The notes under the pieces: generated by a model | What the model saw: the letters and a program-made list of their open reading frames with translations, nothing else | Told to the model about the DNA's origin: nothing | The model's database searches: none | NCBI GenBank assembly: GCA_010093995.1 | Contig: ML992502.1 | Span: forward strand, 199,868-263,867 | DNA: 64,000 bases | Source: Elsinoe ampelina | Taxonomy: Eukaryota | Reading direction: 5' to 3' | Position numbers and translations under genes: made by a program | Shown here: in pieces, positions 1 to 64,000 of the stretch | Layout of the letters: each line of letters opens with the position of its first letter | Position numbering within the stretch: the first letter of the stretch is position 1

Positions 1-2342
1 CTAGAGATAGATTAACTATAAGATCTATATCTAGTACTATTATTTATATACTTAGTATACTAGTTATTTAGAAGTTAAAGCTATAAAAAATTATTATATT
101 ATTAAGTACTAAGGCTAAATACCTTACCCTTACTAAGACCTATAGAAAGATTAATTAGTTAAGAAATTTTATTATTAAACTTAGGCTACTTACTAATATT
201 TACCTTAGCCTAACTATAGTCTTTATTAATAACAAATTAGCTATTAAACTTATAAGAGATTATACTAACTTAAGGAGATCTAAGTATATTAATCTAAGGA
301 ATTATTACTATAGAGAGTAGTATAAACTTAAAGTAATTAAGCTTAAGTATATTAATATAACTTAGTAATTAGCTAATACACTTATAAAGCCTAAGTCTCT
401 TAATAAGATTCTTAATTAATTAGTAAAGGCTAATTACTTAGTGTATATCTATACTATACACTTATTTAGATTTTATATATATTGTTATTTTAAGTATATT
501 ATTTATACTACTACTACTTATTAAGCTATCTTATTTGTCTAAAGCTTAAAGTAAATTACTTTATTATTAAGAAGAGAGAAAGGAAAAGCTACTATAACTC
601 TATTACTAGCTACTTATACCTAAGCTATATCTACTACTTAGTACTATTATTACCTTTAATAACCTCTACCTATCCACTACCTTAAATTACCTCTTTATAG
701 AAGAAGAACCCCTTCCCTTATTACTACTAGTAGACCTTATAGAAGTATTAGATCTAGACCTACTATACCTTATTAATGCTAGGCCTAGTATAAAGGCATA
801 AATAGAAGAAAGCTAACTAGAGTAGCTAGTAGCTATAATCCTTATAAGCTCTACTATATAGTTTATTACTATAGTAGCTAAGTTATAAACCTTAGTAGTA
901 GTTAGGTTAGTAAGATCTACAAAGTTTATAGGGACTACTATAAAGTAGTAAGAGTTAGTATAAGTTATTAAGGTATTAACTACACCTAATAATACCTCTA
1001 GTATATAGGCCCTTAGTAAGAACCTCTAAGGCAAAGTACTACTAAAAGAAATAGATCTTAGGAGCTCTATTAGTAGGTATATTAGGCTATATAGAATAGA
1101 CTAAGTAATAACCCTTAAGCTACTTAGGGTCCTTATAGGTTTAGGAGAGCTAATAGGCCTTAGAGTTAAAGTATAGTTAGCTAAGAAACATCTAGCATAT
1201 TAGTTACTATAAGCATAGTAAGTATAGGCCTTATTAAGCTAACTAGGTAAAGTAATATACTTACTAAACTTGCTACCTCTACTCTTACTCTAATTATTAC
1301 TAGGGTTAGATCCCTAATACTTAGTATAGCAATTAGTACTATAGTAGACTACTCTACTAGTAGCACTAGAAGCTATTAAAGTAGTAGAGTAGTTAGTAGA
1401 TCTAGTAAGGTTAACTTACTTAGTTAGATCCTTAACTAGAATAGGATTAGTAACTACTAGATATATACTATAGGTACTAAAGGCCTAGACTACTATAGAC
1501 CTCTAGATAGAATATAAGTTAGTATAGTTATAATAACTAATTATCCTAAGCCTAAGGAGAGTATTCTAGATTATATCGGCTAACTATTAAGTTAAAGTCT
1601 AAGTTAATTAAGCTATTAATGTTAGCTTATGCTATTAATGCTTTATAGCTACTTACTAAGGGTATTAAGACAAGTAATTAGTCTTATAGTAGTATTATAA
1701 TTAATATTAGAAGTACTAGGCAACCTTAATAGAGAATTTCTCTTCTTACTACTACCTCTACTACCTAGTAGACTACTTAGAGTACTAGCACTAGTAGTAA
1801 TGCTACTAATGCCTAGCTGTTACTACACTATAGCGCTTATATTATAAATGTTATTAATATAGTATAGTAAGAAGGTAAAAGTGTTATATAAAAGAAAAGG
1901 CTACTACTATAAGTATAATAAAGGAAAGAGAAATTATAAAGAGACTAGTTAGATACTTATATCTCTTTAATTAAGACTTATAAGCTAGTCTATTTATATA
2001 AATAATAGCTATCTAGCTATTATTAGTAGTTACTATTGTTACTAGTAATTATAAGCTAAACTAATAGTGAATTCTCACTAATAATTAGCTAACACTAACA
2101 ATTATAAGCAATTATAAAGAGATAAAGTAATAAGCTAATTACTTTACTTACATATAACAGGATAGTTCTCTAGCTTTAATAATCTATACTAGAGAGGGAG
2201 TGTTATAATAGAAGGCTAGTATAGCTTCTCTAGTACTAAAGAACTGGCACTAATAAGTCAGCGCACGCACAGTAGATAAATCGGTTATTATAACTCTCTA
2301 AATGAAATATACGTCTCTCGATCCGATTTGCCAGTTACAACA
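1..2342 (+). mobile_element. 3' part of a RIP-degenerated Ty1/copia LTR retrotransposon (truncated by the window start)
   Basis: Very AT-rich, TpA-rich and CpA/TpG-poor (RIP signature). About 215-392 translates as IVFINNKLAIKL...RRSKYINLRNYYYRE*YKLKVIKLKYINIT**LANTLIKP, which reverts by C>T/G>A changes to the copia RNase H motifs DNKSAI...RSKHIDLR.H..RE...QLADALTKP. The region ends with a PPT and an LTR. Confidence 0.88.
2201..2342 (+). repeat. 3' LTR (142 bp) of the copia element
   Basis: Begins TGTTAT directly after the polypurine tract AGAGAGGGAG (2191-2200) and ends ACAACA (TG...CA with a short inverted terminal repeat, one RIP-type mismatch). Base composition returns to normal immediately afterwards. 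Confidence 0.75.
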
Positions 2343-2634
2343 ATTTGCCCCGGAGTTTTAGCCCGCGGCGCTGGGGGACGGCCCCGCTGCTGAGGCTCAT
2401 AGTGGGGCTCTCTCACAATGAAGCATCGATATTGTCATTGGCGTATTTGATATCACTATTCTAGCAGACAAAGCTTGGTAGTTATCCAGTGTCGTATGTC
2501 TTTTCGACGAGGACCTGTCCAATATGCACATGGTCACCCCGGCACAACCCATGACCAACAACATATCCTGATAGACTCTATATACATCCCGCTCCGAATG
2601 TCCAACCACAACGTTCCCTCCCTTTCCCCTCCCC

Positions 2635-4596
2635 TCACGTCCCCTCCCCCGTCTCCACCATCTCATAAAACAACAAATAAACCTCCCTCTCCTGCTTCAA
2701 CACATCCTTCGTCGTACACTCCTTGACCTTATCATCACTAATCCTCCACCACCTGCTACTGCTCTTCTTCGCCTTCTTCTTCTCCCTCTCCCCTTTAAAC
2801 CGTTCCGCCACCCTCGTCATGCTGCTCTTCCGCCGCAAATCCGTCTTCCTCCCTGCCGCGCTCCCCGTCTCGGTCCCCGTCACCGACACCGCGGACGAGG
2901 GACTGCTGGCTCGTGTTTCCTCCGTCGCGAGGGTGCCGCTGAGACTAAGGCTGCTTCGGCTTTTGTCGCCAGAAGTCACCGAGGAGGCGCTCTCGCTTGG
3001 ACCGACGGGGCTTTGGGCGCTGGCTGCGTCAGGGTTACTGTTGGAGGAGCTGGTGGTGGTGGCGTTTTCGTCTACGCTGCTGAGGGCGGGGGAGATGACG
3101 TCCTTGCTCGTGCGGGCTTTGAGGGCGGGACTGGGGAGGGCGCTGCCCCGGGGTGTGCCTAGGTTGCTGTACAGGCCTGATTCGCCCATGGACACGGGAG
3201 CGAGGTAGGGTTCGCGGAGCATTTGCCGGCGGAAGCTTTCGTAGTGGCCGGAGTTGTGGCCGCCTTTGTGGGTCACAACGCCGAGGAGGCGGTAGGAGAC
3301 TTGATCGAGGATTCCGCCGAGAGGGAGGGTCTCGGGGAAGGAGACCTTTGCGAGATTTTTGGCGGAGGAGGTGGTGTTGTCCCACATGCTGCGGGACAGG
3401 TGGATAGCGAGGACGCGCGGGAATGAAGATATTCGGGAGTGGCGAGCGATCTTGCGTTTTGGTGCTTCCGAAGCTGGGGGTAACGTGATGTCCTTTGGTG
3501 GAGATTCTGGGTCCTCGGCTATGCATTTCTTGAGTGCATCAATGTCCTTCTTCAAATCGGCAGTCGTGCTATCCCCTTCCGTGGACTTGGACGAGACCTT
3601 CGCCAGTGCTGTGAGTTTCGTCTCCAACGCGTGTGTCATTCGACACTTTGCACACTTGAAGTCATCAATGTGCTCCACCTTCAGCATGCCATCGAAGCAA
3701 GTTGATAAGGACGTCGAGTTTCCACCCTGCGGCACATGCAGCGTCAACGTCACAAACGACGACGCACTCGGCCGCGGCTTGAATCGACAATGTGTGCACT
3801 CAATCTGACTCTCGATCTTCCCCTCGAATGGGAACGAAGGATGACTCTCCTCTTCCTTACCATCCTCCTCCCCCTTCTCCGGCACCACCTCTTTCCCCTG
3901 CCCTTCCTGCCCCATATCACTACTCCCCTTCCTATCCAATCCCTCTCCCACCCTCCTTCTCCTCCTCGCCCTCTTCCTCGCCTTCATCCCCGCATAAAAC
4001 TCCTCCGCCAACCTCTCCGTCACCAACTGCAAAAACTCCTGCGCATCCTGCTGACTCCGATTAATCCTCGTCCTGAAAGCCTGCTCCAACGCCCCGACAA
4101 ACGCCTGCGCCGAGAGCGTCTTCCTGTATATCGGCCTCTCGTTCAACGCATCCAGCATCTCCTTCAGCGCACTCGTGATCAGGCCTTGCTGCAGACCCCG
4201 TTGTTTCCACTCCGGTGTCTTCTCTCCCTGCCGCTTGAACGGAGCGATCTCGTCGTCGCCTTCTTTCCCCTCTCCTTTCGGGTCTGTCTCGGATGGCTCC
4301 TCTTCTTCTTCGAAAACATCATACACTCCCTTTCCCTCCATTCGCCGTAGATGTAGTTCCCGGATCAGATAGACCCGCAGCTCCGGCACGCCGGCTAGTG
4401 TCTGCAGCACACTGTTGATGAAGCAGTCGTTGGCGGGATTGGCGAGGCCGACGATGCCTCGTTTCCGGCTCGAGCGGGTCGATTGTGCGGCGTCGTCGTC
4501 GAGGAAGAAGGTCGGGCCGAAGACATAGACGAGTGTGACGGCCGCGAGGGAGGCGCCGGCGGCGTAGGCGGCGATTTGCAGGGGTTTGTCGGGCAT
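2635..4596 (-). CDS. Ubiquitin-specific protease (peptidase C19), Ubp16/USP30-like with N-terminal membrane anchor
   Basis: 653-aa ORF with Cys box GLANPANDCFINSVLQ, QQDAQEF, His box VVTHKGGHNSGHYESF and C-terminal WWRISDDKV...YLLFYE. The N-terminus is hydrophobic. Confidence 0.92.
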   Translation of the reverse strand: MPDKPLQIAAYAAGASLAAVTLVYVFGPTFFLDDDAAQSTRSSRKRGIVGLANPANDCFINSVLQTLAGVPELRVYLIRELHLRRMEGKGVYDVFEEEEEPSETDPKGEGKEGDDEIAPFKRQGEKTPEWKQRGLQQGLITSALKEMLDALNERPIYRKTLSAQAFVGALEQAFRTRINRSQQDAQEFLQLVTERLAEEFYAGMKARKRARRRRRVGEGLDRKGSSDMGQEGQGKEVVPEKGEEDGKEEESHPSFPFEGKIESQIECTHCRFKPRPSASSFVTLTLHVPQGGNSTSLSTCFDGMLKVEHIDDFKCAKCRMTHALETKLTALAKVSSKSTEGDSTTADLKKDIDALKKCIAEDPESPPKDITLPPASEAPKRKIARHSRISSFPRVLAIHLSRSMWDNTTSSAKNLAKVSFPETLPLGGILDQVSYRLLGVVTHKGGHNSGHYESFRRQMLREPYLAPVSMGESGLYSNLGTPRGSALPSPALKARTSKDVISPALSSVDENATTTSSSNSNPDAASAQSPVGPSESASSVTSGDKSRSSLSLSGTLATEETRASSPSSAVSVTGTETGSAAGRKTDLRRKSSMTRVAERFKGEREKKKAKKSSSRWWRISDDKVKECTTKDVLKQEREVYLLFYEMVETGEGT

Positions 4597-5195
4597 GCTG
4601 GGTGGTTACGAGCAGTCGGAGCGGGTGGGTTGGCGAGGCGGGTGGGTGAGCGGGGGTCATAAGCTGAGGGCGGACATGCTGTGAGGTAGCGGGGCGGATG
4701 GGCGGGAGAAATGTGCGGTAGAGATATGCGTTGTGGTGCTGAATGAGTCCCAGCTCTTCCGACGTGGTTTACAGGTCGTGGTGAAGCGCAATGCTTACTC
4801 CAAGTGAATGCCTAGCCTTCGGTGGTGGTCGGGTAATCGATCTCCACGCCGAGTCGTGACTTTGACTTTTGGGTCTTGCGGCTTTGGGCTTTGCGGACGT
4901 CGGCGGCTCTTCCGCTTTCCACTTTTGGCGGGGACGAAAACAGAGCTTCGTTCGAAAAACGGTTTGGCATTCTTTGGGTGTCGCGCCGTTAGCATGGTTG
5001 TGGTCAAGATGGCAGTGAGTCTTGGTAGGGTTGGGAAAGGGCTAGTGTCTTCAGTAATATCAAATGGTATAGTGGTAGTACAGTGAATGACGGTGGGTGA
5101 AGGTAGCTGGCCAGCACGCCAGTTTCGTACCTTATAGCACAGCACTTGTGCAGCATGTTCTTTCTTTCGACTTCTGACTATGGCGTTCATGACAT

Positions 5196-7227
5196 TTAGA
5201 AATTGCCATCGTCCTTTTTCCTCATATACTCACCGGCGAACTCAAGATCGTTCGAAGCGATCAGCACATAACCTCTACCCTTCCTCTTGTAGTAGAGATA
5301 GACGGAAAGTACCAGCAAAACCACCAAGGACGCCAATAGCAATCCGGTCTGTCCATGGCTGTTGGTGCTGGCATCCTCTAAATGTGTTGACTTTGCACGC
5401 TGCCACCCCAACCTTATACGATCAAACAGCGAGGGTCTCCTCTGCTTTGCCATGTATGACTGCCAAGTTGTGGTCAGATTTGTGGTATTGTATCTTCCGT
5501 CCTCGCCTCTGACTAGTCCGTCCATTGTGCTGTAATCTCTCATGTCCAAGATTGCGGTCTGGCCCAGGACGACCTCGTCCGCGTCTATGGCAAGTGCTGT
5601 GACAAAGCTCGCATTGCCGACGAAGACATTTTCCTCAAACCCGACCTTGGGAACATGAGCCCAGAAGTGCTCATGCAGAGTCAGTTCTGATGTTTTATTC
5701 GAGGCCAGTATGACCCAACTTCGGACCTCTGTTGCACCGTTCCAGCTGAAATACGCGGTATCATTGACGAGCGTATTTCCCGAAGCATCTTTTAGCATGA
5801 TGTCAAAGCTGCTGCGTTTTGAGACAAAATGGTAGTGCGGTTTTGGACCAGGGGCGATACTAGGCATGTATAAAGGTTTACCGGTCCAGTTTGACTTGAG
5901 CACTCGGTAATTGTCGGGAGTCCAACGGTTCAAGCCGAGCGGCGATGCCGTGACTTCCCAAATCACAGTACCATTAGCGGTGTATTCTGTCCAAGCTGGG
6001 TCATATCCATAGCCTACGAGCGCATTACCGGGTTGAGGTGAATCGTTCAAGACCTGCATGCTACCCTCCCGAAAGGCCGTTGTATGGTGACTTGTGTTGT
6101 ACTCGTGCTCGAGCCAGGCCTCGCGCTTTTCATAGTCTAATCGAATGACCATACCTCGTGATGGTCTACCGGATTCCAAATGCAATGCCGTAGCATGGTT
6201 GTCAAAGACCGAAATGCGGTCCAGTCTGTCGTCGACCCAGCGCGCATGATGCTGCCATTCAAAGTCCGTCGCAAGACCCTCGCTCATATCCTTGAAATCG
6301 TTGTTCTTGCCACCTAAGCTCCATATAACATCTCCAGTGGTTCCAGAAATGTAGTACATCGCGTGCATGTGGCGACTGTTGACCAGGAAGTTGCCCAGAT
6401 GATCCTTTTGTATACTGTTGATATGGAACCAGTCGAATCCTCGCTCGTGGGTATATCCTTCATGGTAATAGCTGGCAAGCCATGGACTGTCCCTCACGTC
6501 GATGTGCTTGGATGCCTGCCATTCGAACACTACCCTATTGGTAGCAATGTCTATCTCTTGAAAGTATGAATCGAGCAGCCAGCCGCCACCTGTGACATTG
6601 GTAATGTTCTGCCAGGTCAAATCGGTTTGGTGAGACACAAAGGCTGTGAATATGGCTGTGCATTCTTGTGTGAGGTAGAGTTCGTGGGCGTCGGCATTTG
6701 GAATCCTGCCTTGACCGGTGACGTTGTAGACGATCTGGTAGGTCTCGTCGAGCTTTCACTTGAGTCAGTCTCGCTCCGTGTCCTTGTACGGTGCACCCAT
6801 GTCGACTCACCAGATAATAGGAACCTTGCTTCCAGTTACCGGCACCAAAACCTGACCAGAATGCGATGTACTCGGTCCCATTGCAAGATTGTATGCTCGC
6901 ATGTAGCGTTTCGGGATTGATCTGAGGACCGTACCATACAGGCGAGAGGGTATGAGTGTCGAGCATCATGGGATGGGTTGGCGGACCGTATCTCCCCGCT
7001 GGCGCGAACATGATGTACTTGCTGGGTGATACCTGGTCTGTCGGCTGAACAAGGATATTCGCGACGGGTGCAACGACATCTGGTTGACTGAGAAAATGTT
7101 GACGGGTGTAGTTGCCCCATCTGCCAGCCATGTATTCTGCGCTATTGTTGAATGGAGGAAAATCGGCGCAAACATAATGTGGTAAAGATGAAAGAGAAAG
7201 AAGACATGCTAGGACCAAAATCAACAT
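5196..7227 (-). CDS. Arylsulfotransferase (ASST-type), signal peptide plus C-terminal transmembrane helix
   Basis: Signal peptide MLILVLACLLSLSS; intron 6753-6810 (GTGAGT...CTGAC...AAG) joins YYL to LDETYQIVYN; motifs FDWFHINSIQKD, FEWQHHARW, VFDNH; TM segment LLLASLVVLLVLSVYLYY. Confidence 0.85.
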
Positions 7228-7787
7228 CTTGATGATGTTCGCACCGGAAAGGCTTAGTCGGGACGTGACGACCAATGTCTCGTGGTGAAAGTAAATACCT
7301 ATAGCTGGCGGAAGTCATCTGCAGATATTCATCTTTGCAGTGACTGAACCTTTAAGAGGGGAAGCCCATGTGCCCCCTTTAAGAGCCTAGCTGCTCGTCG
7401 GTAATGGTGGAGCGTTAGCCGTTGGGACGGTAAGGATCTGCTGAGCCAGAGAGCCTATATACAGTATTATCATTATCGTAGTCTATGGCTCTGCTCCTGT
7501 TATGAGGAGAACAGACATCATTATCGCAAGCGGCGATATGTTAGGGCGTGTTCTTTGTTATAGTATCTGATGCGAGGTCAATTTCAGCTAGTTTTCAGTT
7601 GGACTCAGTTGGATTCAGATTTTTATGTGACGTCGCGCCGGTGCTCGGCCCGAGTTTTCGGCCACGCGTATACACAGCTTTAAAAACTATGGTATTAAGT
7701 AAAAGAGTTATTAGACTATGTTATTACTTGCACACTCTTATGGATTAATATGAAGAACTAGAACTGTTAAATAAGGCTATAGAGGGA

Positions 7788-9037
7788 CTATGGCAGCCAG
7801 CCCTCCTTCTGAGCGATCACGACTATCGACTGTCGCTTGGTCTTCTCAGCCATCTGCAAGGGTGTCCTGCTGTCCGACCTGTCCAGACCCACTCCTATGG
7901 GGGATGTTTCTTCAATTGTACGCATGTGAAATCGCTCGATCTTGCCGAATCTGCCCTCTTCTTCATCTGTGCTTGCAATAAAGCCGACGGTGAGGCCAGG
8001 ATCCCAGTCGACCTGAGTATCTCCAGGCTGAGGTGGTCTACCAGGCCGTCCTCTTGTACCGTCACTTGGTTCTGTAGGACGTGCGACTTTGACAAAAAGT
8101 GGTCGGAACGTGGCGACACATCCTGCTAAGATTGCAAGTCCTTGTTCAGCAATCGACCATGTCAGTACATCTGTCACAGTATCTAGGCAAGTCAGCGAGA
8201 AGCGGAGACAGCATGATCACGATGGTCCTACAGAGGAAATCGCCGACACCTTGGCCGTTGGCGATATTAACCTCTACAAGTCGAACCACAGTTGCGATGC
8301 TTGCCCTGTCTCTCGTCAGTACAACGCGACCACGGTCCGGTAGTTTGTACTCACAATGCGCCGAGACCAAGGATACCAGCCGTAGCAAATCTAGTCTTCT
8401 TTGCCAGATTTGACTTGTACAGCACCCACATGGGTACGAGCGAAAGAGTCCAATCCGATATGACCGCCGCAGCCGAGTGAAGGTATGTGCCGATGCTGTA
8501 CCGCTCCGTCCGGCAGATGCCCTGGTCCGAACTCCATTGCCAGTATCGCGACACCGGCGAGCAGAGGTTGAAAGTCCAGACGACGTAGAGAAGCCAAGCG
8601 ACCACGTTGAGTACCATAATCGACCAAACCGCAAACTTCTGCTTGCGACTCGCCATCAGACGAAGCAGCAGCAACCCGATCGAAACCCTTGCTAGCATCA
8701 TGACCGTCGCATAAAGGTGCGTCCCGATGAACAGTAGCTTTGTCATGTCAGCACTCCAAGTCCGTACCACCAGACCACCACCTACAAAGAAAGCCCTCTC
8801 CATCGACCCCACCGTCACCACGTGCTGATGCGTCCCCATGCCATACGCAATCTGCAAGAAACACCCAATCACCTCCCAAGTGAACAACAGCTGCGCGACG
8901 ACCATGATCCAGTCCTCAGCGGCCAGCCGCACAACCACCCTTCGTCTGGCGTAACACCGCAATGGGACCGCGACCCACGTCATGAGTAGACAAATGACAT
9001 TGCAAGCCAGAAAGCCCGCGGCCCTACCCTCCATCAT
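7788..9037 (-). CDS. PTH11-like (fungal rhodopsin-domain) integral membrane protein without CFEM domain
   Basis: Multiple TM segments; motifs LRCYAR..V..L..EDW, C.PVSRYW, ISDW...LVP, WSIAEQGLAILAGCVATFRPL. Introns at 8738-8785, 8306-8354 and 8183-8231. Start codon uncertain. Confidence 0.8.
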
Positions 9038-10374
9038 GGTCGCGATGACGCTGGGAGGGAAGGGAAGAGACACGCCTAGGTGCGCGCCAGAGCCAGAACC
9101 AAGATCTCGACCAGGAGAGGTGGGAGGGAAATAATCATGAATAGGACGAGCGAAGAAGTCGCAGACTTGAAGTGGAAGAAAGGGAAGAATTGGACACCTA
9201 CCCGATCCAGATCACCATGCGAGGGCCCACGACGTGGAACGCTCAAACGCTCGACGGCTCCACATAGTCGGGTCTGCATGGGCGTGTTCGTGGTTACCTT
9301 TTCTCGTGCGGGCCGTTGGGCAAAAGTAGAGACACGTTGGGCTCGACGACGATTAGTAGGGTCTTGTACTGGCTGAACGCAGGCTAATTGGCCGGTGTGA
9401 TTGCCGGACGGGATAGCTTGACAGGTGTGTGGCCGTTGGGTATTGGATGTTCAGCGACCGGTCGTGGCACCGGTGAGGAGGGAAGATCTTGCCTGCATGG
9501 GATGAGATTGACACAATTTGGGACGAAGGGTTGCATGTCAGAGAAAAGGAAGGATGCGTGGAAGGTGTTTTGTGTTGATGGAGGGAAGGGTAAGGTGGTG
9601 AGGTGAGAGATGGAGAGTCTGAAAGTTTTCTTTGTCAGCGCCGCCTTGCAGAAAAGCCTCTGCCATTTCGAAAAGCTTTAGGAACTACCACTGCCATCAT
9701 TTCTTCACAACAGCATACACATACTGATTGCTACTCATAGCCTGATACACAGCTAGAGTACCAATAGAAGGAGATCCAGTCTTTCCCATTGTTACTAGCT
9801 GCCAAAGGTAAGCACATCCTCTCTTCACAACACACTATGATGAACTTCCATTTCTCCAAAATATGTTTCAAGACGGGGCGGAGAGGACTTATCCTCATTG
9901 AATGATAAGAATGGTTCTGATGTGTTTATTACACATGTACAAGCATGCCGATAAACATCATGTGAGAGACATGCTAATTCGCATTTGTAGGTATCAAGCA
10001 AGCAGGTGTACCACCAGGACAAACTCGACACAATCGAGGAGGCGTTGGCACACGTCATGAGGCTTATGCTAGGTAAGCATTGTAGAGTGGGTATTCGCTT
10101 TTTATTTTCTTTTTGAGATTGATGTTACAAAACTAGTTTATACATGGCCGAGATGAGACAAGCACTGGCTGCCTTCTCTCGCCAAAAGATTGCGGACTGA
10201 GCTGATCATGACGGTGCCTCGAAATTGCTTCAAAGACTTTCGTTGCTTGATCTACCGACCAATCTTCCCCCCAAATGGCCGAAACATCACGTGTGTTGAG
10301 CGGAACTGTCGCCTCTACCAAGCAAATGACTCCAGCAAATGCGAGAGTGGTGTGGTGTATGTGACACAATTCGT

Positions 10375-11718
10375 CTAGTATGCGTCGAAAAGACATTCCA
10401 GCTCGTCTAGCTCAATGTTTTCTGGGCTCTTTGATTCCCAGTCGGACCACATGTCCATGTCGTCATTCTCAATGGTCATAACGGTGGTTGCAAAGACGCT
10501 CTTGGTTGAAGGTGCCGTCTTGCCGGAAAGCACACTAGCATCAATGCTGGCAATGGTGTTGATTGGTCGCAAGACGGGGCTGCTGAGGTCGTAGCCTGGA
10601 CCCTGCACAGAGAGGTGCTCGTGACCACCGAATAAAGCAGCAGCGGCCTCTTGATTGCGGCGGGCGATGTTCTCCTCAGATTCCTCGAGTGGCTCGACGT
10701 CCATCTTAATATCTTCTGACTCGATCGAGATGACTGCCTCGGACGCTTGGCGGCTTCTCTGTTGGCTGTCACGTCGTTGTTGTTGGAGCTCGTTGGCGGT
10801 CTGCTTGAAGTCACGCTCCTCGCGCTCGAGAGGCGGGCTAGCAGCACGGCGATTGTGGATGAGGTCAGAAGATGACATGCTGCGGGAGAGGGAGCTATGG
10901 CTGGAGTACATGGACTCGTGCTCGATGTCATCATCATCCAATTCTGGTGTGCTTAGATCTACCTCTGGTGATGGAGAAAGCTGCGATCTCTGGCGGTTGT
11001 ACTTGTCTTCCACGTCCTCGTCGGCGTTGCTCGAAAGGGCGGGAGAGATGATGCGGCGGGGTGCTTGCTGCATTGAGGTATCCGGGATGGGCTGGTGCGG
11101 CATGGAAGTGAGGAAGTAGAATACGCGACGAGGGTGTACATTCTCTTGCTCTTTTCCGAGTGGGCAGGGGCTGACTATAGGCCATGGTCCTTTGAGGTAA
11201 GCGGATAGACGGGCCTGGATGAGAGCATTGGGATTTGTAGACCTGGAAAGGATGTCAGCAACTTGATGAAGTGCCAAGGCAGAATTGTCGACGTACGAGT
11301 CAATAGTTGGGACAGTGTTGGCCAGGCAAGCAGCAAGCTCTTTCGATGTATGCGGTCGGTTGCCTGTCTTTTCGAGTTGTACAATTGCCCCAACTACAAC
11401 CTCATCCTTGATGCCTTCGGTGTCGACCTTTGATCTTGTCGGAGCTCCCGGAGACGGCGGCGGTGTGTGTTCAACACCTAGTTGGATGACTGGCTTGATG
11501 TCTTCGGTCTTGATCCGGATGTTGGTAGTCTTGGGAGGGCTCATCGACCCAGGAGGCGAAATGAATTGAGGGACGCATCGCACCTTTTTGCTAGGTGGCT
11601 CCGCGTTCTCAACCGATTCTGAGAGCGGTGATGGATGTGACGGCGCCCTTGCTCTTTTCGGAACATGCACACCAAGCTCTGACAACGACAAGGACTTGCG
11701 TCTCGTGTTGTAAGGCAT
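10375..11718 (-). CDS. Conserved fungal protein, GDS1-like winged-helix type
   Basis: N-terminus MPYNTRRKSLSL, HTPPPSP, QLEKTGNRPH..KEL, HPRRVFYFLT and C-terminal SPENIELDELECLFDAY match my recollection of this Pezizomycotina family. In-frame 54-nt intron at 11243-11296. Confidence 0.7.
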   Translation of the reverse strand: MPYNTRRKSLSLSELGVHVPKRARAPSHPSPLSESVENAEPPSKKVRCVPQFISPPGSMSPPKTTNIRIKTEDIKPVIQLGVEHTPPPSPGAPTRSKVDTEGIKDEVVVGAIVQLEKTGNRPHTSKELAACLANTVPTIDSYVDNSALALHQVADILSRSTNPNALIQARLSAYLKGPWPIVSPCPLGKEQENVHPRRVFYFLTSMPHQPIPDTSMQQAPRRIISPALSSNADEDVEDKYNRQRSQLSPSPEVDLSTPELDDDDIEHESMYSSHSSLSRSMSSSDLIHNRRAASPPLEREERDFKQTANELQQQRRDSQQRSRQASEAVISIESEDIKMDVEPLEESEENIARRNQEAAAALFGGHEHLSVQGPGYDLSSPVLRPINTIASIDASVLSGKTAPSTKSVFATTVMTIENDDMDMWSDWESKSPENIELDELECLFDAY

Positions 11719-13833
11719 GGTGTACAGTCGGTGATGAGAGTGATAAAGTCCTACAGCAATGCCAGGGTGTGGATGTTGGTGACAGGATCGACGTTTCTGG
11801 CAGTTCTGTACAATGTTTCACAGGCGCGTCTACGGGAGATGTTGTGCAGCCGGTGGAAATGCGGTAGCTGGAGCTTAGAGTATGGTGATTATGGCTGGCA
11901 AGGAGGTGCGGAATGAAGGCGGTAGTAGCCTTGCTTGGATCGACAGGCAAGGGGGTTCGTCGATGGCGTCGTCGCAGAGAATAGCTGGTAGTATACAGTA
12001 CAGGCCGTCGATGAATGATGAAAAATGTAGTCGTTAGATGAATTGCGAGATGGTTGGAGAAGAGCGGGCAAGGTTGAGACAACAGAGAGGTGTTGCTGCA
12101 CCTGGCCGGAAGATTTGGGTGGACGATAGCAACGGCGCAAAGCGATCCGGGACCTCTGCTTCAAGCTAAGGTAGCTTCGCGACCGACAAAAAAAAAGTTG
12201 TAGCTTTGTCGTGAGCTTCCGACAAACAGAATAGCCAGGGAAACAGAAAAAGGAATATTGTTACAACACCACAATGTCGTCTATCGGATGATGGTATTCG
12301 GAATCAGTGGTGGGTTCGGTGAGAGATGAAAGTTGGGATTTGATGACGAAGTGAAGAAGGCAAGAGACCGTCTGAGCACAAAGGAGGCCGGAACAGAGAC
12401 GCGAGCTCTGCCTCTCTCTCTCATCACAGGAGGACGAGAAGCAAGGGGGGAATTTCTGACAGGCAACGCTAGGCAGAGGCAGAACAAATCGGGGACGCTA
12501 AACGCAGCTCGCATTCTGGAAAAGCAGTTGGCGCCTGATCTTGATTGGTGTAATTTGGTATGGGACGTCAAAAGAGGTCTAGTTCATTTCCGGTCCGAAA
12601 ACCTTTTCAGTGTCAAATTATTATTGCTGTGCATCATCATCTCCAATCCTGCGCTTGCCCTAAGCCGAGCTCTTTCGTAACAGTTTGGTCCAGGATAATC
12701 ATTTCATGGATCATGCGGCTCCCTCGACTACATCTAGTCAGCATTTCAAGCATTGATATATCCCTTGATACTCCGGCCCTGACCATGTTTTGTATGCATC
12801 AACAGCATCTCTCTCCTGAAACCGAGAGCTCTACGCGGGCCTTGCAGATCGGATCGTCGTCACAAGCTGCAGCTTCCATATTTCTCATGCAGACTTCTGA
12901 CGCACAAGACCCACTTCTACTCGTGGTCGGTCCACTCTAGCCTAGAGCCAATCACGGCGCGATTGCTCCTCCGCTTGTCCCTGACCAGGATCTTGGGCCG
13001 ATAGGCAGGGCCGGGACTCTTCAGGGGTCAAATTGCTCGTGTTTGCAGCAGCAAACAATATCACCATGGCGGGGGGACAGACACCGCCACGTCCAGGGCG
13101 ATGAGCGGCGAGACGAATAATACAACCACAGTACGGCATGCAACGGACCAGCTCGGTCAAGCGCGCTTCTCAGTAATGACTTACGAGCATCCTCAACGGC
13201 CTCGTTTGCTTTCGTGTTGCGATCTCCCATGGCACGGACTATCCTCTGTCTCTTGACTCCTTGGAAGCGGGGGCTCTGACGCGGGGGCATCGCCTTTGTC
13301 GAGAGCATTGCTTTTTATGCCTAGACTCCGAGATGCCAGTCGACATCGCTTGCTCCAATAATTGCCATTTGTTTTTCTGAGGCAGATAGTTACCAGCCGG
13401 ATGCTCTTCCGAGCAAGCTCCGAAACGCCTATCGCTTTGCTTTTGCTGCAGCTACTTATCACTCCAGTGCCGTCGTCGGGGACGCCTTGTGTTCCCGCGG
13501 GAAACTACCAGCCAGCCGGATCTTTTGTCCTCAAGCCCTGGGCGCCTCGATCCAGATGGCTGTCATTCCAGAAGTCGGCTCGGGGACGGCTCGCTACCAA
13601 TATGCCAGAGATGGTACACAAACTACCAGAAACGTTAGGGCGAAATAAATGGTCTACAAGTAAAAATCATGATCAGGCCTGGTAGTGTAACACGTGGGAA
13701 CTGCTAAGTTACCAGCTAGATCATCTCCTGGCTGTGGACCAAGCATTTACACTCTATCACATAATGTCTACACCGCAGGGTAGATACCCCTACCACGCTC
13801 CCGTCTAATGCACCGTGCCATCTCCAACACCCA

Positions 13834-15285
13834 TCACAACCTCCCCCTCCCCTCCCTCCCCATCTCCTCCCCCAACCTCATCCCCTTCCTCCCCCCTCTC
13901 CAATCCACACTCCACACCAACCCCTCCCTCACATCCCTCTCGCTCCTCTCGCTACATTTCTCCCTCGGCCAATCCCACTGCTCCCCCCTCCCAAACCCAC
14001 ACCCCACCTCCTCCCCTCTGATCCTGTTGATTACCTTCTCCCCCAGCACAGGCGCGAACTTGAACGCGTGTCCACTGCCACCCGTCGCTATGAACAAACC
14101 AGGGTAAGCCGGGTGGTGGTCGATGATCCAGTTGCTGGTGGGCGTGTCGAGGTACCAGCAGATTCTGGCGGAAGTGAACGCCCGGCCCGCGAGGGAGGGG
14201 AAGGTTTGGGAGAGGAAGGTGCGGAGGGCGGTGCGTGCTTCGGGGGGCAGGGCGGATTCGGGGTCTGAGGGCGCGGGGTGGTTGTAGATGGTGGAGGGGA
14301 GGGAGGTGGTGATGGTTTCTTCTCCTTGGGCTGGGGAGGGGGAGGGGTTGGGGATGGTGCGTGGGTTGGCGTAGCCGTAGCCGTGGCGGGCGACTTTGAG
14401 TTCGTTGTTGGAGGGGGTGATGATGAAGAGGCCGGTGGATTCGTTGAGGATGGTGGGGTTGGTGGAGAGGCGGCTTTGTTCGGTGGGTGAGAGGGGAAGG
14501 TATGCGAGGATCTGACCTGTTGCTGAGGCTCGCCCGCGCATATCGACGAGCGAGGGTGTCCATGCGCCAGTGGCGAGAATGGTCAGGTCGGCGTGGAGAG
14601 TGGTACCATCTTTGAGGGTCGCGCCAGATACGTTATGCCCAGAAGGTGATGAAGAGGTTGGCGTATAGAGGAGCTTCGTGACTTGAGCTGTGATGAACTC
14701 GACCCGACCTGTGGCAGCAACCTTTTCCCGGAGCTTGATCATGCTACCACACGCATCTGCCCAGCCGGACCGACGATTGATGTAGCCCAGATCTGCGTCA
14801 AAGTCCGGCTTTGCCTTGCTATCCGATGGCTGAATAAACAGGCCTCGCAATGCTTCACTCGTTGGTAGGACGTCCACATCCACCCCTGGCTTCAGTCCCA
14901 ATCTTCGAACATTCTCGAGACTCTTCCGCATGTACTCCTGACCTGTGAGGTTGGCTCCACTAGTCTGTGCAGCTTCCGATGGGTTCTTGATGGCTATAGC
15001 GAGTCCGTCCTCGTGGTAGACACCCTCGCCCCACCATGAGTTTCGCCACAGATCTTGTGCCTCGAGACATAATTGAGCATAAGCGATATCTGCGTAGTCG
15101 GCTCGAACTATGCGTGAGGTGTCGATTGAGCTTCCATCTGGCGGCGGGAAGGGAGATCTGTCGACGAGCGTGATCTTTGTTGAGACATAGGCAGGATGTT
15201 GTGTGAGATGATAAGCGGTTGAGAGACCAAAGACTCCGGAACCTAGAATGAGAATGGAGGAAGGGTCTTGCTCTGTGGGTGCCAT
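13834..15285 (-). CDS. FAD-dependent oxidase of the sarcosine/pipecolate/fructosyl-amino-acid oxidase family
   Basis: Rossmann motif ILILGSGVFGLSTA, DTSRIVRADY, CWYLDTP (flavin-attachment Cys), ATGGSGHAFKFAP. ATG at 15285 (MAPTEQD). Confidence 0.9.
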   Translation of the reverse strand: MAPTEQDPSSILILGSGVFGLSTAYHLTQHPAYVSTKITLVDRSPFPPPDGSSIDTSRIVRADYADIAYAQLCLEAQDLWRNSWWGEGVYHEDGLAIAIKNPSEAAQTSGANLTGQEYMRKSLENVRRLGLKPGVDVDVLPTSEALRGLFIQPSDSKAKPDFDADLGYINRRSGWADACGSMIKLREKVAATGRVEFITAQVTKLLYTPTSSSPSGHNVSGATLKDGTTLHADLTILATGAWTPSLVDMRGRASATGQILAYLPLSPTEQSRLSTNPTILNESTGLFIITPSNNELKVARHGYGYANPRTIPNPSPSPAQGEETITTSLPSTIYNHPAPSDPESALPPEARTALRTFLSQTFPSLAGRAFTSARICWYLDTPTSNWIIDHHPAYPGLFIATGGSGHAFKFAPVLGEKVINRIRGEEVGCGFGRGEQWDWPREKCSERSERDVREGLVWSVDWRGGRKGMRLGEEMGREGRGRL

Positions 15286-15716
15286 GTGGCTATATAGTAC
15301 TGAAGAAGATATGTACAGATACAGAGAAAATATCGGGGTGCTTTTCAGCGTGTCTAAACACTTACAGATGTATACTTGACGACATTGACAAAATTTTGAT
15401 ACTGCATTGATAGCCTTCTGGCTTGCATCGGCTTTTGACGTGCCGAAATCGGATGTCACGTCTTCAGTAGTTGATCTGTACCTCGTCATTGACATTGATG
15501 TGTAAACACTTACGTGGCAGCACAGTACCTCGACTATCTCAAGCAATCGAAGCGAGTCTCTGAATGCTCTGTGTCATGATTGATGACCCCGGCTTGGTAG
15601 TAATACGCACGAACTTCGGCCTATGAAATCCGGCCTCGGCTTTGCTCGACCTCCAAAACCTGTCCTCCAAAGCCAACACCCTTTGCTCATCCCCACCTCA
15701 CCCCCACCACCATCCC

Positions 15717-16808
15717 ATGCTCCGCCCTCGCCTGCCTCCCTCCCGCCCCCTCACTCAAACCCGCCATGCCTCCACCCGCCACTTCCTCGACATCCAGGGC
15801 CGCATCCGCAGACCCCCCTCCTACCCCGACCCCAAAGTCGAAGCAGCATCCCGACAAGCCCTGCAAGAAAAAATAGCCCGATGGCGCACCTGGCCGCTCA
15901 GCTTCGGCATCCTCACCGCCGGCGCTCTAGGTCTGTACCTCAGTCTCCTGATCGCTTCGACCACAAAGGAATCCGACAAAACCATTCCCGCGCCCAAAAC
16001 CCAGTCCGAGTTGACCGAAGTCTACGATCGCACAGCCAAGAGCTTCGACGCGGACGTCAACCTCTCCGAACGCCTGATGGGGATCACGCGGGTGCGCAAG
16101 GGCCTCGCATCGCAGTGTCGCGGGCACGTGTTGGAAGTAAGCTGCGGTACGGCGAGGAATTTGGGGTACTACCGCTTCGGCAGCGAGGACGGGGTGAAGA
16201 GCCTGACACTAGCGGATTTGAGTCTGCAGATGGTGGAGCAGGGACGACTGAAGTGGTTTGCGCTGAGAGATCAGGGGAGGTTGGTGGGAGAGATCGGCAA
16301 GGTGCAGGTGAGGTTTTGGAAGGGGGATGTCAAGGGGGAGATGCCGCCGCCGCCGTTGCAGGAGGGGGACAAGAGGCCCCAGGGGTATGATACGATTATC
16401 CAGAGTATGGGTCTGTGTAGTACGGATGAGCCGGTGGAGTTGTTGAGGAATCTGTCCGGGTACCTCAATCCGAGCAATCCGGATGCGAGGATCTTGCTGC
16501 TGGAGCACGGGAGGAGTTACTTCAACTGGTGGAATGGTGTGCTGGATTCTCAGGCGGCGATGCATGCTAGTAAGCACGGGTGCTGGTGGAACAGGGACAT
16601 TGGCGAAATCGTGAAGGAGAGTGGGCTGGAGGTTGTAAGAGAGAGACGAAACAATTTTGGCACGACTTGGATCTTTGAGCTGAAGCCTGTCAAAAAGGCT
16701 GAGCCAGGACCGGATTCTACTGGAGAAGCGCCGTCCGAAGCTGGTACTGGGGCAGGATGGTCAAATTGGTTGCCACGATGGACGTACGAGAAGATATGCA
16801 AGCAGTGA
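15717..16808 (+). CDS. OMS1: Mitochondrial SAM-dependent methyltransferase, Oms1-like
   Basis: Arg-rich presequence MLRPRLPPSR, one TM helix, VLEVSCGTARN motif I, YDTIIQSMGLCS, LLLEHGRS, HGCWWNRDI. Confidence 0.8.
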   Translation: MLRPRLPPSRPLTQTRHASTRHFLDIQGRIRRPPSYPDPKVEAASRQALQEKIARWRTWPLSFGILTAGALGLYLSLLIASTTKESDKTIPAPKTQSELTEVYDRTAKSFDADVNLSERLMGITRVRKGLASQCRGHVLEVSCGTARNLGYYRFGSEDGVKSLTLADLSLQMVEQGRLKWFALRDQGRLVGEIGKVQVRFWKGDVKGEMPPPPLQEGDKRPQGYDTIIQSMGLCSTDEPVELLRNLSGYLNPSNPDARILLLEHGRSYFNWWNGVLDSQAAMHASKHGCWWNRDIGEIVKESGLEVVRERRNNFGTTWIFELKPVKKAEPGPDSTGEAPSEAGTGAGWSNWLPRWTYEKICKQ

Positions 16809-17800
16809 AGCTGGCTTCTGCTAGGTCGACAAGCAAAGTCTAGCGGTTTTGCATCAAATGTTCGGCAGCACAAGCGACTTCACAGTTGCGGAGATCTGCT
16901 CAGGTTGGATACACCAGTGCGCCCGCTCGCATTCAAGCCGCCTACGCCGACGACTATCGCGCTCGAATTCAGATGTAGAAGAGCTACAGACAACCTCACA
17001 CCCCAGAGCTGAGCCATTGCGTTCGTGGCGCGACACACCCCAACTTTCAGGCAGCGGTCTGACGACCGGCCAGGCTGTCAGTACCAGCAGCACGAGTGAG
17101 CTGGATTAGAGATGAAGCTAGCCAAGAGGATTTGGCAGGGAGGAGAAGACCCAAGAGCATGAGGGGTGAGGGTAGCGGTAGGGTACAAATGCAGGGTCGG
17201 AAGTGGTAGAGTGCTTCAAAAGACACTGACGACAAGCCGCAAAAATCAGATTGCTGCTGTCAGGACAATGATATATCGGACAGGACAGTTGATGATAACA
17301 TGACAAATCTTATTAGCCAGCTAGATAACCAGCAACTAAGTATGCCATCACACCATGCCTCGTGAAAAGACACAAGACATTAACCTTCTTTGCGTGCCGA
17401 CCTCGCACCTTTCCTTGATCGACACGCTCAAATGTGACCAGTCTGTACCGCCCACCAGAAAAAACCTCGCGACCGTGAGTCATCAAAAAAGGTTGCCGCT
17501 ACTATGCGCAGCGACGACGAAAGCATTGAAAGAGACCTTTGCTCCGTCTAGCCCCTTACTCCCTCGTTGTGGAATATCCTGGCCTTCGTCGGGAAAGAAA
17601 ACTTGTCGACGTGCCTTTCTAATATTGTAACATGTTCTTACTTGTCCGTGGCTAAAACCGATGGTGCCAGGACGCTTGACCGAAACTCCTCGCCATGCAA
17701 ATTCAAATGTAGTTGAAGACCGTTGATTGGCCTTGTGAGATGACTGTGTCGTGGCGGGCTGTTGCCACGCTCAGACGACGTTGATATTGGTACATGTGCT

Positions 17801-18735
17801 TCAAGACTTGCGGAAGTCTGACAGCACGGGGTAGATGAGCTCGAAAGCTTGGTAGATCTCCTCACGGACTTTTGCGCCAGTGAGGACAATCTTGCCGGAG
17901 ACGAAGATGAGAAGCACCTGGGACGTGTTAGTGCATGATAAGAGAGGACGGCAAAAGGAGACAAACAATCTTGGGCTTCATCATCCGGTAGATCAGACCG
18001 GGGAATAGTTCAGGCTCGTAAGAGCTGAACATGTGATGGCGAGATGCCAGACCCTCCAAACGAATGGGGAACTTGATGTCGCACGAGCCGACAATGTTCT
18101 GGATCTTGAAGTCGGTGAACTTTGCGTTGAAGCCAAGCTTCTGGATGATGCGAGCGTACTTGCGCGAAGCCAGTTTTGAATCGTCTTCGGACTTGGCGCC
18201 GGTGACGACCATCTTGCCCGAGGCGAAGATAAGAGCCGTGGTCTTTGGTTCGCGGATGCGCATGATGACGGCAGCAAAACGCTAGACAAGTTTAGCAAAG
18301 ATTCAGACAACAAGCAACAACTTGGATGTCTGTACCTTTGGATTATACTCGGCATTACGGGCGTGCAGGGCAATCGTCTTCAGGTCAAGCCTGCAGTCGA
18401 GATTGACAGTAGCGACGATGTTCCTTGACAGACGTCAACACATGATTCACGTGAAATGGACATGAGAGTACTCACTGCAACGTCGGTACGATCCCGCTAG
18501 TTCCCTGAGGAGCGCCAGGCGTGGCAGCAGGCGTGGTGGGTGTCACCCCAGTGCCTTGAGAGGCATTCTGACCATTGCCGTATCCGTTGTAGCCGTTTGT
18601 CTGCTGGTGACCATCTTTCTCAGATGAAGGCGGAGTGAGCTCTCCGGCGCCGCCTGGGAAGGACAAAGAAGCTGGTGCGGTGAAGGCCTTTGCCTGCTGC
18701 GCAGTCGCGGGGTGCGAGATGATACCGGAATCCAT
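17801..18735 (-). CDS. SPT15: TATA-binding protein (4 coding exons)
   Basis: [14 protein letters not shown]...[38 protein letters not shown]...[33 protein letters not shown]. Introns 18424-18475, 18282-18335, 17918-17966. Confidence 0.97.
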
Positions 18736-20714
18736 GATCATGGACGTTGCAGTGGTGTCGACGAAAAGCTAAGCTGATCGAAGAGATGTGGTGGGCAGTC
18801 TGATTCACAAGACTGTTAGATAAAACGTCGGTTTCGCACTGGTAGGTAGGAGGGAGGATGAATCGTATTCTTGCGCGAGGACAATAGACGGTGTGCCTGC
18901 GGTGACTATGGACTTGATGGAATGGAGTCGTACCGTGAGCAGGAGATGAACAACCGAATGTGTCTCCAACTGGATTCACTGCCGTGCCGAAGCTGAGCGG
19001 TGACGGGGGGGTTTAATTATGCGTCGCGATGATGACCGTGGACGAGAGGTGAGGCGAAGGCGATGAGCCAGCAAGCCTTCGAAGAGAGATGTGATGAAGG
19101 TGAGGTGAGGTGAGGTGTGGTAGTAATTGTGGTCGACGAAGCCGAAAAGCTGACGCCTGAGGGTGACGACCGGAAACGGCGCGAGTGCCAAGAGAAAAAA
19201 ATCTCTTTCCTCTTTCTCTTCTCTCAGAGAGCGGATATGCGCTGCGGTGGGCAAGCACACTTCGAAAATCCCAAAGATGATCGAAATCTGATCTTTCAAA
19301 TGCGACGAGCGCGTATGAAAGTTTGCGAGATGCAAAAAGAGAGAATTTTGATGATATGAAAGTTGCAAAGTTGGCCGACAGCAGCTCAACAGTCACAGGC
19401 GCGCAAAGGGCTCGAAAAATAGGGCGAGGGCGGAGGGCGGTACTTATACCCCGGGGTGCACTCAGGAGAAGAAGAAAGCCTAGTCCTAATGCGGGTTTAG
19501 CTCGGATGACTCGAAGCGTTCATTTTTTTGGTCGTCCAATCAAAGTTTGCGCTTCGGTCCAACGATTCAGCTTGTCTCTTTTCCGCAGCGCAAATTTGAG
19601 CCGCCTCCCTCCAAGGCCGCGCATCCCTGTCTTCATGTGCGCCAGATGAAACGAGCATGTGTTTGCTGGACATGTCGTGCAAATGTTTCAACGAAACATC
19701 CTACCAGAGCCGCAGCCAAAAGACACTGTCACTGGCTTCTTTTCAGCCGTCCCTGGTAGGAGGTTCCTGCGACAGCGATCCAGCGCGTTGGGTCTGCCTG
19801 AGCTGCTACTCCTCCTCTCCACCCGCAATATAAATCTGATAGGGACCTGCTGGCGCTTGACTCTGTGGCTTCAGCTGGTGCAGATCTCCCAAGATTAGCT
19901 TGTCCGCCTCAAAATGTCCTTCGACAATAGACTCGCAATAGTGCTTGCTATTGTCTGTTGTTAAGAGCACACGAGACAGACAAGTCCGCTGGTAGGATCA
20001 AGGAATGGCCTTTGCGACAATACCAGGATTCATGCATCCCACCAACGTGGTCGCAAGCGTGTCTGCCGCCGTGCAAGGTGTCACTTCGTTTGCGCCGCAT
20101 CACGCGCCAGTCCCTGGTCTGCTACTCTGAGAGTAGTTGGGCGACCATTGGTAAGAGACACTTCAGATTGTGACAGCACACGGAGTCGTTGTTGCAGGAA
20201 GTGTGTCTGTATCCACACTGTCCACCGTTCATGTCGCAAAACGATGCGATGACAGTTGAAGAAGAGCAATTTTGGATATCAAAATCACCAAGTGGCATCA
20301 TCTTTTTTCCATTCCAGACAAGCTTTCTGCTGGTCCGGCAACGGTGCAGATCTGGACCTCGCTGAAGCCGTGGAGAGGAGAGGAGACAGGACTCTGGAGC
20401 CGCTCTCGCTTGGAAGTTCCACTGGTTCCGTTTTGCTTTTCATCCGACGTGGGGAGATTATTCGCAAAAGTGGTGCGAGGGCTGAGGGTCGGTCAAGTGG
20501 TCTGACTGACGTCGTTGGCAGCTCATGCATCGCAGTGCCCTGAAAGACACCGGCCAACAACCAGAGCCCCGCCCAAAACATTCAGTTGCCTGCAAAATTA
20601 CCTACTTTCTCTCCATCACTGGCGATCTCCGTAGCTGTAACGCTCGACTACACTACATATATAATCTGATACATCGCAATTACCACCAGCCTCATTTGTT
20701 CACTCACCGCAAGT

Positions 20715-21982
20715 ATGAGTTCCGAAAAAGAGGGAGCAGCTGTGCCGCCACAGGCCAAAGGCTCATGGTCTTCTTTCCTCAAGGCAAGTCCTACCAGTCC
20801 ACAGTGATCGCCAGGTACTGACAGTATTCTTAGTCGATAGCTTCATTCAACGGCGACCTCTCGTCCATGACCGCCCCGGCTTTCATCCTCAGTACTACCT
20901 CACTCACAGAATTCTCCGCATACTGGTCCGAGATGCCCCAGCTCTTGGTCGCACCGGCCGCCGAGAAGGACCCTCAGAAAAGAGCCATGCTTGTTCTCAA
21001 GTGGTTCCTGTCCACCCTCAAGCAGCAGTACAGCAGCAGGAACGAGAAGCTTGGATCCGAAAAGAAGCCGCTCAACCCCTTCCTTGGAGAGCTCTTTATT
21101 GGAAAATGGGAGGATGCCGCAGGCGAGACACAACTGGTCTCTGAGCAAGTATCGCATCATCCACCCGTCACTGCATACTCGATATGGAACAAGAAACATG
21201 GCGTGAGACTGGAAGGTTACAACGCTCAAAAGGCATCCTTCGGCCGCACCATCAATGTCAAGCAAGTCGGCCATGCAAAGTTGACAATCGACGCATTCAA
21301 CGAATCATACTTGATCACACTACCAGCGCTACACATCGAAGGTCTGATTTCGGGCAGCCCCTTCGTGGAGCTGGAGAAGAGCACGTATATTGTGTCGAGC
21401 ACTGGCTTCACGAGCAAGATTGACTACAGTGGACGCGGCTGGTTGAGCGGGAAGAAGAATACATTCACTGCGACAATGTACCCCAGCGGCAAGGAGAAGG
21501 AGACAATCTACGTGGTCGAGGGACATTGGACAGACAATTTCACCGTTAAGGACGGAAAGAAGAACACCGTTGACTCGTACGATGCGAAAAAGACACCCAA
21601 GACCCCTCTGAAGGTCAAGCCTGTCGAAGAGCAGGACCCACTGGAGAGCCGGAGAGCTTGGGGCAAGGTAGCCAAGGCCATTGAAAAGGGCGACCTGAAC
21701 ACCACCAGCCACGAGAAGACGATAATTGAAGAAGAGCAGCGGGCACTCCGGAAGAAGGAAAAGGAGGAGGGTAAGGAATGGCAGCGACGTTTCTTCACAA
21801 GAGTGGAAAAGGATGAGGTCTTTGAGAAGCTTATCAAGGAGGTACCAGGTGGCTCCATCGAGGCCGACCAGACAAACGGTATCTGGGTGTTCGACCCCAA
21901 GAAAGCAACGGGTATGTTGAGCTACGAAAGACTAGCTTCGTATTTGTACTGACACCTACCAGAGCAAAAGTACGATGTATGA
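20715..21982 (+). CDS. KES1: Oxysterol-binding protein, Kes1/Osh4 ortholog
   Basis: Exon 1 ends SWSSFLK and joins SIASFNGDLSSMTAP across a GC-AG intron (20784-20833); OSBP signature EQVSHHPP and KKPLNPFLGE; probable last intron 21912-21962. Confidence 0.93.
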
Positions 21983-22239
21983 TTTACAACGACGGTTTAC
22001 GATGAACAGGCAGTACATTTTCGTCTCGCCAAAGCTTGACATATCAAAGGCACCACGACCGCACGATGTGTAGAAACAGAAAACAATGCCAAAGTATTGC
22101 ACACTTGACATCTATCTATGGTGCCCATGTAGCCCCACGTTCACCACCCCTGTTAGCCCGACACATCCTCCTCTTAAAACCCCTCCCCTTCTTCCAACCC
22201 CTTCCAGCTCCCCAACCGACCCCCTCCTTCCCGCCTGCC

Positions 22240-24039
<1,800 letters not shown>

Positions 24040-24460
24040 TCAGTAATATTGTACTGTGGCGCTCTGCTATGTCTACAGTCGTATTATGAGGATGTTCCCT
24101 ACAACTCCAGATGTGGTCGCTGAGTTTTGTCCACAAAGACACGGGATTTGCAGGATTAGCACGACGCGTATATAGCTACGAAATCCGTCTTGAGAATCGA
24201 GATAATGAGATTGATTGGAAGTTGAAGACCGCCGATAGTAATGCTGTTCGTGATGGCGTGATACAACATGGTGCATTATTGGCGGGGTGTGGGGCGAGTG
24301 TCGGCATCGCGGCCCGGGTAAAAAAAAAAAGGGGTTGAGGGGGTCCCCCATCACATTTGCTCACTTGCATTTTCGGTCATATCTCCACCAAAACTAATTC
24401 AATCGGCTCCAAACTTCGAGAGCCGATAGATCTCATCGTTTTGCACCGACGGATATGCTC

Positions 24461-24473
24461 AAAAACGCAAAAA
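24461..24473 (-). terminator. Pol III oligo-T terminator of tRNA-Thr(AGT)
   Basis: TTTTT-GCG-TTTTT on the minus strand, starting 2 nt after the discriminator base. Confidence 0.75.
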
Positions 24474-24474
24474 T

Positions 24475-24635
24475 TGCTTCTCACAGGAATCGAACCTGTG
24501 ACCTCGTCATTTCGACCGAGAGCAACCCGAAGAACGAGTGCCAAGACTACTAGTGACGCGCTCTACCCTTCAAGGTGTTAGCTTTATTCCTGTGTTGTTC
24601 AGGAAGTGTGGAAACTCACACTGAGCTAGAGAAGC
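24475..24635 (-). tRNA. tRNA-Thr(AGT) with two introns: spliceosomal-type insert in the D-loop (24568-24619) and a canonical 37/38 intron (24511-24547)
   Basis: Exons 24635-24620, 24567-24548 and 24510-24475 join to 72 nt: GCTTCTC TA GCTC AGT/GGTA GAGC G CGTCA CT AGT A/A TGACG AGGTC ACAGG TTCGATT CCTGT GAGAAGC A. All four stems pair perfectly; B box present; two T5 runs downstream. Confidence 0.92.
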
Positions 24636-24994
24636 ACGTTTTTGATGGGAGACCGCAAGGTAGCAAATTATATGTAGTTTTGTGTGGCTCGGCCGCTTAC
24701 GGCGCACGGACCGTCCCCTCCCGAATCCACGGAACATCTGAACATGTACTTTGCGTGTGAGATCACCACATCTACCCTGACATAATTCGATCAGTACCTG
24801 CCTCAATTACACTGTAGGGCGCCAGAACATGGAATACCTCGTGAGAGATAATATGTAATTGGCGGGCAACTATATCAAGATTTGAGGTCGTCAATCGCAC
24901 CTCAGCCACGCAAGCAATTGTCGAATTGCTTCAATAAGACCCGGCTCTGGTGAGAATTGCAGGGCGAATAGTACAATATATTGATCACCCGGTC

Positions 24995-26440
24995 ATGGCA
25001 AATTCCAACAACGACCATGCAATCATCGACGATACAAAAGATGCAGCACGCCACCTACGAGAACAATTCATCATACCGTCAAGGTCCCAGCTGAAACGCA
25101 CAACCTTAAAGGCGGTGGGAGAGCCTCTCCAAGATGCAGATATCAGACCTTGCACCTATCTATGTGGCAATTCTCTCGGGCTTCAACCAAAATTGGTCTC
25201 ACAATACACTGCAGCATATCATCAAACGTGGGCGTCGAAAGGAGTTTATGGCCACTTCAAAGAGATTGAAGATTCGCCACTACAGCCATGGCTGAACGTG
25301 GACGACGCTGTCGCAGAAGACATGGGCATCATTGTTGGTGCAGGTAAAGACGAAGTAGCTGTCATGCAGACTCTGACAGCAAACCTCCACTTCGCCATGT
25401 TGTCCTTCTATCGCCCGTCCAAGAACCGCTACAAAATAATCATTGAGGGTAAAGCCTTTCCCAGCGATCACTATGCCATTGAATCTCAACTGCAACACCA
25501 TGGCTATGAACCCTCAAAAGCAATGATCACCATCGAGCCCCCATCTCCAAGCGTTCCAACTCTTACAACAGACCACATCCTCTCCGTCATTGACGCCCAC
25601 GCCTCTACCACGGCCGTTCTTCTCCTCCCAGCCATTCAATTCTATACCGGTCAATTCTTCGACATCGCCACCATCACCGCCCACGCACAGTCCCGCGGCA
25701 TCACAGTGGGCTGGGATCTCGCGCACGCAGTCGGCAATGTACCCCTGCAGCTGCACGACTGGAACGTAGACTTCGCAGTCTGGTGCAACTACAAGTACAT
25801 GAACTGCGGTCCCGGCGCAATCGGAGGACTTTTCATCCACTCGCGTCACTCATCTGCCTCCGCGTCTCCCTTACCACGACTAGCAGGATGGTGGGGATCC
25901 TCGAAGTCTTCACGGTTCGCCATGACAAACACCTTCGACCCTATCCCCGGTGCAGCTGGGTGGCAACTGTCTAATCCATCGGTTGCAGATCTCACGGCGG
26001 TCAGGGCGAGCCTTGATGTCTTCAAGATGACCTCCATGGCGGAATTACGAAAGAAATCGCTCGTCCTGACGCAGTACCTACAAGATCTCCTGCAGTCGCT
26101 TGCAGAGAGCGAGGGTAGCAGCAGGGAAAAGAGCTTTGAGATCATCACCCCTCTTGATCCGGAGCAGAGAGGCGCTCAGCTGAGTATCAGACTATCACCG
26201 GGATTACTGGATGGTGTCATGCATGTTTTGGAGGAGGAAGGGGTTGTAGTAGATGAGCGCAGACCGGATGTCATCAGGGTAGCGCCGGCACCCCTGTATA
26301 ATACCGCTGAAGACTGCTCACGATTCGTGGAAGTATTTGGGGTAGCGCTGAAGAGGGTGAAGGGAGGCAAGACAGGGACGAACGGAGCTACGATGGTGGA
26401 AGCAGGGAAGGAGGCCAAGGGATGGAGTGAGGTGAAATGA
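24995..26440 (+). CDS. BNA5: Kynureninase
   Basis: YLCGNSLGLQPK, IEGKAFPSDHYA, GWDLAHAVGN, PLP lysine in WCNYKYMNCGPG, QRGAQLS, RVAPAPLYN. Confidence 0.95.
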   Translation: MANSNNDHAIIDDTKDAARHLREQFIIPSRSQLKRTTLKAVGEPLQDADIRPCTYLCGNSLGLQPKLVSQYTAAYHQTWASKGVYGHFKEIEDSPLQPWLNVDDAVAEDMGIIVGAGKDEVAVMQTLTANLHFAMLSFYRPSKNRYKIIIEGKAFPSDHYAIESQLQHHGYEPSKAMITIEPPSPSVPTLTTDHILSVIDAHASTTAVLLLPAIQFYTGQFFDIATITAHAQSRGITVGWDLAHAVGNVPLQLHDWNVDFAVWCNYKYMNCGPGAIGGLFIHSRHSSASASPLPRLAGWWGSSKSSRFAMTNTFDPIPGAAGWQLSNPSVADLTAVRASLDVFKMTSMAELRKKSLVLTQYLQDLLQSLAESEGSSREKSFEIITPLDPEQRGAQLSIRLSPGLLDGVMHVLEEEGVVVDERRPDVIRVAPAPLYNTAEDCSRFVEVFGVALKRVKGGKTGTNGATMVEAGKEAKGWSEVK

Positions 26441-26803
26441 GGACCATTATTGGGGGAAAGAGCACGAGCCGGGACTTGGTAGATACGAATATTACACAAG
26501 TAGCACTTACAAGCACAAATGTGATAGTTCAAGTCCTGTGACCAAACGCCGAAGAGTGACCTCTAAGAGTCTGCATCAATTGTTTAAGTATTCTCACGTA
26601 GTCTGACCATCCTCTAGTACAACGCCTACAATTTGCCACTGCTCAAACCGGCGTAGAGATCGCTGAAGAGATCGCTGACTGTCCGCAAAGTGTCCTTCCG
26701 ACCTTGGTCAAACATCCTGCCGAGGAGTACCTCCTTAAGCATGGTACGACCAGACCACAACCACAGCTTCTTCCTTCATAACATCCAGCGTGGAAATAAT
26801 CCA

Positions 26804-27918
26804 TCACTCCTCTTCACTATCACTCTCATCCGAGTAAGTCGCCGTACGTGAGTATTCATTACCAAACTCATCGTAGCAGTGATCCACGCAGATCGCTGCT
26901 TCATTCATGCCCTTCTTGATGCACTTCAAGCAAAGACCGCGGCAATAGCGATCGAAATCGGTCTTCTTCATCCTACGAAGCTTCCTTTCGAATCTATGAG
27001 TGCACAGTTCGCAGTCCATCTCGAGAAATTCCATGCCGTCCCTGCAGCGGCAAACAATGGTGCAAGGAAAACGTGTTTCTTCGCTAGTGATCTTATCGAT
27101 GGTGAATATTCGAAGCAGATCATCCCCAGCGTCCCTCAAAGCCTGATCACTGGCAGAACTGCTGAATTTAGGAAGCATTTCCATGCCGGCTTCGTCGACC
27201 TTGGACTTGCGAGCGAACCGTTCGATACGAGCATAGCATTCCCTGATGGCGGATCGGGCTAGGACACGTTGACCTTCGAGGTGAGCTGTCGGGCGATCAG
27301 TATACACTTTCCGGTAGTGTGATGTGACTTACCATATATGATGGACCGGATATCATCGGAATGTGGCGGCATGAGTGATGTGAAACTTTCGATCGATCCG
27401 TGCAGCAATTCCAAAGTGAGGTCGTAAAACTCGTCCTCTTCATCCAAATGGTATGCCAGTAGCAAGGGGATCTCCTTCTGCAGCTGAAGAGAAGGAGCCA
27501 CTCCGTTGCGATCATGCCAAAAATATACATACCGCCTAATGATAGCATTGAGGCATAGATACTTGTCGCCAACTTCGAACACATCGAATATCTCCCTGGA
27601 TGTGAGAGCTGCCATCGAGTCGTCGATTTGAAGGTGATGGGCCGCCTTTAACAACACCTCGAAGGGCTTCGGATTATCTTCCGGGAAGTCGATACGGGTG
27701 ATATAACCGGCAGCAAGGTTATACCCCTCGGCCCACCTCTCAGAGAACATAGCTTTGAAGACCGGGGAGAAGTCGGAGAGCATTGCAGAAGACACTCGGA
27801 AGACTCTGGACTGATCGGATCCGACACAGAGCTCCACATCGTACGGGTCGGAGAAGACGATGTTGGCGGGTGGTCCTTCATAGCTCTTTCGCGGTCCTCG
27901 TGCTATGGTGTCGCACAT
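26804..27918 (-). CDS. BTB/POZ-domain protein with Cys-rich C-terminus (paralog 1)
   Basis: DVELCVG..FRVSSAMLSDFSPVFKAMFS..WAEG, FPEDNP, GDKYLC; intron 27286-27332; C-terminal GLCLKC. Confidence 0.82.
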
Positions 27919-28195
27919 GGTGGAGTGGTGCGACGCAGACTCAAAGATCGTGAAAGACTACCATTGAGTGAGTGTTGATAGAACGAAAGGTGAAGTAAGA
28001 AAAAAATTTATATAGAAGAGAGGTAGCGTGAGTTGCGATTGGCATGTGACTGCTTGGCAGTATCACATGTCACCCTCTCTGTTACGGCAATCCATGGTGT
28101 CAGTCAGTGAGACGGCCATATTATGCTCTTTTTCTACGAGTATACAATCCAGCCCAGCTTCGACGCTCCACCACGCTGCAAGTATCTCGCAGACC

Positions 28196-29284
28196 CTATC
28201 CACCGGAAATATTGTCGTCAATCCCAATGTGCTTAGTGCAGAACTCCGGCTCAAACACACCTTCTTTGACACAGACTAGGCATAGTCCGCAGCCGTAACG
28301 TTTGTAACCGACCTCATCAAGCGCCAATACAGCCAAAGTTCCGCTTGACACCCAGGACCCCCGAGACAACCCCGCTCGTTGTGTCCTAACGCGGCGCATG
28401 CAAACTGAGAGTCGTCGAACATCGCTTCATGCAGAAAGTCCATTGACCAAGAGAGGGGCGTGTCAGGGACACTAGCGTGGTAGGTTTGAAGCTTGCATAA
28501 AGCCCATGGCGCGGTGCCGCTATGACTGAGCCGTCCACAGCAATTGACGAGTGCCCTCCTTGCTGATTCGCGCTTGAGTTCCAGGAGATCTGTTGTTTTG
28601 TGAGTACTGTGATCCGACCCACGGACGTCATGGTGGGAGTATACCGCAGATTGCGTGTGGTAAACCGTGATCACCTTCTGGTAGGCAACCTGCGAATGGA
28701 CAAACGAGGCCCTTCACCATCTCATGGGCTACGGTGCGGAATCCTTCGGCGTTATTGAATACGAAGCTGGAACTTAGCAGGGTTCCATAGTCGTCCAGGC
28801 CTCTTGTATCCCTGACCAAGCGGTCGAACAGTGTAGCTCCGCCATGCTTCCAGAGAGCCTTACGGCAGTCGTACTTGTCGCCCAGCATCGCCAGCTCCAG
28901 TAAATCATCGGGTGTAGCGAGGTCATCTCCAGAGCCAAGGTCCACTGGTAGTTCATGAGCGGTCTGGAGTACAAACTTGAGAGATCTTGCTTCTTCGTCT
29001 TCAAGGTGGATCAGAATCGAATCGGTCGACGAGAGATGCCGCCCTTCGGCATATCTTGGTGAGAATAATGCTTTGAACACCGGCGAGAAAGCAGTGAGAC
29101 GGACTGAGGAGACCAGGAAACTGGTAGAGACTGGGTGGTCAACTGTAAGGAGGACGTCGCGTTCTTCGCAGATGACTATTGTGAAGGAACCAGCAAGAGG
29201 AGTCTCCCCTCTGGCGATCGATGCGATATCCATGCTCAAGTCTGATAACTTCATTCGTGAAGTGCTGGTAGTGAAAGCAATCAT
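28196..29284 (-). CDS. BTB/POZ-domain protein (paralog 2), apparently frameshifted near the 3' end
   Basis: DVLLTV...FLVSSVRLTAFSPVFKALFS..YAEG, GDKYDC; intron 28590-28644 at the same position as in paralog 1. The homologous GLCLVC tail lies in another frame (stop at 28196), whereas the spliced frame stops at 28276. Confidence 0.7.
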
Positions 29285-29423
29285 GTAGGTTGTGAAGAGA
29301 TCGCCAGAAGAGAAGGTGATTCACGGAAATGGCAGATTTTGATATACGCCATGGTCGAGTGAGAGCTTGGTATATTCACATGTCATCTTCACACTGTTGA
29401 ACGAAAGAGATGCATGAATGATA

Positions 29424-31382
29424 CTACCCATCACAAGGCCAATGAGCCTGTATCCAAGAGCTGATGAACGTCGTCAAGCTCCTCCCGTCCCCGATCAGCT
29501 CCCCTGGTCCAGAACGTTTCTCACCTAAGTATCGCAAAGCAAGGACAATCCACCTCTCGATGAACTCATTGTAGATTAGATCCACCGTCTCTGGAGGATT
29601 GGTGTCATCGATCTCCACATTTGAGCCTACCACGTTCGGTGTGTGGTAGAATCTGATCGGAGCATGAATTGTGTCGTCACCGGGAGAGCTTGATGAAGCA
29701 TCGTCGTGCGTGGTGTAGCCTGGGGTGAGGTCGCCATCATCAGAAGAAACAGCTCGTGGCCCATGTAGCGAAATAGGCTGTTGACTATCTGGTTGGATAT
29801 CTGCGATAGGAGGTGTAGCATACATCGGCGATCGAACAGGAGGTTGCGGAGGAGTCAAATCTCGGAGCATCTTCTCGCGGGCGATCTCAATGCTGTAAGA
29901 CTCAAGGTCTAAATGGTCGTTTCCGGAAGCGACGAGGTCCCGAAGCATGATCGGACCTTTGTTGTTGAGCAGCTGTAGAATCTTGTTTGCCTTCTCATAC
30001 GGCACATCTTTGAGTCGTCTCAGGCTACTGGTGAAGGGAGAGAGCAGGAATGTCGTGTCTATTGTGAATGGTCCCTGGAATATGTCGAATCTCATTGCAC
30101 CAGAATTGGATAGAACGATTGCTGGACGCACTTGCTTTTCGTCCGAAGTGGTAATGTTCGCTCCGATCCATGGGAGTACTTCGGTATCAAGCCAGGTGAG
30201 CAGGCTCTCCTTGGAAGGATATGGTGCACGACTCAGCCAGTAGGTCTGCGGAGCGCACCCGTAAGCTTTGTCCAAATTGAGCTTCTTCCTGGCTGCGGTG
30301 ATAGCCTCTGTTGCGTTTTTCCCAAGATCAGTAGCAAAGGTGCTAGTATTGAAACCCGAATGAGCGTGCAGTGAGTATAAGTTATTGTCGATATATAACC
30401 TCCCAAATTTCAGGCTTGCCTTTGTCGACGGCGCCTTGGGTGTTGACACGCCTGTGATTGACTGGAAGCCGATAGTCTCCATGTATCTGCCACTTTCGAG
30501 GCCGACTGAGGCTTTGTCATAGATAGCATAGTCCCTTATATGCGTGTGGCCACCAAAGAATTGGATTGGCACATCCCACTGTACCGATCGGATCGCTTTG
30601 AAAATGGCGGTGGTCTCTGTACTGTCTCTTACGGGAACATGGCCTGCGACCACGAAGAGATCAACCTCACGATCCCGAATAGCATCTTGGAACCACTTCT
30701 GCTTCACAGTTTCCTCGACTGATATGACGACCGTATTGTTGGCATTGCCATGGAAGTCGAACAGGAATCCAAATGCGATAATGCGGATGCCTTGGTTCTT
30801 GGTAGTGAACTTCCGATAACGAGGCGCGAGAGGCTCCCTCTCGCCCGTCTCAGGGTTATAAATATCGAGGTTCGAGGCGATATAGTTGTTCTTGTACGCA
30901 GGCACGGTCGTGTAGTACTCGTTGATTGAAGAGTTGGCCAGGTAGAGTTCGTGGTTTCCTGGTGTTATAATGTCGATGTGCTGCTGTGTGAAGATATCAA
31001 AGGTGTATTTGCCTTTCGGATCCGATGCATCGTATAGTCCATTTCCCTCCACTCTGTCGCCTGTATCGACTACCAGCAGATCACTTCCATCTGCGTCCGC
31101 TCTTGCTTTCAAGTGTTGGGTAAAGGAGATATAATCACCCCAGTCAGCGGAGTATTGTGCTCTGCAGAAGGGTTAGCCTCCATCTCGAGCACAAAGGTTT
31201 CATGAAGTCTACTCTTGCAAATGACCTCCATGCCAGCCGTGGGTGTCGGTGGTGTGGAGGAAGTTGAGCTGTCCCCAAGGCAGCTCTCTGAGGGGAGCTG
31301 GCACGGGTGATGGTGCCGAAGGCTGAGCAGCATATGCTGTTGCCAGCACACTGAAGACGGAACAGGCTTTCCACGCTGCCAT
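29424..31382 (-). CDS. Secreted/vacuolar calcineurin-like metallophosphoesterase, 5'-nucleotidase family (YHR202W-like)
   Basis: Signal peptide [60 protein letters not shown]; intron 31162-31212. Confidence 0.88.
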
Positions 31383-31637
31383 CTTCGATCAAGATAAAGG
31401 GTGGTATCAAGCAAAGCAGACAGAGCGACTGTTTCCAAACACTGGGACCTCGATGGACAACATGTGGCGCAGAGCATGTGACGATTACCGCTGTGGCGTT
31501 TGTGGCTGGTGTCTAAGGTACCCGCGAAGCTCTGACCACTCGTTCACAAATGTTCATCTGCAGTGATCGACCTCTGCTGTCCAGTGCTCTCACTCCTACG
31601 ATCACCAGCGCCTGGTGCGCCCCTGATTGTACGTACC

Positions 31638-32611
31638 ATGGCGTCCCGGTCGCCTTCGTACGCGCGCTCCGTGTCACGCGGCAGATCATACACGCGATCA
31701 CCTCCACCAGACCAGGATCGCTCACGATCCCCTTCAAATCGCGAACGACGAAGCTACAGAGATGATTCGAGATCACGCAGTCCACGAAGATCACCCAATG
31801 GCGCGCCGCCATCTGGTAGGAGATACCGGAACCGCAGCTTCACCAGGAGTCGATCAAGAAGTCACTCAAGAAGTCCCTCACCAGTGATGCCCCGGAGCTC
31901 AAAGATCGTCGTCCAAAAACTCACAAAGAACATCAACGAGAACCACCTCCAAGAGATCTTCAGCGTCTACGGCAGAATCGAAGACATAGACATGCCCCTC
32001 AACCGCGCCTGTGAGCTCCCCACCAACCCACCCTAACCCCCTCGCTAATCCTCCCAGACATGACCAACCGCGGAACAGCCTACATCCTCTTCCACTCCCC
32101 GCTCGCCGCCGAAAAAGCCATCGCCCACATGCACGAGGGCCACATCGACGGCGCCCAAATCAACGTCAGCATCGTGCTCCCGCGCCGCCGCTTCTCCCGC
32201 TCTCCGCCCGCCCGCAGACCACCGCCGGACCGCTTCGGCGAGCCGCACAGATTCAGGGACTCTGGTCCCCACGCAGGCCCACGAGGTGGTGGAGGTGGAA
32301 GAGGAGAGGATAGATATCGCTCTCCTCCGCGACGACGCTCGCCTTATAGACCGAGTGATAGGAGGGGGAGAGGGAGGGACTACACGCCGCCACCGAGGGA
32401 CAGATCGTTCAGCCCGCGCAGGAGCAGGAGTAGAAGCAGGAGTCGTGGGTTTATGAGGCAGAGGAGTTATTCGCGCAGTCCGCCGCGGAAGAGGAGAGAT
32501 GATGGTCCGCGACGAGGGGGGAGGGGGAGGGCAGTGGGGAGTGTGAGTTCTGGGAGTTTTTCGAGGAGCAGGAGTCGATCGATGGACAGGGCGAGGGAGA
32601 GGAGGAGATGA
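31638..32611 (+). CDS. RNPS1-like RRM protein with RS-rich flanks
   Basis: RS repeats; RRM KIVVQKLTKNINENHLQEIFSVYG...NRGTAYILF...AIAHMHEGHIDG; intron 32011-32057. Confidence 0.85.
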
Positions 32612-33022
32612 TACCCCATAGAGGACGAGTGAGAATGAGACATGAAGCATGAGAATGCAGCACCAGCCATGAAACAATACCACTGCACTCGTGAAAAGTG
32701 AAATAAAATCAGAGACCATAAAACTCGAAGTGGTATTCTGCTCTATAACATTTCCCACAACGCCATACCATCGTAAACATGCTCGCTGGCCGTCTCCTCT
32801 CGACTGCTCCGGGTAATGTTCTCATCTGTCCAATGCCTTGCCATCCTCACTTCCTACCCCTCGTCTCCACGTGGTATTCATCACTTCCACCTAACTACTA
32901 GCTCATCCCATCTCCCCCTTCCTCCATCGGCGAATTTCACGATGATATCTCGACATGACCAACAGCTTCTCTACAGCCATCCCACCGTTGACGCCGGCGC
33001 GTGATGCAGGGCCCAAGCGTGT

Positions 33023-36000
33023 CTACCGCGACCCATTCACGCCTGGACTGACGGGCGATTGTAGCGCCGCTTGCTGTTGGGCCGCCAGTTGATCTGCTTG
33101 AGCGACGGCGGCTTCGATGACTTGTCGTTCGTCGGCGGAGAGGTGTTTCGTTAGGTTTTCGTAGACTTGGGGGTGTTGTTGTTGGCATTCTGGGAACAGT
33201 GAATATTAGTACATAGATGGGGGTTTGGGTTGGAACGTACGTAGTAAGCTCGTCTTGAGCAGACTGTAGGGTTCAATCTTGTCGAGCGGTGTTTCTAGCA
33301 AGCTTTCTTCTTCGAGCTCTTCCTCATCATCATCCTCGCCGCTTGCCGCGCTGTATTTGCTTGCTTGTTGGCTGAGGAAGTCGAGGTACGCTGTGCTCTC
33401 GTCCTTGACGTCGGCTGTGTCGTCACCCTCTTCGTTTGTCCAGTCGACCTCGGCTTCCCATTCGTCCTCTTCGTCGTCATCGTATTCGCCGGACAGACCT
33501 AGGTCATCTTCTTTTGTCGCTTCTTCGCGGTTCTTCTCTGCCGCTGGGAGGGTCTGGAATAGTCTGACCATACCTTGAAGTAATCTCGGCCAGCCAGGTT
33601 GAACGCTCTGTGGGATTTGGTCGGCCGGGATGACCAGGAGAGCAGAGATGGCGCATATCGATAGCTTCTTGTCGTGAACACGAGTGAACATGTCGATACT
33701 GGAGAACCACAGGCTGAAGAACTTATTCGTCCAGCCATTGGTCTCCAACACATGTAGCGCAAGCGACGGGTTGCAGTAAATGCCGTTGATCACCATCTCC
33801 ATGAGATGAATCTTGTACGACTTGACCTTGTTCTTGTCGTTTGTAAGATCAATCATGGCGAGTGAGACAAATTCTGGGAGGTGCTGGTCAATATGGCCAC
33901 GGAGGTTGAGCATCATGACTTCGGCAAGCTTGCAGCCGCAGATGCGGTCTACTCCGCCGACTTTGTCATCCTTGAAGATTCTGCGAACCATCTCCACGAT
34001 GGCTTCGAGGTATGGTGGGTGCTGGATCATCTGAGCGCTTCCATAGGCGACAAAGTTCTCTAGTGCTGGCAGCATGTCTTCGAGATACAGCTCTCCACCA
34101 GAGTTGAAGGTCTTCGTGATGAGCTCAAATCCACCCCACATGGTTGGTGAGATGGTCTTCGCAGAGTAGGTACAGCTGTCGATAATTTCGAACACCTCGT
34201 TGTACAGATCGTAAAGTTTGTGTTCGAGAGTAATGGTGACGACAGGCATGAGAATAGTTTCGAGGTGTGCAAGGACGTCGGGGGTGCTTTCGAGTGTGAG
34301 GATGAGGGTGCCGATGGTCTGGAGAACACCAAGTGCGGTGATGCTCTTGTCGTCCAAGAAGTCGCCGTAATCGCCATCGTCGTCGCGACCGGAACTTCGT
34401 TCAAGGATTTCGCGAACAATTCGCAGGTAGGTGTCACGGAGTTGCTCGCTCAAGGCGACTGCGAACGGTGCAAGCTCAGCAGCGAAGACTTCGACAAAGT
34501 CTTCCATGACATTGGCCAGAGCATCTACATCCACTTCGTTTGCGAGCTTGAGCAGCTGCTGCATGATTTGAGGGATGTTCTGCTGCATCGAAGTGCGGAT
34601 AATGTCGTGACGGATGAGTGGTTGCAATGCCAAGGCAGCCTCCACCCTGACGGGGAGATCTGGATCGGCCATGGATTCGAGGATGTTGCGGTAGATGATG
34701 AGGAGATTATTCGGATCCTTGAATTCCAGCTGCTCAAACTTCTCCAGCGTGTCGCATGCTCTGGCGCGGAGGAAGCCGTGCTTGCTGCGGAACTCTGGGA
34801 AGACGTGGCGGACGAAGAAGTACTCGACTTGGTCTGCGATAGGACTCTTCTTGCCGAGGATTACTCCCGAGAGTGTTCCGATCATTCGCAAAGCTCCCTC
34901 TTTCTGGACAGGGTTCTTCTGGTCATCCGGCGCAGCCTCGTACTTGTTGACCACCTCGTTAATGAAGGACAAGACATCGAAGACCTGCTTCCGTCGCGCC
35001 TTTGTGAGAGTGACCAAGAAGTTCGTAGCCGCCACATCCGGCGAGGACACCTCCTCATAGAAGTTGAGCTTCCGATGTAGGTACTCCTGTGGTTCCGACA
35101 TGAACAGCTCGAGGTCGTCTTCCGACTGGCAGAGCACGGGGAACAGCAGATGCTCGATTAGAATCTTCATGTGCGGCTTGAGGTTCTCCCACATCGACTT
35201 TGGCTTGACGCACTCGTCCATGAAAGCCAGGGTGTAGGACAGGCAAGGCTTGCTGAGCCATGTGGTCTTGCCGACCCACTTCTCGATCTGCTCCAAGTAC
35301 CCGCGCAAGATGACAGGCGCAAAGTCCTTGATGAAAGATTTGGCAACCTCGCCGTAGTCCTCCTCGTTGTTCTTTTGCAGACTCGCTGGGTTGCCGTACC
35401 TAACGAACAGCCTGTTGAGATTGACGTATGACCACTTCTTGCACTTCCACCAGTGGTTGATCTCCCGCTCGTCTTCATCTTCCAACATGGCGCTTTCCGG
35501 TGGAGTCTTGCCGACAACAGTGAGGAACAAGGTGCACCAGCCAGACATGGCTTCATGGCCGCGGAGGTACTTGGGGAGGTCGAAGTAGATCGTGTGCTTG
35601 TATGCTTTGAGAACAGTGCGGAGCATTTCACCGGCTTCCAGACTCGTCTCGTTTACCAGACTGTTACCAATCTGCAGCAGATGCGGAAAGGTCTGCTCCA
35701 CGATACGGTCAAAGTCGGCCCTGGTGTCACCCACCTTGAACCTGTACGTTCGGCAGATCGCAAGTAAGCATTGTAGACCAGCAAATACTGAGGGAATGTC
35801 CTGGCTGTTGAGCAGAGTCGTGGTGGTTTGCAAGAATTCTGGCCATTGCTGCGGGAAATCGTAGTGTAAGATCTTTTGCAGAGTCGCGACGAGTTGTGCT
35901 CGCACCTGCGGGGTGGCTGCTCGGAGGATGGGGAGTATACGGCTCTTTACCGCAGTCTTTTCGCTTTCGGCCAGAGTTTTGCCCTTCTCGCTCTCATCGG

Positions 36001-36322
36001 TAGGAGACCATCTCTTTGTCACGCGATTCTTCAGGTAGACCGAGCCTGATTGGTGTTAGACCGGCGAGCATGTTCACTGTACCGTGACTTACTAGATAGT
36101 CGCACACCAGCATCTTGTTCGTTCTCGAGGATATTAAGTAGTGCGTCTGAGAAACCGGGGTTCTCCTCTGCCTGGTAGTTGTCAGGGTCTTGAAGCTCTC
36201 GACGTGGGCATTGACGGCTACCGTACATTTTTGAGGTCCAATTCTGCCTGTCGCCTGACATCCGAGTTCGCGTCCAGCGTGGCCTGTATGCCGTTGCGGA
36301 GGGCTGTCGCGTCCATGGCCAT
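33023..36322 (-). CDS. NMD5: Importin-7/8 family karyopherin (Nmd5/Sxm1-like)
   Basis: IBN_N start (ATLDANSDVRRQAELDL..VYLKNRV), DFPQQWP, WWKCKKW, FTRVHDKKL and acidic tail. Introns 36172-36226, 36046-36092, 33190-33240. Confidence 0.9.
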
Positions 36323-37193
36323 GTCGTGGTACCTACCAGATGTCGTGGTACCTCTGGTAGGTTCAAGTTCGGAATACTACCAGGAAAAAGTGCGGCGGGA
36401 CAAAGGTGGGAGGGTTTTCGAGGTTCGTAGTGGGCGTGAATGCTCGTCAGAGATCAGGTCGTGCAGGTGACTGGCATATCAGGGCTCCTGCTGAGATAGC
36501 AAGTCTGAATCCGAGCTCGAGTCGACCATCCACTAATCAGAAAGGAGCGTATGCATGGAGGAGAGGAAAAAGATCACAAAGATTTGGGTCCTGTGGTAGT
36601 AAATGTGGAAGCCAAGTAAAAAGGCACAGGCACACAACCCGAACCTAATGATGCACCTCTTTGGACCGTGCTAAACCACGACTGAAAAATACTCCGAAAA
36701 GCCGCCGGAAAAAGACCCTGCACGCTTGGGACGTACTACTAGACACGGTCTCTAATTATCTATATATCTAGCTTAATCATCATATAGCTGGTAGTGTCAT
36801 CTATTGTACTACCAGATGTGGAAGCATCACTAGCCACGTAGCGGGAGACATGCTATTGTCAAGTTCTGGTGGTTTGGTGGGTGAAGTGGTACCTGAGCTG
36901 CGAGCCCAAAAAATGCCCCTCGTCTTTCCTTGAATCCCGAACCTGGTAGTCTTACTGTCTTGGTCATTTTGTTTTTCAGCTGCAGATGTCCTTGCATAGG
37001 AACCTTGTCACCACGTGAGATACAAGACGATCACTCCATCAATGCAAGGATTCAGGCACTAGACACGACTCAAGAAGCACTGCCGCATCCACGTTGCTGC
37101 CCTGTGCACTGACAATGACAAAATCTACTTGACCTGTCTTGGTAAGCTGCAGCACTGTGCCGTCTTTATGCTCAGCCTCTCTGCTCTACATGT

Positions 37194-40100
37194 TTACATG
37201 TATAGCGACGCAGTAGCGCAGATATCCCGCTTGATCATCTCCTGACACTTTTCCATCTTGCTAAACAGCGTCGGATCACCAATGATGCGAGCTGCGTTTC
37301 TCACTTCCCTACACGTCTCGTCCAACCTCGTGATCGTCCTCACAATCGTACCCTCCAACACATCCGTCAATTCAGTGATGCGCTTGAACGACATGCCTCT
37401 CGCCCATTCGTAGACGACCTCCACCAACCCGAAACGAGGGCGACTGACAAAATCGTTGGAGTCATCTGCTGAAAGGATGACCTGATGGAGGGTCTGGAAG
37501 TGGTTCACCTTGTCGGATATCTTGACAATCGTCGCCATACCACGCTCGAGTGCTGCGGTCATGTTGGGCTTGGTGTCGGTCTTCTCCTGGAACACGAATG
37601 ATGACAGCAGTGCCACAATCTCTTCCGGCTCGTAATCCGCAAGCACGTTCTCCAGAACCAGCTCAGTGAGCACGAGTTCGTCTGCCGAGTGGATCTCGCA
37701 AGCCACCTTCCCTTTCAGCTCGACCCTGGACTGATCGTCAATGAATCCGAGGTCCTTCAGAACAGAGATTCTCTGCTCGTAGTCAGGCAAAAGTTGTAGA
37801 TTCTGATCCGACATGAGCTGGCGGAGCTGATTGATGTTCTCCTTGATGATCCATTCGTCGTGGCACATGGCGAAGTGCTTGTCCAAATTTGGGCAGACAA
37901 CAGCTTCCTTGTCCTGCGCCAGTTGGGCAAACTTTCGCCGCTCGTCGACGATATTGCGGATACCGACCTCTTTCAGCTTGGAGTAGTCCATCTCCTCCCA
38001 GATTGAAGAAGTCCAGGAAGAACACGATGCCAGCAGCTCTGCCTTGATTCCTTTCATGGCCTCTTGCAACTTTCCTTGAATGGCTGTCACATCTGCATTC
38101 AGTAGAGTCTTTGTCATGCATTCGATGTCGTTGATGGGTACCATCATCTGGCGCAGCTTCATCTCGGACTCCTTCTGCGGTAGCGGTGCGAAGCGGCGTC
38201 GAAATCGGGGTAGACACGGAAGAAGATCATTGTCCTGTCGTCGACGAGGTTGCTTGAATCCAAACTCCAGTACTGACACTGTCGGGTTCGGGCCCTTGCT
38301 GATACCCTCCCGCAGAAGCATGCCAGCAAGACGGACTCCATCTCTCTTGTAAACCACAATCCGTTTAGGTAGGAAGTAGCGTCGACCGACTGGATTACCA
38401 AGTAGTGCGAGGTGTAAGTCGAATGTCAGTTTCTGATACTCCATACTCGCTTCGTGAGCAGCTTCGAGATCTTTGTCGCAGATGTCACACGGTTCACGCT
38501 TGATCTTCAGCAAGTCCGCTTCTGATATCTTCACCGCCTTCTCATGCTCGGGCAGTAGAGCTTGAGTAGCATTCTCGCTGAAGCTCCGCTTGATCATCTC
38601 TTCAATCTTGAGAGCCTCTACCCTGAGGAGGTTTAGTATCATGTTGTAGGTCAGGCGGAATTGCGATCGGAGTTTCGTCGGTTCGCCAAGCATCATCAAT
38701 CGGAGACGACCTGCGGGAGGTGCTTCGTCTGCTCCTGGAGCAACGATGATGACATTGCCGACAGTATCGAGGCCTCTTCGTCCAGCTCTACCAGCCATCT
38801 GGGTATACTCGCCCGGTAGAAGATCGCGGAAGGACCTGCCGTCGTGCTTGCGGAAACCGGAGAAGACTACAGTTCGAGTTGGTAAATTGAGACCCATGGC
38901 GAAAGTCTCTGTGGCAAAAAGTACTTTGACAAGTCCCTTGGCGAACAGAATTTCCACGCACTCCTTGACAATCGGCAATAGACCTCCGTGATGGACGGCG
39001 ATACCACGACTGAGATATTCTCGCAGGCGAGTGATTTGTGGTAGCTCTCTATCTTCCGTCTTGAGCCTTGCCAATGACTTCTCCAGAATCATGTGCGTCG
39101 CACTCTTCTCGCTGGCATTGCAGAAGTCTTGATTGGACAATGACTCTGCGTTCTCCTCGCATCGCTTCTTCGAGAAGACGAAGATGCAGCACGGGAGCAG
39201 GTCCTCTTTCCTGAGGTGTTGGACGAGTTGGACCCAGATAGTGCGGTCTTGTGCGGCAGTCGTTCTGCCACCTCCTCTGCCTGTTCGAGCAATGTTTCCC
39301 TGTCCGCGAGGTGCTGGTTGACCGCGACCACGTTGTCCTGGTGCACCTCCACGTTGTCCTGGCCCACCGCGCTGTGCTCCTCCCCTCTGATTGCCACCTC
39401 TCTGCCCTCGTTGTGGCCCACCACCTCTACCTTGTGGTCCTCCGCCTCTACCAGCCGCTGCTGCAGTCTCTTGCTTCTCTTCCATGGCCTTGATCTTGTC
39501 TCTGCCGGAAATGATGTCGTTGGCTTTCTTCCATCCACTCTCGATGAATTGTTTGTCTGAATTAACAATCTTGATTGTCTCCTTTCCAGCCCATAGATAA
39601 TGCTCAAGAGGGACCGGTCGCTTCGGTGTTGAGATCACATAGATGTTCTTCTTCTTAGTGCGGCCGACCCAAGATGCGAATTCGTATGTGTTTGGTACTG
39701 TGGCAGAAAGTAGGATTAGAGTGACATGCTCTGGCAACATGATGATGACCTCTTCCCAGACCACGCCTCTTTCAAGGTCATTGACGTAGTGGACCTCATC
39801 GAAAATGACGAATTCCACATCTCGGATCAGGTCCGCTCCGCGGTAGAGCATACTTCTCAAGATCTCAGTGGTCATGATTAGGCAACTAGCCTCCGGCCGT
39901 ATTTGCACGTCGCCAGTCAAGATGCCAACATCGTCAAACTCTGTCCGGAAGTCTCTGAATTTCTGATTGCTGAGAGCCTTGATCGGAGAAGTGTAGATAG
40001 CCTTCGTCATGTGTTTGGACGCCAGGGCGATGGCATATTCTGCGACCACGGTCTTGCCTGCCGAAGTGTGTGCTGCCACGAATACAGAGTCGCCGTTCTC

Positions 40101-41051
40101 CAAATGGTAGACAGCTTCTTTCTGAAAGGTGTCGAGCTCAAAAGGCCACTCTCGCGCCATCTCCGGTATGAGATCACGGAAGTTGGGAATCGCTCGATTG
40201 ACGTCTACCATGTGCGCCCACTGCTTGCCACCCTGCTGCTTTCGTGATAGCGCAAGAGGTTCGCGTGGTGCCAATGCTGGGAATTCCACTGGTAAAAGAG
40301 CATCGAGCTCTTCCTCCATTGGTGTTTCTGGCTCACTGGCCTCAGCCGATGCTTTTGATTCTCCATTAATGTCGCCATTCGAAATATCAGGTGTTTCAGG
40401 CTCCTCGGATAACATTTGCTCAACAGCCTCGGACTCATCTGATTTGGCATTTGCTTTTGGTGTGGCGAGACCGCGAGAGAATCCAGGCGGAATTTCCAGG
40501 AGACCACCGTCGCCACCAAGATTGATGACCCGGTCCAGTCTACCAGAGCCATCCAGTTGTGTGCCCTGGCCGCTTGCAAGGAGTGCGTCCTCAGCTTGAG
40601 CAGTGGCCTCGACAGCATCAAGACCACCAGGAGCGAAAGGGAAAAACCCAGCGGCGCCCCTGGCAAACTCTGCTCGACCGGCAGGCTTGCGAAGTATTGA
40701 GGTTGAATTCTTGGCAGTCTGGCTGTTCGCTGGTACTGTAACTTCCTTGTAGCCTGTTACACGACCCTCCAGACCCTCCCGAGTGAATCGAATGATGGTG
40801 CGTGTCTGGGTCGGTGCGATTCTGAAGAGCTCCTGTGGTTTGTTTTCGTAGTCCCACCTCTGCTGCAATCGGTCAAGCCAGTGATCACTGAACGTCGTCG
40901 ACGTCTGTAGGAAGTCCGATTCCAGTTGCTTCGAAAGATCCTGCTTAGACGGCTGCGATCGCTTGCGTTTGTGGCGACGCTGGAGTAAATCATCGATTTT
41001 CACATTGTCGTCCAACCTCAGACCGCGGGCCGCCACTGACAGATCCTCCAT
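37194..41051 (-). CDS. SKI2: Ski2 DExH RNA helicase
   Basis: AHTSAGKT, DEVH, SAT, QMAGRAGRRG, Ski2 N-domain (FFPFAPGG), RG-rich insert, DSHCT C-terminus ending SLYM. Confidence 0.96.
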   Translation of the reverse strand: MEDLSVAARGLRLDDNVKIDDLLQRRHKRKRSQPSKQDLSKQLESDFLQTSTTFSDHWLDRLQQRWDYENKPQELFRIAPTQTRTIIRFTREGLEGRVTGYKEVTVPANSQTAKNSTSILRKPAGRAEFARGAAGFFPFAPGGLDAVEATAQAEDALLASGQGTQLDGSGRLDRVINLGGDGGLLEIPPGFSRGLATPKANAKSDESEAVEQMLSEEPETPDISNGDINGESKASAEASEPETPMEEELDALLPVEFPALAPREPLALSRKQQGGKQWAHMVDVNRAIPNFRDLIPEMAREWPFELDTFQKEAVYHLENGDSVFVAAHTSAGKTVVAEYAIALASKHMTKAIYTSPIKALSNQKFRDFRTEFDDVGILTGDVQIRPEASCLIMTTEILRSMLYRGADLIRDVEFVIFDEVHYVNDLERGVVWEEVIIMLPEHVTLILLSATVPNTYEFASWVGRTKKKNIYVISTPKRPVPLEHYLWAGKETIKIVNSDKQFIESGWKKANDIISGRDKIKAMEEKQETAAAAGRGGGPQGRGGGPQRGQRGGNQRGGAQRGGPGQRGGAPGQRGRGQPAPRGQGNIARTGRGGGRTTAAQDRTIWVQLVQHLRKEDLLPCCIFVFSKKRCEENAESLSNQDFCNASEKSATHMILEKSLARLKTEDRELPQITRLREYLSRGIAVHHGGLLPIVKECVEILFAKGLVKVLFATETFAMGLNLPTRTVVFSGFRKHDGRSFRDLLPGEYTQMAGRAGRRGLDTVGNVIIVAPGADEAPPAGRLRLMMLGEPTKLRSQFRLTYNMILNLLRVEALKIEEMIKRSFSENATQALLPEHEKAVKISEADLLKIKREPCDICDKDLEAAHEASMEYQKLTFDLHLALLGNPVGRRYFLPKRIVVYKRDGVRLAGMLLREGISKGPNPTVSVLEFGFKQPRRRQDNDLLPCLPRFRRRFAPLPQKESEMKLRQMMVPINDIECMTKTLLNADVTAIQGKLQEAMKGIKAELLASCSSWTSSIWEEMDYSKLKEVGIRNIVDERRKFAQLAQDKEAVVCPNLDKHFAMCHDEWIIKENINQLRQLMSDQNLQLLPDYEQRISVLKDLGFIDDQSRVELKGKVACEIHSADELVLTELVLENVLADYEPEEIVALLSSFVFQEKTDTKPNMTAALERGMATIVKISDKVNHFQTLHQVILSADDSNDFVSRPRFGLVEVVYEWARGMSFKRITELTDVLEGTIVRTITRLDETCREVRNAARIIGDPTLFSKMEKCQEMIKRDICATASLYM

Positions 41052-41685
41052 TGTGAAGCTGTTGATGAGATCAACGGGTCAGTATCGGAGAATGATAACC
41101 GTCCTTGACCATGTCTCTAGACTAGCATGCTGGGAAGTTGACTTTTGGTTGGAAGTGCAACCCTGTGAATCTACTGTGTTTCGGAGATCTGGAGATCTGC
41201 AGAGCTGTCTGCAGAGCCGCATTCTCGGACGTGACGTCAGGGCCCAGAGAGGCACTTTCAACACCGGGCACCACCTCAATCTTAATGCTATGAGTACTGA
41301 CCGTACTTTATTGGCGCTGATACCGATACTTCAAAGTCGAGTGGGTCAGCCTCATGCTCTACGAATTTTGATCACGCTTAGAGAATTTCTGTCTGATGGG
41401 CATCGTTGCAATGCCGCCATTCTACGAAGCCCGCCGGATGTAATCGAATTAAATGATACATCTGCAGGAGCCTTTGGGAGCTTAATTCACAAACCCGGAT
41501 ACAATCTCTGTAATGTATGCTTCTGGCTAGGCAATGTTATAGCTGGTCGTGCCTCCTACTACACTATCAGGTTCAGGATCGATACTAGCTATATGAAGGG
41601 GGGACGCCATCATCAGGTTCTGGTAAGTTGAAAACCCACAAATGACCGCAACGCCTCGCTGTAATACAAATTTGACCTGCCTCCA

Positions 41686-42548
41686 TCACCAATCCATGCC
41701 AGCCATTGCCTCTTCCTCGTCCGCGAAATCATCCCTTTGCCTGCCGGGAGCCGGTGTCTTCTCTGATCCCTGTTGCTCAGCCATCAAGGCATCGAGTTCA
41801 TCTTCGTCCGGCTCAGCCTGCGCCGATAACTCGCCATACAGTCCCGATGCCGAGGTATTCTGCTCGGAAGGGTTTTGCTCAACTGGCTTCCTTACCCCAG
41901 CACTACCAGTATCTTCGCCATTGTTCTCCTTCCATTGATCTGGCTCCGGCGCCTCATTGTCTGGCGGTGGTGTGTCTTTCGAATCCTGGTGTCTGGGTTT
42001 GCCCTCGTCAATCCACTCCTTTCGCATCATTTGTATGCGCTTCTTGTGTCCCAACTTCTCAATCATGGCGAGTCCGTCCGCGAATTTTGCTCTTGGGTAC
42101 AGCTCGTCCAGCCACAGTTGGTACATGTTCAGAAGTCGTGACATATCGGAGAACTACCAGCAATTAGTGGTCGCCTTGCGCTTGCGTGAATTGTCACACC
42201 TCGTGACCTTTGCCTTTGAATTTGGTCTTTTTGGCTATCTTCCTGAGTCGTGGTATCCCCTTGGATGAGAGTATCCTGGTTCATTCAATTCGTCCGCCAG
42301 GCTTGTCCGATGCCAGGATCTGCTCACCTTTCCTCATCAAGCTTTGCAATAGGCTGTCGTTTCTTGGTGATCACAATCTCTTCATCAAGATTTGAGGTCT
42401 CTGGCCTATTCTCTGTTCTGATGGACTCATTTGCAGCGGTGGTAGTTGCCGACCTGCGGACCTCGTCTAATCCAACATCCGTGTCGAACAGCGCATCGAG
42501 ATCATCCGGAGTCGCAGCACGAGCGTCTTGCGATATAGCTGAGGGCAT
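41686..42548 (-). CDS. CSM3: Replication-fork protection protein Csm3/Swi3/Tipin
   Basis: KKRQPIAKLDEER/ILSSKGIPRLR...FKGKGHE/FSDMSRLLNMYQLWLDELYPRAKFADGLAMIEKLGH; introns 42276-42327 and 42154-42199. Confidence 0.9.
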
Positions 42549-42639
42549 GCTGCGCTGATTCCGGTCAGACGTGGTAGCAGTGAGTAGTAGATGTGTGTAA
42601 GAACGAGCGAGCGCTGATCGGACAGAGGTGCGCGGGGAG

Positions 42640-42666
42640 ACGCGTTTCGCCAAAAATCGCACGCGT
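42640..42666. promoter_or_regulatory. Two MCB (ACGCGT) elements in the CSM3/THOC1 divergent promoter
   Basis: ACGCGT at 42640-42645 and 42661-42666, about 90-120 bp upstream of the CSM3 ATG. Confidence 0.6.
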
Positions 42667-42875
42667 TTGTTGGTTAAAGTGATCTCACTCAGCCCTATCA
42701 GTCTTGGCGTACATTTTCCACCTTCTCCTTCATGCTTCACGTGCTCTCTAATAGCTCTACAAAATTGGCCGACCAGCAACATAAGCGAAATTCATGAGAT
42801 CGACGAACTTCTGGGGCTCGCTCGTGTAATATCTAATGAGAACGAACACAAACGCAGCAAACCGAGGGCCTAACC

Positions 42876-44899
42876 ATGGCTTTCGATGAGGAGCTCCATC
42901 CATCAGCAGTTGCAGTGGCTGAAGATGGATTGCGACAACTACTGCAGATATCATCACTGAAAGGTGCGACTGGCTCAATAAACCGTCCTCTGGTAGCCGA
43001 ACAAGTCAACGACAAGCTTCCTGAGGTAGTGGATGAAGTAGAAGCGAGTGCTATTCCCAGTCAATCACCCGTGATCCTGGAGACTGCTGCACGAAAAGTG
43101 TTCTATGACATAGTGGTGAGTATGCGCTCCAGAAGCGATGGAAACGACCAGCTCATTCAGACAGAAACGAATCACAGTGGACCAAGCAGAAGCGCAGCAG
43201 CTATGGACTTTCCTTGACCTTCTGCTACTTGTTTGCGAATACAGTACGAATATTCATTTTCTCGTTGAGCACTCACTGATCCTCGCGCAGGACAATCTGG
43301 GCGATCAATCATATGGTACCTCATTGAGGAGCTCGTGGAAAGTCAGACTGCGGACAAGTGCAGACTGATCTTTGATTATTTAGACGTGCGGAGGGAACGA
43401 CTCACGCAGGTATGTTATATCAACTTGACGCTACCATTTAATGCTGAACTGTGGACAGCGAGAATTCCAAGTCACGCATCTGATCATACTGCGCACTTGC
43501 AACGAGTTACTGCGACGTCTGTCTCGAGCAGAAGATGCTACATTCTGCGGAAGAGTATTTTTCTTTCTCTTCCAAATTTTTCCATTGGGCGAGCAGAGCT
43601 CAGTGAATCTCCGGGGAGAGTTCCACATCGACAATGTCACTCTCTTCGAAGAAGACCCCAATTCTGAATCGGTCTCGGCGTCCGAGGATGCAATGGACAC
43701 GGATCCCAAGCCAGACGCTGATGCAGAACCCAAAGATCGACGAAAGCGAAAGAAGTCCACGTCAAAGAAGCTCAAACGTCAAGCCGAGGATATCAACAAG
43801 TTCTACCAGGTGTTCTGGCGATTGCAACGTGATTTCTCGACACCGCTGCGATTGACCGAGAGCGAGGAAGCATTCAGCAATTTCAAAGCTGGTCTCGAAA
43901 GCACCATTACAAAGTTCAGCAACACAACAGTTGTCAAAACGAAATCGATCACGGATGAGTCTCGGGGCACCAAGCGAAAGCGAGGTCAGGATGAGCCCAA
44001 CGATTATCAGGGTAATTACAATCCCAAGTACTTGACCAGCAAGGACCTGTTCGAGCTCGAGCTTAGCGACCTTTCATTCCAGCGACACATCCTTGTACAA
44101 GCGCTAATCCTTCTGGACTTCCTGCTTTCTCTTTCCGAACAGGCACAGAAGAAGATTGATGTATCCGGGATATCGAGGACGAACTCGTCCGTGAACTATG
44201 CATACCGCCTATCCGAAGAAAAGGTGAGGTTGGAAGAACCTTCCTGATTCGAGATTGTTGCACAGGCCACAGCTAACAATTTCGCAGAAAGCATGGGTAC
44301 AATCTGCTAGGGCCAAGATTGCGGGATATTTGCAGCAGGGTCCTGACGGAAATTTTTACTATCGCATGGTCAGCACCGTCCTCGCGCGTGACAAGAACTG
44401 GATCTGGTGGAAGATTCAAAAGTGTCCGCCAATAGTGGCAGATGCAGTGCCAGCAGATGATTTCATCGAAGCAAAGAAGGCTGCAGCGAATGCGACGGCT
44501 AATCGGCGAATGCGTGCAAGGCCAATGGGAGCGATGGATTTGACGTTTCTATCAGAAGCGGACGGCGCCAAGGGTTTGGACAAACTCAAAGACCCGGCAA
44601 GGTTCTCAACCCCGTCCGTACCAGAGCTACTGGCGGAAGCGACGAGGTCGGAACTGGATCTTGACTTTGCTGAGGGTGAGGAGAAGCAAGCGATCCAGGC
44701 TAAGATCGACAGTGTTTCCTGGCGAGCAATCAGGGCTACGTCGCGGACTATGCTCTCACAGCTGGACAAGTTGGACCCAACCAAGAAGATTGCGGAACAA
44801 CTTGCCGGCGTGCCTGAAGAGAACAGTAACCCAACCACACAAGAAGTGGACAACTCGACATTAGTGGAGCACAAAACGCCAGAGGTTCAAGTTGCATAG
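42876..44899 (+). CDS. THO complex subunit 1 (THOC1/Hpr1), multi-exon
   Basis: LRTCNELLRRLSRAEDATFCGRVFFFLFQIFPL, YNPKYLTSKDLFELELSDLSFQRHILVQALI, VLARDKNWIWWK..CP; several GT-AG introns (first donor at 43116). Confidence 0.88.
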
Positions 44900-47800
44900 G
44901 CTAGCACCTATATCGTTCACGATCTGGACTAAATGGCCATTACACGAACGTGGTCACCTAGAAGTAGCGCCTGCATACACTACTGCAGATGGTGTGCACT
45001 ATCATTCAGGATACAGAGATACCCCGGCATGACTTGCCTAATTGATTGCGGAGATCCCTCGTACTTTCCTGCGGCCCGTGGCGGGACGACTGTAGCAAGA
45101 CCTGCCTCTGTATTTTACTCGCGCGCACGGATGACCACCATGGATGATATCGAGCTGTGACTCGAATCCGCGAGAAGAGCACGAGCATACTCTCGGTCTT
45201 CTGGCCGCGATCACATGCCATATGCATGTTTGTGGATACACTGCCAAACCTTCAAACTTGTCACAGATCCTTCGCTGCAAGTATGATATGCGACGGTAAA
45301 TCCTCCGAGGCAGGTCGACCATGTACCGAGACATTTCTGAGGACATGGCTCCGTGGACTTCTCCCGTACCCTATTAACTACGGCTGAACGAGTACCTCCG
45401 AGATTACCTCAGATCTCTCGTCCGTGCAAATTATACAATTACAGAGCCTCGGAAGGGACCTGATTAACTTGATCATCCATGCAAATGATCAGACAACCGC
45501 TCCTTGAGTGCGCCACGGTTTCATGATTGCAGTCCATGACTAGACAAACTCCACAATCAATACCGCCCACTCGGGTTCCGCTTGTTACACGATCTTCTCC
45601 TCCATCATCATGTTCACCATCAGCACCAGCTAACATTCACAGTCCTCTCCATCCGCTAGCTTGCTTGGACCGTGAGCGGCTATGGAGTGACCACATTCTG
45701 GCTTTTGGTGCAACCATTCTGCCGCTTTTTCACTAGGGTAAATGATGCGCCTGCAGATGATTATTACACAATCAAGGCCGCACGAGCCCTACAACACGGG
45801 GCCTGGATCAACGCGATCTACAATCTGCCCCAATCATCAAATGCCGAGTACAGTACTGCAGGCTGTAGGACAAAGGTTGCAGTGCGACCAGCCAACTCTG
45901 TCGGATCTGGCTACTATTGTAGCCCAACACCCATTTCTGCCACCGTCTAGCTCCCGACTAATTCGGCGTCAAATATGTTAAGGTTTTTGATCTTGTTTCT
46001 TCATCTTCACAAGCGGCCATCAAGACATCGATCATGTCATCAAGAGACCCGCATGACAAGCTTGCAGCCCGAGCCCTAACTCGCACCTTTTTACCTGTTG
46101 TAAACGTTACTATAAATGGATGTTTGCATGCGGAGAACTCTAGGAGTTGGATCTCCGGCTTGGTGAACAGACCGCAAGAACGGTCATTGAATCAACGTTG
46201 CGTATGGCAGAAAGCCATGTGAGTGTCAAAAAAGTGACAGCTCATGGCTTCCGTCTGGCCGGAGGGGCCATCGATATCTACACCACGCTAACAAGCCAAA
46301 CAGTAACGATCCTCCCGCAGGTGAGTGATACGAAGAACCAGGAAATCGTAGATGTTGCATCAGCCTCCTGCCGCGGCAGGCCACTTGCCGCAAGCCACCA
46401 TCGACTCGGCGCGGCCCGTGAGGGAGGTCGAGAAGTGAGAAGACAATGTACGGAGTAACTCCCAGAGGATGGTCGAATAATGAGAGGGAGCGGTGGGCAT
46501 CTCGCACGAGTTCACGCGGTGAGATCAAGGATCGCTTCAAGCTGCTTGTCCATGGCTCGTGATCGGGTGGACACGGCGTCCCGTAACTCTATGAGCCACC
46601 GTTCAGGACGCCAAAGCGCGCCAGAAGCCAGCCTCCTTCCGTTGATGCAGGTACTACCAGGTCCTAGCACAGCGCCAATCTCAACGCAATCGCACGACAA
46701 TTCGTGTCTTCTTTCCCCGCTCGTGGTAAGAGATTGAATCTGTATCAAGGATCGCCCGGTCGAAAAGGCCCACGATTGTCAGGCTGTTCCTTTCGGCATT
46801 TGCAGTCCTGCTCATCTTGGGATTTGCCATCTCCGGTCACGGTTAGGAGAGGCATTATTTCCTGCCGGGTGTAACACTAAAGCGCGCATCTTTGGGCATG
46901 AACGCGACTGACGCTGGGCCCTGAACGACCACGATCAGCGGTCAAGAACGTCTTGGTTCTTGACATGTACGAGTGCTTGGGGGCGTCCTGCAATGCATGA
47001 ATCAGTGCTAGACCCTGTGCCGACAACGACTCTTGCGCATCACAAGCAGACAAGACTCTGCAAACTCTGCGGGAGGCTTGGGAGGATGGGGCAAGCCCCG
47101 TGTCATGGGCGGGAAGGCGCTCGCGCCTGCAATCACCGAGCAGCAGTTCGTCGAGTTCCTCCAGCGGTCCAAGCTGTTCGTCCCCGCAAGCCATGCTTGT
47201 CTGGACTAGCGGGCTGGCTGGATAATCAGGTGACCAACAACCCTCTGACGCCCCAGCCAGCCATTTGCTGTCGTCCTCGCGCCCAGACATCTGGTCATTC
47301 GTCTATGTTTGCAGGCGTGCTTTGCTCGGAACTGTATCTTGCAGAATCAGCTGAACTTAAACGGCCTCGCTTCGTTGCCGGCGGCCGCACATGCTCTGGC
47401 GATCGTCGTTTGGTAGCCCAGCAAAAGTATCTGCTCGAGCATGACGATATGTCCAGCTGGTCATGGCAGACGTCTTTTTGCCTGACCAGGCTCGACGCTT
47501 GTGCGCTCCGCGTGTAGTCTACACCTCTAGCCAGTCACCGAACAGGACAAAGGCGGAGTAATTTCTACTGAAATTCGGGATCATTCATGACGGCGGATCG
47601 TGCCGCAGCAAAGCAGACAAATGACCGAGGCTTGTGGCCTTCTACGCCTCTTGTCATTCGACGAATCCTCATCTACATCCCGGTCACATTTCTTGGCTGC
47701 GGCAGTCGCGTCCGGTCCTGAAATCATGTCCCTCGACAGCTGCATCCTCAACCCAGCTCGCGATTCCGACTCCGCCAGGGTCGCAGGGCTGGCTAAGCTC

Positions 47801-48765
47801 AGTGAGATGCCGCTTCGTGGCCTCTAGCCACTCCGGCCAATCTCGTCGGATCGATGCCGCCGCACGGCAGCGTTCACTGGCCTGCCTGTGCACGACTCGC
47901 CTGTTGCTCCAGTGCTCTACTCACGTCCACCGCATGCCACTAGGACCATCGAACCTGCTGCTTACCACTGTTCAGCTCTGATGCTACAGCGGTAGTGTCA
48001 TCCACCGCCCTCTGATACCCCACATATCCGACGGCCTAGCTTTCTGCTCCTCCAGAGGGGCAATTTATCTCTCTTCTACGCGAGTCAAGCCCTTGTGCTT
48101 GCGCAAACGCTAGTATTCTTATTCCATGAACCGTCGTCTAGACTGGGATGCCATCTTTGTCTGCCCCATCTGAATCTGCGCTAACTGCCTGTTTACCACT
48201 TCGAGCTGGCTTTTCCCCAGGTCGGATCCTTGTCGATCTCAACATCTCTTCATTAGCTCTTGCTGCCCCTTCTGAAACATTCATTCTCTTTAGTAAACCA
48301 GAACCTCCCTTCATACAACTCCCCCAGCCCTTTTGGTTGGCCCGTTCGACCCATTCAGAGACAGACCTTTATCCCGCTCCACCCACCTCTATTTCCTGGT
48401 TACTTCCACCGCGGTTGTTCGAGGTATGTGGTTCTCCGGTACTACCAGATCTTGAGCTGCCATTCAATATTCTCCCCTGCTGAACCGCCCTTTACTTACC
48501 AGACTTCTAGTTCTGTTTGCAAACAATAATCCAGGGTCTGCAAAGTCCTGACCAGCCACCTCTTCAAGGTCGCATTCAGACTTGAATTTGTCTATCTGGA
48601 CTCGGCTTTCAGCTCGTCTTTCCCTGGAGAGCTCCTGGTGCTGTAGCTGGTGTATGTTCGACGAGCATTTGACAGCTTCATCTGCCGGCATGGTTCACAT
48701 CGAATGCTAAACTTGCGGAACCTCTCTCCTGGTAGGAACTCCGATCGGCCTCCGCGCGCCTTCAC

Positions 48766-50622
48766 ATGTATTCTTCTAGAGTAGTACAGCCGCTGTCTCC
48801 ACCAAGCTCACCGCGCATGTCGGGTCAGGACCATAAGCCAGTTGAGCCGCTCTGGAACGCACAGCAACAGTCTCAGTCAGGCTACGCACCTGTCGGCTCC
48901 AGGTCACAACCGCCCAACACGCTGTCCTATCCTTCTTTCTACAACGCCCGTGAGAGCGGTCAACACGGTGTTCACACCCTCCCGAACATCCACGATGTGT
49001 ACGGAAACCTAGGTCAACCATCGCCGACACATACCGGCAGTCAAAGTCACTCGGCTAGCGGCAATGAGATCGACTTCACGAGAAAAGATACTGGCTCAAG
49101 CGCTGAGTCGCTGTCTTCCCTCCAGCATCGAGACTCGGTGGTGATGCCTTCCTCTAGTTCTCAGCATCCAGGAGGTCAACCTTCTGGCTATGACGAATCT
49201 GAAGACGCAGACGATGACGATGAGATCTCGGACGAGATCGACGAGGGGAAGGAAGGAGGGGAGGACCGGCCGATGACTGCTGCCGAGATCAGACAGCAGA
49301 AGAGAAAGATGAAACGCTTTCGTCTCACGCACAGCCAGACGAGGTTCTTGATGAGTGAATTTGCTCGACAGGCGCATCCGGATGCCGCGCATCGAGAGAG
49401 GCTATCCCGGGAAATCCCTGGCCTGAGTCCTCGTCAAGTGCAAGTTTGGTTTCAAAACAGGTAGGCTCACCCACCCGCTGCTTTTCAGACAGGCATGGAA
49501 TTCATTAATCTGACAGACGATCCAGGCGAGCCAAGCTCAAACGGCTGAGCGCTGAAGACCGCGAAAGAATGATGCGATCGAGAGCCATACCCGAAAGCTA
49601 TGGTATGGGACTGCCGATCAACCAGCAATACATCCCGTCTCCTTCGACTGCTGGTTCAACAACTCCATCCATCCCGCAGAACCCCCCAATGAGCCGGATG
49701 GGCGATATGCGACCACTCAGTCTTGATACCCTGCGACGTGGTACTGAGCACAGTTACACAAGCCCGACTTCTGTCACCCCTGGCCTTGGATCACTGGCCT
49801 TCACCCCTCCACAGTCCGCGAGCGATGTGCAGTCGCCGATCTCGACCACAAACGAGATGGGATTCGGCTATGGTCACCGTGCCATCATGGAACAGCGACG
49901 ACCTCTTCTTCCACCCAGCCACAGCTCTGCGCCATCTTTCACGAGTAATTACGGCTCGAGTATTGGTCGGATGCCATCTTATGAACGATTGCGTACTTCT
50001 AGCGGCGACTCGCTCGGCTCACCTCTCAGGACCAGTATGTCATACTCGAACTTCTCAAACACGTCACCGCAGGCACACCAGAGCCAGGACACGAGAGACC
50101 AAGGCCAGCAAAACGCTGGGCAACAAGGCTCTCATAGTCGAGGAAACTCGCAACGCGATATGCCTCCACCTGCTGGACCGTTCGGTCTTGGATTCTCTTG
50201 TGAGGATGCTAAGGGAATTACGGCTGATTTAGGCTAATATCGTTACAGTTGAGAATATGCCCAATAATCAGTCAAGTGTCCACACACAGCAACAAGCACC
50301 ATCTACTAGTGGATCCAATCAGCCAGCATATCGAGGAATCGCGCCACCCTCCAACACTCAAGGCGCATATCCGTCTTACTTTGACTACCAAAATTCCAGC
50401 TACTCTACGCCTCAACTACCGCATTACCAACAACCTTCATTTGGCGGCTCCTACTCTTCACCTCTATCCTCAAATCCGTTCACCCAAGCACCTATGCATC
50501 AACAGCAGCAGGCGTACGGCCAGCATCAACAAGCTCACCAGAATGCTCAGCAAGAACGCGCCAAAGAAGAGCACGAAGGACATCACCAACAAGGTGGTGT
50601 ATCCATCAGCAACCCATACTGA
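48766..50622 (+). CDS. Homeobox transcription factor (resembles Podospora PAH1 type)
   Basis: Homeodomain KRKMKRFRLTHSQTRFLMSEFARQAHPDAAHRERLSREIPGLSPRQVQVWFQNR/RAKLKR; introns 49461-49525 and 50200-50248. Confidence 0.9.
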
Positions 50623-50671
50623 ACCAACAATACAAAACATACAGTACACAGTACTATGCACATAGACCATG

Positions 50672-51334
50672 TCAACATTGCGACTTCCTGCGCTGCTTCA
50701 GAGCACGATACCCCTTCACAACATTCCTCAACGCCAGTTTATTGACGACGCACCACGCGATCATGCATGCACATACAGCCAGCACGACTTTCCCTACATC
50801 ATCTACTTCAGCAAACAGATCTCTGTCCGACACGAGATCCGTCTCCACTTCAGCACAAAGTCGACACTCGCACCCCTCTGGCAGGAACGAACGCACGACA
50901 TCATTATCGACCTGCACTAAAGGCACAACCTCCCCTTCTTTGGCGCAATATTTACCGCCCATCCGCTCCTGGGATTCTTGTTTCACGCGCGCGCGTCGAA
51001 TTTTTTTTACAGCACTTTGGATCAAAAAAATTCGAGATACCCACGGCGAGGCTTGCTTTGATGTTATTGTTACGGATCTTTTCGCTTCGCGCTGTCCTTC
51101 ATGCTCGGCATGTCTTGGTTTTGGGTTGTATGGATTTGTACAGATGAGACATAGGAGGTGGAAGAGGAGCAAGAGGAGGAGGAGGCAGGGAAGGAGAGCA
51201 GGGGCGAGGCAAGGGCGGATAGCGATCTGGTATTGCACGTCGAATCGCAGAGGCAGCAGAGAGGGGTCTAGGGAGAAGAGGGAGATGTAGTTGACGAGAG
51301 AAACGGTGAGGCATTGCTCGTCGCTCCTTTGCAT
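50672..51334 (-). CDS. Possible hypothetical protein
   Basis: 220-aa ORF with two hydrophobic stretches and no recognised motif; may be spurious. Confidence 0.2.
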   Translation of the reverse strand: MQRSDEQCLTVSLVNYISLFSLDPSLLPLRFDVQYQIAIRPCLAPALLPCLLLLLLLFHLLCLICTNPYNPKPRHAEHEGQREAKRSVTITSKQASPWVSRIFLIQSAVKKIRRARVKQESQERMGGKYCAKEGEVVPLVQVDNDVVRSFLPEGCECRLCAEVETDLVSDRDLFAEVDDVGKVVLAVCACMIAWCVVNKLALRNVVKGYRALKQRRKSQC

Positions 51335-52354
51335 CGCATTTGGGTCAGTGTGCGCACCGGCTTTTGGGGTCCAGGGCTTGGGTTGGGTAGTGTCTTGTCT
51401 GTCTCTACGAAATGCATAGTATTAAGCGTGACTAATTGACTTGTCATCCCCTGTTTAAACCTTACATGGCGATGTCAGGCTCAAACTCCAGCTTTCTCTT
51501 TGACATTCACGTGCCTTTACACCATACCAGGACACAGGGATAATTGATCCTGGGCGCACCCCCCTTCTCGTCCAGAGCAGAAATCCTGCCCCCGACGCCA
51601 CGAGCATGCTTTCAGCATTCAATGACGCCTTGACTGGCATCCTGCGAAACTCTATGTCCAGAGCGTGATTGTGGCGGGGATAGGGTTGGGTGTTTCTGAA
51701 ACAGATCTACTTGCCGTGAGCCGCATCTTCGATGTCCGGGTAGACCAAGGTTGCGGGTGAAACAGCCGCTGCTGGGGAGAGAGGGGAAAAGAGGGCAAGG
51801 GGAGATAGAGGTGCAGTCACTTGAGCGGGAAGGGGCAATTTGGGAGCTTACATCCGTTCCGGGTATCGAGGAGGGAGTGATGAGCAGGGAGAGAGAGGAT
51901 GACTGAGCGGTGCCCTAGATTGTGGTTGACTTGGGGCTGGAGGGCGGTATGTAAGGATAGTTTCGAGATACATGCCGTGCTATGCTGACCGCCTATTTCG
52001 TCATGTTGCTGACGCTGATGCTGATGCACGAGGCTGTGTCTGCGACATGTTCAATGGCGTTCACCCACCATGATTGCTCAAGAGAATTTGGCGGACTAGA
52101 GCACAAAATTGCTCTTGATTCCAACCGAGCATTTGCTGAAGAAAAACTCTTTCTCAACGACTGGTTTACTCACATATAGAGACTCGTTGGGAAATGGGTC
52201 TTGCATTGTTAACAATGGTGCTGCAAGCGGGGGCCGATGCCTGCAATGCCAGGATACACGCTCGGTGGTCTCTTGCTTGAGCTATATATATGATCAAATT
52301 TGCCACCTTCGTCGATGTTCGATCGAAGACACCTGGGAATGGATGTTTTCACTT

Positions 52355-52477
52355 GCCGGGTTGGCGCAGTGGGTCAGTAGACACCCTCGGAGATCACACT
52401 CCTCAGTCTGACGGGATAACTAGTAACGCGTCGCACTTGTAATGCGAAGATCCCAGGTTCAATTCCTGGACTCGGCA
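52355..52477 (+). tRNA. tRNA-Thr(TGT) with a spliceosomal-type insert in the D-loop (52373-52423)
   Basis: Exons 52355-52372 and 52424-52477 join to 72 nt: GCCGGGT TG GCGC AGTGG/TA ACGC G TCGCA CT TGT AA TGCGA AGATC CCAGG TTCAATT CCTGG ACTCGGC A. Acceptor (one G-U), anticodon and T stems pair; T6 follows. Confidence 0.92.
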
Positions 52478-52483
52478 TTTTTT
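52478..52483 (+). terminator. Pol III oligo-T terminator of tRNA-Thr(TGT)
   Basis: TTTTTT immediately after the discriminator A. Confidence 0.8.
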
Positions 52484-53800
52484 GATCTTTTTGAGCTCTC
52501 TAGGGTGCTCTTTATGATCCTTGGAAGCTTATACATCGAATGGAGTAAATCAGATAATCAAAAATTTTGCTCTACCTTTCGCTACGTGTTGATGAAACTC
52601 TGCTTGGAACGGACTGCCCCGAATTTGCCAAGATTTCACATGCGCAGAGCCGCAACGCCTGAACGTTGATATTGTTCTTGCAAGGAATGTCAATTTTTGG
52701 TCATGTCGGCGAAAATATCATTCACAAGTTCTCAATGTTGCACTAACCTCTGGGATGAGCTTCTGCTGCATACTGGTACCAAAAACTGCACACAGATCAT
52801 CGAGGTCATCCGATCACCCGTCCACAACCATCATGCACGTGCTGCACCGGGTAACGAGGATGCAGACGACCGTGTACTACGGTGTCCACCAGTCAATTGT
52901 CAGATCACATTTCTGATGATATGTTTGTGTTCATTATGTGAGCAATAGCCGCTGGCATGGAATACTGCATCTAATGGATGAGGACATGTCAGGAAACCAT
53001 GACGTGGAGCTGCCCACGATCTGTCCAACCTATCTGTCCAAATCTGTCTCAGGGGCTCTCTCAGCTCCCAAGCTGGACAAAGCCGCGTCCTGAACCAAAA
53101 AAAGAGTCGACGAACTACTCCTGACGTGCAAGTCTCAGATGGAACGCGATATTATAACGTGTCGCGTCTCAACAGAAGCCCTTCATAGCTGTAGAGCTGT
53201 AGAGTCATCATACCATGAGATGACTGATCTCCTGCTCACAAAAGATACGTGTGAAATCACATCTCGGCTGCACAGAGTCATGTCCTTGTGGCTTGGCCGC
53301 TCCTTGCCCTGTCCGAATGGAGGAAAATGAAGTAAAGTGACATCGATCTCCGCCTAAATTACCCTTCGACAAATTCTTCCATAATCTTTCGAATCTCCAT
53401 CAAACCACCTCCACCCAAAAGGCGATATCCATTTCGTCTTTTCCTTGCGTGTCTGTCTCTTCTGTAGATAGACGATCGCTTTGTTCTTGCATCGTGCTTG
53501 TCCAGCACCAACCGCTAGGACAAAGAACCGTTGGGTTCATCCTCCTTGGACCTCACGCGCTCGGACGGCATCCCATTGCCATCCCCGTCCGCCCTTTTCT
53601 TCGGTCTCTGCACTTAAGAGCACCTCACACGCCTGGTATCGTCGACTCGAGACGTGCCCCTTCCATCTCCGCTCATCGCAACCTGTATTTCATCGGTCGC
53701 GTCGCGGATTTGACATCTGACTTCGCCCGGAAGCAGCAAAAAAAGTAACACCTGAAAATTTCCGCACAGCCGCTTTTCGCATCAAACCGACAACAATCTC

Positions 53801-56800
53801 ATGACAAGCGCAATCCCGACGGCACCTGTTCAGGCAAAGTCGACCTCGTCCATCAGCGTGCCCACTCAGACAAACCCTCGCAACCCTTCCCCGATCCCTG
53901 CTGTGCCGGCGCAGCTCCCCAAAGCTTCCTACGCCAACGCGACAAAGCCCACCTCTATCAACCCACAAGCGCCTATAATATCGTCGACGGGAGCTCAGGC
54001 GCCCGTGCAACATGGCAAGGTAGACACACACAGCTCGACAGGTCCAATGTCAGCATCTTCGCCTGCCGTTGGTAACCCCAGCGGCAACCAAACCGACTTT
54101 TCCAGGCAGGATAGTCATGGCAGGAAGCCTTCGGTGGTCATCAGCGCATCAGGAGCTAGTGGTCAGATACCAAATGGAGGTCCTGTCGGTCAGAATACTC
54201 GTCCCAATATTGCTTTTGGTTCGATGATGAACAACCAAGGTTCGCCAGCTATCGCAAGCAGCTCTTCAGCATACCCTCCACAAAACACCTCACTCCCTGT
54301 GAGAGGAGCCGACCCACGCATCACATCGCCAGCGCACTCTCCGGCGCCCATTCCTCAACCACCTGCTAGTGGAGGCAAACCTCCCCAAGGTATCTCTGGA
54401 CAGGGTAATGGAATTGTTTTTGGGAGCTCGGGGGCTGAGAATGGAGATTCCAATGTGAGTTTAACTCTAATCCACCAGCGTGAATTTCGAACCTGGATGT
54501 GTAAATTCATTTTTCTGGACACAACAAACTATGAACTATGAAACTAATATTTAATCAGCTTCGTGCCTCTCAAGGTCCTCTCACTCCTTCTCAACAACCT
54601 GCACACCTTCGAAGGGAATCTTCGCAATCTGCACATAGCGATATGAGCGGTGTTGGTATGCAAAATCGCCAGTTCATGCCCAACGGCCGTGGTCGTGGGA
54701 ACTTCATACCCCAGTACGGTACACCACACTCTCCTGCCATGGGTTATCGTCAGCCTTCTCGTGGCCCCATGCCTGGCCAGTTCCAGAATCAGCCGAATAT
54801 GTTCAACTCGCCCAGAGGACGGAACAGCCCAGCGTTGATGCCAGCGCAACCCCACATGCCACAAGGAATGCCAGGTCAGCAGATGCAGTACGGAGGGTAC
54901 CCACAGCACCTGAATCCTGCAGGTTATGTACGTTCACTCTTCCATGATGAGTTTGCCGTTGTAGTTCCTAACTGTTCTCAGCCACACATGTACATGCAAG
55001 GCATGAATCAATATGATCCCAACGCAGGTTACTACCAGCCCTACTACCCCCAACAGGGCTACCAAGGTGCACCACCCAGCCCACGTCCTGGTCAGCAGTA
55101 TCCCAACAGCTATGGCGGACCACCACAACACGCATCTCCATATCATCCTCCCAGCATGTCGAGGAGCGGTTCCCAGGCTTCCGAGCGACCAGCCTCCAGC
55201 CTCGGTAGCAGACCACCTACCACCGCGAGTAATGTTCCTCCATCTTCCACTCCACAATCGACCACTCCGGTCACCCCAATCTCATCAAACTTTGTCAAGC
55301 CTCAAAAATCCAAGGCCATCGTCATCAAGAATGCCGCTGGCGAGGAAGTTCACTTTGACAAGAAGTCGTCGCCTGCCCCTGTCGCCGCTCCTGCGCCACC
55401 ACAAAGTCCTGCCATCGTCGGCTCGACCCCTACTCCGACCCCGCCACCTCGCGCACCTAGTGCCACCAAGCAGCATGAGCGAGCCGAGAGTCGAAACCCA
55501 AAGACAGACAACGATATCAAGACTGGATTCCAAGAGCAGGTCAGGAAGCAGATCGAGGCACAGAAGGAGGCAGAGCGCAAGAAGCAAGGCGGCGATGACA
55601 AGGCTGCTGCTGTTGACGATGTCAAGTCAGCCGACGCCGCTTCGAGCGAAGACAAAGCCGTCGAGGAGAAGGCAAAGGCGACTGAGCCTGCCAAGGAGGC
55701 TCAACCCAAGCCCGACGTCGAAGCAGCTGCTCCAGCCATTGCTGAGAAGGAGACTGCTCCTGCCGAGAGTGCCGAAGACGCTGCCGCTCGCAAGAAGCGC
55801 GAGGACGACGAAGAAATGGAGCGCATGATTGCCGAAATGGAGGCTGCTGAAAAGGAGGAAGAAGAGCGCGAGCGCAAGCACCAGGAAAAAAGAAAGGCAG
55901 AGGCCGAAGAGAAAAAGAAGCGCGAGGCAGAGATTTCAGCCAACGCTGATGCTGAAATGAAGCGTCTCGAGAGGGAAGCTGAAGAGACAGAACTTCAACG
56001 GGAGAAGAAAAGAGAGGCCGAGTCAAAAGCCCCTGCTTCGAAGGAGGATCAGGATCTCTTCGCCCAGCTCAAGAAGCCTTCTCTCGGACCTGGTGCCAAC
56101 GCATCGGCCGAGCCAGAGACACCTGCAAGCGAGGACGTCCCATCCAGGACTGCTACTCCGGAACTGATGGCGGCTCCACCTCGATCCGCTGGCAAGCCCA
56201 AGCCGAATCCCCTCAAGCTTAGAACAGACAAGCCCGTCGAGCCAGCACAGCCGACACCTGGTATGCAGGCGCTCAAGTCTGCTCGTCTACTTGACCTCAA
56301 GCGTGAAAGCATCAACTACCCAGAAGGCATCCAGTCACCGAACCCCGCGCTCAACAACACTGGCAAGCAACGCGGTCTGCAGTATGACAAGAACTTCCTG
56401 CTTCAGTTCCAGGAGGTGTTCAAGGAGAAGCCTACCATCGACTGGGACCAAAAGGTCAAGGACACTCTCGGCGATTCCGAGCCTGGGTCCGCCCGACCAT
56501 CTGCCAGCCGACAGGGCTCTGTCTCCATGGGTCCAAGACAGCCATCAAACCGTGGTCCTTCGGTTCCTTTCCAGACAATGGGCTCTTTCGGTGGCCCTTC
56601 ACGCACGTTGCCACCTGGTACTACCTCGATGGACCGTTTCAATGCCGCCCAACAAGGCATGCGCCCCATGGGTGGCATGAACTTCGGAGGTGGCCGTGGA
56701 GGATTCCCAATGGGTCAGCCGATGTCGAGACAAGGCTCGCTGCAAGCCATGGGTAACCCGCCGTCGCCTCGACCTGGTGGATCTCGAGGTGGTAAGAGCA

Positions 56801-58333
56801 AGCGTGGTCCCGACCGGGCCATGAGCCGAAAGGAGGAAGAGCAGCATAACAAGTCTATGCCTCTCACCGCCGGTATGGAACTGAAGGGTCTCGAGAAGAG
56901 TTCGACCGGATGGACTGCCCGCAGTATCGGCGCTCCTGCTGCGGCTGCTGCCACTGGTCCTGACGGCATGATGCCTCCTGACATGGTGCAACGCAAGGTC
57001 AAGGCTGCCCTCAACAAGATGACTCCTGAGAAGTTTGAGAAGATCTCCGACCAAATTATGGAGATTGCCAACCAGTCCAAGAACGAGACCGATGGCAGGA
57101 CCCTGCGACAGGTCATCCAGCTTACTTTCGAAAAGGCTTGCGACGAAGCTCACTGGGCTGGCATGTACGCCAAGTTCTGTCAGAAGATGTTGACACAGAT
57201 GAGCAACGAGATCAAGGATGAGACGATCGTCAAGAACGGCCAGCCCGTAACCGGTGGTGGTCTGTTCAGAAAGTACTTGCTCAACAGATGTCAAGAGGAG
57301 TTCGAGCGTGGTTGGGAAGCAAACCTGCCCGAGAAGCCAGAGGGCGAGACCGAAGAGGCAGCCCTCCTGTCTGACGAGTACTACATTGCCGCTGCCGCAA
57401 AGCGAAAGGGTCTTGGTCTCATCCAATTCATCGGTGAGCTGTACAAGCTTGGCATGTTGACGTACCGCATCATGCACCAATGTGTGCTGCGACTGCTCAA
57501 CTTTGAGGGTCAGCCAGATGAAGCTGCCGTGGAGAACTTGTGTCGTCTGCTCCGAACGGTCGGTGCCACCATGGACAACTCGGACGAGCAAGGTCACGGT
57601 CTTGTCAACGCCTACTTCGAGCGTATTAACAACATTCTCGACCAGAACAAGGACATGCCATCAAGACCACGCTTCATGCTCATGGACGTCATCGACCTTC
57701 GCAAGCATGCATGGCAAGACAAGTCTGCCTCCAAGGGCCCAAAGACAATCCAGGAGATTCGCGCCGAAGCAGAAGCTGCACAGGCTGCACAGGAGCTGGA
57801 GCGACAGAAGACGAACATGCGTGGTGGTCGTCCACCTGCTGGAAGGGGCGATGCACGATCGTTCTCTACCCAGGGCATGCCTCCACCAGACCACAACCGC
57901 AACATGGTCGCCATGGACGATCTGCGGAAATTGACAAACAGGAACAACCCTTCGTCGAGGGCGGCGCCTTCTGGTGGGCTCGGTCCCAACTTGGGTCCTG
58001 GCTCGTCTTTGTTTGCCGGCAGGAGTGGCAGCGGTCGAAGAGGTCTCGGTCCTCCAAGAGATGGAGACGCCAGTGGCAACACATCTCGCACCAATACTCC
58101 TCCAATGAAGAAGGAAGAGAAGGAGTCAACTTCAGCAGTAAACTCGTTCAGGTAAGGTGCTCCGAGCTCACTCTTCGTATAAGTCACTAATATTCAATAG
58201 TGCCCTTGCAGCCCTCGAGAATGATAGTAGTGAAGCCGCAGCCCGGTCACCTCCTAGCGAAAAGGCCTCGCCGGCAGTCTCAAAGGCCACACCTTCGATC
58301 GACTCCGCGTCCAATGCGCCCAATGGCGCATGA
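53801..58333 (+). CDS. TIF4631: Translation initiation factor eIF4G
   Basis: eIF4E-binding motif YDKNFLL, MIF4G domain (VQRKVKAALNKMTPEKF...FEKACDE...FIGELYK...GPKTIQEIR). Introns 54455-54558, 54928-54981, 58152-58200; last exon NSF/SALAALE. Confidence 0.94.
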
Positions 58334-58849
58334 ACCACTTGACCCTTTGATGGGTCAGGTGTTCTGACCCATCGCTCCGCACTCGGACCGGAGCACGCCA
58401 AACCCAGCTTCGAGACTATGATACCCGTCGAATGGTTTTTGGGCCACGACTCATATCAACTTTTCGCGCATCTGTACAGCATACCCAACCATTCGAGCCA
58501 TCTGATACACTAGGGAGGGGGTCACCACCAAAGGGGGGGGGGGGGGCGCCAAAAACACTAATACTCCATCTTCACCGCTGTACAACACTTTTTGCACACC
58601 AATGGAGGTAGGAAGGGAGGAGCGAGGGGACACACTGCATCGAGCAGTGCAGACTGAGAGCATACAACGGGCGTCCAAAAAACGCCTCTGTAGAGAGAGA
58701 TATTCCTTCTCTTGCAATATGGGGCGCCGGGTTCGACTTGTTTGTTGCATCTGCGATCGATCTTTTCTGGGATTCTGGGAAGAGACAGGTCAGATGGAAA
58801 GACGGAAAGGAGAGGTTGAAGGTCAAGCACAGTCTGATAATTCGAATTG

Positions 58850-58869
58850 CTCTCTCTCTCTCTCTCTCT
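58850..58869 (+). repeat. (CT)n microsatellite; a G14 homopolymer lies nearby at 58533-58546
   Basis: Read directly from the sequence. Confidence 0.8.
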
Positions 58870-59810
58870 GTCTGTCGTTGTGTCCCATCTTCGGGCCATT
58901 TCTTGAAGCTTGTTGTTGACGAGCTTTTTCTCTCTTTTTCGTCCTGGGCGAGGAAGTTGCGCGGAGAGGAAGTGCACAGGCGGTGCGCTGGTGATGGAGA
59001 GGTGGTTATGTAGGGCAAGGAGGTAGATGGTATAGAGGATTTACTTCTGACCCGTGCCGTGTGTTGGAATGTGCCGTGACTATAATCCTCTCCCGTCCTG
59101 GACGCACGACATACCTCACCCAAGCTGCCATGCCATGAGTCTGACTCGTGCATTTCCCCCAAGAGGCGTCGCGACCGTCGCGAGCAACCCGACGTCAACC
59201 TACCTCCCACCTTCTCGCGACGCAGATCTTCAGGCTTCTCCCGCCGCCTCACCCGCCATCGCGATCCGCCCATCAGGTTGTCCGCCGCGACAGAAAAAAA
59301 AAGTGGAGGCGTGACGTTGGTGGTCGACCATAAACTTTCTTGCACCTCTCGGTTCAAGGCCAGTGAGTTCTGTGGACAGCGGACCTGGAAAAACTTGGGC
59401 AGGTGGGCGCAGATCGTGGGTGTAGCCGAACCGTGGGCAGGGCGTGGTCGAGGCTTGGGGTGAGGTGGTATGTCATTCCTGAGAGAGCCGGCATGTGCCA
59501 GTAGGGTGGCTTTCTCGATGGGCGTGACCGGGCTGCTGGGATGGTGCCTGGTTGGAATCGTTTTGCGTCATGCTTGGGAGCGGACGTGGGTCCACATGTT
59601 CGTGGCGTTGGGTGTTCCTTGTTTGCCGTGAGGTAGGTCAGGGAGGGTAGGTGATGGGTGGGCTAGAGGGGAGAGGTATATCTTCAGGGAGCTGCTTGCT
59701 CTGTCTCATACCACTTCAAGTCATAACCACATATCAAGCAAGACATTGTTGAGATTGATTTCCATCAAAGCACCCTCATCACCAGCTCCATACACACACA
59801 CACAGACACA

Positions 59811-60322
59811 ATGGAAGGCCTCAAGAAGACTGGCTCAGGTGAGAGGGCCCACCGCATCAAGCTTGGGCTCCGTACTGACGCTGCCCAGACTACCTCGCCG
59901 GCGCCGGCAACACGGTCGCCAACCTCGGCGACACGGCGGGAAAGACAGTCAACAGCGCCTCCACCACCGTCGGCGACACTGTGAACAGCGCGGGCAAGGG
60001 AGCGAGCGATACGTTGGGCCAAGTCACCGGAGGACTGGACAAGACGATCAAGGGTGAGTGAATCTCTATAGGCCCTTCCACGATCAACGCAGGTGAAATT
60101 GCTTCTTACCAGGAGGAGCAGAGACGGGCAGGGAGCAGAGACACGCAAGCAGAACCCCGAGCTGACGACCCTCTAGGCTATGGCGATAGCGCATCCAAGA
60201 CCGCTCAGAACGCGGGCAACAGCGTCAGGGGCGCGACCGGTGGTCAGCAGTCGTCTGCGCAGAGCGCGGTGGATAGCACCAAGAAGCAGGCCGACAAGGG
60301 GGTGAATCAGCTGAAGAAATAG
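59811..60322 (+). CDS. Small Gly/Ala/Thr/Lys-rich LEA-like hydrophilin (112 aa, 3 exons)
   Basis: Exons 59811-59838, 59889-60053 and 60177-60322 total 339 nt in one open frame (MEGLKKTGSDYLAGAGNTVANLGDTAGKTVNSASTTVGDTVNSAGKGASDTLGQVTGG...). Both introns have GTGAG donors, CTGAC branch points and YAG acceptors. Confidence 0.78.
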
Positions 60323-60533
60323 GCGATGGGCAAGTAATGGTGATGGTTATGCTCGGATGCAGGATAGATACACCCATAATGAATCGTTTCCATAAGACTT
60401 TTTATACCGCGCCTGGTTGGCAATGCAATGCAGCACTTGTTCCTCCGAGTGCTAATTATGATACACAAGCCCCTGCTCTTCCTTGTGATACAGCCTTCAT
60501 CCAAGCCCTTCCGTACCTCGTCCATTCCGTCAT

Positions 60534-61321
60534 CTATTTGTTGCCCTTGAATTGTTGCTTGCCGTAGTCCCACGGTACGTATCGGTATTCTGTAGATTGT
60601 CAGTCGTATCCCCTTGCATCGTTGCTGCCTGGTCACTCACTCAACATGTGCTGAATCTGCCTCCTCATCGTCAACACCACGAGGATCAACCAGTATATCA
60701 CTAACACTGGCCAGAAGACTGGCAGGTTAAAGTACTCTGACCAACTGCAGAAGAACGCAATGACAATGGCGCGTGTTGCTGAGTACCAGAATTTGAACTC
60801 GGGGAGGCGGCGCACGAACGGCTTGAACTCTTCGTTGGATTTGGTAGGGAGCGAGGACGAGCCTTCTTCCATGTCTTCGTCGGTTTCGAGACCCGGGTCG
60901 AATTTGGGGGAGATGAAGGCGAGGAAGAGGTTGAGGAGGTAGATGCCGAGAGAGTAGGCAACTGAATGGATGTTAGGGGTGTCCCTGTTCCTATCTTTCG
61001 ATTCGATCTGCCTCTTCGCGAGGCGAGTGACGGAGTGTGGTCTTACCGATGTACCATCCTTGCGCGAAGATGATTCTGAGTCCGAAGAGGAGAAATACTA
61101 CACCGGTACCTATCCATCTGTACGTCGCGAATGGAGTCGACTTGTCGAGGTAGCTTTGGTATATCTGCGCAAGACGAGTCAGCTCGTGCATCCACACTCT
61201 CAAGGCTCTTGTCGCGCCTTATAGATCCTGACATCGCCTTGGAATGGATACTCACTCTTCCATACTTGGTTGTTTGCGCGCTCACTGCCGCGAAAGGGGT
61301 ATCTGGCTCCGGCGCATCCAT
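60534..61321 (-). CDS. RER1: Golgi-to-ER retrieval receptor Rer1 (multi-exon)
   Basis: YQSYLDKSTPFATYRW, QGWYI, LGIYLLNLFLAFISPKFDP, EEFKPFVRRLPEFKFWY, PVFWPVL, MRRQIQHM, YRYVPWDYGK. Confidence 0.94.
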
Positions 61322-61677
61322 CTTGTCAATCGCTGGTGGCGGTCTGCGATATCTGCTTGTCGATCTCGCCGCAGCAATCCAAAGCAGTCCGAGTATCAAA
61401 CCGATCAAATAAGGAGTGAACGAATGGGAGCGCGATGAAAGTTGGTGGATGTGGTGCTTTCAGTCAACAATTTCCCAGCTCTCAATCTCAATCCGGGAGC
61501 CACATGTCTGCTCGCCTAAACTTGCTGACTTTGTCCCTTTCCTCTCTTCAACTTTCCCTTCGCATGTAACCGCTCCTCGAGCTCTCCCCGCAAACCCAAT
61601 TGCAAGATGCTTTCATTCACATGCCATCTTGAAGCTTTTCCTTTCTAACCATACCCTCACTGGCACAACTCTTCACA

Positions 61678-62562
61678 ATGGCAGCCCCACGATCCCTTCT
61701 CTCCCCTCTCACCCGCACAACCCGCCTTCCTCCCTCTTTTCGCCCCTACACCATCCCCCGCCGCCTCTCCTCCACCTCCCTCCCCACCTACGAACACATC
61801 ACCCTCACCACGCCCGCCCCGAAAGTCGGCCAAATAACCCTCAACCGCCCCAAAGCCCTCAACGCCCTCTGCACCCCGCTCATCAACGACCTCAACTCCG
61901 CCCTCGCCACCCTCCGCACCAACCCGGACATCCACGCCGTCGTCCTAACCGGCAGCCCCAAAGCCTTCGCCGCCGGCGCCGACATCAAAGAAATGGCCCC
62001 GCTCACCTTCGCCCAAGCCTACCGCGACGACTTCATCCTCAACTGGTCCGACCTGACCCTCTTCCCGAAACCCATCATCGCCGCCGTGAACGGGTACGCG
62101 CTCGGCGGCGGGTGCGAGCTGGCTATGATGTGCGACATTATCTACGCACATCGCGGGGCTACGTTCGGTCAGCCGGAGATCAAGCTGGGCGTTATCCCCG
62201 GGGCGGGGGGGAGTCAGCGGCTCACGCGCGCGGTGGGGAAGAGTAAAGCTATGGAAATCATACTCACTGGGGAGAACTTTTCGGGGGAAGAGGCGGAAAG
62301 GTGGGGTTTGGTGAGTAAGGTTTTTGAGACGCCGGAGGAGACGGTGGAGGCGGCGGTGAGGACGGCGGGGAAGATTGCGGGTTTTAGTAGGGTGGCTGTC
62401 AAGGCGGGGAAGGAGGTGGTGAATAAGAGTCAGGACTTGGGGTTGAGGGATGGGGTGGAGTTTGAGAGGAGGGTGTTCCATGGGTTGTTTGGGAGTCAGG
62501 ATCAGAAGGAGGGGATGGAGGCGTTTGCGGGCAAGAGGAAGGCGGAGTGGAGGCATGAGTAG
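61678..62562 (+). CDS. echA: Mitochondrial short-chain enoyl-CoA hydratase
   Basis: Presequence; ITLNRPKALNAL, FAAGADIKEM, AVNGYALGGGCELAMMCD, FGQPEIKLGVIPGAGGSQRL. Confidence 0.94.
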   Translation: MAAPRSLLSPLTRTTRLPPSFRPYTIPRRLSSTSLPTYEHITLTTPAPKVGQITLNRPKALNALCTPLINDLNSALATLRTNPDIHAVVLTGSPKAFAAGADIKEMAPLTFAQAYRDDFILNWSDLTLFPKPIIAAVNGYALGGGCELAMMCDIIYAHRGATFGQPEIKLGVIPGAGGSQRLTRAVGKSKAMEIILTGENFSGEEAERWGLVSKVFETPEETVEAAVRTAGKIAGFSRVAVKAGKEVVNKSQDLGLRDGVEFERRVFHGLFGSQDQKEGMEAFAGKRKAEWRHE

Positions 62563-62641
62563 GTGACACGGGTTGGGTGAAGGGTAAAAGGGGGAGATAG
62601 ATCTGCGCTCTTTGGGCGGAAATGTACAATTACCGATGGCC

Positions 62642-64000
62642 TCACCCGCCAAACAGCTTGCTGAAGTCTGCCTCCTGCTCTGCCCCTCTGACCGGTGCAG
62701 GCGGCGTGTTTTTCCTCCTCCTGCGCTCCCCTCCCGCCTTGCTAGGGAAGCTAGGGAACATCTCCTCCCTCTTCGGCTTCGGGTCTTCGGAGAAATACTC
62801 ATGTTCCAATACCTCCTCAGCGGTCAATCTCTTGCTAGGATCCAGCAGCAGTAGATCCTCAAGCAATGCTCGTCCAGCCTTGGTCAAGCTGCCAAACATG
62901 CCCCTTAGCTTCCCTTTCTCCTTGGTTCTGTCACTGGATGGTGTCTTGATTGTCCTTGCATTGGGCAACCTGCGCCAGCCCGGCCAGGATTTCTCGGTGG
63001 GCGTCCCTACGAGCTCAAAGATCTGTACTTCATTAGCGCTGTGGTATGTGCCCTTTTCTTCTGTCGAGTAGGATAGGTAGGAAAGAACGCACCTTGCTTA
63101 ATTGATCGACCTCGTTGCGGCCCTGCAGGACAGGATCGCGCGTGAGGAGCTCGGCGAAGACGCAGCCTAGACTCCACATGTCGACTGCTGCGTCGTACTC
63201 TTTGGTACCGAGTAGGAGCTCGGGGGACCTGTACCAGAGTGTTACGACTAGGGTGGTGAGATTTGGGGGAGGAGGACTGGAGGTGAAGCGGGCCATTCCA
63301 AAGTCTGCTAATTTGAGGCGACCAGTGGAAAGGAGAAGGATGTTCGAGGTCTTGATGTCCCGATGGAGGATGGAATTGCTGTGAAGATGGTAGAGGGCGG
63401 ATGAGAGTTGAAGTAGGAGCGACTTGGTCTCAGAAGGGGTGAAGGGAGCGGGCATGTCTGAGAGCAGGGACTTAAGGTCATGGGCTGCAAACTCCATGGA
63501 GAGGTAGATATCGGGGACCAGAGGAGACGCGGAAGATGGTTCTGTCGATGTGATGACTTCGTTGAGCGTGATGATATGCTTGTGTCTGGCTCGTTGCAGT
63601 GTCTGGATCTCTCGAAGGCATGTCACTGGTATCCCATAGGATGACGCTCCCTCGAGCTTCATCTTCTTGAGAGCCACGATCGTGTTGGATCTCAGATCTC
63701 GAGCTCGTGAGACATAGCCGTATGTCCCTTCTTCGATTGGATTGAGCGTCTCGAAGTCAGATATCGAGCGAGAGGGCGACCAGGTGCCAGTATCAAACCG
63801 CAACAATGGAGCACTTCCCTCAGCGTCCGTAGCATCGTTGGACAGCCTCTGCCGCTTTGAGGGCCGCCCTGAGTCTTCATCCGATCCTCTTATCGTCGTC
63901 TCCGCTACTTGTCTTGCCCTCGTCTGCTCTTCTTCCAGCTTACGCTGCTTCTCTGCTTTGGCTCTTTTCTTCTCTTCCTTTTCCTGTTTGCGCCGAGCTG
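62642..64000 (-). CDS. CDK11/PITSLRE-like kinase (5' end outside the window)
   Basis: IEEGTYGYVSRA, VALKK, GIPVTCLREI, HRDIKTSN, DFGMAR, VVTLWYRSPE; intron 63023-63092; C-terminal FPSFPSKAGGERRR. Confidence 0.9.

Follow-up and report, generated by a model that had tools for sequence, protein, structure and literature searches.

In S. pombe, U6 RNA is a Pol III transcript from which the spliceosome removes an intron, and the introns of fungal U6 genes combine common signals with otherwise unrelated sequences, many of them apparently lineage-specific gains, according to the available text of a review (PMC5855946). In that text, the non-coding RNAs given as carrying spliceosomal introns are U6, U2, U5, U1, and rRNA, with tRNA not among them, and the introns of U6, U2, and U5 are usually explained by reverse splicing, as these RNAs lie at or close to the spliceosome's active site (PMC5855946). 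The rRNA genes in which such introns are known are ascomycete ones. The inserts in the two threonine tRNA genes described here, t1 and t2, are like fungal U6 introns in that they are short, have a canonical donor, branch point, and acceptor, interrupt a structured non-coding RNA gene, and are unrelated to each other in sequence. Unlike U6, U2, and U5, tRNA has no proximity to the spliceosome active site.

The introns of tRNA genes themselves are of a different kind. Canonical ones lie at 37/38 and are processed in fungi by Sen/TSEN and Trl1; one such intron, of 37 nt, is present in t1, but the D-loop inserts differ from them in lying at 16/17 (t1) and 18/19 (t2). Archaea, Cyanidioschyzon merolae, and nucleomorphs also have introns outside 37/38, including in the D arm, with two to three introns in some genes and with genes that finders miss. 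These are bulge-helix-bulge introns cut by the tRNA endonuclease, and those of nucleomorphs are 3–24 nt long, as set out in the accessible part of a 2014 review (PMC4090602). Our genes share with them the D-arm position, the two introns (t1), and the failure of standard finders, but differ in the complete set of spliceosomal signals and the mRNA-intron length of their inserts. In the available portion of a 2025 paper, spliceosomal introns and tRNA introns are still set apart as classes that are not related and that differ in their substrates (PMC12530127), and current reviews assign them different enzymes as well (PMC12530127, PMC4090602). The initial annotation of this DNA knew of no spliceosomal intron in a tRNA, and our literature search likewise found no published precedent for spliceosomal introns in tRNA genes.

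Two interrupted threonine tRNA genes

The window, by which we mean the whole 64-kb stretch of DNA analyzed, had been annotated with two threonine tRNA genes carrying D-loop inserts, and both were recovered in place. The first, tRNA-Thr(AGT) (t1), occupies positions 24475–24635 of the minus strand, in a divergent promoter region with a sulfatase gene on one side and a kynureninase gene, which an atlas search assigned as far as Ascomycota, on the other. Read along that strand, its 5′ exon (24620–24635) supplies the acceptor 5′ strand, the D-stem 5′ strand, and the AGT of the D-loop. After gene nucleotide 16 comes the 52-nt insert (24568–24619), a spliceosomal-type intron with the donor GTGAGT, the branch point CTAAC 9 nt before the end, and the acceptor AAG. 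The middle exon (24548–24567) continues with the remainder of the D-loop, the D-stem 3′ strand, the anticodon stem 5′ strand, and the loop as far as position 37, including the anticodon AGT. The D-loop insert of the initial annotation stands, but its anatomy of t1 lacked a second interruption, a canonical 37-nt tRNA intron at 37/38 (24511–24547), which has no GT..AG logic and is of the endonuclease type by position. With introns of two types, t1 would need two splicing machineries. The 3′ exon (24475–24510) runs from position 38 to the discriminator with its B box at 24496, and two T5 runs directly 3′ of the gene (24461–24473) form a Pol III-type terminator. Upstream, at 24655–24669, lies the motif AATTTGCYACCTT, common to both genes and preceded here by the TATA-like ATATAA.

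The second gene, tRNA-Thr(TGT) (t2), lies at 52355–52477 on the plus strand, as do all of its features. Its 5′ exon (52355–52372) includes a complete A box (TGGCGCAGTGG), and after nucleotide 18 it is interrupted by a 51-nt spliceosomal-type intron (52373–52423) with GTCAGT, CTGAC 11 nt before the end, and TAG. The donor, CTRAC, and AG signals of both inserts are thus those originally described. The 3′ exon (52424–52477) extends from the remainder of the D-loop to the discriminator, with anticodon TGT and a B box at 52456, and is followed by a Pol III-type terminator of T6 and then T5 (52478–52492). The upstream motif is the same as that before t1 (52297–52311), with TATATATA preceding it.

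Removal of the inserts restores the standard AGTGGTA D-loop in both genes, in agreement with the earlier claim, and leaves a 72-nt cloverleaf in each. Restored t1 has Watson-Crick pairs at 21 of 21 stem positions, and its minimum-energy fold is a perfect cloverleaf; ARAGORN reads insert-removed t2 as Thr(tgt). Two other labels for t1 were rejected. Ser(cga), which ARAGORN assigned to the D-spliced gene, has no long variable arm, and placing the 37/38 intron gives Thr(AGT), while Pro(cgg), assigned to the raw locus, has a mismatched D arm. A functional unspliced tRNA was also rejected as a reading of the interrupted genes.

The expectation that standard scanners would be blind to these genes was borne out: ARAGORN found no genes in the window, and Rfam recovered the 3′ part of t2 alone, at 31.3 bits, with the tail of the insert misused as an acceptor strand. 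A B-box scan of the window gave three matches, two of which are t1 and t2, and ARAGORN applied after deletion of each of 94,084 GT/GC..AG segments returned tRNAs at these two loci only. By both approaches, t1 and t2 are the sole tRNA genes of the window, and both are interrupted.

Splice signals and the mRNA introns of the window

The inserts were compared with a reference set of 10 RNA-verified mRNA introns among the exon joints listed, with RNA contigs from three sequencing runs (guessed to be RNA or unlabelled, with spliced contigs inside) placed on positions 14600–34599. The set consists of these 10 alone because an ORF-bridging intron predictor, which yielded 1676 candidates, was far too permissive and was discarded. 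The verified introns are 49–55 nt long, a range into which the 52 and 51 nt of the inserts fall, as the initial annotation had maintained for mRNA introns, and both GTGAGT and GTCAGT donors occur among them. We also applied a strict signal test (GTNNGT, CTRAC 6–25 nt from the end, AG, and a length of 45–60 nt). Both tRNA inserts pass, as do 2 of the 10 verified introns and, window-wide, 25 of 2,048,000 (start, length) pairs, real introns and both inserts included. Judged by sequence, the inserts are spliceosomal in form, with length and signals like those of RNA-verified local mRNA introns. Some details count against spliceosomal removal: the exon bases next to each 5′ splice site are not the usual AG, the acceptor of t1 is AAG and not YAG (AAG is found in 1 of the 10 verified introns), and the 5′ exons are just 16–18 nt long in a transcript that would be uncapped.

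Each insert can be cut in two registers that yield the same product, and exactly one register in each is GT..AG, which upholds the claim that the GT..AG register is unique. A chance resemblance, or an artifact of assembly, is practically refuted as the source of these structures. Jointly, the signals have a probability of about (2 × 1.2e-5) squared, t1 is spanned collinearly by an assembly made independently from the reads of another organism, and all sampled words of the region are present in two DNA runs.

Group I introns, which occur in bacterial, plastid, and phage tRNA genes, are removed by RNA catalysis, are at least 200 nt long, and are highly structured. The inserts, unlike these, measure 51–52 nt and have no significant fold; their folding z-scores of −1.3 and −0.55 are within the range of the mRNA introns (−1.9 to +1.8). 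As no Rfam intron family was found in the window at the gathering threshold either, a self-splicing group I or group II intron was rejected.

The inserts might instead be non-canonical tRNA introns, cut by the tRNA endonuclease and ligated, with GT..AG ends that are incidental. Protein-removed D-arm introns do exist in nucleomorphs and C. merolae, according to the part of the 2014 review available (PMC4090602), and removal of the 37/38 intron already ties t1 to the endonuclease. However, a search of the inserts for a bulge-helix-bulge (two 3-nt bulges and a 4-bp helix) in all registers and both orientations found none; at the tRNA-restoring registers, the central helix has 0–3 of 4 pairs and the flanks are poor, in a test that is weak for eukaryotes, as the canonical intron of t1 itself scores 2/4. 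The eukaryotic enzyme measures from a mature domain that is intact, and an insert in the D-loop would disrupt it. Cutting by the endonuclease would also leave unexplained the exact local mRNA-intron length and the donor, branch, and acceptor signals in both inserts, whose joint chance is about 1e-5 per register, and we regard this explanation as very improbable.

The two inserts were originally described as sharing no sequence beyond their splice signals, and their alignment score was indeed reached by 534 of 1000 shuffles. Introner-like introns, which are mobile, occur in many near-identical copies per genome; within the 64 kb of the window, no second copy of either insert was found, and other matches to them reach 11–13 nt at best. 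Since the inserts differ in sequence as well as in position, it is plausible that they were gained independently.

Pol III features and a proposed route to mature tRNA

We then considered how such genes might be expressed. From their sequence, we infer that t1 and t2 are transcribed, spliced, and functional, and we favor, with moderate confidence, the reading that they are two live nuclear ascomycete tRNA-Thr genes, each with an independently acquired U2-type GT-AG intron in the D-loop that the spliceosome takes out. RNA polymerase III would transcribe the whole gene from an A box that is intact in t2 (11 of 11 positions kept) and nearly so in t1 (10 of 11) and from an intact B box, as far as the T5/T6 terminators. 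The insert of about 50 nt would be recognized through intron definition, like the mRNA introns of this genome, and removed as a lariat, by which the AGTGGTA D-loop would be regained. For spliceosomal processing of a Pol III transcript, S. pombe U6 offers a precedent (PMC5855946). In t1, a separate step by the tRNA splicing endonuclease, together with the ligase, would take out the 37-nt intron at 37/38.

Both inserts lie at the 3′ edge of the A box, the single D-loop edge that spares it, and the longest T-runs inside them are 3 (t1) and 1 (t2), so that none reaches 4. This placement and the lack of such T-runs fit selection for Pol III expression. The A-to-B box spacing of t1 has grown to 121 nt, which may weaken its use as a Pol III promoter.

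Recruitment of the spliceosome is normally coupled to Pol II, which lends some appeal to an alternative in which the tRNAs are carried by Pol II read-through or by dedicated Pol II transcripts and spliced co-transcriptionally, with RNase P and RNase Z trimming them afterward. The position of t1 in the divergent sulfatase/kynureninase promoter region and the TATA-like elements upstream of both genes point the same way. Set against these are the intact A and B boxes and the T5/T6 runs directly 3′ of both genes. The neighboring transcripts also stop short of t1, as kynureninase RNA contigs begin at 24781–24802 and the sulfatase mRNA ends at about 24130–24240 by depth arithmetic, which is weak evidence from among the contigs listed. 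Overall, we consider a Pol II origin improbable.

Relatives, metagenomes, and the gain of introns

The fate of the genes also bears on the reading as live, spliceosome-dependent tRNA genes. An intron, or an intron-generating mobile element, could have entered two redundant tRNA-Thr genes, leaving dead or dying copies whose function is covered by intronless paralogues. It could have arrived by transposition or by reverse splicing into an abundant tRNA, with reverse transcription and recombination to follow, and the copies would be untranscribed or unspliced. The redundancy of tRNA gene families makes this conceivable, the 121-nt spacing in t1 agrees with it, and insertions in the D or T arm of eukaryotic tRNA genes are presumed to mark pseudogenes in the available text of the 2014 review (PMC4090602). 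Dead copies are harder to reconcile with the exons, which are flawless (every stem pair of t1 included), with the intact boxes and terminators, with splice signals better than average in both inserts, and with inserts that spare the A box and avoid T-runs of 4 or more. Nor is any tRNA gene of the window spared, as the two that it contains are both interrupted.

To look beyond this genome, DNA contigs of a related species were aligned and found to be collinear through t1, with 181 differences in 2097 bases and 2 gap letters. A check of this kind had been suggested for conservation of the splice signals; at the t1 locus the insert is present, but collinearity speaks to presence and not to conservation of the signals. 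On this alignment, the t1 insert is older than the split from the related species. In several places, the intergenic DNA that flanks the locus there has diverged beyond alignment at 85%, and an insert of that age again argues against dead copies.

A metagenome scan for Thr(AGT) genes with a D-loop insert of 42–72 nt gave 22 matches that share the D and anticodon arms of t1. None of the 22 has a D-loop insert; all are ordinary genes without D-loop interruption, with CTCAGT upstream by chance. By this result, the feature is either uncommon or restricted to a single lineage, and the same result counts in favor of dead copies. In some of these fungal genes, the uninterrupted D arm has the very sequence of the restored t1 D arm, and 13 of the 22 have an insert at 37/38, the same place as the canonical intron of t1. 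Weighing these points, we judge dead copies to be unlikely, though far from negligible, and retain the view that both genes are probably live and spliced.

As predicted here, mRNA-type D-loop introns would be a gene structure for which we found no description in tRNAs. If they are spliced, the spliceosome can work on Pol III transcripts that are small, highly folded, and uncapped and whose 5′ exon measures 16–18 nt, t1 is a gene that needs two unrelated splicing systems, and the inserts are a clean example of recent, independent intron gain beyond protein-coding genes. The tRNA gene counts of some fungal genomes would then be too low, as ARAGORN and Rfam miss such genes. Even as dead copies, t1 and t2 would document the ability of spliceosomal introns to insert into tRNA genes. 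We put forward tentatively, as a possibility on the doubtful side, that spliceosomal introns have spread to further tRNA genes of this ascomycete lineage and that the spliceosome is obligatory for tRNA maturation there. Were colonization that wide, many tRNA genes would be invisible to tRNAscan-type tools, and some tRNAs, Thr(AGT) here among them, would depend on the spliceosome and on the tRNA endonuclease alike, breaking the textbook rule of separate substrates. The lineage would then offer a natural system in which to study how uncapped Pol III transcripts are spliced and how introns are gained via reverse splicing into non-spliceosomal RNAs.

Two threonine tRNA genes interrupted in the D-loop

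Exactly two tRNA genes lie in the window, a tRNA-Thr(AGT) gene on the minus strand (24635–24475) and a tRNA-Thr(TGT) gene on the plus strand (52355–52477). The Thr(AGT) gene has a 5′ exon of 16 nt, a middle exon of 20 nt, and a 3′ exon of 36 nt, separated by a 52-nt D-loop insert (24619–24568) and a 37-nt canonical tRNA intron at position 37/38 (24547–24511), the latter absent from the initial annotation. From its sequence, this tRNA gene appears to hold two introns of different classes, one canonical and one spliceosomal-type. In the Thr(TGT) gene, exons of 18 and 54 nt flank a 51-nt D-loop insert (52373–52423).

Cutting out both inserts in silico gave 72-nt cloverleaves. ARAGORN identified the resulting Thr(TGT) product as Thr(tgt), and the minimum free energy fold of the Thr(AGT) gene minus both introns was a perfect cloverleaf, with 21/21 Watson-Crick stem pairs. 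When only the D-loop insert was removed from the latter gene, ARAGORN called Ser(cga), placing the second intron at 31/32. We rejected this call because the product lacks a long variable arm and placement at 37/38 yields the anticodon AGT; moreover, 22 metagenomic fungal Thr(AGT) genes have the same D and anticodon arms. Each insert can be cut in two registers with an identical product, only one of which runs from GT to AG, as had been claimed from the sequence alone.

That standard scanners would miss both genes also held. ARAGORN found no tRNA genes in the whole window, and its sole call with introns allowed was a spurious “Pro” at the Thr(AGT) gene. Rfam matched only the 3′ part of the Thr(TGT) gene (52410–52477; 31.3 bits; threshold, 29), taking the last bases of the insert as a false 5′ acceptor strand paired with the 3′ acceptor strand; from such a match, automated annotation could end up listing a tRNA that is shortened or otherwise odd. 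A B-box scan of the window gave three matches, two of them in these genes. When each of 94,084 GT/GC..AG segments of 35–120 nt was removed in turn before running ARAGORN, tRNA calls arose at these two genes only (25 when introns were allowed, 3 otherwise).

Comparison of the inserts with mRNA introns and other intron classes

As a reference, we took introns from spliced contigs of three public sequencing runs on neighbouring genes, slid to splice-site register. The 10 mRNA introns among those listed were 49–55 nt long, a range that includes both inserts; nine were GT-AG and one GC-AG. The donors of the Thr(TGT) insert (GTCAGT) and the Thr(AGT) insert (GTGAGT), as well as the unusual AAG acceptor of the latter, each also occurred among these 10. 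The GC-AG intron (20784–20833, plus strand; 50 nt, GCAAGT...CTGAC...TAG) lies in an oxysterol-binding-protein gene and was spliced in contigs of all three runs. One of these runs, X7, carries a second organism name, yet its spliced contigs are at least 99% identical to window positions 14600–34599, and it could represent a mixed sample, for example a host with this fungus.

We then applied a strict test, requiring GTNNGT, CTRAC with the branch A 6–25 nt from the end, AG, and a length of 45–60 nt. Both inserts passed, compared with 2 of the 10 verified mRNA introns. Of the 2,048,000 (start, length) pairs in the window, 25 passed, real introns and the inserts included, and the probability of both inserts passing by chance, with two registers each, was ~6 × 10⁻¹⁰. 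Two AT-rich, intron-like segments on the minus strand (1373–1419 and 1599–1656) also passed; G+C is 0.40 at 1–4000 and 0.51–0.57 elsewhere in the window. The inserts folded unremarkably (z-scores −1.3 and −0.55; mRNA introns spanned −1.9 to +1.8). They showed no likeness to each other, their alignment score being reached by 534 of 1,000 shuffles, and no further copy of either was found within the window. By every sequence criterion examined, the inserts are spliceosomal-type introns, and the initial description of mRNA-type splice signals and length without shared sequence was borne out.

Other removal routes were also considered. Self-splicing was excluded, as the inserts are 51–52 nt long and unstructured and no Rfam intron family was found in the window. 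Removal by the tRNA endonuclease was examined through the bulge-helix-bulge motif; according to passages of a 2014 review (PMC4090602), the non-canonical tRNA introns so far reported in eukaryotes do depend on such motifs. The inserts lack this motif: whatever the register or orientation, the central 4-bp helix has 0–3 pairs, and its flanking helices are poor. The test is a weak one for eukaryotes, the canonical intron of the Thr(AGT) gene itself scoring just 2/4.

Conservation and Pol III signals

The window derives from an ascomycete nuclear genome. Its ORFs include Ski2, eIF4G, THO1, GDS1, importin, and kynureninase (Pfam), the last falling in Ascomycota-dominated clusters (Atlas). Comparative evidence is thin. 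A DNA run from a related species yielded one long contig collinear with 24350–26446 (181 differences, 2 gap letters). The Thr(AGT) insert is therefore present there at about equal length, ruling out an assembly artefact. Missing from this contig are the 46 nt just downstream of the gene (24304–24349), and no 85% match was found across 26447–29105, a stretch of ~2.7 kb that follows the kynureninase gene and that one run of this organism shows to be partly transcribed.

With the exception of nucleomorphs and C. merolae, the 2014 review presumes eukaryotic tRNA genes with D- or T-arm insertions to be pseudogenes, and the two genes here might likewise be inactive copies. Several intergenic stretches near the Thr(AGT) gene were replaced or unalignable at 85% in the related-species contig; neutral divergence is therefore substantial, making the flawless exons of this gene mildly informative. 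We consider inactivity rather unlikely.

Metagenomes were scanned for Thr(AGT) genes carrying a D-loop insert of 42–72 nt, which yielded 22 loci. None had such an insert (0/22): all were ordinary genes uninterrupted in the D-loop, with a chance CTCAGT upstream. The feature is thus either rare or restricted to a single lineage. An insert at 37/38, as in the window's Thr(AGT) gene, was present in 13 of the 22 and absent from 9.

Both inserts lie at the 3′ edge of the A box, which is intact in the Thr(TGT) gene (11/11 positions) and matches at 10/11 in the Thr(AGT) gene, where the first bases of the intron mimic those displaced. The B boxes are intact, and the longest T-run within the inserts is 3 (Thr(AGT)) or 1 (Thr(TGT)). 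These features suggest that both genes have been kept for Pol III expression, with a long A-to-B spacing (121 nt in Thr(AGT), 83 nt in Thr(TGT)) as the cost. Downstream, double T-runs (two T5 at 24461–24473, minus strand; T6 and T5 at 52478–52496, plus strand) end in a common motif, TTTTTGAGC. Upstream, each gene carries AATTTGCYACCTT (24655–24669, minus; 52297–52311, plus), immediately preceded by a TATA-like stretch; the spacing between this motif and the start of the gene differs between the two. The motif has no other match in the window (2 observed, 0.36 expected; at least 2 in 5 of 100 shuffles) and may be a Pol III flanking element specific to this lineage.

Precedent and proposed route of removal

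Full-text searches of open-access PubMed Central and bioRxiv uncovered no paper that describes a tRNA gene with a spliceosomal intron, the sole phrase match being “non-spliceosomal tRNA introns.” Part of a 2018 U6 review (PMC5855946) lists spliceosomal introns in U6, U2, U5, and U1 snRNA and rRNA genes, with tRNA not in that list, and passages of a 2025 paper (PMC12530127) still call the intron classes unrelated. Spliceosomal-type introns lying in tRNA genes are, as far as we could find, undescribed. The 2018 review also describes a similar arrangement in S. pombe U6, a Pol III transcript whose intron is taken out by the spliceosome. Pol II-borne precursors, endonuclease removal, and artefact are improbable even when taken together. 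The splice signals and restored cloverleaves favor a reading in which the spliceosome probably removes these inserts from functional tRNA precursors.

Follow-up and report, generated by a model that had tools for sequence, protein, structure and literature searches.

tRNA-Thr genes with spliceosome-type D-loop inserts, one of them beside a canonical tRNA intron

A tRNA-Thr(AGT) gene of 161 nt, located in the 64-kb stretch of DNA analysed here (henceforth the window), is interrupted by two inserts of different classes. One lies in the D-loop and, judged by its sequence, has full spliceosomal architecture; the other is a canonical tRNA intron next to the anticodon. D-loop inserts with splice signals are also present in a second tRNA-Thr gene of the window, with anticodon TGT, and in a tRNA-Thr gene from a metagenome contig, each at a D-loop position of its own. 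We think it probable that these are nuclear tRNA-Thr genes of an ascomycete-like fungus with genuine U2-type GT-AG D-loop introns that are spliced. If so, one 161-nt gene needs two unrelated splicing machineries, and the locus provides a natural system in which to study how the spliceosome engages with a polymerase III transcript and in which order splicing proceeds.

Structure of the tRNA-Thr(AGT) gene

The gene occupies window positions 24635-24475 on the minus strand and consists of exons of 16, 20 and 36 nt. Its parts, and the flanking elements discussed below, are as follows.

24667..24674, minus strand: TATA-like CATATAAT, about 30-37 nt upstream of the RNA contig end at 24637
24620..24635, minus strand: exon 1, 16 nt; acceptor 5' strand, positions 8-9, D-stem 5' strand and D-loop AGT
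24568..24619, minus strand: D-loop insert, 52 nt, spliceosomal type; donor GTGAGT at 24619-24614, branch GCTAAC at 24582-24577, acceptor AAG at 24570-24568
24548..24567, minus strand: exon 2, 20 nt; D-loop GGTA, D-stem 3' strand, anticodon stem 5' strand and loop CT-AGT-A
24511..24547, minus strand: 37-nt intron of the canonical tRNA type at 37/38, one base 3' of the anticodon
24475..24510, minus strand: exon 3, 36 nt; position 38 to the discriminator A, T arm included (GGTTCGATTCC)
24461..24473, minus strand: two T5 tracts (24473-24469 and 24465-24461) directly behind the tRNA
24320..24330, minus strand: T11 tract downstream of the gene

ARAGORN returns a perfect Thr(agt) cloverleaf from this locus only with both inserts (52 + 37 nt) taken out. 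When one or both are kept, the program makes wrong Pro, Ser and Phe calls with forced introns. Each insert boundary can be drawn in two registers 1 nt apart; GT..AG and TG..GG, the two readings for the AGT gene, lead to an identical mature RNA. Within the D-loop insert, the predicted branch A (24578) lies 10 nt from the end and the acceptor AG is the first AG past the branch. The 37-nt insert (24547-24511) has the hallmarks of an endonuclease-type tRNA intron: it occupies the 37/38 position, and its third-last base, a G, stands opposite C32, with which it could pair. The D-loop inserts lie away from the 37/38 position that defines this type.

The first-pass annotation of this DNA had described the AGT gene in these terms. 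Its coordinates and letters all proved exact when the sequence was read again, and the sequence likewise bears out the GTGAGT donor, GCTAAC branch and AAG end that it had assigned to the 52-nt insert, as well as the placement of the 37-nt insert at 37/38 with its third-last G facing C32.

Splice signals in three D-loop inserts

A structural scan of the window for a T arm with a matching acceptor within 400 nt yielded two tRNA-like genes, at 24635-24475 and 52355-52477, and both contain a D-loop insert. The second is a tRNA-Thr(TGT) gene with the following parts.

52355..52372, plus strand: exon 1, 18 nt, ending in D-loop AGTGG
52373..52423, plus strand: D-loop insert, 51 nt; CTGAC at 52408-52412 with the predicted branch A at 52411, the first AG past the branch lying in TAG
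52424..52477, plus strand: exon 2, without an anticodon-loop intron, followed by T6 at 52478-52483 and T5 at 52488-52492

The insert of the TGT gene lies between positions 19 and 20, or between 18 and 19 in the alternative register, and its site thus differs from that in the AGT gene. After its removal ARAGORN gives a Thr(tgt) cloverleaf, with the cut placed 1 nt off the GT..AG register. The surrounding stretch is without a plausible coding frame.

A third gene was found in metagenome data, which were scanned for the D-arm and anticodon-loop letters of Thr(AGT) with 38-68 free bases between them; neither GT and AG ends nor a branch were demanded. Four loci matched, one of which is a real case. 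The other three (L001-L003) are tandem tRNA-like arrays in which the pattern bridges two units, and they were dropped. The real case, L004, is a Thr(AGT) gene on a 35,954-bp metagenome contig with a 57-nt insert after G15, and ARAGORN finds a perfect Thr(agt) there only once the insert is removed. An 8-nt direct repeat is present at both junctions of this insert (CAG, one extra G, then TTGGT). Applied to the prokaryote genome collection and to viral contigs, the same Thr(AGT) insert pattern had 0 matches in either set. Each of the three genes is a tRNA-Thr, L004 having come from a search specific to Thr(AGT), and their D-loop insertion sites are 15/16 (L004), 16/17 (AGT) and 19/20 (TGT).

Two introns of an arylsulfatase gene in the window served as local comparators. 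Contigs aligned to 23000-26000 skip both of them in four of four runs, which indicates that the contigs behave as transcripts and that these introns are real. The five sequences compare as follows, with donor, branch and acceptor separated by slashes.

Arylsulfatase intron A, 23499/23500-23548/23549, minus strand: 50 nt; GTCAGT / TTGAC / TAG; branch A 10 nt from the end
Arylsulfatase intron B, 23768-23816, minus strand: 49 nt; GTAAGT / CTGAT / CAG; branch A 9 nt from the end
Thr(AGT) D-loop insert: 52 nt; GTGAGT / CTAAC / AAG; branch A 10 nt from the end
Thr(TGT) D-loop insert: 51 nt; GTCAGT / CTGAC / TAG; branch A 12 nt from the end
L004 D-loop insert: 57 nt; GTTGGT / CTAAT / CAG; branch A 12 nt from the end

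The RNA-verified local introns end in TAG and CAG (n=2). Each of the two also bypasses an AG that lies only 4 nt past its branch A.

Every D-loop insert opens with GU in a host-like extended donor (GTGAGT, GTCAGT and GTTGGT), that of L004 being off consensus. A CURAY branch follows in each (CTAAC, CTGAC and CTAAT, at 10, 12 and 12 nt), and in three of three the boundary that restores the tRNA coincides with the first AG past the branch. Acceptors of the AAG type, as in the AGT gene, are generally less favoured. The window's two inserts, at 52 and 51 nt, are close in length to the local introns of 50 and 49 nt (n=2 comparators). For an estimate of chance, segments from both strands of the window were searched for a GTNAGT start, a CTRAY with the branch A 5-30 nt from the end, and an AG end; the full set was present in 5 of 255,897 random 51/52-mers. 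The three inserts share no sequence likeness beyond these signals, and a search for introner-like or repeated copies found no second copy of any D-loop insert within the 64-kb window. What the three have in common would therefore appear to be signals, not ancestry. That the D-loop of the AGT gene holds a spliceosome-type insert, as originally proposed from this gene alone, gains strength from the recurrence of the architecture in Thr(TGT) and L004 at three D-loop sites.

Genes of this design escape the usual search programs. ARAGORN with default settings reports 0 tRNA genes in the 64-kb window, and with introns allowed it reports a false tRNA-Pro at the AGT locus. The Rfam tRNA model has no match at the AGT locus, either at the gathering score or at E up to 10. 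Across 24380-24760, again at E up to 10, the Rfam scan gave only matches at chance level (Plastid-ycf2, an IS1222 frameshift element and snoU105B), and it detected no known RNA in the 3' trailer of the AGT gene. The Thr(TGT) locus does produce an Rfam match (52410-52477, 31.3 bits), which is misaligned, with the 5' half of the model placed in the intron. According to a passage in PMC8450103, tRNAscan-SE 2.0 seeks non-canonical introns in archaeal mode only, using bulge-helix-bulge models. Genes with such inserts would consequently go missing from standard annotation, and fungal genomes may seem to be without tRNAs that they in fact encode. We consider it possible, though on balance unlikely, that a substantial share of the nuclear tRNA genes of this lineage contains spliceosomal D-loop introns, that some of its tRNA supply depends on the spliceosome, and that these genes are missed by ARAGORN, the Rfam tRNA model and tRNAscan-SE in eukaryote mode.

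Transcription, folding and competing explanations

Five public runs from two studies, their kind being our guess, hold part of 24040-24940, and the contigs of four were aligned. One run (X1) contains a contig of 301 nt, at depth 12.8, that covers 24346-24637 on the minus strand with 0 differences to the window. Colinear with the genome throughout, it includes both inserts of the AGT gene, extends 129 nt past the tRNA 3' end through both T5 tracts, and ends before the T11 tract. RNA is thus made from the AGT locus, including a 3'-extended precursor in which both inserts remain. At the opposite end the contig stops at 24637, 2 nt upstream of tRNA +1, where it carries the extra letters AGATCGGAA; these letters are presumably the beginning of an Illumina adapter, in which case the fragment truly ended there. 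This position suits initiation at the G just upstream of the tRNA, below the TATA-like CATATAAT, which may be a promoter element of the locus. Transcription from just upstream of +1 is seen in one of the four runs.

The contigs of the two neighbouring genes stay clear of the tRNA: those of the arylsulfatase end at 24202-24228 and those of the kynureninase begin at 24781-24821, in four of four runs each. In a protein atlas, two of the top three clusters for the kynureninase were assigned to Eukaryota with Ascomycota as the most frequent group, a weak hint at the taxon. The possibility that the AGT gene is part of an arylsulfatase 5' UTR was rejected on the first of these observations. Contig cover in X1 is blank at 24229-24345 and 24638-24780, and in X2-X4 over the tRNA; such blanks are not evidence. 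Among the four runs no contig joins across either insert of the AGT gene. Mature or half-spliced tRNAs (72-124 nt) are not expected in assemblies of this sort. Since contigs show presence and not absence, and since libraries of this kind are unlikely to capture RNAs as small as a tRNA, the missing spliced contig is weak counter-evidence to splicing.

Several features of the genes agree with transcription by RNA polymerase III. Compared by eye with the box consensus, what is presumably an A-box lies wholly inside the first exon of the TGT gene. On the same consensus, the first intron bases of the AGT gene preserve the A-box-like stretch with a single mismatch. The odd donor of L004, GTTGGT, repeats the displaced D-loop letters, by which the presumed A-box would be nearly restored. 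The T arm of all three genes has what we take, again by eye against the consensus, to be a B-box. T tracts follow each gene (T5/T5 behind AGT, T6/T5 behind TGT and T5 behind L004), and together with the internal A- and B-box-like sequences they fit this polymerase. The T5 pair behind the AGT gene looks like a set of weak Pol III terminators, which the RNA contig reads through; the T11 tract at 24320..24330 is likely the final stop for the read-through precursor.

Folding bears on the order of events. The full 161-nt AGT precursor reaches -50.0 kcal/mol with the cloverleaf enforced, compared with -53.5 kcal/mol for the unconstrained minimum, and in the enforced fold the D-loop intron forms two hairpins on the D-loop. 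In this model the tRNA-like body may form before the D-loop intron is removed. The predicted folds also place the donor of the AGT gene inside a hairpin, where it is possibly sequestered. The first-pass annotation had concluded that maturation calls for both the spliceosome and the tRNA endonuclease, and that the D-loop intron probably has to leave first. Of the former proposal, the presence of two insert classes is upheld by the sequence, whereas their removal is not reflected in the sole RNA contig, which retains both. The latter is unsupported: as the precursor folds near its minimum with the cloverleaf in place, removal of the D-loop intron as the first step does not follow.

Unspliced RNA is also what would be expected if these were dead or dying genes. 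An intron-like piece, either reverse-spliced and copied back or brought in by a target-duplicating insertion, would have killed the tRNA; the internal promoter would still drive transcription, no maturation would ensue, and intron-free paralogues would serve the cell. The 8-nt repeat at both junctions of the L004 insert is of the kind that an insertion leaves, and, as section 5 of PMC4090602 notes, a eukaryotic tRNA gene with an insertion in its D or T arm is generally classed as a pseudogene. The cloverleaf, T arm, anticodon loop and terminator tracts, however, are flawless in all three genes. Two of two tRNA genes in a 64-kb window would be many for pseudogenes. The splice signals, moreover, are intact in three of three with the first AG exactly on the tRNA boundary, a state that nothing would keep in a dead gene, and the first intron bases hold the A-box-like stretch nearly intact. 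On this balance we regard gene death as possible but rather unlikely.

Removal without the spliceosome, whether by the tRNA endonuclease at a non-canonical site or by another nuclease-ligase pair, would make the GT-AG appearance of the inserts secondary. Cyanidioschyzon merolae and nucleomorphs do have D-arm introns of the endonuclease type (PMC4090602, section 5), and the canonical intron in the same AGT gene suggests that the enzyme is present anyway. We nevertheless judge this route improbable. In every register that gives the same mature RNA, no bulge-helix-bulge motif was found for the three D-loop inserts: the central helix had 1-2 of 4 pairs and the outer helices 0-3 pairs. On these pair counts an endonuclease-type reading was rejected, the relaxed form of the motif included. 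The signals and their spacing, in addition, match verified local mRNA introns far above chance, and the length of 51-57 nt agrees with the local spliceosomal size of 49-50 nt. Self-splicing introns were also considered and rejected, the inserts being far too short.

Alternatively, the insert might be kept, either as part of an expanded tRNA-shaped RNA, working or inert, or as a set of signals that serve a longer Pol II transcript crossing the locus. In favour of retention are the enforced cloverleaf, within 3.5 kcal/mol of the minimum and with the insert as two D-loop hairpins, the TATA-like element about 30-37 nt upstream of the contig end, and the continuation of the contig for 129 nt beyond the tRNA end. 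Against it are the arylsulfatase and kynureninase contigs, which stop short of the tRNA in four of four runs, and the lack of a plausible coding frame in the Thr(TGT) stretch. A structural role fits poorly with three unrelated inserts that have splice signals alone in common, a pattern that speaks for removal. Retention is thus quite improbable. Chance resemblance or an assembly artefact, in favour of which we find nothing beyond the 1-nt register ambiguity at the boundaries, is highly improbable given an independent RNA-derived contig equal to the locus with 0 differences, a signal set that occurs at 5 in 255,897 per segment and yet twice in the tRNA genes of the window, and a third case in metagenome contig L004.

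We therefore return to splicing by the spliceosome as the preferred reading. Transcription would start just upstream of +1, with features that fit RNA polymerase III. The spliceosome would recognise GUGAGU or GUCAGU as donor, CURAC as branch and the first AG 10-12 nt on as acceptor, and the D-loop intron would leave as a lariat. Excision of the 37-nt intron at 37/38 of the AGT gene would be a separate task of the tRNA splicing endonuclease and ligase, and RNase P and RNase Z would trim the ends. Within this scheme we infer the spliceosomal removal, the polymerase that makes the spliced precursor, the order of steps and the use of the mature tRNA. Some properties of the substrate count against it: a 5' exon of just 16-18 nt follows a 2-nt leader, and the exons are rich in structure. 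A precursor made by Pol III would also be uncapped. The off-consensus donor of L004, the AAG acceptor and the predicted hairpin around the AGT donor are further points against this reading.

The inserts probably represent at least two or three separate gains in the exposed D-loop, as judged from three different D-loop positions and unrelated insert sequences. They could have arisen by reverse splicing into an abundant RNA, by analogy with the origin proposed for U6 introns, or by insertion with target duplication. The latter is suggested for L004 by the 8-nt repeat at both of its junctions.

Relation to known introns

Spliceosomal introns outside mRNA genes have precedents, the closest of which is U6. 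According to section 14 of PMC5855946, genes for U1, U2, U5 and rRNA have them, as does the Pol III-transcribed U6 gene in S. pombe and further fungi, and it is established that the spliceosome removes the intron of S. pombe U6. The D-loop inserts resemble fungal U6 introns as portrayed in that section in being short GT-AG sequences with canonical donor, branch and acceptor and otherwise unconserved sequence. As with U6, the host gene is equipped with Pol III promoter elements and encodes a small, highly structured non-coding RNA, and there appear to have been several independent insertions at different sites (PMC5855946, same section). The host here, however, is a tRNA, which is absent from the host list given in that part of the review (U6, U2, U5, U1 and rRNA; PMC5855946). 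Unlike U6, a tRNA is not part of the spliceosome, and the argument from proximity to the active site is inapplicable. The AGT gene differs further in having an endonuclease-type intron as well, and spliceosomal removal, established for S. pombe U6, is here predicted from sequence signals.

Other fungal genes for non-mRNA products offer a looser parallel. Spliceosomal introns occur in ascomycete rRNA genes (Bhattacharya et al. 2000, as cited in PMC5855946, section 14) and, as a passage of PMC5832005 reports, in fungal U3 snoRNA genes. In these sources, as here, spliceosome-type introns of fungal non-mRNA genes are known by their signals and position. The polymerase and the host RNA are different, in contrast, and those hosts are not tRNA genes.

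Among tRNA introns, the nearest relatives by position are the non-canonical introns of archaea, Cyanidioschyzon merolae and nucleomorphs (PMC4090602, sections 4-5). Like the inserts described here, they can lie in the D arm or D-loop, sometimes beside a 37/38 intron, and standard finders miss the genes that carry them (PMC4090602, same sections). Those introns, by the account in these sections, are of the bulge-helix-bulge or relaxed type, cut by the endonuclease and in nucleomorphs often 3-24 nt long. The D-loop inserts of the three tRNA-Thr genes, by comparison, have no bulge-helix-bulge and present donor, branch and acceptor signals instead.

The introduction of a 2025 paper (PMC12530127) treats spliceosomal introns, found in Pol II transcripts, and endonuclease-cut tRNA introns as unrelated classes. 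No paper describing a spliceosomal intron in a tRNA gene came up in a search of the main text of open-access articles, although an earlier report is possible. For intron gain, tRNAs are abundant and their loops exposed, and a D-loop struck at three sites has the properties expected of a reverse-splicing target. If the splicing reading is right, tRNA would join U6, U1, U2, U5, U3 and rRNA as a non-mRNA host. What seems new is that spliceosomal introns of non-mRNA genes now extend, by their sequence signals, to tRNA, in one case beside an endonuclease-type intron; the two together in a single tRNA gene would cross the textbook boundary between these classes.

Register of the tRNA-Thr(TGT) gene

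Across the whole window, the Rfam tRNA model yields a sole match at 52410-52477 (+), which at 31.3 bits barely exceeds the model's gathering score of 29. This match lies in the tRNA-Thr(TGT) gene and is out of register, with its 5' half placed inside the 51-nt D-loop insert. The true 5' exon is located upstream:

52355-52372, + strand, 5' exon of the tRNA-Thr(TGT) gene

The two tRNA genes in the window that are interrupted, at 24475-24635 and 52355-52477, encode threonine isoacceptors (AGT and TGT). They differ from each other in the acceptor stem as well as in the position and the sequence of their inserts.

Transcripts at the tRNA-Thr(AGT) locus

An RNA contig from run X1 extends 129 nt beyond the 3' end of tRNA-Thr(AGT), defining a trailer at 24346-24474 (-). 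The contig reads through two T5 tracts and ends before it reaches 24330-24320 (-), where a T11 tract lies. A scan of 24380-24760 with E-values up to 10 matches no Rfam family to this trailer, which contains a hairpin:

24427-24402, - strand, 8-bp hairpin

In the flanking arylsulfatase gene, contigs from all four public sequencing runs (X1-X4) confirm the introns at 23499-23549 (50 nt) and 23768-23816 (49 nt), both on the minus strand. At position 25874 in the kynureninase gene on the other flank, runs X2 and X3 carry T in place of C, probably a strain difference.

Metagenome loci matching the Thr(AGT) pattern

Three of the four loci retrieved by the pattern scan were rejected as tRNA genes with D-loop inserts, since they match only by spanning two adjacent units of tandem arrays. 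These arrays, which occupy all of L001 and the region around 300-600 in L002 and L003 (identical in sequence, on opposite strands), consist of tRNA-like units of roughly 80 nt, each combining a D arm with a part that resembles an anticodon arm and has the loop CTAGCAA or CTAGTAA. The fourth locus, L004, is a Thr(AGT) gene whose 57-nt D-loop insert is bordered at either junction by the same 8 letters (CAG followed by TTGGT; region 400-470), with one additional G in the repeat at the 5' junction. This repeat looks like a target-site duplication, and through it the start of the intron imitates the displaced D-loop.

Follow-up and report, generated by a model that had tools for sequence, protein, structure and literature searches.

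Can a tRNA gene carry an intron of the kind that the spliceosome removes? In recent reviews, spliceosomal introns are treated as a feature of transcripts made by Pol II, whereas introns of tRNAs are segments cut out by a protein endonuclease at position 37/38 (10.1101/2025.06.17.660180 and PMC10275265), and 37/38 is stated to be the sole site of nuclear tRNA introns except in a few algae (PMC3978253). As exceptions, the reviews consulted name fungal U6 and rRNA genes for spliceosomal introns, and for tRNAs the endonuclease-type introns that a few algae and nucleomorphs have at non-canonical positions (PMC5855946, PMC3978253, PMC4090602). The question is raised by a tRNA-Thr(TGT) gene, hereafter gene 1, which is split in its D-loop by a short segment with GT-AG ends. 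It lies in a 64-kb stretch of DNA, the whole of which was analysed here and is called the window. The GC content of the window is about 52%, its introns measure about 50-100 nt, and its genes are of the ordinary housekeeping kind, encoding eIF4G, a Ski2-type helicase, a ubiquitin hydrolase, a homeodomain protein, a GDS1-type protein, a sulfatase and a kynureninase. Judged by these features, the window resembles the nuclear DNA of a fungus of the filamentous-ascomycete type.

Two threonine tRNA genes split in the D-loop

The preliminary description of gene 1 proved exact in its letters and coordinates and in the 51-nt insert with its GTCAGT, CTGAC and TAG elements. It had predicted that removal of the insert would yield a tRNA-Thr(TGT). 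With positions 52373-52423 deleted in silico, so that GCAGTGG was joined to TAACGCG, ARAGORN indeed called a clean tRNA-Thr(tgt), and the call held at 115% of the default threshold (two bacterial tRNA-Thr, used as controls for the threshold, were called up to 125%). With the intact gene, ARAGORN found 0 genes, and Rfam gave a marginal tRNA match restricted to 52410-52477 (31.3 bits, for a gathering score of 29), in the alignment of which the last bases of the insert are misused as acceptor strand. The exons had also been described as free of decay, and we agree: the stems pair, the invariant bases are kept, and exon 2 provides a regular anticodon loop (CTTGTAA) and T-loop (TTCAATT).

A second split tRNA gene (gene 2) was found 28 kb from gene 1. 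This is a tRNA-Thr(AGT) at 24635-24475 on the minus strand, and it contains two interruptions. It was first flagged by the intron mode of ARAGORN as an odd 'tRNA-Pro' (24474-24636, minus strand) and was reassigned to Thr(AGT) by manual reading followed by an in-silico test. Removal of both interruptions, which joins CTCAGT to GGTAGAGC at the boundary of exons 1 and 2, gave a perfect Thr(agt) cloverleaf, called by ARAGORN up to 120% of the threshold. The intact gene had no Rfam tRNA match (at the gathering score or at E<=1) and was not called by ARAGORN outside the intron mode. One of its two interruptions occupies the canonical 37/38 position and is an ordinary intron of the endonuclease type, because its end is not AG. 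The D-loop inserts of the two genes are placed differently from such an intron, at 19/20 in gene 1 and at 16/18 in gene 2. The features of both genes are listed in Table 1.

Table 1. Positions of the features of genes 1 and 2 and of their flanks, numbered from the first letter of the window
Feature	Position	Strand	Remarks
Gene 1, tRNA-Thr(TGT)	52355-52477	+	insert 52373-52423 after G18G19
Gene 1 TATA-like run	52283-52291	+	5' flank
Gene 1 AATTTGCCACCTT	52297-52309	+	after the TATA-like run; its start lies 58 nt 5' of the tRNA
Gene 1 exon 1, 18 nt	52355-52372	+	acceptor 5' strand, U8, D-stem 5' strand, A14-G15-T16-G18-G19
Gene 1 A-box-like TGGCGCAGTGG	52362-52372	+	inside exon 1, directly before the 5' splice site
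Gene 1 D-loop insert, 51 nt, spliceosomal type	52373-52423	+	between G19 and T20
Gene 1 insert, donor GTCAGT	52373-52378	+	
Gene 1 insert, branch CTGAC	52408-52412	+	branch A = 52411
Gene 1 insert, acceptor TAG	52421-52423	+	first AG past the branch A, distance 12 nt
Gene 1 exon 2, 54 nt	52424-52477	+	remainder of D-arm, anticodon arm (TGT), variable loop, T-arm, acceptor 3' strand, discriminator A
Gene 1 B box GGTTCAATTCC	52456-52466	+	T-arm, exon 2
Gene 1 terminator, T6	52478-52483	+	directly after discriminator A
Gene 1 second T5, within TTTTTGAGC	52488-52496	+	3' flank
Gene 2 TATAAT	24672-24667	-	positions -37 to -32; overlaps AATTTGCTACCTT
Gene 2 AATTTGCTACCTT	24669-24657	-	5' flank
Gene 2 exon 1, 16 nt	24620-24635	-	ends A14 G15 T16
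Gene 2 A-box-like TAGCTCAGTGT	24628-24618	-	extends 2 nt into the D-loop insert
Gene 2 D-loop insert, 52 nt, spliceosomal type	24619-24568	-	between T16 and G18
Gene 2 insert, donor GTGAGT	24619-24614	-	
Gene 2 insert, branch CTAAC	24581-24577	-	branch A = 24578
Gene 2 insert, acceptor AAG	24570-24568	-	first AG past the branch A, distance 10 nt
Gene 2 exon 2, 20 nt	24548-24567	-	G18G19, remainder of D-arm, anticodon stem 5' strand, loop up to A37 (anticodon AGT)
Gene 2 second intron, 37 nt	24547-24511	-	canonical 37/38 position
Gene 2 exon 3, 36 nt	24475-24510	-	A38, anticodon stem 3' strand, variable loop, T-arm, acceptor 3' strand, discriminator A
Gene 2 B box GGTTCGATTCC	24496-24486	-	T-arm, exon 3
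Gene 2 terminator, T5	24473-24469	-	
Gene 2 second T5, within TTTTTGAGC	24465-24457	-	3' flank

In both genes, cutting the D-loop insert at its exact GT..AG bounds leads to a canonical 72-nt threonine cloverleaf with A as discriminator. Direct reading of the restored cloverleaves showed that they keep U8, A14, G18G19, A21, U33, A37, G53-T54-T55-C56 and C61. Within the D-loop, the two insertion sites are separated by 2 nt, the first following G19 and the second preceding G18G19. When the inserts were compared with each other, 26 of 54 columns were identical, mostly at the splice signals, while the interiors were dissimilar. Since the interiors are unrelated, the sites differ and the isoacceptors are not the same, genes 1 and 2 are independent cases rather than copies.

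No uninterrupted tRNA gene was found in the 64-kb window with ARAGORN or with Rfam (at the gathering score and at E<=1). The B-box pattern GGTTCRANTCC matched twice in the window (0.18 matches expected), and the two matches are the B boxes of genes 1 and 2. We also deleted singly every GTNNGT..AG segment of 35-130 nt on both strands and rescanned the window for tRNAs after each deletion. The 2798 deletions yielded tRNAs spanning the new junction at genes 1 and 2 only, all 6 matches being variants of these two genes. Both of the tRNA genes detectable in 64 kb (2/2) are therefore split in the D-loop. Open reading frames of more than 135 aa were absent from positions 51421-53756 and from the surroundings of 24400-24900, and the possibility that the two loci are protein-coding exons was rejected on this basis.

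Splice signals of the inserts and other routes of removal

Both D-loop inserts start with a hexamer of the fungal GTNAGT type (GTCAGT and GTGAGT) and contain a CTRAC branch sequence, past which no AG occurs earlier than the one that restores the tRNA. Their lengths (51 and 52 nt) fall inside the range of the strict intron-like segments of the window (44-109 nt), and the branch-to-AG distance in the other intron-like segments is 9-20 nt. Segments of this kind that abut open reading frames are comparable to both inserts, with a length of 47-51 nt and a branch distance of 10. Two introns in protein genes of the window serve as references. The first, in the sulfatase gene (23500-23549, minus strand, 50 nt), separates a part that matches positions 73-121 of the Pfam Sulfatase profile from a part that matches positions 141-301, and both inserts are similar to it in length and branch distance. 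Its donor is GTCAGT, as in the insert of gene 1; the preliminary description had correctly drawn attention to this shared hexamer, which in the sulfatase gene is read on the minus strand. The second, in the eIF4G gene (54455-54558, 104 nt), is skipped by a spliced RNA contig of run X1.

We estimated how often such signals assemble by chance, counting as a chance segment any one that starts with GTNAGT, contains CTRAC, has its first AG 8-20 nt past the branch A and measures 40-70 nt. In 60 block-shuffles, this occurred 1.28 times per 64-kb strand, which corresponds to about 2e-5 per position. For a chance segment that also has the exact length needed to restore the tRNA, we infer odds of about 1e-6 per gene, and the event is seen twice. 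The anatomy of both split genes and its non-random nature are established. By every sequence criterion tested, both D-loop inserts are introns of the spliceosomal type (U2-type, GT-AG).

Introns in the D-arm that are cut by an endonuclease are known from Cyanidioschyzon merolae, from the nucleomorphs of cryptophytes and chlorarachniophytes and from Archaea, where several may occur in one tRNA gene and escape tRNA finders (PMC4090602 and PMC3978253). This precedent, together with the dependence of gene 2 on the endonuclease for excision of its 37/38 intron, speaks for removal of the inserts without the spliceosome, either through cleavage by the tRNA splicing endonuclease at a non-canonical site or by some unknown nuclease with a ligase. 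The algal and archaeal introns differ, however, from those described here in that they depend on a bulge-helix-bulge motif or a relaxed variant of it, whereas the D-loop inserts have GT..AG ends and a branch sequence and lack the motif. The motif was taken as a 4-bp helix with a 3-nt bulge on each side (PMC3978253). At every equivalent boundary the central helix reached no more than 1-2 of its 4 pairs, and the flanking helices were poor. We therefore rejected the bulge-helix-bulge class for the D-loop inserts, the central helix not being formed and the positions not being 37/38. Removal by any such nuclease would moreover leave unexplained why both inserts combine GTNAGT and CTRAC with a first AG placed 10-12 nt from the branch A, and we consider it very improbable. 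A self-splicing group I or group II intron was also rejected, because no Rfam intron family matched at E<=1 anywhere in the window and the inserts, at 51-52 nt, are far from the size of such introns, which measure hundreds of nt.

The inserts might also not be removed at all, and protrude as an additional arm from a tRNA-like RNA with the usual or with a different function. The points of insertion belong to the two stretches of the D-loop, one on each side of G18G19, that tolerate variation in length, and when the unspliced RNAs are folded to minimum energy, both the acceptor arm and the T arm are preserved. In those same folds, however, the insert does not make a self-contained hairpin and the D-stem is disrupted, and retention offers no explanation for the splice signals. 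Of all the possibilities weighed here, we find this one the hardest to credit.

Introner-like elements are short spliceosomal introns of fungi that are present in many copies, have propagated recently and are able to appear at new sites. In contrast to these, each insert is present once in the 64-kb window, where no other match exceeded 13 nt, and the two inserts do not resemble each other. Membership in an introner-like family is unsupported within the window.

Promoter elements, terminators and RNA data

The A box of gene 1 is intact and stands before the insert, and a T6 terminator is present, both in agreement with what had been reported from the first reading of the locus. The A box of gene 2 agrees with the consensus at 10 of 11 positions. 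Both B boxes are intact. The spacing between A and B boxes is enlarged, to 83 nt in gene 1 and 121 nt in gene 2. A run of T6 (gene 1) or T5 (gene 2) begins 0-1 nt past the discriminator and is followed by a second T5. No T4 is found inside the introns of either gene, and the longest T run in the insert of gene 1 is 1. TTTT is absent from all 10 strict intron-like segments of the window, so that its absence from the inserts is uninformative.

The flanks of the two genes have elements in common. The 13-nt word AATTTGCYACCTT occurs in the window, on both strands considered, only upstream of genes 1 and 2, where it adjoins a TATA-like run and lies 58 nt (gene 1) and 34 nt (gene 2) from the tRNA; a flank match of this type was reached in 1 of 300 shuffles. 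On the 3' side, TTTTTGAGC is likewise confined in the window to the two genes and forms the second terminator, 10-11 nt downstream, a 10-nt match containing it being reached in 27 of 300 shuffles. The presence of these elements around otherwise unrelated tRNA bodies suggests that the two genes have common control signals. Gene 1 has a T4 located 7-10 nt 5' of the start of the tRNA, and its TATA-like run is about 24 nt farther 5' than that of gene 2; these two observations count against transcription of gene 1 as a regular Pol III gene with a spliced product.

Four sequencing runs, none on record as RNA, were inspected around gene 1, and no read or contig of them lay on 52318-52992. In run X1, which the spliced eIF4G contig identifies as RNA but which consists of assembled contigs and cannot show absence, the neighbouring genes were covered at a depth of 58-420, no contig lay on 52318-52992, and one contig stopped at 52317, 38 nt before gene 1. 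Run X6 covered, on 50600-54600, parts of the neighbouring genes only. Runs X22 and X15 gave 7 and 6 partial reads, respectively, on the same interval, none of them on gene 1, the organism being absent from the part of these runs that was read.

Recruitment of the spliceosome is normally coupled to Pol II, and one may ask if the two genes are transcribed by this polymerase from the TATA-like run and AATTTGCYACCTT, spliced co-transcriptionally and then freed as tRNAs by RNase P and RNase Z, in the manner of snoRNAs. Such an arrangement would fit with the upstream elements that are common and unique to both genes, and with the finding that each is located upstream of a protein gene in the same orientation (eIF4G for gene 1, the sulfatase for gene 2). 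It does not fit with the intact A and B boxes nor with T5-6 runs placed 0-1 nt past the discriminator, as is typical of Pol III, and an upstream TATA is also used by some fungal tRNA genes that are transcribed by Pol III (PMC3978253). The gap in the X1 contigs over gene 1, between covered neighbours, is a further argument against it, though a weak one for contigs that cannot show absence. Transcription by Pol II seems to us quite unlikely.

Another explanation is that both loci are dead, i.e. tRNA-Thr genes inactivated by insertion of an intron-like segment (for example a propagating introner-like element, or filler DNA with splice signals by accident), their role being fulfilled by intact copies elsewhere. 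Redundant copies of tRNA genes are usual in fungi, standard finders miss both loci, the distance between A and B boxes is stretched, and no transcript of gene 1 was seen in the runs inspected. Dead genes would, however, not be expected to have exons without decay, with paired stems and all invariant bases, that are called by ARAGORN at 115-120% of the threshold once joined, nor to retain their terminators and common flank motifs. Moreover, neither insert is a copy of the other or is repeated elsewhere in the window, and there would be no reason for a complete set of splice signals, with a first AG that restores the tRNA, to persist in two separate loci. We consider inactivation unlikely, although of the alternatives it is the one that deserves most attention.

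The reading that we favour, with modest confidence, is that both loci are functional Pol III tRNA-Thr genes, the transcripts of which are spliced by the spliceosome. For gene 1 this had been inferred in the preliminary description, and the inference is supported in part, all in-silico tests having come out in its favour. Each D-loop would have gained an ordinary intron of the U2 type (GT-AG), located after G18G19 in gene 1 and before it in gene 2. TFIIIC would bind the B box and the A box, the latter standing before the 5' splice site in gene 1 and across it in gene 2, and Pol III would read through the T-poor intron and stop at the T5-6 runs. The spliceosome would then recognise the donor (GUCAGU in gene 1, GUGAGU in gene 2), the branch (CUGAC and CUAAC, respectively) and the AG that comes first after it, remove the lariat and join the two parts of the D-loop, after which RNase P, RNase Z and CCA addition would complete the tRNA. 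For gene 2, the tRNA endonuclease and ligase would additionally excise the 37/38 intron, which means that one and the same tRNA would need both splicing machineries. Against this reading, Pol III transcripts are generally poor substrates of the spliceosome, and a spacing of 121 nt between A and B boxes, as in gene 2, exceeds the natural range in yeast.

Relation to introns of other non-coding RNAs

The closest known case is U6 snRNA, which is made by Pol III and for which spliceosomal splicing has been proven experimentally in S. pombe (PMC5855946). Many fungal U6 genes contain introns, up to four in number, with canonical signals and an otherwise unconserved sequence (PMC5855946). Like the inserts described here, these introns are short, sit in a host of the Pol III type and result from independent insertions at positions that are close to each other and yet differ (PMC5855946). 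The mode of interruption would therefore resemble that of U6, in a new class of host. There are two differences: a tRNA does not take part in the catalytic centre of the spliceosome, and splicing, proven for U6 of S. pombe, is a prediction in the case presented here. The proposal that introns arose in U6 by reverse splicing is not directly applicable to a tRNA, because the latter is not present in the spliceosome's active site. Spliceosomal introns have also been described in fungal genes for rRNA and for U1, U2 and U5 snRNA (PMC5855946), and in those for U3 snoRNA (PMC5832005). As in the present case, GT-AG introns interrupt fungal RNAs that are abundant and structural and are not mRNAs, but their hosts are transcribed by Pol I or Pol II and none is a tRNA. 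In the literature searched, which was mostly outside subscription journals, no tRNA gene was described as having a spliceosomal intron; a prior description is possible.

If our reading is true, these tRNAs would be the first tRNA substrates of the spliceosome and the second class of Pol III transcripts to be spliced by it, and the line between spliceosomal splicing and tRNA splicing would be blurred. It would also mean that a short and highly structured Pol III transcript, with a 5' exon of 18 nt in the case of gene 1, can be a substrate of the spliceosome. A broader proposal is that the two genes represent a fungal lineage in which maturation of tRNAs depends on the spliceosome, D-loop GT-AG introns having been gained repeatedly, in a genome-wide class of working tRNA genes that tRNA finders miss. 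We regard the chances of this proposal as evenly balanced. Such genes are overlooked or misassigned by pipelines for tRNA annotation, so that some gaps seen in the tRNA sets of fungi could be artefacts.

Relatives of the split genes were sought with a pattern made of a 5' D-arm anchor, a gap of 45-75 nt, an anticodon arm and a B box. The scan of metagenomes returned 5 loci, of which 0/5 were interrupted. All five corresponded to one type of uninterrupted tRNA-Thr(TGT), with a chance anchor in the 5' flank, and two of the five were confirmed with ARAGORN. Scans for split tRNA-Thr in contigs of prokaryotic genomes and in viral contigs gave 0 matches.

What determines the landing sites of new spliceosomal introns in non-coding RNAs is an open question (PMC5855946), on which a tRNA that must pass through the spliceosome would bear. 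An origin of the inserts by local duplication was examined and rejected. The 3' part of the gene 1 insert resembles the 5' strand of the acceptor stem at 6 of 8 bases, and short repeats, CAGTRG and TAAC, flank the insert junctions. Neither observation was given weight, since matches of this sort are expected by chance (about 0.17 for an 8-mer, by our own estimate).

Flanks shared by the two tRNA-Thr genes

The tRNA-Thr(TGT) gene with the single D-loop insert and the tRNA-Thr(AGT) gene with both a D-loop insert and a 37/38 intron are each preceded by a TATA-like run together with AATTTGCYACCTT, and followed by TTTTTGAGC, which makes up a second terminator, while the gene bodies are otherwise unrelated. 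When both strands of the window were considered, AATTTGCYACCTT and TTTTTGAGC were found solely at these two loci. The distance separating AATTTGCYACCTT from the tRNA is 24 nt greater for tRNA-Thr(TGT) than for tRNA-Thr(AGT). These flanking words may be lineage-specific elements that control tRNA genes in general or just those of the present class.

Flanking elements of the two tRNA-Thr genes (window positions)
Element	Gene	Position	Strand
TATA-like run and AATTTGCYACCTT, upstream	tRNA-Thr(TGT)	52283-52309	+
TATA-like run and AATTTGCYACCTT, upstream	tRNA-Thr(AGT)	24672-24657	-
TTTTTGAGC, second terminator	tRNA-Thr(TGT)	52488-52496	+
TTTTTGAGC, second terminator	tRNA-Thr(AGT)	24465-24457	-

Annotation by standard tools and insert junctions

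Both genes are misannotated by standard tools. For tRNA-Thr(TGT), the Rfam tRNA match (52410-52477, +) took a false acceptor strand from the 3' end of the insert. No Rfam match was obtained for tRNA-Thr(AGT) at E<=1, and the intron mode of ARAGORN labeled this gene (24474-24636, -) as Pro(cgg) or Ser(cga). Because of such misannotation, fungal tRNA sets may be under-counted.

The junctions of the tRNA-Thr(TGT) insert are bordered by short direct repeats (52367-52380 and 52415-52427, +), consisting of CAGTGG followed by CAGTAG at the 5' border and of TAAC followed by TAAC at the 3' border. Furthermore, the 3' part of the insert resembles the 5' strand of the acceptor stem (6 of 8 bases alike). 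By our estimate the repeats and this likeness are within chance; they might still give a clue to the origin of the intron.

Sequencing runs and neighboring genes

In the eIF4G gene, a contig of run X1, a sequencing run stored as assembled contigs, joins 54454 to 54559 at a depth of ~420, thereby skipping a 104-nt GT..AG intron. This indicated that X1, on record as 'RNA?', is RNA. The same joint was seen in a second run, X6. The stretches concerned are window 50600-52317 and 53409-54600; another X1 contig, which is unspliced within the stretch compared, ends at 52317, i.e. 38 nt upstream of tRNA-Thr(TGT).

The preliminary description had cited a sulfatase intron (23500-23549) for its GTCAGT donor. 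The hexamer is indeed present, at 23549-23544, and the intron lies on the minus strand. The Pfam Sulfatase profile spans this intron, with positions 73-121 in the preceding exon and 141-301 in the following one. The tRNA-Thr(AGT) gene lies on the same strand, a few hundred bases upstream of the sulfatase gene.

The GC content of window 1-4000 is much lower (0.40 versus about 0.52-0.55). This region contains AT-rich intron-like segments (1373-1419 and 1613-1656, -), adjoined by a ubiquitin carboxyl-terminal hydrolase ORF (2638-4596, -).
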